This document shows positions 1 to 64,000 of a stretch of DNA of 64,000 nt, one piece after another. A model generated the notes under the pieces. That model was not told where the DNA came from. It did not search any database and saw nothing but the letters and a program-made list of their open reading frames with translations. The stretch's first letter is position 1; each line of letters starts with the position of its first letter. The position numbers were made by a program, and so were the translations under genes. Source of the DNA: Haplodiscus bocki (taxonomy: Eukaryota); assembly GCA_965655095.1 (NCBI GenBank), contig OZ296657.1:16368001-16432000 (forward strand). The letters run 5' to 3'.

Positions 1-2822
1 CTCTGAATCGCAATGAATGATCGTGGAAAGTTTCCAATCCTAACGTTAAAATTCTGAAAAAGCAATTAATGATCGTGAAAAATTTTCCATCTTGATGCGA
101 TTTTCTTGACTGGCAACGAATGATCTTTAAAAGATTTCTATTCCGAACAGAAGTTTCTCTATCGCAAGGAGTGATTGTGAAGAGATTTCTTTCTTGACCT
201 GATTTTTCTGAATCGCAAGGAAAGTTCGGGACATGGTTTCCACTTTAATGTGGTGTCTCTGATTCGCTATCAAAGATCGTGAAAACCTCTCCATCCTGAT
301 TTGATTTTTCTGAATCGCAATGTATGATCGTGAAAAGATCTCTATATTGAACAAATTTTTTTCAGTCTAAATGGACGATCGTGACAAACTTTGGATCTTG
401 AGTTGGTTTTTCCTAATGGCAATGACTGATCGTGACAAGATATGCATCTTAACGTTTCATTTCCTAATCGCAAAATTAATCGTGGAAAGATGTCTTTCCC
501 GGCGTGATATTTCTGAATTGCTAAGACTGATCGTGAGAAGACTTCCATCTTGACTCGGTTTTTCCTAATCGCAATGAAAGAAGGTGAAAACATCTCCGTC
601 TTGACGTGACGTTTCTGAATCGCAACGAAGGATGCTGAAAAGATTTGTAATTTGAACAATTTTCTCTAAATCTCAAGGGACAATCGTGACAAGATTTACA
701 TTTTGACTTGGTATTTCTTAATCGCAACGAACGATCGTGCGGAGGTTTGCTTCTTGACGTGGTTTTTCCTTACTGCCGAAAAATTATCGTGTATAGATTT
801 CCATCCTTACGTTATTTTTCTCAATCGCAATGAGTGATCGTGAAAAGCTCTCTGTCTTGACCAGAAGTGTCTCTATCGCAAGGAGTGATCGTTAAGAGAT
901 ATCAGAGATATCAGTCTCGATCTGATCTTTTTGAATCGCAAGAAAAGGTCATGACAAGAATTCCACTTTGACGTGGTGTTTCTGAATCACAGTCAAAGAT
1001 CGTGAAAAGATGTCCATCGTGATGTGATTTTTCTGACTCGCAACGAATGATCCAGACAAGATTTGCAACTTGACCTGGTATTTCCTAATCGCAATGAATG
1101 AGCATGACAAGATTTGCATTTTGACATGGTATTTAGTACCGGCAATGAATGATCGTGTAAAGATTTGCAACTTGACCTGGTTTTTCCTAATCGCTATGAA
1201 TGATCGTGACAAGATTTGCAACTTGACATGGTATATCCTTATTATAATGACTAATAGCGACAGGATTTGCGTCTTGACGTGATAATTCCTAATCGGAAAA
1301 AAATGATTGTGCAAAGATTTCCATCATGACGTGAAGTTTCTGAGCCGCAACGAATGATCCTGAAAAAGATCTCTATCTTGAACAAAAATTTCTAATTCTC
1401 AATGAACGATCGTGACAAGATTTGAACTTTGAGGTGGTATTTCTTAATGGCATTGAATGATAGTGACAATATTTGCGTGTCTTGACGTGGTACTTCTTAA
1501 TCGCATTGAACGATCGTGACAATATTTGCTTCTTGAACTGGTTTTTCTTAACAGCCGAAATATTTTTGTGGAAGGATTTCCATCCTAACGTGATTTCTCT
1601 GAATCGCAATGATTGATCGTGGAAAGTTTCCAATCCTAACGTTAAAATTCTGAAAAAGCAATTAATGATCGTGAAAAATTTTCCATCTTGATGCGATTTT
1701 CTTGACTGGCAACGAATGATCTTTAAAAGATTTCTATTCCGAACAGAAGTTTCTCTATCGCAAGGAGTGATTGTGAAGAGATTTCTTTCTTGACCTGATT
1801 TTTCTGAATCGCAAGGAAAGTTCGGGACATGGTTTCCACTTTAATGTGGTGTCTCTGATTCGCTATCAAAGATCGTGAAAACCTCTCCATCCTGATTTGA
1901 TTTTTCTGAATCGCAATGTATGATCGTGAAAAGATCTCTATATTGAACAAATTTTTTTCAGTCTAAATGGACGATCGTGCCAAAATTTGCATCTTGAGTT
2001 GGTTGTTCCCATTGGCAATGATTGATCGTGACAAGATATGCATCTTAACGTTTCATTTCCTAATCGCAAAATTAATCGTGGAAAGATGTCTTTCCCGGCG
2101 TGATATTTCTGAATTGCTAAGACTGATCGTGAGAAGACTTCCATCTTGACTCGGTTTTTCCTAATCGCAATGAAAGAAGGTGAAAACATCTCCGTCTTGA
2201 CGTGACGTTTCTGAATCGCAACGAAGGATGCTGAAAAGATTTGTAATTTGAACAATTTTCTCTAAATCTCAAGGGACAATCGTGACAAGATTTACATTTT
2301 GACTTGGTATTTCTTAATCGCAACGAACGATCGTGCGGAGGTTTGCTTCTTGACGTGGTTTTTCCTTACTGCCGAAAAATTATCGTGTATAGATTTCCAT
2401 CCTTACGTTATTTTTCTCAATCGCAATGAGTGATCGTGAAAAGCTCTCTGTCTTGACCAGAAGTGTCTCTATCGCAAGGAGTGATCGTTAAGAGATATCA
2501 GAGATATCAGTCTCGATCTGATCTTTTTGAATCGCAAGAAAAGGTCATGACAAGAATTCCACTTTGACGTGGTGTTTCTGAATCACAGTCAAAGATCGTG
2601 AAAAGATGTCCATCGTGATGTGATTTTTCTGACTCGCAACGAATGATCCAGACAAGATTTGCAACTTGACCTGGTATTTCCTAATCGCAATGAATGAGCA
2701 TGACAAGATTTGCATTTTGACATGGTATTTAGTACCGGCAATGAATGATCGTGTAAAGATTTGCAACTTGACCTGGTTTTTCCTAATCGCTATGAATGAT
2801 CGTGACAAGATTTGCAACTTGA
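1..2822 (+). repeat. HOR domain 1: 1,596-bp higher-order repeat (~31 monomers), one full copy plus a partial copy
   Basis: Position 1 (ctctgaatcgcaatg) recurs at 1597. ORF pairs 127/1723, 342/1938 and 521/2117 are offset by exactly 1,596. A 9-bp duplication (agagatatc x2) is shared at 895-912 and 2491-2508. Identity ends at ~1226/2822. Confidence 0.95.
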
Positions 2823-5800
2823 GATGGTATTTCCAGTTCGCAAAGTTTGAACATGAGAACATTTCCATCATGACGTGACTTTTTATGAATCGCAAAAAAA
2901 GATCGTTGAACAATTTCAATCATGACGTGATTTTTGGCAAATGCAACGATTAAGCCAGAAAATATTTCAGACTTCACGTTATAATTCTGAATCTCAATGA
3001 ATGATTGTGAAAAAATTTCAATCTCGACGAGGTATTTCATAATCGCAGTCAAACATTGTGGAAAAGTTTCCATCCTGACATGATTTTTCTTAATCGCAAC
3101 GAATGATCGTGACAAGATTTGCAACCTGACGTGGTATTTTCCAATCGCATTGAATGATCGTGCCAAGATTTGCAACTTGACCTGGTTTTTCCTAATCGCA
3201 ATGAATGATCGTGACAAGATTTGCAACTTGACGTAGTATTTCTCAATGGCAATGACTAATCTTGACAAGATTTGCAACTTGACGTGGTATTTCTGAATAT
3301 TAATGATTGATCCTGACAAGGAGTACCCGCAATGAACGATTGTGTAAAGATTTCCATCTTGACATGATTTTTCTGAGTCGCAATGAATGATCGTGACAAG
3401 ATTTGCAACTCAACCTGGTTTTTATTAATCGCAATGAATGGTCGTGACAAGATTTGCTTCCTGATGGGGTTTTTCTTAATCGCAAAAAATGATCGTAGAA
3501 AGAATTCCATCCTCACATGTTTTTCTGAAGTGCAACGATTGATCGTGACAAGAACATCATCACGACGTGGTATTTCCTAATTGCAAAAAATGATCGTGGA
3601 AGAAGTTCCAACATGGTGTGCACTTTTTGAGTCGCAATGAATGATCGTTAAAAGCTTCCAAGCTTCGGGTGATAATTCTGAAAAGCAAAGAATGATCGTG
3701 AGTAGACATCTTTTCTGGATCAGAAATTTCTCTATCGCAAGGAGTGTTCGTGAAGATTTTTCTATTTTGACCTGTTTTGTCTGAATCGCTGGGAATGATC
3801 CAGACAAGATTTCAATCTTTGACGTTGTTTTTCTTAAGCGCATTGATTGATCGTGAAAACATTTCCATCCCGACGTTATTTTTCGGGATCGCAATGAATG
3901 ATCATGACAAGATGTGGGACTTTGCGTGGTATTGTTTAATCGCGAAGAATGATTGTGAAAAGATTTCTATTTTGACCACAATTTTCTAAATCTCAATGAA
4001 CGTGTTTGACAAGATTTCCACCTTGACGTGGTATTTCCTTATCACAATTGGCGATGGTGAAAACTTCTTCATCTTCACGTGATTTTTTTGAATCGCAATG
4101 ACTGACCGTGAAAACATTTCCAACTTGACGTGGTGTTTCATAATTGCAATGAAAGATGGTGGAAAAATTTCCGACCTGACATGACTTTTCTGAATCGAGG
4201 GCAAGGGCCTTGAAAAAATTTTTACCTTGAGCAAACTTTTCTACATCTCAATGAAGGATCGTGACAAGATTTGCATTCTGACGTGGTATTTCCTTATCGC
4301 AAAGACTAATATTGCCAGGGTTTGCGTCTTGACGTGATATTTCCTATCTGCATAAAAAGATTGTGGAAAGATTTCCATCCTGACGTGTTTCTTGTGAATT
4401 GCAACGATTGATCGTGAAAAGATCTCTATCTTGAACGAAAAATTCTAAATCTCAATGAACGATCGTGACAAGATTTAAACTTTGAGGTGATATTTCTTAT
4501 TGGCAAAGAATGATAGTGACAATACTTGCGTCTGGACGTCGTATTTCCTAATCGCAAACACAAATTGTGGAAAAAAATTTCTTCCTGGCGTGTTTTCTCC
4601 GGATTACAATGATTGATTGTGAAAAGATTTCCATCATGACTTGTTGTTTCTAATCGTAATTAATTATCATGAAAACGTTTCCATCCTGACGTGTTTTTTT
4701 TCCGAAATGTATTGAAAGATCGTTGAAAAATTTCAATCATGACGTGATTTTTTTGGAATGCAGTGAACGATCGTGAAAAGTTTTCCATCTTGACGTGGTT
4801 TTTCCTAATCGAAATGAAAGATGGTGAAAACACCTTTGTCCTGGAGGAATTTTTCTGAGTCGCAACGAAGGATGCTGAAAAGATTTCTATCTTGAACAAA
4901 TTCTTCTTCATCTCAAGGAACAATCGTGACAAAACTTGCTTTTTGACGTGGTATTTCTTAATCGCAATGAACGATCGTGACAAGATTTGCATCCTGACGT
5001 GGTATTTTTTATCACAATGACTGACAGTGACAAGATTTGCGTCTTTACGTGGTAATTCCCAATCGCGAAAAAATTATTGTGCAAAGATTTCCATAAGGAC
5101 GTGAAGTTCCTGAAACGCAATGAAAGATCGTAAAAAGATCTCTAGATTGAACAGACTTTTCTAAATTTCAATGGACAATCGTGACAAGGTTCGCATCTTG
5201 AGGTGGTATTTCCCAATGGCAGGGAAGGATAGTGACAAGATCTGGGTCTTGAAGTGGTTTTTACTAGTCGCAAAAAATGAATGTGGAAAGATTTCCATCC
5301 TGAGGTGACTTCTATGAGTTGCAACGATTGGTCAGGAAAAGTTTTCCATCTTGACTTGGTATTGTTTAATTGGAATGATTGATAGTGAAAATGTTTCCAT
5401 CCTGACGTGCTATTTCTGGTTCAAAATGAACGATCGTGAAAAATAATTCTATGCAGACGTGACTTTTCTGAATCGCAATGAATGACCGTGAAAAAATTTC
5501 CAACTTGACGTGGTTTTTCATAATCGCAATGAAAGATGGTGGAAACATTTCCAACCTGACATGACTTTTCTGACTCGCGAGCAAGGATCTTGAAAATATT
5601 TTTATCTTGAGCAAACTTTTCTACATCTCAATGAAGGACCGTGAAAACATTTGCTTCTTGACGTGTTTTTTCTTAATTGCAATCAAAAATCGTTAAAACG
5701 TTTCCATCCTGAAGTGGCTTTTCCTGAACCCCAAGGGATGATTGTGACAAGATCTGCAACTTGACAGGGTATTTCCAGTTCGCAACGTATGAACATGAGA

Positions 5801-6455
5801 ACAATTCCATCACCACGTGACCTTTTATGAATCGCAATCAAAGATCGTTGAACGATTTCAATCATGACGTGATTTTTCGGAAATGCAACGAATAAGCATG
5901 AAAAGATCTCAGACTTCACGTTATAATTCTGAATCTCAATGAATGACCGTGAAAAGATTTCAATCTCGACGTAGTATTTCTCAATCGCAGTCAAACATTG
6001 TGGAAATGTTTCCATCCTGATATGATTTTTCTGAATCGCAACGAATGATCGTGAGAAGATTTGCAACTTGACGTGGTATTTCCTAATCGCAATGAATGAT
6101 CATGACAAGATTTGCATTTTGACATGGTTTTTAGTACCCGCAATGAATGATCGTGTAAGGATTTCCATCTTGACATGATTTTTCTGAGTCGCAATGAATA
6201 ACCGTGACAAGATTTGCAACTTGACCTGGTTTTTCCTAATCGCAATGAATGATCGTGACAAGGTTTGCAACTTGACATGGTATATCCTTATCGCAATGAC
6301 TAATAGCGACAGGATTTGCGTCTTGACGTGATATTTCCTAATCTTAAAATATGATTAAGCAAAGATTTCCATTATGACGTGAAGTTTCTGAGCCGCAATG
6401 AATGATCATGAAAAAGATATCTATCTTGAACAAAATTTTCTAAATCTAAATGAAC
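2823..6455 (+). repeat. Older, more diverged mosaic of the monomer strings later amplified in domain 2
   Basis: Contains diverged copies of strings found downstream: 5142-5324 vs 7444-7626, 3577-3894 vs 15113-15430, and 3986-4234 vs 8589-8837. There is also internal similarity between ~2820-3130 and ~5760-6070. Confidence 0.75.
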
Positions 6456-9400
6456 GATCGTGACAAGATTTGAACTTTGAGGTGGTATTTCTTAATGGCA
6501 ATGAATGATGGTTACAATATTTGCGTCTTGACGTGGTTTTTCTTAATCACAAACAAAAATCGTGGGAAAAACTTTCTTCCTGGCGTGTTTTCTCTGGATT
6601 ACAATGATTGATTGTGAGAAGATATCCATCTTGACTTGTTATTTCTAATCGTAATGAAGGATCATGAAAACGTTTCCATCCTGACGTGTTTTTTTCCGAA
6701 ATGTATTGAAAGATCGTTAGAAGAGTTCGATCATTACGTGAATTTTCTGCAATGCAGTGAATGATCGTGAAAAGATTCCAGTCTTCACGTTATAAAATCT
6801 GAATCGCAATGAAAGATCGTGAAAAGATTTGCATTTTGACGTGGTATTTCTTAATCGCAAACAAAAAACGTGGAAGAAACTTTCTTTCTGGCGTGTTTTC
6901 TCTGAATTACAATGATTGATTGCGAAAAAATTTCCATCTTGACTTGATATTTCTTAATCGCAATGAATGATCGTGAAAATGTTTCCACCCTGACGTGACT
7001 TTTCCGAATTGGCTTGAAAGATCGTTGAAAGATTTCAATCATGACGTGAATTTTTTGGAATGCAGTGAATGATCGTGAAAGATTTTCCATCGTGAGGTGG
7101 TTTTTTTTAATCGCAATGAAAGATGGTGAAAACATCTTCGTCTTGAAGTAATTTTTTTGAGTCGCAACGAAGGATGCTGAAAAGATTTCTATCTTGAACA
7201 AATTTTTCTTCACCTCAAGGAACAATCGTGACAAAATTTGCTTTTTGACGTGGTATTTCTTAATCGCAATTAACGATCGTGACAAGATTTGCATCCTGAC
7301 GTGGTATTTTTTATCACAATGACTGACAGTGACAAGATTTGCGTCTTTACGTGGTAATTCCCAATCGCGAAAAAATGATTGTACAAAGATTTCCATAAGG
7401 ACGTGAAGTTCCTGAAACGCAATGAAAGATCGTAAAAAGATCTCTAGATTGAACAGACTTTTCTAAATTTCAATGGACAATCGTGACAAGGTTCGCATCT
7501 TGAGGTGGTATTTCCCAATGGCAGGGAAGGATAGTGACAAGATCTGGGTCTTGAAGGGGTTTTTACTAGTCGCAATAAATGAATGTGGAAAGATTTCCAT
7601 CCTGAGGTGACTTCTATGAAATGCAACGATTGATCAGGAAAAGTTTTCCATCTTGACTTGGTATTTCTTAATCGGAATGAATGATAGTAAAAATGTTTCC
7701 ATCCTGACGTGCTATTTCTGGTTCAAAATGAATGATCGTGAAAAACAAATCCATGCAGACGTAACTTTTCTGAATCGCAATGAATGATCATTGAAAGGTT
7801 TCCATATTGAGGTGATGTTATTTAAAGTTATTGAATGATCGCGAAAAAACTTTGCGACTTGACCTGGTATTTCCTAATCGCAATGAATGAGCATGACAAG
7901 ATTTGCATTTTGACATGGTATTTAGTACCGGCAATGAATGATCGTGTAAAGATTTCCATCTTGACATGATTTTTCTGAGTCGCAATGAATGATCGTGACA
8001 AGATTTGCAACTCAACCTGGTTTTTATTATTCGCAATGAATGGTCGTGACAAGATTTGCTTCCTGATGGGGTTTTTCTTAATCGCAAAAAATGATCGTAG
8101 AAAGAATTCCATCCTCACATGTTTTTCTGAAGTGCAATGATTGATCGTGACAAGAACTTCATCACGACGTGGTATTTCCTAATTGCAAAAAATGATCGTG
8201 GAAGAAGTTCCAACATGGTGTGCACTTTTTGAGTCGCAATGAATGATCGCTAAAAGCTTCCAAGCTTCGGGTGATAATTCAGAAAATGCAAAGAATGATC
8301 GTGAGTAGACATCTTTTCTGGATCAGAAATTTCTCTATCGCAAAGAGTGTTCATGAAGATTTTTCTATCTTGACCTGTTTTGTCTGAATCTCTGGGAATG
8401 ATCCAGACAAGATTTCAATCTTTGACGTTGTTTTTCTTAAGCGCATTGATTGATCGTGAAAACATTTCCATCCCGACGTTATTTTTCGGGATCGCAATGA
8501 ATGATAATGACAAGATGTGGGACTTGGCGTGGTATTGTTTAATCGCGAAGAATGATTGTGAAAAGATTTCTATTTTGACCACAATTTGCTAAATCTCAAT
8601 GAACGTTTTTGACAAGATTTCCACCTTGACGTGGTATTTCCTTATCACAATTAGCGATGGTGAAAACTTTTTCATCTTCACGTGATTTTTTTGAATCGCA
8701 ATGACTGACCGTGAAAACATTTCCAACTTGACGTGGTTTTCCATAATTGCAATGAAAGATGGTGGAAAAATTTCCGACCTGACGTGACTTTTCTGAATCG
8801 AGGGCAACGGCCTTGAAAAAATTTCTACCTTGAGCAAATTTTTCTACATCTCAATGAAGGATCGTGACAAGATTTGAACTTTGAGGTGGTATTTCTTAAT
8901 GGCAATGAATGATGGTTACAATATTTGCGTCTTGACGGGGTTTTTCTGAGTCGCAATGAATAACCGTGACAAGATTTGCAACTTGACCTGGTTTTTCCTA
9001 ATCGCAATGAATGATCGTGACAAGGTTTGCAACTTGACATGGTATATCCTTATCGCAATGACTAATAGCGACAGGATTTGCGTCTTGACGTGATATTTCC
9101 TAATCTTAAAATATGATTAAGCAAAGATTTCCATTATGACGTGAAGTTTCTGAGCCGCAATGAATGATCATGAAAAAGATATCTATCTTGAACAAAATTT
9201 TCTAAATCTAAATGAACGATCGTGACAAGATTTGAACTTTGACGTGGTTTTTCTTAATCGCAAACAAAAATCGTGGGAAAAACTTTCTTCCTGGCGTGTT
9301 TTCTCTGGATTACAATGATTGATTGTGAGAAGATATCCATCTTGACTTGTTATTTCTAATCGTAATGAAGGATCATGAAAACGTTTCCATCCTGACGTGT

Positions 9401-12400
9401 TTTTTTCCGAAATGTATTGAAAGATCGTTAGAAGAGTTCGGTCATTACGTGAATTTTCTGCAATGCAGTGAATGATCGTGAAAAGATTCCAGTCTTCACG
9501 TTATAAAATCTGAATCGCAATGAAAGATCGTGAAAAGATTTGCATTTTGACGTGGTATTTCTTAATCGCAAACAAAAAACGTGGAAGAAACTTTCTTTCT
9601 GGCGTGTTTTCTCTGAATTACAATGATTGATTGCGAAAAAATTTCCATCTTGACTTGATATTTCTTAATCGCAATGAATGATCGTGAAAATGTTTCCACC
9701 CTGACGTGATTTTTCCGAATTGGCTTGAAAGATCGTTGAAAGATTTCAATCATGACGTGAATTTTTTGGAATGCAGTGAATGATCGTGAAAGATTTTCCA
9801 TCGTGAGGTGGTTTTTTTTAATCGCAATGAAAGATGCTGAAAACATCTTCGTCTTGAAGTAATTTTTCTGAGTCACAACGAAGGATGCTGAAAAGATTTC
9901 TATCTTGAACAAGTTTTTCTTCATCTCAAGGAACAATCGTGACAAAATTTGCTTTTTGACGTGGTACTTCTTAATCGCAATTAACGATCGTGACAAGAAT
10001 TGCATCCTGACGTGGTATTTTTTATCACAATGACTGACAGTGACAAGATTTGCGTCTTTACGTGGTAATTCCCAATCGCGGAAAAATGATTGTACAAAGA
10101 TTTCCATAAGGACGTGAAGTTCCTGAAACGCAATGAAAGATCGTAAAAAGATCTCTAGATTGAACAGACTTTTCTAAATTTCAATGGACAATCGTGACAA
10201 GGTTCGCATCTTGATGTGGTATTTCCCAATGGCAGGGAAGGATATTGACAAGATCTGGGTCTTGAAGGGGTTTTTACTAGTCGCAATAAATGAATGTGGA
10301 AAGATTTCCATCCTGAGGTGACTTCTATGAAATGCAACGATTGATCAGGAAAAGTTTTCCATCTTGACTTGGTATTTCTTAATCGGAATGAATGATAGTA
10401 AAAATGTTTCCATCCTGACGTGCTATTTCTGGTTCAAAATGAATGATCGTGAAAAACAAATCCATGCAGACGTAACTTTTCTGAATCGCAATGAATGATC
10501 ATTGAAGGATTTCCATATTGAGGTGATGTTAATTAAAGTTATTGAATGATCGCGAAAAAACTTTGCGACTTGACCTGGTATTTCCTAATCGCAATGAATG
10601 AGCATGACAAGATTTGCATTTTGACATGGTATTTAGTACCGGCAATGAATGATCGTGTAACGATTTCCATCTTGACATGATTTTTCTGAGTCGCAATGAA
10701 TGATCGTGACAAGATTTGCAACTCAACCTGGTTTTTATTATTCGCAATGAATGGTCGTGACAAGATTTGCTTCCTGATGGGGTTTTTCTTAATCGCAAAA
10801 AATGATCGTAGAAAGAATTCCATCCTCACATGTTTTTCTGAAGTGCAATGATTGATCGTGACAAGAACTTCATCACGACGTGGTATTTCCTAATTGCAAA
10901 AAATGATCGTGGAAGAAGTTCCAACATGGTGTGCACTTTTTGAGTCGCAATGAATGATCGCTAAAAGCTTCCAAGCTTCGGGTGATAATTCAGAAAATGC
11001 AAAGAATGATCGTGAGTAGACATCTTTTCTGGATCAGAAATTTCTCTATCGCAAAGAGTGTTCATGAAGATTTTTCTATCTTGACCTGTTTTGTCTGAAT
11101 CTCTGGGAATGATCCAGACAAGATTTCAATCTTTGACGTTGTTTTTCTTAAGCGCATTGATTGATCGTGAAAACATTTCCATCCCGACGTTATTTTTCGG
11201 GATCGCAATGAATGATAATGACAAGATGTGGGACTTGGCGTGGTATTGTTTAATCGCGAAGAATGATTGTGAAAAGATTTCTATTTTGACCACAATTTGC
11301 TAAATCTCAATGAACGTTTTTGACAAGATTTCCACCTTGACGTGGTATTTCCTTATCACAATTAGCGATGGTGAAAACTTTTTCATCTTCACGTGATTTT
11401 TTTGAATCGCAATGACTGACCGTGAAAACATTTCCAACTTGACGTGGTTTTCCATAATTGCAATGAAAGATGGTGGAAAAATTTCCGACCTGACATGACT
11501 TTTCTGAATCGAGGGCAAGGGCCTTGAAAAAATTTCTACCTTGAGCAAATTTTTCTACATCTCAATGAAGGATCGTGACATGATTTGAACTTTGAGGTGG
11601 TATTTCTTAATGACAATGAATGATGGTTACAATATTTGCGTCTTGACGTGGTTTTTCTTAATCGCAAACAAAAATCGTGGGAAAAACTTTCTTCCTGGCG
11701 TGTTTTCTCTGGATTACAATGATTGATTGTGAGAAGATATCCATCTTGACTTGTTATTTCTAATCGTAATGAAGGATCATGAAAACGTTTCCATCCTGAC
11801 GTGTTTTTTTCCGAAATGTATTGAAAGATCGTTAGAAGAGTTCGATCATTACGTGAATTTTCTGCAATGCAGTGAATGATCGTGAAAAGATTCCAGTCTT
11901 CACGTTATAAATCTGAATCGCAATGAAAGATCGTGAAACGATTTGCATTTTGACGTGCTATTTCTTAATCGCAAACAAAAAACGTGGAAGAAACTTTCTT
12001 TCTGGCGTGTTTTCTCTGAATTACAATGATTGATTGCGAAAAAATTTCCATCTTGACTTGATATTTCTTAATTGCAATGAATGATCGTGAAAATGTTTCC
12101 AACCTGACGTGATTTTTCCGAATTGGCTTGAAAGATCGTTGAAAGATTTCAATCATGACGTGAATTTTTTGGAATGCAGTGAATGATCGTGAAAGATTTT
12201 CCATCGTGAGGTGGTTTTTTTTAATCGCAATGAAAGATGGTGAAAACATCTTCGTCTTGAAGTAATTTTTCTGAGTCGCAACGAAGGATGCTGAAAAGAT
12301 TTCTATCTTGAACAAATTTTTCTTCATCTCAAGGAACAATCGTGACAAAATTTGCTTTTTGACGTGGTATTTCTTAATCGCAATTAAGGATCGTGACAAG

Positions 12401-13980
12401 ATTTGCATCCTGACGTGGTATTTTTTATCACAATGACTGACAGTGACAAGATTTGCGTCTTTACGTGGTAATTCCCAATCGCGAAAAAATGATTGTGCAA
12501 AGATTTCCATAAGGACGTGAAGTTCCTGAAACGCAATGAAAGATCGTAAAAAGATCTCTAGATTGAACAGACTTTTCTAAATTTCAATGGACAATCGTGA
12601 CAAGGTTCGCATCTTGAGGTGGTATTTCCCAATGGCAGGGAAGGATAGTGACAAGATCTGGGTCTTGAAGGGGTTTTTACTAGTCGCAATAAATGAATGT
12701 GGAAAGATTTCCATCCTGAGGTGACTTCTATGAAATGCAACGATTGATCAGGAAAAGTTTTCCATCTTGACTTGGTATTTCTTAATCGGAATGAATGATA
12801 GTAAAAATGTTTCCATCCTGACGTGCTATTTCTGGTTCAAAATGAATGATCGTGAAAAACAAATCCATGCAGACGTAACTTTTCTGAATCGCAATGAATG
12901 ATCATTGAAAGGTTTCCATATTGAGGTGATGTTAATTAAAGTTATTGAATGATCGCGAAAAAACTTTGCGACTTGACCTGGTATTTCCTAATCGCAATGA
13001 ATGAGCATGACAAGATTTGCATTTTGACATGGTATTTAGTACCGGCAATGAATGATCGTGTAAAGATTTCCATCTTGACATGATTTTTCTGAGTCGCAAT
13101 GAATGATCGTGACAAGATTTGCAACTCAACCTGGTTTTTATTATTCGCAATGAATGGTCGTGACAAGATTTGCTTCCTGATGGGGTTTTTCTTAATCGCA
13201 AAAAATGATCGTAGAAAGAATTCCATCCTCACATGTTTTTCTGAAGTGCAATGATTGATCGTGACAAGAACTTCATCACGACGTGGTATTTCCTAATTGC
13301 AAAAAATGATCGTGGAAGAAGTTCCAACATGGTGTGCACTTTTTGAGTCGCAATGAATGATCGCTAAAAGCTTCCAAGCTTCGGGTGATAATTCAGAAAA
13401 TGCAAAGAATGATCGTGAGTAGACATCTTTTCTGGATCAGAAATTTCTCTATCGCAAAGAGTGTTCATGAAGATTTTTCTATCTTGACCTGTTTTGTCTG
13501 AATCTCTGGGAATGATCCAGACAAGATTTCAATCTTTGACGTTGTTTTTCTTAAGCGCATTGATTGATCGTGAAAACATTTCCATCCCGACGTTATTTTT
13601 CGGGATCGCAATGAATGATAATGACAAGATGTGGGACTTGGCGTGGTATTGTTTAATCGCGAAGAATGATTGTGAAAAGATTTCTATTTTGACCACAATT
13701 TGCTAAATCTCAATGAACGTTTTTGACAAGATTTTCACCTTGACGTGGTATTTCCTTATCACAATTAGCGATGGTGAAAACTTTTTCATCTTCACGTGAT
13801 TTTTTTGAATCGCAATGACTGACCGTGAAAACATTTCCAACTTGACGTGGTTTTCCATAATTGCAATGAAAGATGGTGGAAAAATTTCCGACCTGACATG
13901 ACTTTTCTGAATCGAGGGCAAGGGCCTTGAAAAAATTTCTACCTTGAGCAAACTTTTCTACATCTCAATGAAGGATCGTG
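6456..13980 (+). repeat. HOR domain 2a: ~2,403-bp HOR (~47 monomers), about 3 copies, with a ~308-bp (6-monomer) net insertion at ~8935-9240
   Basis: ORF triplets 6851/9562/11965, 7444/10155/12558, 7828/10539/12942 and 8589/11300/13703 give offsets of 2,711 then 2,403. At ~8940 the sequence jumps back to the string at ~6181 (tttctgagtcgcaatgaataaccgtgac). Confidence 0.92.
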
Positions 13981-14169
13981 ACAAGATTTGCATTCTGACG
14001 TGGTATTTCTTTATCGCAAAGACTAATATTGCCAGGGTTTGCGTCTTGACGTGATATTTCCTATCTGCATAAAAAGATTGTGGAAAGATTTCCATCCTGA
14101 CGTGTTTCTTCTGAATTGCAACGGTTGATCGTGAAAAGATCTCTATCTTGAACGAAATTTTCTAAACCT

Positions 14170-17100
14170 CAATGAACGATCGCGACAAGATTTGAATCTT
14201 GAGGTCGTATTTCCTAATGGCAATGAATGATAGTGACAAGATTTGCGTCTTTACGTGGTTTGTTTTAATCGGAATGAAAGATCGTGAAAACGTTTCCATC
14301 CTGACGTGAATTATTCTGAATCGCATTGAAAAATCATTGAACAGTTTCAATCATGACGTGAATTTTCTGAAATGCAACGATTGATCATGGAAAGATTCCA
14401 GACGTCACGTTGTAACAATGAATCGCAATGAATGATGGTGAAAAGATTTCAGTCTCGACGGGGTAGTTCTCAATCGCAGTCAAAAGTCGTGGATAAGTTT
14501 CCATCCTAACATGATTTTTCTGAATTGAAACGAATGATCGTGACAAGATTTGCAACTTGACGTGTTATTTCCCAATCGCAATGAATGATCATGACAAGAT
14601 TTGCATTTTGATATGGTATTTAGTACCCGCAATGAATGATCCTGTGAAGATTTCCATCTTGACATGATTTTTCTGAGTTGCAATGAATGATCGTGCCAAG
14701 ATTTGCAACTTGACCTTGTTTTTTTTCCTAATCGCAATGAATGATCGTGACAAGATGTGCAACTTGACGTAGTATTCCTCAATGGCAATGACTAATCTTG
14801 ACAAGATTTGCAACTTGACGTGGTATTTCTGAATATTAAAGATTGATCCTGACAAGGAGTACCCTCAATGAATGATTGTGTAAAGATTTCCATCTTGACA
14901 TGATTTTTCTGAGTCGCAATGAATGATCGTGACAAGATTTGCAACTCAACCTGGTTTCTATTATTCGCAATGAATGGTCGAGACAAGATTTGCTTCCTGA
15001 TGGGGTTTTTCTTAATCGCAAAAAATGATCGTAGAAAGAATTCCATCCTCGCATGTTTTTCTGAAGTGCAATGATTGATCGTGACAAGAACTTCATCACG
15101 ACGTGGTATTTCCTAATTGCAAAAACTGATCGTGGAAGAAGTTCCAACATGGTGTGCACTTTTTGAGTCGCAATGAATGATCGTTAAAAGCTTCCAAGCT
15201 TCGGGTGATAAATCTGAAATGCAAAGAATGATCGTGAGTAGACATCTTTTCTGGATCAGAAATTTCTCTATCGCAAGGAGTGTTCGTGAAGATTTTTCTA
15301 TCTTGACCTGTTTTGTCTGAATCGCTGGGAATGATCCAGACAAGATTTCAATCTTTGACGTTGTTTTTCTTAAGCGCATTGATTGATCGTGAAAACAATT
15401 CCATCCCGACGTTATTTTTCGGGATCGCAATGAATGATCATGACAAGATGTGGGACCTGGCGTGGTATTGTTTAATCGCGAAGAATGATTGTGAAAAGAT
15501 TTCTATTTTGACCACAATTTTCTAAATCTCAATGAACGTTTTTGACAAGATTTCCACCTTGACGTGTTATTTCCTTATCACAATTAGTGATGGTGAAAAC
15601 TTTTTCATCTTCACGTGATTTTTTTGAATCGCAATGACTGACCGTGAAAACATTTCCAACTTGACGTGGTTTTCCATAATTGCAATGAAAGATGGTGGAA
15701 AAATTTCCGACCTGACATGACTTTTCTGAATCGAGGGCAAGGGCCTTGAAAAAATTTCTACCTTGAGCAAACTTTTCTACATCTCAATGAAGGATCGTGA
15801 CAAGATTTGCATTCTGACGTGGTATTTCCTTATCGCAAAGACTAATATTGCCAGGGTTTGCGTCTTGACGTGATATTTCCTATCTGCATAAAAAGATTGT
15901 GGAAAGATTTCCATCCTGACGTGTTTCTTCTGAATTGCAACGATTGATCGTGAAAAGATCTCTACCTTGAACGAAATTTTCTAAATCTCAATGAACGATC
16001 GCGACAAGATTTGAATCTTGAGGTCGTATTTCCTAATGGCAATGAATGATAGTGACAAGATTTGCAACTTGACCTGGTTTTTTTTCCTAATCGCAATGAA
16101 TGATCGTGACAAGATTTGCAACTTGACGTAGTATTTCTCAATGGCAATGACTAATCTTGACAAGATTTGCAACTTGACGTGGTATTTCTGAATATTAATG
16201 ATTGATCCTGACAAGGAGTACCCGCAATGAATGATTGTGTAAAGATTTCCCTCTTGACATGATTTTTCTGAGTCGCAATGAATGATCGTGACAAGATTTG
16301 CAACTCAACCTGGTTTTTATTAATCGCAATGAATGGTCGTGACAAGATTTGCTTCCTGATGGGGTTTTTCTTAATCGCAAAAAATGATCGTAGAAAGAAT
16401 TCCATCCTCACATGTTTTTCTGAAGTGCAATGATTGATCGTGACAAGAACATCATCACGACGTGGTATTTCCTAATTGCAAAAAATGATCGTGGAAGAAG
16501 TTCCAACATGGTGTGCACTTTTTGAGTCGCAATGAATGATCGTTAAAAGCTTCCAAGCTTCGGGTGATAATTCTGAAAAGCAAAGAATGATCGTGAGTAG
16601 ACATCTTTTCTGGATCAGAAATTTCTCTATCGCAAGGAGTGTTCGTGAAGATTTTTCTATCTTGACCTGTTTTGTCTGAATCGCTGGGAATGATCCAGAC
16701 AAGATTTCAATCTTTGACGTTGTTTTCCTTAAGCGCATTGATTGATCGTGAAAACATTTCCATCCCGACGTTATTTTTCGGGATCGCAATGAATGATAAT
16801 GACAAGATGTGGGACTTGGCGTGGTATTGTTTAATCGCGAAGAATGATTGTGAAAAGATTTCTATTTGACCACAATTTTCTAAATCTCAACGAACGTTTT
16901 TGACAAGATTTCCAACTTGACGTGGTATTTCCTTATCACAATTAGCGATGGTGAAAACTTTTTCATCTTCACGTGATTTTTTTGAATCGCAATGACTGAC
17001 CGTGAAAACATTTCCAACTTGACGTGGTTTTTCATAATTGCAATGAAAGTTGGTGGAAAAATTTCCGACCTGACATGACTTTTCTGAATCGAGGGCAAGG

Positions 17101-20100
17101 GCCTTGAAAAAATTTCTACCTTGAGCAAACTTTTCTACATCGCAATGAAGGATCGTGACAAGATTTGCATTCTGACGTGGTTTTTCCTTATCGCAAAGAC
17201 TAATATTGCCAGGGTTTGCGTCTTGACGTGATATTTCCTATCTGCATAAAAAGATTGTGGAAAGATTTCCATCCTGACGTGTTTCTTCTGAATTGCAACG
17301 ATTGATCGTGAAAAGATCTCTATCTTGAACGAAATTTTCTAAATCTCAATGAACGATCGCGACAAGATTTGAATCTTGAGGTCGTATTTCCTAATGGCAA
17401 TGAATGATAGTGACAAGATTTGCGTCTTTACGTGGTTTGTTTTAATCGGAATGAATGATCGTGAAAACGTTTCCATCCTGACGTGATTTTTTCTGAATCG
17501 CATTGAAAAATCATTGAACAGTTTCAATCATGACGTGAATTTTCTGAAATGCAACGATTGATCATGGAAAGATTCCAGACGTCACGTTGTAACAATGAAT
17601 CGCAATGAATGATGGTGAAAAGATTTCAGTCTCGACGGGGTATTTCTCAATCGCAGTCAAAAGTCGTGGAAAAATTTCCATCCTAACATGATTTTTCTGA
17701 ATTGAAACGAATGATCGTGACAAGATTTGCAACTTGACGTGGTATTCCCCAATCGCAAAGAATGATCAAGACAAGATTTGCATTTTGATATGGTATTTAG
17801 TACCCGCAATGAATGATCCTGTGAAGATTTCTATCTTGACATGATTTTTCTGAGTTGCAATGAATGATCGTGCCAAGATTTGCAACTTGACCTGGTTTTT
17901 CCTAATCGCAATGAATGATCGTGACAAGATTTGCAACTTGACGTAGTATTTCTCAATGGCAATGACTAATCTTGACAAGATTTGCAACTTGACGTGGTAT
18001 TTCTGAATATTAATGATTGATCCTGACAAGGAGTACCCGCAATGAATGATTGTGTAAAGATTTCCATCTTGACATGATTTTTCTGAGTCGCAATGAATGA
18101 TCGTGACAAGATTTGCAACTCAACCTGGTTTTTATTAATCGCAATGAATGTCCGTGACAAGATTTGCTTCCTGATGGGGTTTTTCTTAATCGCAAAAAAT
18201 GATCGTAGAAAGAATTCCATCCTCACATGTTTTTCTGAAGTGCAATGATTGATCGTGACAAGAACTTCATCACGACGTGGTATTTCCTAATTGCAAAAAC
18301 TGATCGTGGAAGAAGTTCCAACATGGTGTGCACTTTTTGAGTCGCAATGAATGATCGTTAAAAGCTTCCAAGCTTCGGGTGATAATTCTGAAAAGCAAAG
18401 AATGATCGTGAGTAGACATCTTTTCTGGATCAGAAATTTCTCTATCGCAAGGAGTGTTCGTGAAGATTTTTCTATCTTGACCTGTTTTGTCTGAATCGCT
18501 GAGAATGATCCAGACAAGATTTCAATCTTTGACGTTGTTTTTCTTAGACGCATTGATTGATCGTGAAAACATTTCCATCCCCACGTTATTTTTCGGGATC
18601 GCAATGAATGATCATGACAAGATATGGGACTTGGCGTGGTATTGTTTAATCGCGAAGAATGATTGTGAGAACATTTCTATTTTGACCACAATTTTCTAAA
18701 TCTCAATGAACGTTTTGACAAGATTTGCATCTTGACCTGCTATTTCCTAATCGCAATGAATGATCGTGACAAGATTTGAATCTTCTGGTGGTATTTCCCA
18801 ATTGCAAGGAATGAACGTGAAAACAATTGCATCTTGACGTTACTGTTTTGAACGGCAATGATTGATTGTGAAAAGAATTCTATTTTGAAAAGAAATATCC
18901 CTATTGCAAGGAGTGATCGTGAAGAGATTTCAAAGTTGACGTGTTTTTTGTGAATCACAAGGAATGATCAAGACATGTTGTCCACGTTGACGTGGTATTT
19001 TTTATCGCAATGAACGATCGTGAAAACATTTTCTTCCATACTTTACTTTTCTGAAATGCAATGAAAGATCGCAGAAATATTTGCAACTTGGCGTGGTATT
19101 TCCTAATCACAATGAAAGCTCGTGACAAAATTTGCATTTTGACATGGTATTTAGTACCCGCAATGAATGATCCTGTGAAGATTTCCATCTTGACATTATT
19201 TTTCTAAGTCTCAATGAATGATCGTGACAAGATTTGCAACTTGACCTGGTTTTTCCTAATCGCAATGAATGGTCGTGACAAGATTTGCTTCCTGATGGGG
19301 TTTTTCTTAATCGCAAAAAATGATCGTAGAAAGAATTCCATCCTCACGTGTTTTTCTGAAGTGCAATGATTGATCATGACAAAAATTTCATCACGGCGTG
19401 GTATTTCCTAATTGCAAAAATTGATCGTGGAAGAAGTTCCATCCTGGCGTGCACTTTTTGAATCGCAATGAATGATCGTGAAAAGCTTCCAAGCTTCGGG
19501 TGATAATTCTGAAATGCAAAGAATGATCGTGAGTAGACATCTTTTCTGGATCAGAAATTTCTCTATCGCAAGGAGTGTTCGTGAAGATTTTTCTATCTTG
19601 ACCTGTTTTGTCTGAATCGCTGGGAATGATCCAGACAAGATTTCAATCTTTGACGTTGTTTTTCTTAAGCGCATTGATTGATCGTGAAAACATTTCCATC
19701 CCGACGTTATTTTTCGGGATCGCAATGAATGATCATGACAAGATATGGGACTTGGCGTGGTATTGTTTAATCGCGAAGAATGATTGTGAAAAGATTTCTA
19801 TTTGACCACAATTTTCTAAATCTCAATGAACGTTTTTGACAAGATTTGCATCTTAACCTGCTATTTCCTAATCGCAATGAATGATCGTGACAAGATTTGA
19901 ATCTTCACGTGGTATTTCCCAATTGCAAGGAATGAACGTGAAAACAATTGGATCTTGACGTTACTTTTTTGAATGGCAATGAATGATTGTGAAAAGATTT
20001 CTGTTTTGACCAGAAATTTCACTATAGCAAGGAGTGATCGTGAAGAGATTTCAAAATTGACGTGTTTTTTGTGAATCACAAGGAATGATCAAGACATGTT

Positions 20101-23100
20101 GTCCACGTTGACGTGGTATTTTTTATCGCAATGAACGATCGTGAAAACATTTTCTTCCATACGTTACTTTTCTGAAATGCAATGAAAGATCGCGGAAACA
20201 TTTGCAACTTGGCGTGGTATTTCCTAATCGCAATGAATGATCATGACATGATTTGCATTTTGACATGGTATTTAGTACCGGCAATGAATGATCGTGTAAA
20301 GATTTCCATCTTGACATGATTTTTCTGAGTCGCAATGAATGTTTGTGACAAGATTTGCAACTTGACCTGGTTTTTCCTAATCGCAATGAACGATCGCGAC
20401 AAGATTTGAATCTTGAGGTCGTATTTCCTAATGGCAATGAATGATAGTGACAAGATTTGCGTCTTTACGTGGTTTGTTTTAATCGGAATGAAAGATCGTG
20501 AAAACGTTTCCATCCTGACGTGAATTATTCTGAATCGCATTGAAAAATCATTGAACAGTTTCAATCATGACGTGAAGTTTCTGAAATGCAACGATTGATC
20601 ATGGAAAGATTCCAGACGTCACGTTGTAACAATGAATCGCAATGAATGATGGTGAAAAGATTTCAGTCTCGACGGGGTAGTTCTCAATCGCAGTCAAAAG
20701 TCGTGGATAAGTTTCCATCCTAACATGATTTTTCTGAATTGAAACGAATGATCGTGACAAGATTTGCAACTTGACGTGTTATTTCCCAATCGCAATGAAT
20801 GATCATGACAAGATTTGCATTTTGATATGGTATTTAGTACCCGCAATGAATGATCCTGTGAAGATTTCCATCTTGACATGATTTTTCTGAGTTGCAATGA
20901 ATGATCGTGCCAAGATTTGCAACTTGACCTTGTTTTTTTTCCTAATCGCAATGAATGATCGTGACAAGATGTGCAACTTGACGTAGTATTCCTCAATGGC
21001 AATGACTAATCTTGACAAGATTTGCAACTTGACGTGGTATTTCTGAATATTAAAGATTGATCCTGACAAGGAGTACCCTCAATGAATGATTGTGTAAAGA
21101 TTTCCATCTTGACATGATTTTTCTGAGTCGCAATGAATGATCGTGACAAGATTTGCAACTCAACCTGGTTTCTATTATTCGCAATGAATGGTCGAGACAA
21201 GATTTGCTTCCTGATGGGGTTTTTCTTAATCGCAAAAAATGATCGTAGAAAGAATTCCATCCTCGCATGTTTTTCTGAAGTGCAATGATTGATCGTGACA
21301 AGAACTTCATCACGACGTGGTATTTCCTAATTGCAAAAACTGATCGTGGAAGAAGTTCCAACATGGTGTGCACTTTTTGAGTCGCAATGAATGATCGTTA
21401 AAAGCTTCCAAGCTTCGGGTGATAAATCTGAAATGCAAAGAATGATCGTGAGTAGACATCTTTTCTGGATCAGAAATTTCTCTATCGCAAGGAGTGTTCG
21501 TGAAGATTTTTCTATCTTGACCTGTTTTGTCTGAATCGCTGGGAATGATCCAGACAAGATTTCAATCTTTGACGTTGTTTTTCTTAAGCGCATTGATTGA
21601 TCGTGAAAACAATTCCATCCCGACGTTATTTTTCGGGATCGCAATGAATGATCATGACAAGATGTGGGACCTGGCGTGGTATTGTTTAATCGCGAAGAAT
21701 GATTGTGAAAAGATTTCTATTTTGACCACAATTTTCTAAATCTCAATGAACGTTTTTGACAAGATTTCCACCTTGACGTGTTATTTCCTTATCACAATTA
21801 GTGATGGTGAAAACTTTTTCATCTTCACGTGATTTTTTTGAATCGCAATGACTGACCGTGAAAACATTTCCAACTTGACGTGGTTTTCCATAATTGCAAT
21901 GAAAGATGGTGGAAAAATTTCCGACCTGACATGACTTTTCTGAATCGAGGGCAAGGGCCTTGAAAAAATTTCTACCTTGAGCAAACTTTTCTACATCTCA
22001 ATGAAGGATCGTGACAAGATTTGCATTCTGACGTGGTATTTCCTTATCGCAAAGACTAATATTGCCAGGGTTTGCGTCTTGACGTGATATTTCCTATCTG
22101 CATAAAAAGATTGTGGAAAGATTTCCATCCTGACGTGTTTCTTCTGAATTGCAACGATTGATCGTGAAAAGATCTCTACCTTGAACGAAATTTTCTAAAT
22201 CTCAATGAACGATCGCGACAAGATTTGAATCTTGAGGTCGTATTTCCTAATGGCAATGAATGATAGTGACAAGATTTGCAACTTGACCTGGTTTTTTTTC
22301 CTAATCGCAATGAATGATCGTGACAAGATTTGCAACTTGACGTAGTATTTCTCAATGGCAATGACTAATCTTGACAAGATTTGCAACTTGACGTGGTATT
22401 TCTGAATATTAATGATTGATCCTGACAAGGAGTACCCGCAATGAATGATTGTGTAAAGATTTCCCTCTTGACATGATTTTTCTGAGTCGCAATGAATGAT
22501 CGTGACAAGATTTGCAACTCAACCTGGTTTTTATTAATCGCAATGAATGGTCGTGACAAGATTTGCTTCCTGATGGGGTTTTTCTTAATCGCAAAAAATG
22601 ATCGTAGAAAGAATTCCATCCTCACATGTTTTTCTGAAGTGCAATGATTGATCGTGACAAGAACATCATCACGACGTGGTATTTCCTAATTGCAAAAAAT
22701 GATCGTGGAAGAAGTTCCAACATGGTGTGCACTTTTTGAGTCGCAATGAATGATCGTTAAAAGCTTCCAAGCTTCGGGTGATAATTCTGAAAAGCAAAGA
22801 ATGATCGTGAGTAGACATCTTTTCTGGATCAGAAATTTCTCTATCGCAAGGAGTGTTCGTGAAGATTTTTCTATCTTGACCTGTTTTGTCTGAATCGCTG
22901 GGAATGATCCAGACAAGATTTCAATCTTTGACGTTGTTTTCCTTAAGCGCATTGATTGATCGTGAAAACATTTCCATCCCGACGTTATTTTTCGGGATCG
23001 CAATGAATGATAATGACAAGATGTGGGACTTGGCGTGGTATTGTTTAATCGCGAAGAATGATTGTGAAAAGATTTCTATTTGACCACAATTTTCTAAATC

Positions 23101-26100
23101 TCAACGAACGTTTTTGACAAGATTTCCAACTTGACGTGGTATTTCCTTATCACAATTAGCGATGGTGAAAACTTTTTCATCTTCACGTGATTTTTTTGAA
23201 TCGCAATGACTGACCGTGAAAACATTTCCAACTTGACGTGGTTTTTCATAATTGCAATGAAAGTTGGTGGAAAAATTTCCAACCTGACATGACTTTTCTG
23301 AATCGAGGGCAAGGGCCTTGAAAAAATTTCTACCTTGAGCAAACTTTTCTACATCGCAATGAAGGATCGTGACAAGATTTGCATTCTGACGTGGTTTTTC
23401 CTTATCGCAAAGACTAATATTGCCAGGGTTTGCGTCTTGACGTGATATTTCCTATCTGCATAAAAAGATTGTGGAAAGATTTCCATCCTGACGTGTTTCT
23501 TCTGAATTGCAACGATTGATCGTGAAAAGATCTCTATCTTGAACGAAATTTTCTAAATCTCAATGAACGATCGCGACAAGATTTGAATCTTGAGGTCGTA
23601 TTTCCTAATGGCAATGAATGATAGTGACAAGATTTGCGTCTTTACGTGGTTTGTTTTAATCGGAATGAATGATCGTGAAAACGTTTCCATCCTGACGTGA
23701 TTTTTTCTGAATCGCATTGAAAAATCATTGAACAGTTTCAATCATGACGTGAATTTTCTGAAATGCAACGATTGATCATGGAAAGATTCCAGACGTCACG
23801 TTGTAACAATGAATCGCAATGAATGACGGTGAAAAGATTTCAGTCTCGACGGGGTATTTCTCAATCGCAGTCAAAAGTCGTGGAAAAATTTCCATCCTAA
23901 CATGATTTTTCTGAATTGAAACGAATGATCGTGACAAGATTTGCAACTTGACGTGGTATTCCCCAATCGCAAAGAATGATCAAGACAAGATTTGCATTTT
24001 GATATGGTATTTAGTACCCGCAATGAATGATCCTGTGAAGATTTCTATCTTGACATGATTTTTCTGAGTTGCAATGAATGATCGTGCCAAGATTTGCAAC
24101 TTGACCTGGTTTTTCCTAATCGCAATGAATGATCGTGACAAGATTTGCAACTTGACGTAGTATTTCTCAATGGCAATGACTAATCTTGACAAGATTTGCA
24201 ACTTGACGTGGTATTTCTGAATATTAATGATTGATCCTGACAAGGAGTACCCGCAATGAATGATTGTGTAAAGATTTCCATCTTGACATGATTTTTCTGA
24301 GTCGCAATGAATGATCGTGACAAGATTTGCAACTCAACCTGGTTTTTATTAATCGCAATGAATGTCCGTGACAAGATTTGCTTCCTGATGGGGTTTTTCT
24401 TAATCGCAAAAAATGATCGTAGAAAGAATTCCATCCTCACATGTTTTTCTGAAGTGCAATGATTGATCGTGACAAGAACTTCATCACGACGTGGTATTTC
24501 CTAATTGCAAAAACTGATCGTGGAAGAAGTTCCAACATGGTGTGCACTTTTTGAGTCGCAATGAATGATCGTTAAAAGCTTCCAAGCTTCGGGTGATAAT
24601 TCTGAAAAGCAAAGAATGATCGTGAGTAGACATCTTTTCTGGATCAGAAATTTCTCTATCGCAAGGAGTGTTCGTGAAGATTTTTCTATCTTGACCTGTT
24701 TTGTCTGAATCGCTGAGAATGATCCAGACAAGATTTCAATCTTTGACGTTGTTTTTCTTAGACGCATTGATTGATCGTGAAAACATTTCCATCCCCACGT
24801 TATTTTTCGGGATCGCAATGAATGATCATGACAAGATATGGGACTTGGCGTGGTATTGTTTAATCGCGAAGAATGATTGTGAGAACATTTCTATTTTGAC
24901 CACAATTTTCTAAATCTCAATGAACGTTTTGACAAGATTTGCATCTTGACCTGCTATTTCCTAATCGCAATGAATGATCGTGACAAGATTTGAATCTTCT
25001 GGTGGTATTTCCCAATTGCAAGGAATGAACGTGAAAACAATTGCATCTTGACGTTACTGTTTTGAACGGCAATGATTGATTGTGAAAAGAATTCTATTTT
25101 GAAAAGAAATATCCCTATTGCAAGGAGTGATCGTGAAGAGATTTCAAAGTTGACGTGTTTTTTGTGAATCACAAGGAATGATCAAGACATGTTGTCCACG
25201 TTGACGTGGTATTTTTTATCGCAATGAACGATCGTGAAAACATTTTCTTCCATACTTTACTTTTCTGAAATGCAATGAAAGATCGCAGAAATATTTGCAA
25301 CTTGGCGTGGTATTTCCTAATCACAATGAAAGCTCGTGACAAAATTTGCATTTTGACATGGTATTTAGTACCCGCAATGAATGATCCTGTGAAGATTTCC
25401 ATCTTGACATTATTTTTCTAAGTCTCAATGAATGATCGTGACAAGATTTGCAACTTGACCTGGTTTTTCCTAATCGCAATGAATGGTCGTGACAAGATTT
25501 GCTTCCTGATGGGGTTTTTCTTAATCGCAAAAAATGATCGTAGAAAGAATTCCATCCTCACGTGTTTTTCTGAAGTGCAATGATTGATCATGACAAAAAT
25601 TTCATCACGGCGTGGTATTTCCTAATTGCAAAAATTGATCGTGGAAGAAGTTCCATCCTGGCGTGCACTTTTTGAATCGCAATGAATGATCGTGAAAAGC
25701 TTCCAAGCTTCGGGTGATAATTCTGAAATGCAAAGAATGATCGTGAGTAGACATCTTTTCTGGATCAGAAATTTCTCTATCGCAAGGAGTGTTCGTGAAG
25801 ATTTTTCTATCTTGACCTGTTTTATCTGAATCGCTGGGAATGATCCAGACAAGATTTCAATCTTTGACGTTGTTTTTCTTAAGCGCATTGATTGATCGTG
25901 AAAACATTTCCATCCCGACGTTATTTTTCGGGATCGCAATGAATGATCATGACAAGATGTGGGACTTGGCGTGGTATTGTTTAATCGCGAAGAATGATTG
26001 TGAAAAGATTTCTATTTGACCACAATTTTCTAAATCTCAATGAACGTTTTCGACAAGATTTGCATCTTAACCTGCTATTTCCTAATCGCAATGAATGATC

Positions 26101-26604
26101 GTGACAAGATTTGAATCTTCACGTGGTATTTCCCAATTGCAAGGAATGAACGTGAAAACAATTGCATCTTGACGTTACTTTTTTGAATGGCAATGAATGA
26201 TTGTGAAAAGATTTCTGTTTTGACCAGAAATTTCACTATAGCAAGGAGTGATCGTGAAGAGATTTCAAAATTGACGTGTTTTTTGTGAATCACAAGGAAT
26301 GATCAAGACATGTTGTCCACGTTGACGTGGTATTTTTTATCGCAATGAACGATCGTGAAAACATTTTCTTCCATACGTTACTTTTCTGAAATGCAATGAA
26401 AGATCGCGGAAACATTTGCAACTTGGCGTGGTATTTCCTAATCGCAATGAATGATCATGACATGATTTGCATTTTGACATGGTATTTAGTACCGGCAATG
26501 AATGATCGTGTAAAGATTTCCATCTTGACATGATTTTTCTGAGTCGCAATGAATGTTTGTGACAAGATTTGCAACTTGACCTGGTTTTTCCTAATCGCAA
26601 TGAA
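14170..26604 (+). repeat. HOR domain 2b: near-perfect 6,214-bp tandem duplication (14170-20383 / 20384-26604), each copy made of four variable-length sub-units
   Basis: ORFs from 14480 to 19861 have twins offset by 6,214 (e.g. 14480/20694, 16472/22686, 18740/24954, 19408/25622). The junction falls in caatgaa at 14170/20384. Only a handful of substitutions were spotted by eye. Confidence 0.96.
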
Positions 26605-27599
26605 TGATCGTGACAAGATTTGCAACTTGACATGGTATAATCTTATCGCGATGACTAATAGCGACAAGATTTGCGTCTTGACGTGATATTTCCTAATCGG
26701 AAAAAATGATTGTGCAAAGATTCCCATCATGGCGTGAAGTTTCTGAGCCGCAATGAATGATCCTGAAAAAGATCTCTATCTTGAACAGAAAATTCTAAAT
26801 CTCAATGAAGGATCGTGACAAGATATGCTTCTTGACGTGGTTTTTCTTAACAGCCGAAATTGTATCGTGGAAGGATTTCCATCCTAACGTGATTTCTCTG
26901 AATCGCAATGAATGATCGTGAAAAGTTTCCAATCCTCACGTGATAATTCTGAATCGTAATGAACAATCCTGGAAAGATTCATCTCTTGACCAGAACTTTC
27001 TAAATGTCAATGAACGATCGTGACAAGATTTGAATCTTGAGGTGGTATTTCCTAATGGCAATGAATGATAGTGACAAGATTTGCAACTTGACGTGGTATT
27101 TCCCAATTGCAAGGAATGAACGTGAAAACAATTGGATCTTGACGTTACTTTTTTGAATGGCAATGAATGATTGTGAAAAGATTTCTGTTTTGACCAGAAA
27201 TTTCACTATTGCAAGGAGTGATCGTGGAGATTTCAAAATTGACGTGTTTTTTGTGAATCACAAGGAATGATCAAGACATGTTGTCCACGTTGACGTGGTA
27301 TTTTTTATCGCAATGAACGATCGTGAAAACATTTTCTTCCATACGTTACTTTTCTGAAATGCAATGAAAGATCGCGGAAACATTTGCAACTTGGCGTGGT
27401 ATTTCCTAATCGCAATGAATGATCATGACATGATTTGCATTTTGACATGGTATTTAGTACCGGCAATGAATGATCGTGTAAAGATTTCCATCTTGACATG
27501 ATTTTTCTGAGTCGCAATGAATGATCGTGCCAAGATCTGCAACTTGACCTGGGTTTTCCTAATCGCAATGAATGATCGTGACAAGATTTGCAACTTGAC
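26121..27599 (+). repeat. Local ~510-bp (10-monomer) direct repeat, 26121-26631 and 27091-27599
   Basis: ORF pairs 26337/27305 and 26455/27423 are offset by 968. The marker caagacatgttgtccacgttgacg is present in both copies. Confidence 0.85.
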
Positions 27600-28330
27600 G
27601 TGGGATTTCGTAATCGCCGTAGATATTCGTGGAAAAAATCCAACATGACGTGATTTTTCCGAATTGCAGTGAATCATCGTGTAAAAAATCCAATCTTCAC
27701 ATGACGATTCTGAATCGTAATGAACAATCCTGAAAAGATTCATCTCTTGACCAGAACTTTCTAAATCTCAATGAAATATCGTGAAAAGATTTGCATCCTG
27801 ACCTGGTATTTAACAATCGCAAGAAATGATCGTGGAAAGATTTTCATCCTGACGCTATTTTTTTGAATTGCAGTGATTGATGGTAACAAGATTTGCAGCT
27901 TGACGTGGTATTTCCTAATAGCAATGACTGATGACAAACTTCGAATCATCACGTGATATTTCTGAATCGCAAAGAATGATCGTTAAAAGCGTTCCATGAT
28001 GTTGTGATTCTTCCTATTTGCAAGGAAAGACCGTGAAAAGGATTTTATCTTGACCAGTATTTTCAAAATCTTTAAGGTGATCGTGACAAAATTTGCATGT
28101 TGAGGTGGTATTTCCTAGTTAAAACGAATGCTCGCGAAAGGATTCGCATCTTGGCATGGTATTTCTCAATCTCAAAAATTGATCTTGAAAAGCTTTCCAT
28201 ACTGACGTGACTTTTCTGATAGACATATAAGGATCCTGAAAAAACTTCCTTCTTGACGCAGTATTTCTTAAACACAATGACTGATCGCGAAAATATTTCC
28301 ATCCGGACGTGATTTTTCTGAATCGCAATG
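27600..28330 (+). repeat. Diverged monomeric transition zone between domain 2 and domain 3
   Basis: The 51-bp period persists, but I found no close long-range match. Some monomers are shortened (e.g. ~27925-27945 gactgatgacaaact; ~28060-28080 tttcaaaatctttaaggtgatcg). Confidence 0.6.
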
Positions 28331-31300
28331 AATTTTTGTGAGAATATTTCTATACTGACGTGGTATTTCTGAATCAAAAAGAAAGATTGTGAAAATACTT
28401 GCTTCCTGACGTGACTTTTCTGATTCGCAATGATTGGTCGTGAAAAAACTTCCTTCTTGACGTGGTATTTTTTAATCACAAGGAAAAATTGTGAACAGAT
28501 TTCCATCCTGACGTGTTATTTTTTGTTCAAAATGAATGATCGTGAAAAACAATTACATGCTAACGGGAGTTTTCTGAAGCGCAATGAATGATCGCGAAAG
28601 TGTTTCCTTATTGACGTGGTATTTCGTAGTCGGAATGAATGGCGGTGAAAAAGTTTTCAAACTGACGTGATTTTTCTGAATCGCGATAAATCATCGTGCA
28701 AAGAGTTCCTTCTTGAAGTGCTGTTTCTGAATCTCATTGATTGATTGTGAAAACATTTGAATCCTGATGTGAATAATCTGGATGGCAATGGGTGATTGTG
28801 AAATGATTCACAACAGTTGTGAAAATTCTTCCATCCTGACTAATTTTTCTGAATCGCAATGATTGATGATCACAAGATTTGCAACTTGACGTGGTATTTC
28901 TTAATCAGAATGAATGATCGTGAAAACATTTCTATTCTGACGTGATTTTTTTGAATCGCAAAGGATGATCATGAAAACATTTTAGTCGTGGCGTAAACTT
29001 TCTGAATCACAATGAATGATTGTGAAAAAATTTCCATATTGACGTGGTTTTTCTGAATCTCAATGAATGATTGTGAAAATACTTGCATCCTGACGTGATT
29101 TTTCTGATTCGCAATGAGTGATCATGAAAAAACTTCCTTCTTGACATGGTACTTTTAAATCACAATGAATGATCGTGAACACATTTCTATCCTGACCTGT
29201 TATTTCTTGTTCAAATTGAATATCGTTAAAAACAATTCCATGCAGACGTGAGTTTTCTGAACCGCAATGAATGATCGCGAAAGTGTTTCCATATTGACGT
29301 GGTAATTCGTAATCGGAATGAATGGCCGTAAAAGAATTTTCAAACTGACGCGATTTTTCTGAATCGCGATGAATCATGGTGCAAAGATTTCCTTCTTGAA
29401 GTGCTGTTTCTGAATCTCATTGATTGATTGTGAAAACATTTGCATCCTGACGTAAATATTCTGAATGGCAATGAGTGGTTGTGAAACGATTCACAACAGT
29501 TGTGAAAAGGCTTCCATACTGACTGATTTTTCTGAACTGCAATGATTGATGCTGACAAGATTTGCAACTTGAAGTGGTGTTTCTCAATAGCAATGACTAA
29601 TTTTGACAAGATTTGCAATTTGACGTGGTCTTTCCTAATCGCAAAAAAAGGTCAATCAAAAAGTCCATCATGACGTGAACTTTCCAATTTGCAATGATTA
29701 ATCGTGAAAAACATTCCTTGATGAAGTAGTTTTTCCTAATCGCAAGGAAAGATCGTGAAAACATTTCCATCGGACGAGATTGTTTCGAAACACAAAGATT
29801 AATCGTGAAAAGATTTCAATCTTGACGTGGTATTCCTTAATTGCAAGGATGGATCGTGAATTGTTTCCCATCCTGAAGTGATTTTCTTGATCTGCAAAAA
29901 ATGATTGTGACAACATTTCCATAATATGGTGTTTCTCAGTCACAATGAATGATCGTGAAAATATTTCCGTCTTGACGTGGTATTTCTGAATCAGAATGAA
30001 TGATCGTGAAAACATTTCTATTCTGACGTGATTTTTTGAATCGCAAAGGATGATCATGAAAACATTTCAGTCGTGGCTTAAAATTTCTGAATCACAATGA
30101 ATGATTGCGAAAAGATTTCCATATTGACGTGGTTTTTCTGAATCTCAATGAATGATTGTGAAAATACTTGCATCCTGACGTGATTTTTCTGATTCGCAAT
30201 GAGTGATCATGAGAAAACCTCCTTCTTGACGTGGTATTTTTAAATCACAATGAATGATCGTGAACACATTTCTATCCTGACCTGTTATTTCTTGTTCAAA
30301 TTGAATGATCGTTAAAAACAATTCCATGCAGACGTGAGCTTTCTGAACCGCAATGAATGATCGCGAAAGTGTTTCCATATTGACGTGGTAATTCGTAATC
30401 GGAATGAATGGCCGTAAAAGAATTTTCAAACTGACGTGATTTTTCTGAATCGCGATGAATCATCGTGCAAAGATTTCCTTCTTGAAGTGCTGTTTCTGAA
30501 TCTCATTGATTGATTGTGAAAACATTTGCATCCTGACGTAAATATTCTGAATGGCAATGAGTGATTGTGAAACGATTGAAAACGAGTGGTTGTGAAAAGG
30601 CTTCCATACTGACTGATTTTTCTGAACTGCAATGATTGATGATGACAAGATTTGCAACTTGACGTGGTCTTTTCTAATCCCAAAAAATGGTCATTCAAAA
30701 AGATCCATCATGTCATGACGTGAACTTTCCAATTTGCAATGAATAATCGTGAAAAACATTCCTTGATGACGTGGTACTTCCTAATCGCAAGGCAATATCG
30801 TGAAGACATTTCCATCTGACGAGATTTTTTCGAAAGGAAAAAAATAATCGTGAAAAGATTTCAATCTTGACTTGGTATTCCTTAATGGCAAGGATGGATC
30901 GTGAATTGTTTTCCATCCTGAAGTGATTTTCTTGATCTGCAAAAAATGATTGTGAAAAGATTTCCACAATGTCGTGGTGTTTCTCAGTCGCAATGAATGA
31001 TCGTGAAAATATTTCCGTCTTGACGTGGTATTTCTTAATCAGAATGAATGATCGTGAAAACATTTCTATTCTGACGTGATGTTTTTGAATCGCAAAGGAT
31101 GATCATGAAAACATTTCAGTCGTGGCGTAAAATTTCTGAATCACAATGAATGATTGTGAAAGATTTCCTTCTTGACGTGGTGTTTCTTAGTCATAACGAA
31201 TGATCGTGAAAACACTTCCGTCTTGACGTGATATTTCTTAGTCATAACGAATGATCGTAAAAACACTTCCGTCTTGACGTGGTTTTTCTTAATCGGATTG

Positions 31301-34300
31301 AAGGATCGTGAAAACATTTCTATCCTGACGTGATTGTTTTGAATCGCAAAGGCTGATCGTGAAAACATTTACTTCTTGACATGTTATTTCTTGTTCACAA
31401 TGAATGATCGTTAAAAACAATTCCATGCAGACGTGAGTTTTCTAAACCGCAATGAATGATCGCGAAAGTGTTTCCATATTGACGTGGTAATTCGTAATCG
31501 GAATGAATGGCCGTAAAAGAATTTTCAAACTGACGCGATTTTTCTGAATCTCGATGAATCATGGTGCAAAGATTTCCTTCTTGAAGTGCTGTTTCTGAAT
31601 CTCATTGATTGATTGTGAAAACATTTGCATCCTGACGTAAATATTCTGAATGGCAATGAGTGGTTGTGAAACGATTCACAACAGTTGTGAAAAGGCTTCC
31701 ATACTGACTGATTTTTCTGAACTGCAATGATTGATGCTGACAAGATTTGCAACTTGAAGTGGTGTTTCTCAATAGCAATGACTAATTTTGACAAGATTTG
31801 CAATTTGACGTGGTCTTTCCTAATCGCAAAAAATGGTCAATCAAAAAGTCCATCATGACGTGAACTTTCCAATTTGCAATGATTAATCGTGAAAAACATT
31901 CCTTGATGAAGTAGTTTTTCCTAATCGCAAGGAAAGATCGTGGAAACATTTCCATCGGACGAGATTGTTTCGAAACACAAAGATTAATCGTGAAAAGATT
32001 TCAATCTTGACGTGGTATTCCTTAATTGCAAGGATGGATCGTGAATTGTTTCCCATCCTGAAGTGATTTTCTTGATCTGCAAAAAATGATTGTGACAACA
32101 TTTCCATATTATGGTGTTTCTCAGTCACAATGAATGATCGTGAAAATATTTCCGTCTTGACGTGGTATTTCTGAATCAGAATGAATGATCGTGAAAACAT
32201 TTCTATTCTGACGTGATTTTTTTGAATCGCAAAGGATGATCATGAAAACATTTCAGTCGTGGCTTAAAATTTCTGAATCACAATGAATGATTGTGAAAAG
32301 ATTTCCATATTGACGTGGTTTTTCTGAATCTCAATGAATGATTGTGAAAATACTTGCATCCTGACGTGATTTTTCTGATTCGCAATGAGTGATCATGAAA
32401 AAACCTCCTTCTTGACGTGGTATTTTTAAATCACAATGAATGATCGTGAACACATTTCTATCCTGACCTGTTATTTCTTGTTCAAATTGAATGATCGTTA
32501 AAAACAATTACATGCAGACGTGAGTTTTCTGAACCGCAATGAATGATCGCGAAAGTGTTTCCATATTGACGTGGTAATTCATAATCGGAATGAATGGCCG
32601 TAAAAGAATTTTCAAACTGACGTGATTTTTCTGAATCGCGATGAATCATCGTGCAAAGATTTCCTTCTTGAAGTGCTGTTTCTGAATCTCATTGATTGAT
32701 TGTGAAAACATTTGCATCCTGACGTAAATATTCTGAATGGCAATGAGTGATTGTGAAACGATTCCCAACATTTGTGAAAAGGCTTCCATACTGACTGATT
32801 TTTCTGAACTGCAATGATTGATGATGACAAGATTTGCAACTTGACGTGGTCTTTTCTAATCCCAAAAAATGGTCATTCAAAAAGATCCATCATGTCATGA
32901 CGTGAACTTTCCAATTTGCAATGAATAATCGTGAAAAACATTCCTTGATGACGTGGTACTTCCTAATCGCAAGGCAATATCGTGAAGACATTTCCATCTG
33001 ACGAGATTTTTTCGAAAGGAAAAAAATAATCGTGAAAAGATTTCAATCTTGACTTGGTATTCCTTAATGGCAAGGATGGATCGTGAATTGTTTTCCATCC
33101 TGAAGTGATTTTCTTGATCTGCAAAAAATGATTGTGAAAAGATTTCCACAATGTCGTGGTGTTTCTCAGTCGCAATGAATGATCGTGAAAATATTTCCGT
33201 CTTGACGTGGTATTTCTTAATCAGAATGAATGATCGTGAAAACATTTCTATTCTGACGTGATGTTTTTGAATCGCAAAGGATGATCATGAAAACATTTCA
33301 GTCGTGGCGTAAAATTTCTGAATCACAATGAATGATTGTGAAAGATTTCCTTCTTGACGTGGTGTTTCTTAGTCATAACGAATGATCGTGAAAACACTTC
33401 CGTCTTGACGTGATATTTCTTAGTCATAACGAATGATCGTGAAAACACTTCCGTCTTGACGTGGTTTTTCTTAATCGGATTGAAGGATCGTGAAAACATT
33501 TCTATCCTGACGTGATTGTTTTGAATCGCAAAGGCTGATCGTGAAAACATTTACTTCTTGACATGTTATTTCTTGTTCACAATGAATGATCGTTAAAAAC
33601 AATTCCATGCAGACGTGAGTTTTCTAAACCGCAATGAATGATCGCGAAAGTGTTTCCATATTGACGTGGTAATTCGTAATCGGAATGAATGGCCGTAAAA
33701 GAATTTTCAAACTGACGCGATTTTTCTGAATCTCGATGAATCATGGTGCAAAGATTTCCTTCTTGAAGTGCTGTTTCTGAATCTCATTGATTGATTGTGA
33801 AAACATTTGCATCCTGACGTAAATATTCTGAATGGCAATGAGTGGTTGTGAAACGATTCACAACAGTTGTGAAAAGGCTTCCATACTGACTGATTTTTCT
33901 GAACTGCATTGATTGATGCTGACAAGATTTGCAACTTGAAGTGGTGTTTCTCAATAGCAATGACTAAGTTTGACAAGATTTGCAATTTGACGTGGTCTTT
34001 CCTAATCGCAAAAAATGGTCAATCAAAAAGTCCATCATGACGTGAACTTTCCAATTTGCAATGATTAATCGTGAAAAACATTCCTTGATGAAGTAGTTTT
34101 TCCTAATCGCAAGGAAAGATCGTGAAAACATTTCCATCGGACGAGATTGTTTCGAAACACAAAGATTAATCGTGAAAAGATTTCAATCTTGACGTGGTAT
34201 TCCTTAATTGCAAGGATGGATCATGATTTGTTTCCCATCCTGAAATGATTTTCTTGATCTGCAAAAAATGATTGTGACAACATTTCCATAATATGGTGTT

Positions 34301-36930
34301 TCTCAGTCACAATGAATGATCGTGAAAATATTTCCGTCTTGACGTGGTATTTCTGAATCAGAATGAATGATCGTGAAAACATTTCTATTCTGACGTGATT
34401 TTTTTGAATCGCAAAGGATGATCATGAAAACATTTCAGTCGTGGCTTAAAATTTCTGAATCACAATGAATGATTGTGAAAAGATTTCCATATTGACGTGG
34501 TTTTTCTGAATCTCAATGAATGATTGTGAAAATACTTGCATCCTGACGTGATTATTCTGATTCGCAATGAGTGATCATGAAAAAACTTCCTTCTTGAAGT
34601 GGTATTTTTAAATCACAATGAATGATCGTGAACACATTTCTATCCTGACCTGTTATTTCTTGTTCAAATTGAATATCGTTAAAAACAATTCCATGCAGAC
34701 GTGAGTTTTCTGAACCGCAATGAATGATCGCGAAAGTGTTTCCATATTGACGTGGTAATTCGTAATCGGAATGAATGGCCGTAAAAGAATTTTCAAACTG
34801 ACGTGATTTTTCTGAATCGCGATGAATCATCGTGCAAAGATTTCCTTCTTGAAGTGCTGTTTCTGAATCTCATTGATTGATTGTGAAAACATTTGCATCC
34901 TGACGTAAATATTCTGAATGGCAATGAGTGATTGTGAAACGATTGAAAACGAGTGGTTGTGAAAAGGCTTCCATACTGACTGATTTTTCTGAACTGCAAT
35001 GATTGATGATGACAAGATTTGCAACTTGACGTGGTCTTTTCTAATCCCAAAAAATGGTCATTCAAAAAGATCCATCATGTCATGACGTGAACTTTCCAAT
35101 TTGCAATGAATAATCGTGAAAAACATTCCTTGATGACGTGGTACTTCCTAATCGCAAGGCAATATCGTGAAGACATTTCCATCTGACGAGATTTTTTCGA
35201 AAGGAAAAAAATAATCGTGAAAAGATTTCAATCTTGACTTGGTATTCCTTAATGGCAAGGATGGATCGTGAATTGTTTTCCATCCTGAAGTGATTTTCTT
35301 GATCTGCAAAAAATGATTGTGAAAAGATTTCCACAATGTCGTGGTGTTTCTCAGTCGCAATGAATGATCGTGAAAATATTTCCGTCTTGACGTGGTATTT
35401 CTTAATCAGAATGAATGATCGTGAAAACATTTCTATTCTGACGTGATGTTTTTGAATCGCAAAGGATGATCATGAAAACATTTCAGTCGTGGCGTAAAAT
35501 TTCTGAATCACAATGAATGATTGTGAAAAGATTTCCTTCTTGACGTGGTATTTCTTAGTCATAACGAATGATCGTGAAAACACTTCCGTCTTGACGTGAT
35601 ATTTCTTAGTCATAACGAATGATCGTGAAAACACTTCCGTCTTGACGTGGTTTTTCTTAATCGGATTGAAGGATCGTGAAAACATTTCTATCCTGACGTG
35701 ATTTTTTTTGAATCGCAAAGGCTGATCGTGAAAACATTTACTTCTTGACATGTTATTTCTTGTTCACAATGAATGATCGTTAAAAACAATTCCATGCAGA
35801 CGTGAGTTTTCTGAACCGCAATGAATGATCGCGAAAGTGTTTCCATATTGACGTGGTAATTCGTAATCGGAATGAATGGCCGTAAAAGAATTTTCAAACT
35901 GACGCGATTTTTCTGAATCGCGATGAATCATGGTGCAAAGATTTCCTTCTTGAAGTGCTGTTTCTGAATCTCATTGATTGATTGTGAAAACATTTGCATC
36001 CTGACGTAAATATTCTGAATGGCAATGAGTGGTTGTGAAACGATTCACAACAGTTGTGAAAAGGCTTCCATACTGACTGATGTTTCTGAACTGCAATGAT
36101 TGATGCTGACAAGATTTTCAACTTGACGTGGTGTTTCTCAACAGCAATGACTACTTTTGACAAGATTTGCAATTTGACGTGGTCTTTCCTAATCGCAAAA
36201 AATGGTCAATCAAAAAGTCCATCATGACGTGAACTTTCCAATTTGCAATGAATAATCGTGAAAAACATTCCTTGATGACGTGGTACTTCCTAATCGCAAG
36301 GCAATATCGTGAAGACATTTCCATCTGACGAGATTTTTTCGAAAGGAAAAAAATAATCGTGAAAAGATTTCAATCTTGACTTGGTATTCCTTAATGGCAA
36401 GGATGGATCGTGAATTGTTTTCCATCCTGAAGTGATTTTCTTGATCTGCAAAAAATGATTGTGAAAAGATTTCCACAATGTCGTGGTGTTTTTCAGTCGC
36501 AATGAATGATCGTGAAAATATTTCCGTCTTGACGTGGTTTTTCTTAATCAGAATGAATGATCGTGAAAACATTTCTATTCTGACGTGAATTTTTTGAATC
36601 GCAAAGGATGATCATGAAAACATTTCAGTCGTGGCGTAAAATTTCTGAATCACAATGAATGATTGTGAAAAGATTTCCTTCTTGACGTGGTATTTCTTAG
36701 TCATAACGAATGATCGTGAAAACACTTCCGTCTTGACGTGGTATTTCTTAGTCATAACGAATGATCGTGAAAACACTTCCGTCTTGACGTGGTTTTTCTT
36801 AATCGGATTGAAGGATCGTGAAAACATTTCTATCCTGACGTGATTTTTTTGAATCGCAAAGGCTGATCGTGAAAACATTTACTTCTTGACATGTTATTTC
36901 TTGTTCACAATGAATGATCGTGAAAATCAA
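28330..36930 (+). repeat. HOR domain 3: ~2,185-bp dimeric HOR made of related A and B sub-units (~1,086 + ~1,099 bp), about 3.5 copies, preceded by a shorter diverged copy
   Basis: ORFs 29340/31525/33707/35894 are offset by 2,185, 2,182 and 2,187; 30713/32895/35080 follow the same period; the A-to-B offset 29340/30426 is 1,086. A diagnostic 21-25 bp insert is present in each sub-unit. Confidence 0.93.
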
Positions 36931-39800
36931 TTCAAGGCTGACGTGATTCTCCTGAATCGCCATGAATCACCGTGAAAATATTTCCTTCTTGAAGTGGTGT
37001 TTCTTAATCTCATTGAATGATTGTGAAAAAATTTCCATCTTCACGTGGTATTTCTCTATCGCAATCAACGATAGTGCAAACCTTTCTAAGCTGACGTGAA
37101 GTTTCTGAAAGACATTGACTGATGGTGACAGGATTTGCAACTTGACTTGGTATTTCTGAATATTAATGATTGATCCTGACAAGATTTGCAACTTGAGGTG
37201 GTCTGTCCTAATCTCAAAAAATGGTTATTCAAAACAATCCATCATGACGAGTTTTTTCCGATTTGCAATGAATGATCGTGAAAAGATTCCAATCTTCACG
37301 TGAAAGTTACGAATCGCAATGAAAGATAGTGAAAAATTTTCCTTGATGACGTGGTATTGCCTAACCACAGGGAAAGGTCGTGAAAACTTTTCCATTCTGA
37401 TGTGATTTTTCTGAACCGCAACGAATGATCGTAAAAATTTTTCGATCCTGACGTGGTATTTCTCATTCACATTGAACAGTCGTGAAAACATGTCCGTATT
37501 GACGTTTTTTTTTGAATCGCAGTGAAGGACGATGAAAACAATTCCATGTTGACGTAGTTTCTCCTGATCGGAAAGAAGGATCGTGAAGCCATTTCCATCC
37601 TGAGGTGACTTTTCTGAATCGCTATGAATGATTGTGAAAAACAATCCCATGATGACGTGATTTCTCAGAACCGCAATGAATGCTCGTGAAAAGGTTTCCA
37701 TATTGTCGTAGTAATTCATAATCGGAATGAATGGGCGTGAAAACGTTTTCAACCTGACGTGATTTTTCTGGATCTCAATGATTGATTGTGAAAACATTTC
37801 TACCTTGACCTGATTTTTTGAAACACAGGAAATGATCGTCACAAGATGTCCACCTTGACAAGGTATTTCTTTATCGCAATCAACAATGGTGAAAATGTAT
37901 CCGCCTTAACGTTATCTTTCCGATTTGCAATGGTTGATGGTGACAAGATTATCAACTTGACGTGGTATTTCTCAAAAGCAATGACTGATCGTGACAAGAT
38001 TTGCATCTCGACTTGGTTTAGCATAATTCCAAAAAGGGGTCGTGCAAAAGGATCCATCATGACGTGAGTTTCCCGATTCGCAATGAATGATCGTGAAAAG
38101 ATTCCAAGCTTCACGTGATATTTCTGAATTGCTTTGAATGATCGTGAAACATTTTGGTTGATGACGTGGTATTTCCTAACCGCAGGGAAAGATCGTGAGG
38201 TTTTCCATTCTGATGTGATTGTTTTCCTTCGCAAAAAATTATCGTGAAAACAGTTCTATCTGGACGTGAAATTTCTGAATTGCGGTGAAGGACGGTGAAA
38301 ACATTTCCAAGTTGACGTGGTATTTTTTGATCAGAAAGGAAGATCGTGGAAACAATTCCATCTTGACGTGATTTTTTGAATCGGAAAAAATTATCGTGAA
38401 AACATTCCTCCATCTTGACGTGAAATTTCTGAAACGCAGTGAATGGCGGTGAAAATGTTTCCACGTTGACGTGGTTTTTCTTAAACGGAGAGGAAGATCT
38501 TGAAAACCTTTCCATCCTGACGTGATTTTTCTGAATCGCTACGAACGATTGTGAAGAAATTTCAATCTTGACGTGCTATTCCTTGTTCACAATGGTTGAT
38601 CGTGAAAAACATTTCCATGCTGACGTGATTTTTTTTGAATTGAAAAAAATGATCGTGAAAGCATTCCTCCATCTTGACATGAAATTTTTGGAACGCAGTG
38701 AATGACGGTGAAAACCTTTCCACCTTGACGTGATTTTACTGAATTGCAATGATTGATGGTGAAAAGATTTGCAACTTGACGTGGTAGTTTTTAACTGCAT
38801 TGATTGGCCGTGACAAGATTTGCATCTTGACATGGCATTTCTCAGTCGCAAAAAATGATCTCGGAGAGATTTCCACCCTGACGTGATCTTTCTAAATCGC
38901 ATTGAAGGATCGTGAAAAAGTTTATTTCGTGACATGGTATTTCGGTATTTCTTAATCACAGTGAACGGTCGTGAAAGTATTTCTATGCAGAGGTGACTTT
39001 TTTGAATCGCAAAGAACCATCATGAAAAGGTTTCCTTCTTTAAGTGCTGTTTCTGAATCTCATTGATTGATGGTGAAAACATTTGCATCCTGACGTACTT
39101 ATTTTGAATCGCAATGAATGATTGATTGTGAAAAGATTTCTCCCTTCACCTGATTTTTTTGAATCGCAGGAAATGATCTTCACAAGATTTCCCTCTTCAC
39201 GTGGTATTTCTTTATGGCAATGAACGATAGTGAAATTGTTTCCATCTTGACGTGATTTTTCCGAATTGCAATGATTGATGGTGAACAAATTCCAATCTTC
39301 ACGTGAAAGCTCTGAATCGCAATGAAAAATAGTGAAAAATTTTCCTTGATGACTTGGTATTGCCTAACCACAGGGAAAGGTCGTGAAAACTTTTCCATTC
39401 TGATGTGATTTTTCTGAATCGCAATGATTGATCGTAAAGATTTTTCTATCTTGACGTGGTATTTCTCAGTCACATTGAACGATCGTGAAAAAAAGTCCGT
39501 ACTGACGTTATTTTTTTGAATTGCAGTGAATGACGGTGAAAACATTTCCATGTTGACGTAGTTTCTCCTGATCAGAAAGAAGGATCGTGAAGTCATTTCC
39601 ATCCTGAGAGGAATTTTCTGAATTGCTATGAATGATTGTGAAAAAAATTCACTCTTGACGTGGTATTTCTTGTTCACAATGAATGATCGTGAAAAACAAT
39701 CCCATCATGACGTGAATTTTCAGAACCGCAATGAATGCTCGTGAAAAGGTTTCCATATTGACGTGGTAATTCATAATCGGAATGAATGGGCGTGAAAACG
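36930..39800 (+). repeat. Diverged transition zone containing rearranged relatives of the domain 4 21-mer
   Basis: 37839-38570 follows the 21-mer monomer order (cgtcacaag... gccttaacgttatctttccgatttgc... ccaagcttcacgtg) but is more divergent. 37270-37760 is similar to 39290-39810. Confidence 0.7.
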
Positions 39801-42800
39801 TTTTCAAACTGACGTGCTTTTTGTGAATCTCAAAGAACCATCATGAAAAGATTTCCTTCTTGAAGTGCTGTTTCTGAATCTCACTGATTGATTGTGAAAA
39901 CATTTGCATCCTGAAGTGATAATTCTGAATCGCAATGAATGATTGTGAAAAAAATTCCTACCTTGACATGATTTTTCTGAATCAAAAGAATTGATCGTCA
40001 AAAGATATCAATCTTGACAAGGTATTTCTTTATCGGAAGCAACGGTAGTGAAAACGTTTCCATCGTGACTTTATTTTCCTGAACAGCAATGATTGATGGT
40101 GACAGGATTATCAACTTGAAGTGGTAATTCTTAATAGCAATGACTAATCGTGACAAGGTTTGCATCTCGACTTGGTTTTTCGTAACCCCAAAAAAAGGTC
40201 GTGTAAAAAGATCCATCATGACGTGAATTTTCTGGTTCGCAATGAACGATCGCGAAAAAAGTCCAAGCTTCACCTGATAATTCTGAATTGCATTGAAAGA
40301 TCGTGAGAAATTTTGGTTGATGACGTGGTATTTCCTAACCGCAAGGAAAGATCGTGAGGTTTTTTCCACTCTGATGTGATTGTTTTGTTTCGCAAAAAAT
40401 GATCGTGAAAACAATTCTATCTTGACGTGAAGTTTCTGAATCGCAGTGAACGACGGTGAAAACATTTCCACGTTGACGTGGTTTTTTTTAATCCGAAAGG
40501 AAGATCGTGGAGACACTTCCATCTTGACGTGATTTTTTTGAATCGGAAAAAATGATCGTGAAAACATTCCTCCATCTTGACGTGAATATTCTGAATCATA
40601 GTGAATGACGGGGAAAAAGTTTCCATGTTTACGTGGTATTTTTTAATCAGAAAGGAAGATCTTGAAACCTTTCCGCCCTGACGTGATTTTTCTGAATCGC
40701 TATGAACGATTGTGAAAAAATTTCAATCTTGATGTGCAACTCCTTGTTCACAATGATTGATCGTGAAAGACAATTTCATGGTGACGTGATTTATGAATCG
40801 CAATGAATGATCGCGCAAGGGTTTCCATTTTTTCGTGGTACTTCGTAACCGGATAGAAAGGCGGTGAAAACATTTTCAACTTGACGTGATTTTTCTGAAT
40901 CGCAATGAACCATCGGGAAAAGATTTCCTTCTTGAAGTCGTGTTTCTTACTCTCATTGATTGATTGTGAAAACAATTGCATCCTGACGTGAACATTCTGA
41001 ATCGCAATCAATGATTGTGAAAGAATTCCTACCTTGACCTGATTTTTCCGAATCACAAGAAATGATCGTCACAAGGTATCCAACTTGACAAGGTATTTCT
41101 TCATCGCAAGCATTGATAGTGAAAAGATTTCCGCCTTAACGTTATCTTTCCGATTTGCAATGGCTGATGGTGACAAGATTATCAACTTGAAGTGGTATTT
41201 CGTAATAGCAATGACTAATCGTGACAAGGTTTGCATCTCGACTTGGTTTTTCATTATCCCAATAAAAAGTCGTGTAAAAAGATCCATCACGACGTGAAGT
41301 TTCTGGTTCGCAATGAACGATCGTGTAAAAATTCCAAGCTTCACGTGATATTTCTGAATTGCATTGAATGATCGTGGAAAATTTTGGTTGATGACGTGGT
41401 ATTTCCTAACCGCAAGGAAAGATCGTGAGGTTTCTCCACTCTGATGTGATTGTTTTTGATTCGCAAGAAATGATCGTGAAAACATTCCTCCATCTTGACG
41501 TGAATTTTCTGAATCACAGTGAATGACGGGGAAAAAGTTTCCATGTTTACATGGTATTTCTTAATCAGAAAGGATGATCTTGAAAACCTTTCCGCCCTGA
41601 CGTGATTTTTCTGAATCGCTATGAACGATTGTGAAAAACTTTCAATCTTGATGTGCAATTCCTTGTTCACAATGATTGATCGTGAAAAACAATTCCATGC
41701 TGACGTGATTTATGAACCGCAATGAACGATCACGAAAGGGTTTCCATTTTGTCGTGGTACTTCGTAACCGGATAGAATGGCGGTGAAAAAATTTTCAACT
41801 TGACGTGATTTTTCTGAATCGCAATGAACCATTGGGAAAAGATTTCTTTCTTGAAGTCGTGTTTCTTAATCTCATTGAAGGATTGTGAAAACATTTGGAT
41901 CCTGACGTGAATATTTTGAATCGCAGTGAATGATTTTGAAAGAAATCCTACCTTGACCTGACTTCTCTGAATCACAAGAAATGATCGTCACAAGGTATCC
42001 AACTTGACAAGGTATTTCTTCATCGCAAGCATTGATAGTGAAAAGATTTCCGCCTTAACGTTATCTTTCCGATTTGCAATGGCTGATGGTGACAAGATTA
42101 TCAACTTGAAGTGGTATTTCGTAATAGCAATGACTAATCGTGACAAGGTTTGCATCTCGACTTGGTTTTTCATTATCCCAATAAAAAGTCGTGTAAAAAG
42201 ATCCATCACGACGTGAAGTTTCTGGTTCGCAATGAACGATCGTGTAAAAATTCCAAGCTTCACGTGATATTTCTGAATTGCATTGAATGATCGTGAAAAT
42301 TTTTGGTTGATGACGTGGTATTTCCTAACCGCAAGGAAAGATCGTGAGGTTTTTCCACTCTGATGTGATTGTTTTGATTCGCAAAAAATGATCGTGAAAA
42401 CAATTCTATCTTGATGTGAAATTTTTGAATCTCAGTGAACGGCGGTGAAAACATTTCCACGTTGACGTGGTGTTTTTTGATCGGAGAGGAAGATCGTGGA
42501 AACAATTCCATCTTGACGTGATTGTTTTGATTCTCAAAAAATGATCGTGAAAACAATTCTATCTTGACGTGAATGTTGTGAATCGCAGTGAACGACGGTG
42601 AAAACATTTCCACGTTGACGTGGTTTTTTTTAAGGGGAAAGGAAGATCGTGGAAACAATTCCATCTTGACTTGATTCTTTTGAATCGGAAAAAAAGATCG
42701 TGAAAGCATTCCTCCATCTTGACGTGAATATTCTGAATCACAGTGAAAGACGGGGAAAACATTTCCATGTTGACCTGGTATTTCTTAATCGGAGAGGAAG

Positions 42801-45800
42801 ATCTTGACATCCATTCCTTCCTGATGTGATTTTTCCGAATCGCTATGAACGTTTGTGAAAAAATTTCAACCTTGACGTGCATTTCCTTGTTCACCAAAAT
42901 TAATTGTGAGAAACAATTCCATGCTGACGTGATCTTTTGGAACTGCAATGAACGATCGCGAAAGGGTTTCCATTTTGACGTGGTACTTCGTAACTCGACA
43001 GAATGGCGGTGAAAGCATTTTCAACTTGACGTGAGTTTTCTGAATCGCAATGAACCATCGGGAAAAGATTTCCTTCTTGGAGTCGTGCTTCTTAATCTGA
43101 TTGATTGATTGTGAAAACATTTGCATCCTGACGTGAATATTCTGAATCGCAGTGAAAATTTTTGAAAGAATTCCTCCCTTGACCTGATTTTTCTGAATCA
43201 CAAGAAATGATCGTCGCAAGATATCCACCTTGACAAAGTATTCTTTTATCGCAAGCAACGATAACGTTTCCGTCCTCACGTTTTTTTTCTGATGTGCAAT
43301 GATTGATGGTGACAGGATTATCAAACTGAAGTGGTATTTTGTAATAGCAATGACTAATCGTGACAGGATTTGCACCTCGACTTGGTTTTTCATAATCCCA
43401 AAAAAATGGTCGTGCAAAAAGATCCATCTTGACGTGAATTTCCCGATTCGCAATGAATGATCGTGAAAAGATTCCAAGCTTCACGTGATTTTTCTGAATT
43501 GCATTGAATGATCGTGAAAAATTTTGGTTGACGGCGTGGTATTTCCTAATCGCAAGGAAAGATCGTGAGGTTTTTTCCACTCTGATGTGATTGTTTTGAT
43601 TCGCAAAAAATGATCGTGAAAACAATTCTATCTTGACGTGAAGTTTCTGAATGCAGTGAACGACGGTGAAAACATTTCCACGTTGACGTGGTTTTTTTTA
43701 ATCGGAAACGAAGATCGTGGAGACACTTCCATCTTGACGTGATTGTTTTTGAATCGGAAAAAATGATCGTGAAAACATTCCTCCATCTTGACGTGAATAT
43801 TCTGAATCACAGTGAATGACGGGGAAAAAGTTTCCATGTTTACGTGGTATTTCTTAATCAGAAAGGAAGATCTTGAAAACTTTTCCACCCTGACGTGACT
43901 TTTCTAAATCGCTATGAACGATTGTGAAAAAAATTTAACCTTGACGTGCTATTTCTTATTCACAAGGATTGATCGTGAAAAATAATTCCATGCTGACGTG
44001 ATTTTTCTGATTCGCAATGAATCATCGCGAAAAGGTTTCCATTTTGACGTGGTACTTCGTAACCGGATAGAATGCCGGTGAAAACTTTTTCAACTTGACG
44101 TGATTTTTCTGAATCGCAATGAGCCATCGGGAAAAGATTTCCTTCTTGAAGTCGTGCTTCCTAATCTGATTGATTGATTGTGAAAACATTTGCATCCTGA
44201 CGTGAATATTCTGAAACGCAATGAATGATTGTGAAAGAATTCCTACCTTAACCTGATTTTTCTGAATCAAAAGAAATGGTCGTCACAAGATATCCACCTT
44301 GACAAGGTATTCCTTTATCGCAAGCAACGATAAAGAAAACGTCTCCGTCCTCACGTTTTTTTTCTGATTTGCAATGATTGATGGTGACAGGATTATCAAC
44401 TTGAAGTGGTATTTCGTAATAGCAATGACTAATCGTGACAAGATTTGCACCTCGACTTGGTTTTTCATTATCCCAAAAAAAAGTCGTGTAAAAAGATCCA
44501 TCACGACGTGAAGTTTCTGGTTCGCAATGAACGATCGTGAAAAAAGTCCAAGCTTCACGTGATATTTCTGAATTGCATTGAATGATCGTGAAAAATTTTG
44601 GTTGACGGCGTGGTATTTCCTAATCGCAAGGAAAGATCGTGAGGTTTTTTCCACTCTGATGTGATTGTTTTGATTCGCAAAAAATGATCGTGAAAACAAT
44701 TCTATCTTGACGTGAAGTTTCTGAATGCAGTGAACGACGGTGAAAACATTTCCACGTTGACGTGGTTTTTTTAATCGGAAACGAAGATCGTGGAGACACT
44801 TCCATCTTGACGTGATTTTTTTGAATCGGAAAAAATGATCGTGAAAACATTCCTCCATCTTGACGTGAATATTCTGAATCATAGTGAATGACGGGGAAAA
44901 AGTTTCCATGTTTACGTGGTATTTCTTAATCAGAAAGGAAGATCTTGAAAACTTTTCCACCCTGACGTGACTTTTCTAAATCGCTATGAACGATTGTGAA
45001 AAAAATTTAACCTTGACGTGCTATTTCTTATTCACAAGGATTGATCGTGAAAAATAATTCCATGCTGACGTGATTTTTCTGATTCGCAATGAATCATCGC
45101 GAAAAGGTTTCCATTTTGACGTGGTACTTCGTAACCGGATAGAATGCCGGTGAAAACTTTTTCAACTTGACGTGATTTTTCTGAATCGCAATGAGCCATC
45201 GGGAAAAGATTTCCTTCTTGAAATCGTGCTTCCTAATCTGATTGATTGATTGTGAAAACATTTGCATCCTGACGTGAATATTCTGAATCGCAATGAATGA
45301 TTGTGAAAGAATTCCTACCTTAACCTGATTTTTCTGAATCAAAAGAAATGGTCGTCACAAGATATCCACCTTGACAAGGTATTCCTTTATCGCAAGCAAC
45401 GATAAAGAAAACGTCTCCGTCCTCACGTTTTTTTTCTGATTTGCAATGATTGATGGTGACAGGATTATCAACTTGAAGTGGTATTTCGTAATAGCAATGA
45501 CTAATCGTGACAAGATTTGCACCTCGACTTGGTTTTTCATTATCCCAAAAAAAAGTCGTGTAAAAAGATCCATCACGACATGAAGTTTCTGGTTCGCAAT
45601 GAACGATCGTGAAAAAAGTCCAAGCTTCACGTGATATTTCTGAATTGCATTGAATGATCGTGAAAAATTTTGGTTGATTACGTGGTTTTTGCTAACTGCA
45701 AAGAAAGATCGTGAGGTTTTTTCCAATCTCATGTGATTGTTTTGATTCGCGACAAATGATCGTGAAAACAATTCTATCTTGATGTGAATTTTCTGAATCG

Positions 45801-46859
45801 CAGTGAACGACGGTGAAAACATTTCCACGTTGACGTGGTTTTTTTTTAATCGGAAAGGAAGATCGTGGAAACAATTCCATCTTGACGTGATCATTTTGAA
45901 TCGGAAAAACTGATCGTGAAAACATTCCTCCATCTTGATGTGAAAATTCTTAGTCGCAGTGAAAAACGGTGAAAACGTTTCCATGTTGACGTGGTTTTTC
46001 TCAAGCGGAAAGGAAGATCTTGAAAACTTTTCCGTTCCAACGTGATTTTTCTGAATCGCAATGAACCATTGGGAAAAAATTTCAATCTTGAGGTGCATTT
46101 CCTTGTTCACAAAAATTGATTGTGAGAAACAATTCCATGCTGAAGTGATCTTTCGAAACCGCAATGAATGATCGCGAAAGGGTTTAAGGCGAAACATTTG
46201 CATCTTGACGTGAATATTCTGAATCACAGTGAATGACGGGGAAAAAGTTTCCATGTTTACGTGGTATTTCTTAATCAGAAAGGAAGATCTTGAAACCTTT
46301 CCGCCCTGACGTGATTTTTCTGAATCGCTATGAACGATTGTGAAAAAACTTCAATCTTGATGTGCAATTCCTTGTTCACAATGATTGATCGTGAAAAACA
46401 ACTTCATGCTGACGTGATTTATGAACCGCAATGAATGATCGCGAAAGGGTTTCCAATTTGTCGTGGTACTTCGTAACCGGATAGAACGGCGGTGAAAACA
46501 TTTTCAACTTGACGTGATTTTTCTGAATCGCAATGAACCATCGGGAAAAGATTTCCTTCTTGAAGTCGTGTTTCTTACTCTCATTGATTGATTGTGAAAA
46601 CATTTGCATCCTGACGTGAACATTCTGAATCGCAATCAATGATTGTGAAAGAATTCCTACCTTGACCTGATTTTTCCGAATCACAAGAAATGATCGTCAC
46701 AAGGTATCCAACTTGACAAGGTATTTCTTCATCGCAAGCATTGATAGTGAAAAGGTTTCCGCCTTAACGTTATCTTTCCGATTTGCAATGGCTGATGGTT
46801 ACAAGATTATCAACTTGAAGTGGTATTTCGTAATAGCAATGACTAATCGTGACAAGGTT

Positions 46860-49800
46860 TGCATCTCGAATTTGTTTTTCATTATCCCAAAAAAAAGTCG
46901 TGTAAAAAGATCCATCACGACGTGAAGTTTCTGGTTCGCAATGAACGATCGTGAAAAAAGTCCAAGCTTCACGTGATATTTCTGAATTGCATTGAATGAT
47001 CGTGAAAAATTTTGGTTGATGACGTGGTCTTTCCTAACCGCAAGGAAAGATCGTGAGGTTTTTTCCACTCTGATGTGATTGTTTTGATTCGCGAAAAATG
47101 ATCGTGAAAACAATTCTATCTTGATGTGAATTTTCTGAATCGCAGTGAACGACGGTGAAAACATTTCCACGTTGACGTGGTTTTTTTTAATCGGAAAGGA
47201 AGATCGTGGAAACAATTCCATCTTGACGTGATTTTTTTGAATCGGAAAAAATGATCGTGAAAACACTCCTCCATCTTGAGGTGAAATTTTTGAATCACAG
47301 TGAATGACGGGGAAAATGTTTCCATGTTGACGTGGTATTTCTTAATCAGAAAGGAAGATCTTGAAAACTTTTCCGCCCTAACGTGATTTTTCTGAATCGC
47401 TATGAACGATTGGGAAGAAATTTCAATCTTGACGTGCATTACCTTGTTCACCAAAATTAATTGTGAGAAATAATTCCATGCTGACGTGATCTTTTGGAAC
47501 CGCAATGAATGATCGCGAAAGGGTTTCCATTTTGACGTGGCACTTCGTAACCGGGTAGAATGGCGGTTGAAACATTTTCAACTTGACGTGATTTTTATGA
47601 ATCGCAATGAACCATCGGGAAAAGATTTCCTTCTTGAAGTCGTGTTTCTTACTCTCATTGATTGATTGTGAAAACATTTGAATCCTGACGTGAACATTCT
47701 GAATCGCAATCAATGATTGTGAAAGAATTCCTACCTTGACCTGATTTTTCCGAATCACAAGAAATGATCGTCACAAGGTATCCAACTTGACAAGGTATTT
47801 CTTCATCGCAAGCATTGATAGTGAAAAGATATCCGCCTTAACGTTATCTTTCCGATTTGCAATGGCTGATGGTGACAAGATTATCAATTTGAAGTGGTAT
47901 TCGTAATAGCAATGACTAATTGTGACAAGGTTTGCATCTCGACTTGGTTTTTCATAATCCCAAAAAACGGTCGTGTAAAAACATCCATCACCACGTGAAG
48001 TTTCTGGTTCGCAATGAACGATCGTGAAAAAAGTCCAAGCTTCACGTGATATTTCTGAATTGCATTGAATGATCATGAAATTTTTGGTTGATGACGTGGT
48101 ATTTCTTAACCGCAAGGAAAACTCGTGAGGTTTTTTCCACTGTGATGTGATTGTTTTGATTCGCAAAAAATGATCGTGAAAACAATTCTATCTTCACGTG
48201 AGTTTTTTGAACCGCAGTGAACGACGGTGAAAACATTTCCACGTTGACATGGTATTTTTTAATCGTAAAGTAAGATCGTGGAGACACTTCCATCTTGACG
48301 TGATTTTTTTGAATCGGAAAAAATGATCGTGAAAACATTCCTCCATCTTGACGTGAAATTTCTGAATCACAGTGAATGACGGGGAAAATGTTTCCATGTT
48401 GACGTTGTATTCTTAATCAGAAAGGAAGATCTTGAAAACTTTTCCGCCCTAACGTGATTTTCCTGAATCGCTATGAACGATTGGGAAGAAATTTCAATCT
48501 TGACGTGCATTTCCTTGTTCACAAAAATTAATTGTGAGAAACAATTCCATGCTGACGTGATCTTTTGGAACTGCAATGAACGATCGCGAAAGGGTTTCCA
48601 TTTTGACGTGGCACTTCGTAACCGGGTAGAATGGCGGTTGAAACATTTTCAACTTGACGTGATTTTTATGAATCGCAATGAACCATCGGGAAAAGATTTC
48701 CTTCTTGAAGTCGTGTTTCTTACTCTCATTGATTGATTGTGAAAACATTTGAATCCTGACGTGAACATTTTGAATCGCAATCAATGATTGTGAAAGAATT
48801 CCTACCTTGACCTGATTTTTCCGAATCACAAGAAATGATCGCCACAAGGTATCCAACTTGACAAGGTATTTCCTCATCGCAAGCATTGATAGTGAAACGG
48901 TTTCCACCTTAACGTTATCTTTCCGATTTGCAATGGCTGATGGTGACAAGATTATCAACTTGAAGTGGTATTTCGTAATAGCAATGACTAATCGTGACAA
49001 GGTTTGCATCTCGACTTTGTTTTTCATTATCCCAAAAAAAAGTCGTGTAAAAAGATCCATCACGACGTGAAGTTTCTGGTTCGCAATGAACGATCGTGAA
49101 AAAAGTCCAAGCTTCACGTGATATTTCTGAATTGCATTGAATGATCGTGAAAAATTTTGGTTGATGACGTGGTCTTTCCTAACCGCAAGGAAAGATCGTG
49201 AGGTTTTTTCCACTCTGATGTGATTGTTTTGATTCGCGAAAAATGATCGTGAAAACAATTCTATCTTGATGTGAATTTTCTAAATCGCAGTGAACGACGG
49301 TGAAAACATTTCCACGTTGACATGGTATTTTTTAATCGTAAAGGAAGATCGTGGAGACACTTCCATCTTGACGTGATTTTTTTGAATCGGAAAAAATGAT
49401 CGTGAAAACATTCCTCCATCTTGACGTGAAATTTCTGAATCACAGTGAATGATGGGGAAAATGTTTCCATGTTGACGTTGTATTCTTAATCAGAAAGGAA
49501 GATCTTGAAAACTTTTCCGCCCTAACGTGATTTTCCTGAATCGCTATGAACGATTGGGAAGAAATTTCAATCTTGACGTGCATTTCCTTGTTCACAAAAA
49601 TTAATTGTGAGAAATAATTCCATGCTGACGTGATCTTTTGGAACCGCAATGAATGATCGCGAAAGGGTTTCCATTTTGACGTGGCACTTCGTAACCGGGT
49701 AGAATGGCGGTTGAAACATTTTCAACTTGACGTGATTTTTATGAATCGCAATGAACCATCGGGAAAAGATTTCCTTCTTGAAGTCGTGTTTCTTACTCTC

Positions 49801-52800
49801 ATTGATTGATTGTGAAAACATTTGAATCCTGACGTGAACATTTTGAATCGCAATCAATGATTGTGAAAGAATTCCTACCTTGACCTGATTTTTCCGAATC
49901 ACAAGAAATGATCGCCACAAGGTATCCAACTTGACAAGGTATTTCTTCATCGCAAGCATTGATAGTGAAACGGTTTCCACCTTAACGTTATCTTTCCGAT
50001 TTGCAATGGCTGATGGTGACAAGAATATCAACTTGAAGTGGTATTTCGTAATAGCAATGACTAATCGTGACAAGGTTTGCATCTCGAATATGTTTTTCAT
50101 TATCCCAAAAAAAAAGTCGTGTAAAAAGATCCATCACGACGTGAAGTTTCTGGTTCGCAATGAACGATCGTGAAAAAAGTCCAAGCTTCACGTGATATTT
50201 CTGAATTGCATTGAATGATCGTGAAAAATTTTGGTTGATGACGTGGTCTTTCCTAACCGCAAGGAAAGATCGTGAGGTTTTTTCCACTCTGATGTGATTG
50301 TTTTGATTCGCGAAAAATGATCGTGAAAACAATTCTATCTTGATGTGAATTTTCTGAATCGCAGTGAACGACGGTGAAAACATTTCCACGTTGACGTGGT
50401 TTTTTTTAATCGGAAAGGAAGATCGTGGAAACAATTCCATCTTGACGTGATTTTTTTGAATCGGAAAAAATGATCGTGAAAACACTCCTCCATCTTGAGG
50501 TGAAATTTTTGAATCACAGTGAATGACGGGGAAAATGTTTCCATGTTGACGTGGTATTTCTTAATCAGAAAGGAAGATCTTGAAAACTTTTCCGCCCTAA
50601 CGTGATTTTTCTGAATCGCTATGAACGATTGGGAAGAAATTTCAATCTTGACGTGCATTACCTTGTTCACCAAAATTAATTGTGAGAAATAATTCCATGC
50701 TGACGTGATCTTTTGGAACCGCAATGAATGATCGCGAAAGGGTTTCCATTTTGACGTGGCACTTCGTAACCGGGTAGAATGGCGGTTGAAACATTTTCAA
50801 CTTGACGTGATTTTTATGAATCGCAATGAACCATCGGGAAAAGATTTCCTTCTTGAAGTCGTGTTTCTTACTCTCATTGATTGATTGTGAAAACATTTGA
50901 ATCCTGACGTGAACATTCTGAATCGCAATCAATGATTGTGAAAGAATTCCTACCTTGACCTGATTTTTCCGAATCACAAGAAATGATCGTCACAAGGTAT
51001 CCAACTTGACAAGGTATTTCTTCATCGCAAGCATTGATAGTGAAAAGATATCCGCCTTAACGTTATCTTTCCGATTTGCAATGGCTGATGGTGACAAGAT
51101 TATCAATTTGAAGTGGTATTCGTAATAGCAATGACTAATTGTGACAAGGTTTGCATCTCGACTTGGTTTTTCATAATCCCAAAAAACGGTCGTGTAAAAA
51201 CATCCATCACCACGTGAAGTTTCTGGTTCGCAATGAACGATCGTGAAAAAAGTCCAAGCTTCACGTGATATTTCTGAATTGCATTGAATGATCATGAAAT
51301 TTTTGGTTGATGACGTGGTATTTCTTAACCGCAAGGAAAACTCGTGAGGTTTTTTCCACTGTGATGTGATTGTTTTGATTCGCAAAAAATGATCGTGAAA
51401 ACAATTCTATCTTCACGTGAGTTTTTTGAACCGCAGTGAACGACGGTGAAAACATTTCCACGTTGACATGGTATTTTTTAATCGTAAAGTAAGATCGTGG
51501 AGACACTTCCATCTTGACGTGATTTTTTTGAATCGGAAAAAATGATCGTGAAAACATTCCTCCATCTTGACGTGAAATTTCTGAATCACAGTGAATGACG
51601 GGGAAAATGTTTCCATGTTGACGTTGTATTCTTAATCAGAAAGGAAGATCTTGAAAACTTTTCCGCCCTAACGTGATTTTCCTGAATCGCTATGAACGAT
51701 TGGGAAGAAATTTCAATCTTGACGTGCATTTCCTTGTTCACAAAAATTAATTGTGAGAAATAATTCCATGCTGACGTGATCTTTTGGAACCGCAATGAAT
51801 GATCGCGAAAGGGTTTCCATTTTGACGTGGCACTTCGTAACCGGGTAGAATGGCGGTTGAAACATTTTCAACTTGACGTGATTTTTATGAATCGCAATGA
51901 ACCATCGGGAAAAGATTTCCTTCTTGAAGTCGTGTTTCTTACTCTCATTGATTGATTGTGAAAACATTTGAATCCTGACGTGAACATTTTGAATCGCAAT
52001 CAATGATTGTGAAAGAATTCCTACCTTGACCTGATTTTTCCGAATCACAAGAAATGATCGCCACAAGGTATCCAACTTGACAAGGTATTTCCTCATCGCA
52101 AGCATTGATAGTGAAACGGTTTCCACCTTAACGTTATCTTTCCGATTTGCAATGGCTGATGGTGACAAGATTATCAACTTGAAGTGGTATTTCGTAATAG
52201 CAATGACTAATCGTGACAAGGTTTGCATCTCGACTTTGTTTTTCATTATCCCAAAAAAAAGTCGTGTAAAAAGATCCATCACGACGTGAAGTTTCTGGTT
52301 CGCAATGAACGATCGTGAAAAAAGTCCAAGCTTCACGTGATATTTCTGAATTGCATTGAATGATCGTGAAAAATTTTGGTTGATGACGTGGTCTTTCCTA
52401 ACCGCAAGGAAAGATCGTGAGGTTTTTTCCACTCTGATGTGATTGTTTTGATTCGCGAAAAATGATCGTGAAAACAATTCTATCTTGATGTGAATTTTCT
52501 GAATCGCAGTGAACGACGGTGAAAACATTTCCACGTTGACATGGTATTTTTTAATCGTAAAGGAAGATCGTGGAGACACTTCCATCTTGACGTGATTTTT
52601 TTGAATCGGAAAAAATGATCGTGAAAACATTCCTCCATCTTGACGTGAAATTTCTGAATCACAGTGAATGATGGGGAAAATGTTTCCATGTTGACGTTGT
52701 ATTCTTAATCAGAAAGGAAGATCTTGAAAACTTTTCCGCCCTAACGTGATTTTCCTGAATCGCTATGAACGATTGGGAAGAAATTTCAATCTTGACGTGC

Positions 52801-53305
52801 ATTTCCTTGTTCACAAAAATTAATTGTGAGAAATAATTCCATGCTGACGTGATCTTTTGGAACCGCAATGAATGATCGCGAAAGGGTTTCCATTTTGACG
52901 TGGCACTTCGTAACCGGGTAGAATGGCGGTTGAAACATTTTCAACTTGACGTGATTTTTATGAATCGCAATGAACCATCGGGAAAAGATTTCCTTCTTGA
53001 AGTCGTGTTTCTTACTCTCATTGATTGATTGTGAAAACATTTGAATCCTGACGTGAACATTTTGAATCGCAATCAATGATTGTGAAAGAATTCCTACCTT
53101 GACCTGATTTTTCCGAATCACAAGAAATGATCGCCACAAGGTATCCAACTTGACAAGGTATTTCTTCATCGCAAGCATTGATAGTGAAACGGTTTCCACC
53201 TTAACGTTATCTTTCCGATTTGCAATGGCTGATGGTGACAAGAATATCAACTTGAAGTGGTATTTCGTAATAGCAATGACTAATCGTGACAAGGTTTGCA
53301 TCTCG
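46860..53305 (+). repeat. 3,219-bp tandem duplication (three 21-mer units copied together)
   Basis: Identical or near-identical ORF pairs offset by exactly 3,219: 47116/50335, 47423/50642, 47771/50990, 48042/51261, 48858/52077, 49440/52659. Ends are approximate. Confidence 0.9.
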
Positions 53306-53309
53306 ACTT

Positions 53310-55285
53310 GGTTTTTCATTATCCCAAAAAAAAGTCGTGTAAAAAGATCCATCACGACGTGAAGTTTCTGGTTCGCAATGAACGATCGTGAAAAAAGTCC
53401 AAGCTTCACGTGATGTTTCTGAATTGCATTGAATGATCAAGAAAATTTTTGGTTGATGACGTGGTATTTCTTAACCGCAAGGAAAACTCGTGAGGTTTTT
53501 TCCACTGTGATGTGATTGTTTTGATTCGCAAAAAATAATCGTGAAAACAATTCTATCTTCACGTGAGTTTTTTGAACCGCAGTGAACGACGGTGAAAACA
53601 TTTCCACGTTGACGTGGTTTTTTTTAATCGGAAAGGAAGATCATGGAGACACTTCCATCTTGACGTGATTTTTTTGAATCGGAAAAAATGATCGTGGAAA
53701 CACTCCTCTATCTTGAGGTGAAATTTCTGAATCCCAGTGAATGACCGGGAAAGTGTTTCCATGTTGACGTGGTATTTCTTAATCAGAAAGGAAGATCTTG
53801 AAAACTTTTCCGCCCTAACGTGATTTTTCTGAATCGCTATGAACGATTGGGAAGAAATTTCAATCTTGACGTGCATTTCCTTGTTCACCAAAATTAATTG
53901 TGAGAAATAATTCCATGCTGACGTGATCTTTTGGAACCGCAATGAATGATCGCGAAAGGGTTTCCATTTTGACGTGGCACTTCGTAACCGGGTAGAATGG
54001 CGGTTGAAACATTTTCAACTTGACGTGATTTTTATGAATCGCAATGAACCATCGGGAAAAGATTTCCTTCTTGAAGTCGTGTTTCTTACTCTCATTGATT
54101 GATTTGGAAAACATTTGCATCCTGACGTGAACATTCTGAATCGCAATCAATGATTGTGAAAGAATTCCTACCTTGACCTGATTTTTCCGAATCACAAGAA
54201 ATGATCGTCACAAGGTATCCAACTTGACAAGGTATTTCTTCATCGCAAGCATTGATAGTGAAAAGGTTTCCGCCTTAACGTTATCTTTCCGATTTGCAAT
54301 GGCTGATGGTTACAAGATTATCAACTTGAAGTGGTATTTCGTAATAGCAATGACTAATCGTGACAAGGTTTGCATCTCGAATTTGTTTTTCATTATCCCA
54401 AAAAAAAGTCGTGTAAAAAGATCCATCACGACGTGAAGTTTCTGGTTCGCAATGAACGATCGTGAAAAAAGTCCAAGCTTCACGTGATGTTTCTGAATTG
54501 CATTGAATGATCAAGAAAATTTTTGGTTGATGACGTGGTATTTCTTAACCGCAAGGAAAACTCGTGAGGTTTTTTCCACTGTGATGTGATTGTTTTGATT
54601 CGCAAAAAATAATCGTGAAAACAATTCTATCTTCACGTGAGTTTTTTGAACCGCAGTGAACGACGGTGAAAACATTTCCACGTTGACGTGGTTTTTTTTA
54701 ATCGGAAAGGAAGATCATGGAGACACTTCCATCTTGACGTGATTTTTTTGAATCGGAAAAAATGATCGTGGAAACACTCCTCTATCTTGAGGTGAAATTT
54801 CTGAATCCCAGTGAATGACCGGGAAAGTGTTTCCATGTTGACGTGGTATTTCTTAATCAGAAAGGAAGATCTTGAAAACTTTTCCGCCCTAACGTGATTT
54901 TTCTGAATCGCTATGAACGATTGGGAAGAAATTTCAATCTTGACGTGCATTTCCTTGTTCACCAAAATTAATTGTGAGAAATAATTCCATGCTGACGTGA
55001 TCTTTTGGAACCGCAATGAATGATCGCGAAAGGGTTTCCATTTTGACGTGGCACTTCGTAACCGGGTAGAATGGCGGTTGAAACATTTTCAACTTGACGT
55101 GATTTTTATGAATCGCAATGAACCATCGGGAAAAGATTTCCTTCTTGAAGTCGTGTTTCTTACTCTCATTGATTGATTTGGAAAACATTTGCATCCTGAC
55201 GTGAACATTCTGAATCGCAATCAATGATTGTGAAAGAATTCCTACCTTGACCTGATTTTTCCGAATCACAAGAAATGATCGTCAC
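53310..55285 (+). repeat. Near-identical 1,074-bp single-unit duplication
   Basis: ORFs 53559/54633 and 53860/54934 have identical translations. Private variants (gatcaagaaaattttt, gaatcccagtgaatgaccggg) are shared by these two units only. Confidence 0.85.
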
Positions 55286-58200
55286 AAGATATCCATCTTG
55301 ACAAGGTATATCCTTATCGCAAGCAACGATAGTGAAAACGTTTCCGTCCTGACTTTTTTTCTGATTTGCAAAGGTTGATGGTGACAGGATTATCAATTTG
55401 AAGTGGTATTCGTAATAGCAATGACTAATCGTGACAAGGTTTGCATCTCGACTTGGTTTTTCATAATCCCAAAAAACGGTCGTGTAAAAAGATCCATCAC
55501 CACGTGAAGTTTCTGGTTCGCAATGAACGATCGTGAAAAAAGTCCAAGCTTCACGTGATATTTCTGAATTGCATTGAATGATCATGAAAAGTTTTGGTTG
55601 ATGACGTGGTATTTCTTAACCGCAAGGAAAACTCGTGAGGTTTCTTCCACTGTGATTTGATTGCTTTGATTCGCAAAAAATGATCGTGAAAACAATTCTA
55701 TCTTCACGTTAGTTTTTTGAACCGCAGTGAACGACGGTGAAAACATTTCCACGTTGACGTGATTTTTTTTAATCGTAAAAGAAGATCGTGGAGACACTTC
55801 AATCTTGACGTGATTTTTTTGAATCGGAAAAAATGATCGTGAAAACACTCCTCCATCTTGAGGTGAAATTTCTGAATCACAGTGAATGACGGGGAAAATC
55901 TTTCCATATTGACGTGGTGTTTCTTAATCGGAAAGTAATATCTTGAAAAGCTTTCCGGCCTGACGTCAATTTTCTGATACGCTATGAACGATTGTGAAAA
56001 AATTTCAATCTTGATGTGCAATTCCTTGTTCACGATGATTGATCGTGAAAAACATTTCCATGCTGACGTGATTTTTCTGATTCGCAATGAATGATCGCGA
56101 AAAGGTTTCCATTTTGACGTGGTACTTCGTAACCGGATAGAATGCCGGTGAAAACTTTTTCAACTTGACGTGATTTTTCTGAATCGCAATGAACCATCGG
56201 GAAAAGATTTCCTTCTTGAAGTCGTGTTTCTTAATCTCCTTGACTGATTGTGAAAACATTTGCGTCCTGACGTGAATATTCTGAATCGCAATGAATGATT
56301 GTGAAAGAATTCCTACCTCGACCTGATTTTTCTGATTCACAAGAAATCATCGTCACAAGGTATCCATCTTGACAAGGTATTTCTCTATCGCAAGCAACGA
56401 TAGTTGAAACGTTTCCATCGTGACGTTTTTTTCCTGATTTGCAATGATTGATGGTGACAGGGTTGACAACTTGAAGTGGTGTTTCTTAACAGCAATGACT
56501 GGTCGTGACAAGATTTGCATCTCGACTTGGTTTTTCATAATCCCAAAAAATGGTCGTGCAAAAAGATCCATCGTGACGTGATTTTTCTGATTCGCAATGA
56601 ATGATCGTGAAAAATTTCTAAGCTTCACGGGATATTCCTGAATTGCATTGAATGATCGTGAAAAATTTTGGTTGATGACGTGGTATTTCCTAACCGCAAG
56701 GAAAGATCGTGAGGTTTTTTCCACTCTGATGTGATTGTTTTGATTCGAAAAAATGATCGTGAAAACAATTCTATCTTGATGTGAATTTTCTGAATCGCAG
56801 TGAACGACGGTGAAAACATTTCCACGTTGACGTGGTTTTTTTTAATCGTAAAAGAAGATCGTGGAAACAATTCCATCTTGACGTGATTTTTTTGAATCGG
56901 AAAAAATGATCGTGAAAACACTCCTCCATCTTGGGGTGAAATTTTTGAATCACAGTGAATGACGGGGAAAATGTTTCCATGTTGACGTGGTATTTCTTAA
57001 TCAGAAAGGAAGATCTTGAAAACTTTTCCGCCCTAACGTGATTTTTCTGAATCGCTATGAACGATTGGGAAGAAATTTCAATCTTGACGTGCATTTCCTT
57101 GTTCACCAAAATTAATTGTGAGAAACAATTCCATGCTGACGTGATCTTTTGGAACCGCAATGAATGATCGCGAAAGGGTTTCCATTTTGACGTGGAACTT
57201 CGTAACCGGGTAGAATGGCGGTTGAAACATTTTCAACTTGACGTGATTTTTATGAATCGCAATGAACCATCGGGAAAAGATTTCCTTCTTGAAGTCGTGT
57301 TTCTTACTCTCATTGATTGATTTGGAAAACATTTGCATCCTGACGTGAACATTCTGAATCGCAACCAATGATTGTGAAAGAATTCCTACCTTGAGCTGAT
57401 TTTTCCGAATCACAAGAAATGATCGTCACAAGATATCCATCTTGACAAGGTATATCCTTATCGCAAGCAACGATAGTGAAAACGTTTCCGTCCTGACTTT
57501 TTTTCTGATTTGCAAAGGTTGATGGTGACAGGATTATCAATTTGAAGTGGTATTCGTAATAGCAATGACTAATCGTGACAAGGTTTGCATCTCGACTTGG
57601 TTTTTCATAATCCCAAAAAACGGTCGTGTAAAAAGATCCATCACGACGTGAAGTCTCTGGTTCGCAATGAACGATCGTGAAAAAAGTCCAAGCTTCACGT
57701 CATATTTCTGAATTGCATTGAATGATCATGAAAAGTTTTGGTTGATGACGTGGTATTTCTTAACCGCAAGGAAAACTCGTGAGGTTTTTTCCACTGTGAT
57801 TTGATTGTTTTGATTCGCAAAAAATGATCGTGAAAACAATTCTATCTTCACGTGAGTTTTTTGAACCGCAGTGAACGACGGTGAAAACATTTCCACGTTG
57901 ACGTGATTTTTTTTAATCGTAAAAGAAGATCGTGGAGACACTTCCATCTTGACGTGATTTTTTTGAATCGGAAAAAATGATCGTGAAAACACTCCTCCAT
58001 CTTGAGGTGAAATTTCTGAATCACAGTGAATGACGGGGAAAATCTTTCCATGTTGACGTGGTGTTTCTTAATCGGAAAGGAATATCTTGAAAAGCTTTCC
58101 GGCCTGACGTCATTTTTCTGAATCGCTATGAACGATTGTGAAAAAATTTCAATCTTGATGTGCAATTCCTTGTTCACAATGATTGATCGTGAAAAACATT

Positions 58201-61200
58201 TCCATGCTGACGTGATTTTTCTGATTCGCAATGAATGATCGCGAAAAGGTTTCCATTTTGACGTGGTACTTCGTAACCGGACAGAATGCCGGTGAAAACT
58301 TTTTCAACTTGACGTGATTTTTATGAATCGCAATGAACCATCGGGAAAAGATTTCCTTCTTGAAGTCGTGTTTTTTAATCCCCTTGATTGATTGTGAAAA
58401 CATTTGCGTCCTGACGTGATTATTCTGAATCACAATGAATGATTGTGAAGGAATTCCTACCTCGACCTGATTTTTCTGATTCACAAGAAATCATCGTCAC
58501 AAGGTATCCATCTTGACAAGGTATTTCTCTATCGCAAGCAACGATAGTTGAAACGTTTCCATCGTGACGTTATTTTCCTGATTTACAATGATTGATGGTG
58601 ACAGGATTGACAACTTGAAGTGGTATTTCTTAACAGCAATGACTGGTCGTGACAAGATTTGCATCTCGACTTGGTTTTTCATAATCCCAAAAAATGGTCG
58701 TGCAAAAAGATCCATCGTGACGTGATTTTTCTGATTCGCAATGAATGGTCGTGAAAAATTTCTAAGCTTCACGGGATATTCCTGAATTGCATTGAATGAT
58801 CGTGAAAAATTTTGGTTGATGACGTGGTATTTCCTAACCGCAAGGAAAGATCGTGAGGTTTTTTCCACTCTGATGTGATTGTTTTGATTCGCAAAAAATG
58901 ATCGTGAAAACAATTCTCCCTTGATGTGAATTTTCTGAATCGCAGTGAACGACGGTGAAAACATTTCCACGTTGACGTGGTTTTTTTTAATCGGAAAGGA
59001 AGATCGTGGAAACAATTCCATCTTGACGTTATTTTTTTGAATCGGTAAAAATGATCGTGAAAACACTCCTCCATCTTGAGGTGAAATTTTTGAATCACAG
59101 TGAATGACGGGGAAAATGTTTCCATGTTGACGTGGTATTTCTTAATCAGAAAGGAAGATCTTGAAAACTTTTCCGCCCTAACGTGATTTTTCTGAATCGC
59201 TATGAACGATTGGGAAGAAATTTCAATCTTGACGTGCATTTCCTTGTTCACAAAAATTAATTGTGAGAAACAATTCCATGCTGACGTGATCTTTTGGAAC
59301 TGCAATGAATGATCGCGAAAGGGTTTCCATTTTGACGTGGCACTTCGTAACCGGGTAGAATGGCGGTTGAAACATTTTCAACTTGACGTGATTTTTATGA
59401 ATCGCAATGAACCATCGGGAAAAGATTTCCTTCTTGAAGTCGTGTTTCTTAATCCCCTTGATTGATTGTGAAAACATATGCATCCTGAAGTGAACATTCT
59501 GAATCGCATTCAATGATTGTGAAAGAATTCCTGCCTTGACCTGATTTTTCCGAATCACAAGAAATGATCGTCACAAGATATCCATCTTGACAAGGTATAT
59601 CCTTATCGCAAGCAACGATAGTGAAAACGTTTCCGTCCTGACTTTTTTTCTGATTTGCAAAGGTTGATGGTGACAGGATTATCAATTTGAAGTGGTATTC
59701 GTAATAGCAATGACTAATCGTGACAAGGTTTGCATCTCGACTTGGTTTTTCATAATCCCAAAAAACGGTCGTGTAAAAAGATCCATCACCACGTGAAGTT
59801 TCTGGTTCGCAATGAACGATCGTGAAAAAAGTCCAAGCTTCACGTGATATTTCTGAATTGCATTGAATGATCATGAAAAGTTTTGGTTGATGACGTGGTA
59901 TTTCTTAACCGCCAGGAAAACTCGTGAGGTTTTTTCCACTGTGATGTGATTGTTTTGATTCGCAAAAAATGATCGTGAAAACAATTCTATCTTCACGTGA
60001 GTTTTTTGAACCGCAGTGAACGACGGTGAAAACATTTCCACGTTGACGTGATATTTTTTATTCGTAAAAGAAGATCGTGGAGACACTTCCATCTTGACGT
60101 GATTTTTTTGAATCGGAAAAAATGATCGTGAAAACACTCCTCCATCTTGAGGTGAAATTTCTGAATCACAGTGAATGACGGGGAAAATCTTTCCATATTG
60201 ACGTGGTGTTTCTTAATCGGAAAGTAATATCTTGAAAAGCTTTCCGGCCTGACGTCATTTATCTGAATCGCTATGAACGATTGTGAAAAAATTTCAATCT
60301 TGATGTGCAATTCCTTGTTCACAATGATTGATCGTGAAAAACATTTCCATGCTGACGTGATTTTTCTGATTCGCAATGAATGATCGCGAAAAGGTTTCCA
60401 TTTTGACGTGGCACTTGGTAACCGGATAGAATGCCGGTGAAAACTTTTTCAACTTGACGTGATTTTTCTGAATCGCAATGAACCATCGGGAAAAGATTTC
60501 CTTCTTGAAGTCGTGTTTCTTAATCTCCTTGATTGATTGTGAAAACATTTGCGTCCTGACGTGAATATTCTGAATCGCAATGAATGATTGTGAAAAATTT
60601 CTAAGCTTCACGGGATATTCCTGAATTGCATTGAATGATCGTGAAAAATTTTGGTTGATGACGTGGTATTTCCTAACCGCAAGGAAAGATCGTGAGGTTT
60701 TTTCCACTCTGATGTGATTGTTTTGATTCGCAAAAAATGATCGTGAAAACAATTCTCCCTTGATGTGAATTTTCTGAATCGCAGTGAACGACGGTGAAAA
60801 CATTTCCACGTTGACGTGGTTTTTTTTAATCGGAAAGGAAGATCGTGGAAACAATTCCATCTTGACGTTATTTTTTTGAATCGGTAAAAATGATCGTGAA
60901 AACACTCCTCCATCTTGAGGTGAAATTTTTGAATCACAGTGAATGACGGGGAAAATGTTTCCATGTTGACGTGGTATTTCTTAATCAGAAAGGAAGATCT
61001 TGAAAACTTTTCCGCCCTAACGTGATTTTTCTGAATCGCTATGAACGATTGGGAAGAAATTTCAATCTTGACGTGCATTTCCTTGTTCACAAAAATTAAT
61101 TGTGAGAAACAATTCCATGCTGACGTGATCTTTTGGAACTGCAATGAATGATCGCGAAAGGGTTTCCATTTTGACGTGGCACTTCGTAACCGGGTAGAAT

Positions 61201-63600
61201 GGCGGTTGAAACATTTTCAACTTGACGTGATTTTTATGAATCGCAATGAACCATCGGGAAAAGATTTCCTTCTTGAAGTCGTGTTTCTTAATCCCCTTGA
61301 TTGATTGTGAAAACATATGCATCCTGAAGTGAACATTCTGAATCGCATTCAATGATTGTGAAAGAATTCCTGCCTTGACCTGATTTTTCCGAATCACAAG
61401 AAATGATCGTCACAAGATATCCATCTTGACAAGGTATATCCTTATCGCAAGCAACGATAGTGAAAACGTTTCCGTCCTGACTTTTTTTCTGATTTGCAAA
61501 GGTTGATGGTGACAGGATTATCAATTTGAAGTGGTATTCGTAATAGCAATGACTAATCGTGACAAGGTTTGCATCTCGACTTGGTTTTTCATAATCCCAA
61601 AAAACGGTCGTGTAAAAAGCTCCATCACCACGTGAAGTTTCTGGTTCGCAATGAACGATCGTGAAAAAAGTCCAAGCTTCACGTGATATTTCTGAATTGC
61701 ATTGAATGATCATGAAAAGTTTTGGTTGATGACGTGGTATTTCTTAACCGCCAGGAAAACTCGTGAGGTTTTTTCCACTGTGATGTGATTGTTTTGATTC
61801 GCAAAAAATGATCGTGAAAACAATTCTATCTTCACGTGAGTTTTTTGAACCGCAGTGAACGACGGTGAAAACATTTCCACGTTGACGTGATATTTTTTAT
61901 TCGTAAAAGAAGATCGTGGAGACACTTCCATCTTGACGTGATTTTTTTGAATCGGAAAAAATGATCGTGAAAACACTCCTCCATCTTGAGGTGAAATTTC
62001 TGAATCACAGTGAATGACGGGGAAAATCTTTCCATATTGACGTGGTGTTTCTTAATCGGAAAGTAATATCTTGAAAAGCTTTCCGGCCTGACGTCATTTA
62101 TCTGAATCGCTATGAACGATTGTGAAAAAATTTCAATCTTGATGTGCAATTCCTTGTTCACAATGATTGATCGTGAAAAACATTTCCATGCTGACGTGAT
62201 TTTTCTGATTCGCAATGAATGATCGCGAAAAGGTTTCCATTTTGACGTGGCACTTGGTAACCGGATAGAATGCCGGTGAAAACTTTTTCAACTTGACGTG
62301 ATTTTTCTGAATCGCAATGAACCATCGGGAAAAGATTTCCTTCTTGAAGTCGTGTTTCTTAATCTCCTTGATTGATTGTGAAAACATTTGCGTCCTGACG
62401 TGAATATTCTGAATCGCAATGAATGATTGTGAAAGAATTCCTACCTCGACCTGATTTTTCTGATTCACAAGAAATCATCGTCACAAGGTATCCATCTTGA
62501 CAAGGTATTTCTCTATCGCAAGCAACGATAGTTAAAACCTTTCCATCTTGACGTTATTTTTCTGATTTGCAATGATTGATGGTGACAGGATTGACAACTT
62601 GAAGTGGTATTTCTTAACAGCAATGACTGTTCGTGACAAGATTTGTATCTCGACTTGCTTTTTCATAATCCCAAAAAATGGTCGTGCAAAAAGATCCATC
62701 GTGACGTGATTTTTCTGATTAGCAATGAATGATCGTGAAAAATTTCTAAGCTTCACGGGATATTCCTGAATTGCATTGAATGATCATGAAAAATTTTGGT
62801 TGATGACGTGGTATTTCCTAACCGCAAGGAAAGATCGTGAGGTTTTTTTCACTCTGATGTGATTGTTTTGATTCGCAAAAAATGATCGTGAAAACAATTC
62901 TATCTTGATGTGATTTTTCTGAATCGCAGTGAACGACGGTGAAAACATTTCCACGTTGACGTGGTTTTTTTTAATCGGAAAGGAAGATCGTGGAAACAAT
63001 TCCATCTTGACGTGATTTTTTTGAATCGGAAAAAATGATCGTGAAAACACTCTTCCATCTTGAGGTGAAATTTTTGAATCACAGTGAATGACGGGGAAAA
63101 AGTTTCCGTGTTGACGTGTTGACGTGGTTTTTCTGAATCAGAAACGAAGATCTGTAGAACCTTTCCGCCCTGACGTCATTTTTCTGAATCGCTATGAATG
63201 ATTGTGAAAAAAATTCAATCTTGACGTGCAATTCCTTGTTCACAATAATTGATCGTGAAAAACAATTCCATGTTGACGTGATTTTTCCGAACCGCAATGA
63301 ATGATCGCGAGAGGGTTTCCATTTCAACGTGGTACTTCGTAACCGGACAGAATGGCGGCGAAATTATTCTGAACTTGACGTGTATTTTCTGAATCGCAAT
63401 GAACCATCGGGAAAAGATATCCTTCTTAAAGTCGTGTTTCTTAATCTCATTGATTGATTGTGAAAACATTTGCATCCTGACGTGAATATTCTGAATCGCA
63501 AGGAATGATTGTGAAAGAATTCCTACCTTGACCTGATTTTTCTGAATCACAAGAAATGATCGTCGTAAGGTATCGATCTTGACAAGGTATTCTTTATCGC
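55285..63600 (+). repeat. Alternating two-variant (~2,145-bp) super-HOR of the 21-mer, including an out-of-register 1,839-bp duplication (58751-60589 / 60590-62434)
   Basis: ORFs 55582/57726/59871 are offset by 2,144 and 2,145, and 56353/58497 by 2,144. Pairs 58769/60608, 59223/61062, 59871/61710 and 59993/61832 are all offset by 1,839 with identical translations. Confidence 0.9.
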
Positions 63601-64000
63601 AAGCAACGATTGTTAAAACGTTTCCATCGTGACTTTATTCTCCTGATTTGCAATGATTGATGGTGACAGGATTGACAACTTGAAGTGGTATTTCTTAAAA
63701 ACAATGACTGATCGTGACAAGATTTGCATCTCGACTTGGTTTTTCATAATCCCAAAAAAAGGTCGTGCAAAAAGATCCATCATGACGTGATTTTTCTGAT
63801 TTGCATTGAATGATGGTGAAATATTTTGGTTGATGATGTGGTATTTCCTAACCGCAAGGAAAGATCGTGAGGTTTTTTCCACTCTGATGTGATTGTTTTG
63901 ATTCGCAAAAAATGATCAAGAAAACAACTCTATCTTGATGTGAATTTTCTGAATCGCAGTGAACGACGGTGAAAACATTTCCACGTTGACGTGGTTTTTT

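What the first reader, a model, noticed from the sequence alone, without database searches (positions are those of the whole stretch)
1..64000. Layered, alpha-satellite-like higher-order repeat system built on a 51-bp monomer (candidate centromeric satellite)
Seen: adjacent monomers differ at many positions, yet blocks of about 21, 31, 43, 47 and 122 monomers repeat almost perfectly. Distinct HOR families occupy successive domains separated by diverged zones. Established: this monomer-to-HOR-to-super-HOR layering is the hallmark of primate alpha-satellite centromeres, whose monomer is 171 bp. Inference: this is a centromeric or pericentromeric array with at least four HOR layers within 64 kb. 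I do not recognise the monomer as a named satellite family, so it may be undescribed. If the contig is actually prokaryotic, viral or extrachromosomal, a gene-free 64-kb HOR array would be even more remarkable.
Basis: partly seen in the sequence, partly recalled or inferred. Interest (0 to 1): 0.85.

Follow-up and report, generated by a model that had tools for sequence, protein, structure and literature searches.

The report
51-bp satellite with nested higher-order repeats
The whole window is non-coding satellite DNA built from about 1,250 head-to-tail copies of a 51-bp unit, re-copied in larger blocks much as in human centromere DNA; this is a well-known kind of repeat, and nothing here shows that it acts as a centromere.

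Summary
All 64,000 bases form one uninterrupted, one-directional array of 1,253 monomers. Spacing is exactly 51 bp in 992 of 1,252 cases. Neighbouring monomers are only 57-62% alike, yet multi-monomer blocks recur at 90-100% identity.

There are three superdomains:
- A (1-27.5 kb): nested duplications of two or three copies, spaced 31, 47/53 and 122 monomers apart.
- B (28.8-37.8 kb): a 43-monomer unit in about four copies.
- C (39.5-64 kb): a 21-monomer (1,071-1,074 bp) repeat in about 22 copies, with 42- and 63-monomer super-units and a young core at 46-54 kb.

Only B and C are higher-order repeat (HOR) arrays in the strict sense.

The array is non-coding. Long ORFs lie only on the minus strand because the consensus happens to lack stop codons there, and column shuffles give equally long ORFs.

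The same family, including the 42-monomer unit at 96.4% identity, fills at least 34 kb of a 324-kb contig and at least 22 kb of a near-identical 126-kb contig in a separate public assembly.

I found no CENP-B box, dyad symmetry, 10-bp phasing or telomere repeats. Centromere function could not be tested. Earlier scan notes report other HOR satellites, from different monomer families, elsewhere in this genome (an animal, probably a coral), but not this 51-bp family. It is a new member of a known kind.

The parts
1..64000 (+). Uninterrupted head-to-tail array of 1,253 monomers of a 51-bp satellite. Consensus: GCAATGAATGATCGTGAAAAGATTTCCATCTTGACGTGATTTTTCTGAATC. The array runs off both ends of the window.
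   Evidence: TRF; nhmmer decomposition, all hits on +; spacing distribution; column frequencies
1..27500 (+). Superdomain A: a mosaic of nested low-copy block duplications that share pieces at 70-97% identity.
   Evidence: Block identity matrix; self-BLAST
1..3141 (+). 31-monomer (1,596 bp) block, two tandem copies, 92.9% identical.
   Evidence: lag-31 identity 0.715
6141..14828 (+). Block of about 2.4-2.7 kb in three tandem copies spaced 2,711 bp (53 monomers) and 2,404 bp (47 monomers) apart, 90.6-91.4% identical. First-to-third copy (lag 100) identity is 0.868.
13952..27182 (+). 122-monomer (6,214 bp) block, two tandem copies, 96.6% identical. Each copy holds three inner blocks spaced 1,359 and 1,815 bp apart, marked by a 29-bp truncated monomer (3300, 16195, 18010, 22409, 24224; variants at 14849 and 21063).
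27200..28800 (+). Diverged zone between A and B: monomers with no repeated 25-mers.
28819..37818 (+). Superdomain B: 43-monomer HOR (2,182-2,187 bp), about four copies. Identity is 92% overall and at least 97% between middle copies. Each unit consists of two halves of about 21.5 monomers (lag 21-22 identity 0.68-0.69). These halves are colinear with the 21-monomer unit of C at 0.655-0.671, against a background of 0.597 +/- 0.021.
29469..29510 (+). 21-bp extra piece with forward-inverted-forward 8-mers (GTTGTGAA / TTCACAAC / GTTGTGAA). It occurs once per 43-monomer unit (also at 31663, 33845, 36032).
36700..39500 (+). Diverged zone between B and C. It contains one old copy of the 21-monomer unit (37347-38399, 78.5% to the reference).
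39503..64000 (+). Superdomain C: 21-monomer HOR (1,071-1,074 bp; 21 x 51 = 1,071), about 22 in-register copies. Identity to the reference unit 48333-49405 is 83-99.6%. The young core lies at 46.2-54.8 kb, with older copies on both sides.
47261..53696 (+). 63-monomer (3,219 bp) super-unit. Units 47261 and 50480, and units 48333 and 51552, are each about 100% identical.
54772..63044 (+). 42-monomer (2,144-2,145 bp) super-HOR. Two types of 21-monomer unit alternate: 97-100% identical within a type, about 90% between types. One 1,839-bp irregular step occurs at 59-61 kb.

Best explanation
This is a non-coding satellite DNA family with a 51-bp monomer. It forms an array of more than 64 kb, free of transposable elements and running in one direction, in an animal genome (probably a coral, according to earlier scan notes).

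Shown: the monomers diverged long ago from one consensus. The three superdomain consensuses differ at only 1-3 of 51 positions, and pairwise identity is close to that expected from independent decay of one consensus. Blocks of monomers were later re-amplified in register with the 51-bp frame, giving nested repeats. A weak 3-monomer (153 bp) echo is seen in C only. An old unit of about 21 monomers is shared by B and C. On top of that sit the present 21-, 42/43- and 63-monomer HORs, and the 31- to 122-monomer duplications in A.

Inferred mechanism: repeated unequal crossing-over or sister-chromatid exchange, and tandem segmental duplication between out-of-register but monomer-phased copies. Exchange is mostly local, which produces a young homogeneous core (46-54 kb) with older copies on both sides.

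Inferred role: a block of repetitive, probably heterochromatic DNA with no sequence-specific function visible in the sequence. Whether kinetochores form on it is open. I put that at about one in four.
For: - Array anatomy.
- HOR periods and identities. Shuffle control for lag 21: 0.809 against 0.597 +/- 0.0045.
- One family: superdomain consensuses differ at 1-3 positions.
- Deeper layers: identity at lags that are multiples of 3 is 0.598 against 0.579 in C only. B units are colinear with the C unit every ~1,090 bp.
- Non-coding: 217 of 1,252 spacings are 50, 52 or 53 bp, which shift the reading frame. The longest open stretch is 331 codons, against 308 +/- 44 in column shuffles. Substitutions among HOR copies show no codon-phase bias (124/105/103). 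There are no protein homologues among 5.8 billion clusters and no Pfam hit above cut-off. There is no Rfam family and no tRNA.
- Real DNA: unitigs at 99-100% identity in four runs from two samples.
- Present elsewhere: the same family fills record positions 53,097-87,138 of ENA contig ctg88239 and 103,531-125,598 of ctg84910. This includes a 6.8-kb match at 96.4% to window 53915-60744 with the same 2,145-bp period.
Against: - Nothing in the sequence tells where on the chromosome the array lies or what chromatin it carries, so 'heterochromatic, no specific function' is a default rather than a result.
- The taxon comes only from earlier unverified scan notes.
- Long-range HOR order rests on one assembly. 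The public runs are short-read unitigs that cannot span a 1-kb unit.
- Minus-strand stop trinucleotides are about 6% fewer than in column shuffles (1,415 against 1,508 +/- 19). I attribute this small deficit to non-independence of HOR copies but did not fully explain it.
Confidence: 0.85

Rival explanations
1. The array is the kinetochore-forming (centromeric) or immediately pericentromeric satellite of one or more chromosomes. The young homogeneous 21-monomer core at 46-54 kb would be the active part and the older domains would be displaced flanking layers, as in the layered-expansion picture of primate alpha satellite.
For: - A long array with no transposon insert in 64 kb.
- A multi-copy HOR with a young core and older copies on both sides.
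- Several successive HOR domains of one family.
- The family forms large arrays on other contigs, where a transposon insert sits at a domain boundary.
- A weak 153-bp (3-monomer) periodicity close to nucleosome length.
- Published cytogenetics places highly repeated DNA at centromeres in Acropora (PMC12355185).
Against: - HORs and identity gradients arise in any satellite that evolves by local unequal exchange.
- No CENP-B-box core above chance, no dyad symmetry beyond shuffles, no 10.2-bp WW phasing.
- The chromosomal position is unknown.
- Earlier notes list several other HOR satellites in the same genome (about 155-177-bp monomers) as equally good candidates.
- In other corals the highly repeated DNA maps to telomeric regions (PMC12355185), and putative Acropora centromeres were associated with LINE peaks rather than a satellite (PMC11577847).
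Confidence: 0.25
2. The array encodes, on the minus strand, a protein with 17-residue repeats (51 = 3 x 17), or it is the remains of such a gene.
For: All 106 ORFs of at least 90 aa lie on the minus strand, up to 305 aa. The monomer length is a multiple of three and is tightly kept. Minus-strand stops are about 6% fewer than in column shuffles.
Against: - The consensus has no stop in any of the three minus-strand frames, and ORFs occur in all three frames.
- The longest open stretch falls within the shuffle expectation.
- 17% of spacings are 50, 52 or 53 bp and shift the frame.
- Conservation shows no 3-base periodicity (1.12/0.97/0.96 bits), and recent substitutions show none either.
- No homologues beyond one 56-aa ORF called on the same satellite elsewhere, and no Pfam domain.
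Confidence: 0.01
3. The long-range HOR order is an assembly artefact: mis-joined or collapsed satellite reads.
For: Only one assembly of this exact stretch was available. Public runs give unitigs of only 70-156 bp, about 40% of sampled 31-mers are found in them, and some bins are uncovered.
Against: - Copies differ by 3-10%, enough for accurate long reads to tell them apart.
- The structure is internally coherent: landmarks recur in phase.
- A separate public assembly shows the same 2,145-bp unit at 96.4% over 6.8 kb.
- HOR-variant-specific unitigs occur at 99-100% identity in two samples.
Confidence: 0.03
4. The satellite is an amplified internal tandem repeat of a mobile element. This genome is rich in Helitron-like chains, and in some invertebrates satellites derive from such elements. 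On this reading the array spreads by transposition rather than only by unequal exchange.
For: Earlier notes describe abundant Helitron-like arrays in this genome. Related arrays exist on other contigs.
Against: No element termini, coding remnants or non-satellite sequence occur anywhere in the 64 kb. The only foreign DNA in the related contigs is a 1.6-kb insert carrying a high-copy ORF that interrupts the array rather than framing it.
Confidence: 0.05

Closest known systems
Primate alpha satellite (171-bp monomer, chromosome-specific HORs)
   Same: Diverged monomers (about 60% identity here; alpha figures are from established knowledge), multi-monomer units repeated at 90-100%, super-HORs, successive domains, and a young core with older flanks.
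   Different: The monomer is 51 bp, not 171 bp. There is no CENP-B-box core. The host is a different phylum, and centromere location and CENP-A binding are not shown here.
Short-monomer satellites with higher-order structure, such as the 41-42-bp repeats of bird microchromosomes (recalled from memory, not tested here)
   Same: A monomer far shorter than a nucleosome, organised into longer periodic units.
   Different: No sequence comparison was possible with these tools, and there is no shared ancestry to expect.
Other HOR satellites noted in this same genome (about 155-177-bp monomers in units of 8-17 monomers; earlier scan notes s1-381257, s1-381258, s1-359302, s1-354061)
   Same: Same genome, same monomer-to-HOR architecture, same lack of centromere evidence.
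   Different: A different monomer family and length. This one has longer HORs (21-122 monomers) and more nested tiers. I did not test those notes.
Related arrays in ENA assembly ERZ26859043 (ctg88239, ctg84910)
   Same: The same 51-bp family, all in one direction. The same 42-monomer unit matches window 53.9-60.7 kb at 96.4%.
   Different: They are not the same stretch, as no long match exceeds 96.6% identity. They include a further HOR domain (periods 1,221 and 3,220 bp) that is only 72-79% like anything in the window, and a 1.6-kb transposon-like insert.

Membership tests
Satellite DNA with higher-order repeats | Long head-to-tail array of monomers of uniform length | tested here: met
   1,253 monomers, all on the + strand; 79% of spacings are exactly 51 bp
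Satellite DNA with higher-order repeats | Neighbouring monomers much more diverged than monomers one HOR period apart | tested here: met
   Lag 1 identity 0.57-0.62 against lag 21 identity 0.81 (shuffles 0.597 +/- 0.0045), lag 43 identity 0.895, lag 122 identity 0.958
Satellite DNA with higher-order repeats | The multi-monomer unit is itself tandemly iterated many times | tested here: met
   Met for the 21-monomer unit (about 22 copies) and the 43-monomer unit (about 4 copies). The 31- and 122-monomer blocks have only two copies and the 47/53-monomer block three
Satellite DNA with higher-order repeats | Non-coding | tested here: met
Primate alpha satellite | Monomer of about 171 bp | tested here: not met
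   51 bp
Primate alpha satellite | CENP-B box in a subset of monomers | tested here: not met
   Core TTCGNNNNANNCGGG: no exact match; 12 matches with one mismatch against 9.3 expected
Functional centromeric satellite | Occupied by the centromeric histone (CENP-A/CENH3) | not testable with these tools
   No chromatin data available
Functional centromeric satellite | Located at the primary constriction, typically one main array per chromosome | not testable with these tools
   The window's position on its chromosome is not given. The family is seen on two further contigs of another assembly, which look allelic (99.3% over 13 kb). Array edges were not reached
Functional centromeric satellite | Non-B-DNA potential (dyad symmetry) in satellites that lack a CENP-B box. 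This is a proposed feature, not a strict one. | tested here: not met
   DNA folding z-scores from -1.0 to +1.6 against shuffles
Subtelomeric satellite | Adjacent to or interspersed with telomere repeats (TTAGGG)n | tested here: inconclusive
   No TTAGGG at all in the window and no TTAGGG dimer in 34 kb of the related contig, but no array edge was seen
Protein-coding tandem-repeat gene | One reading frame maintained across repeats, with codon-position bias | tested here: not met

The most novel reading that the evidence does not exclude
The 51-bp family is the centromere-forming satellite of one or more chromosomes of a coral. That would make it the first molecularly defined cnidarian centromere repeat. 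It would be a short-monomer satellite whose 3-monomer (153 bp) and 21-monomer layers, rather than a nucleosome-length monomer, carry the periodicity, with a layered young-core/old-flank history like that of primate alpha satellite.
Probability: 0.2. Interest if true: 0.6.

Novelty: new member of a known kind. Interest (0 to 1): 0.3.

Why it matters
Higher-order satellite repeats are well known from primates, rodents, plants, insects and fish, so the architecture is not new. The value here is descriptive. Satellite DNA and centromeres of cnidarians are almost uncharacterised in the literature I could search. This window gives a clean example without transposon inserts and with many tiers: 51 bp, a weak 153-bp echo, then about 21, 42/43, 63 and up to 122 monomers. 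It could serve as a FISH or CUT&Tag probe and as a model for how unequal exchange builds nested repeats on a very short monomer. If it proved centromeric, it would open cnidarian centromere biology to direct study.

It also carries a practical warning. The monomer has no stop codon on one strand and is full of TGA on the other. Automated gene callers therefore produce many false genes on it. In the public assembly the caller even switched to a TGA-reassigned genetic code.

Tried and rejected
- **Coding reading.** Rejected: see rival 2.
- **Known RNA families or tRNA-derived satellite.** None found.
- **Hairpin or dyad symmetry of the monomer, the dimer and three real 150-nt pieces.** Not better than shuffles.
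- **10.2-bp WW or AA/TT phasing.** Absent: the k=5 harmonic holds 5% of the power, permutation p = 0.33.
- **Internal 25/26-bp half-repeat in the monomer.** Not better than a shuffled consensus.
- **CENP-B-box core.** At chance level.
- **Telomere repeats.** None.
- **CpG hypermutability among HOR copies.** Absent: 0.35 against 0.30 variant states per site, so there is no sign of methylation-driven decay.
- **Dimer or trimer substructure.** No dimer layer anywhere; a weak trimer signal in superdomain C only.
- **Metagenome scan with a two-monomer in-phase pattern.** It gave 22 loci, all chance matches; none matches the monomer HMM. One of them (L016) is an unrelated tandem repeat of about 51-52 bp.
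- **Walking along ENA contig ctg88239 to reach an array edge.** This stopped at record position 53,097. Every gene called further left contains in-frame TGA, because the caller used a reassigned code, and the look-up tool does not accept proteins read through stops. I did not try to get round that.
- **Identifying the organism from the 137-aa ORF in the insert.** More than 5,000 unnamed relatives, all from ENA assemblies, and no taxon name.
- **Literature searches for a 51-bp satellite in corals or cnidarians.** Nothing found.

Full report
**What is there**

The window holds only A, C, G and T and is 37% G+C throughout. Tandem Repeats Finder reports one 51-bp period over essentially the whole window. 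I built a profile HMM from the consensus and searched both strands. It finds 1,253 monomers, all on the + strand. Successive monomer starts are exactly 51 bp apart in 992 of 1,252 cases and 50, 52 or 53 bp apart in 217. No spacing exceeds 107 bp, so there is no foreign insert anywhere in the 64 kb.

The consensus is GCAATGAATGATCGTGAAAAGATTTCCATCTTGACGTGATTTTTCTGAATC. Monomers average 78% identity to it. Conservation is spread fairly evenly at 0.2-1.6 bits per column, with no outstanding box.

**Higher-order structure**

Neighbouring monomers are 57-62% identical, and identity stays flat with distance until specific lags are reached. Further peaks lie at 27, 36, 42, 53 and 63 monomers. A block-by-block identity matrix shows three superdomains that resemble each other only at background level.

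*Superdomain A (1-27.5 kb)* is a mosaic of low-copy duplications:
- a 1,596-bp block in two copies (92.9%);
- a block of about 2.5 kb in three copies, spaced 2,711 and 2,404 bp apart (about 91%);
- a 6,214-bp block in two copies (96.6%), which itself contains three inner blocks marked by a recurrent 29-bp truncated monomer.

*Superdomain B (28.8-37.8 kb)* is a 43-monomer unit in about four copies.

*Superdomain C (39.5-64 kb)* is a 21-monomer unit of 1,071-1,074 bp (21 x 51 = 1,071) in about 22 in-register copies. Lag-21 identity is 0.809, against 0.597 +/- 0.0045 when monomer order is shuffled.

Within C, aligned units are 87-100% identical. They show a 63-monomer super-unit (pairs of units about 100% identical, 3,219 bp apart). 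From 54.8 kb onward they show a 42-monomer super-unit made of two alternating unit types. Identity to a central reference unit falls from 96-100% at 46-54 kb to 86-92% on the left and 83-94% on the right.

**Deeper layers**

The consensus sequences of A, B and C differ at only 1-3 positions, so this is one family.
- In C alone, lags that are multiples of three are slightly but consistently more alike (0.598 against 0.579). This is a faint 153-bp layer, and 21 = 7 x 3.
- B's 43-monomer unit consists of two halves of about 21.5 monomers (0.68-0.69). Both halves are colinear with C's 21-monomer unit: peaks of 0.655-0.671 recur every ~1,090 bp, against a background of 0.597 +/- 0.021. B and C therefore descend from one old HOR of about 21 monomers.

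All block periods equal whole numbers of monomers, give or take accumulated small indels. That fits exchange between monomer-phased, out-of-register copies.

**Not a gene**

All 106 ORFs of at least 90 aa lie on the minus strand, the longest being 305 aa. The cause is compositional. The consensus has six TGA triplets on the plus strand and no stop in any minus-strand frame. The window has 5,061 stop trinucleotides on the plus strand and 1,788 on the minus strand, and ORFs occur in all three minus frames.

When each alignment column is shuffled among monomers, the longest open stretch is 308 +/- 44 codons; the observed value is 331. Other lines of evidence agree:
- Frame-shifting monomer lengths are common.
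- Neither column conservation nor recent substitutions among HOR copies show a three-base pattern.
- The 305-aa ORF has no relative among 5.8 billion protein clusters and no Pfam family above cut-off.
- Rfam and the tRNA search are blank.

**Is it real, and where else is it?**

Four public runs (two samples, one study, one coded organism) hold 34-45% of the sampled 31-mers of 46.2-52.2 kb. Their short unitigs match at 99-100%. This shows the DNA exists. It cannot confirm long-range order, and I do not read the depth figures as copy number.

An exhaustive protein search returned a single hit: a 56-aa ORF. It lies on two contigs of ENA assembly ERZ26859043, of 324 kb and 126 kb. The 34 kb I could read from the first contig and the 22 kb from the second are filled with the same monomer, all in one orientation. 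The two contigs are 99.3% identical over 13 kb, so they are probably allelic.

One 6.8-kb stretch matches window 53,915-60,744 at 96.4% and has the same 2,145-bp period. The rest is a further HOR domain (periods 1,221 and 3,220 bp) only 72-79% like anything in the window. Between the two domains sits a 1.6-kb non-satellite insert. It carries a 137-aa ORF belonging to a family with more than 5,000 unnamed variants, which suggests a high-copy mobile element.

So the family occupies more than the window and has more domains than the window shows. I could not reach an array edge. The genes called further along contain in-frame TGA, and the look-up tool does not accept them.

**Centromere question**

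None of the sequence features sometimes linked to centromeres is present:
- no CENP-B-box core above chance;
- no dyad symmetry beyond shuffles;
- no 10.2-bp phasing.

There are also no telomere repeats. CpG sites are not hypermutable.

Earlier scan notes describe the genome as an animal, probably a coral, and list several other HOR satellites with 155-177-bp monomers. I did not verify the taxon, and this family is therefore one candidate among several.

In the literature I could search, coral centromeres are inferred only from recombination and repeat density. That work found an association with LINE peaks in Acropora (PMC11577847). Cytogenetics places highly repeated DNA at centromeres in Acropora but at telomeric regions in several other corals (PMC12355185). 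I found no description of a 51-bp coral or cnidarian satellite.

HOR layering and a young core with older flanks are what local unequal exchange produces in any long array. They do not distinguish a centromere from other heterochromatin.

**Verdict**

The architectural interpretation is right, apart from some overstatement about the number of true HOR layers. The centromere inference is untested; I rate it at about 0.2-0.25. The array is best described as a new, apparently undescribed satellite family of a well-known kind.

Noticed in passing
window 29469-29510; also 31663, 33845, 36032: A 21-bp extra piece made of a forward, an inverted and a forward copy of GTTGTGAA occurs once per 43-monomer unit. 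It looks like a small template-switch scar that became fixed in the HOR. This is the subject of sibling note s1-376661.
   Followed up: partly
window 3300, 16195, 18010, 22409, 24224 (variants at 14849 and 21063): A 29-bp truncated monomer (TTAATGATTGATCCTGACAAGGAGTACCC) recurs as a landmark of the 27/36-monomer inner blocks of superdomain A.
   Followed up: partly
L023 7038-8628 (ENA ctg88239, record about 74.0-75.6 kb); the same insert is in L024: A 1.6-kb non-satellite insert sits at the boundary of two HOR domains. It carries a 137-aa ORF with more than 5,000 unnamed relatives in ENA assemblies and no Pfam family, so it is probably a very abundant mobile element of the host.
   Followed up: partly
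L023, L025, L028 (gene calls on the ENA contigs): The public gene calls on this satellite contain many in-frame TGA codons, up to 18 per 'gene'. The caller evidently chose a TGA-reassigned genetic code for these contigs. All these calls are false genes caused by the satellite's composition.
   Followed up: yes
L016 420-720 (metagenome contig Ga0182742_1000124): An unrelated tandem repeat of about 51-52 bp shares GATCGTGAAAAGA and AATGAAT with this monomer. It is not significant against the monomer HMM, so the resemblance is most likely chance.
   Followed up: partly
window 39503-64000: CpG sites in the 21-monomer HOR copies vary no more than other sites (0.35 against 0.30 variant states per site). 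This suggests little methylation-driven CpG decay in this array.
   Followed up: no
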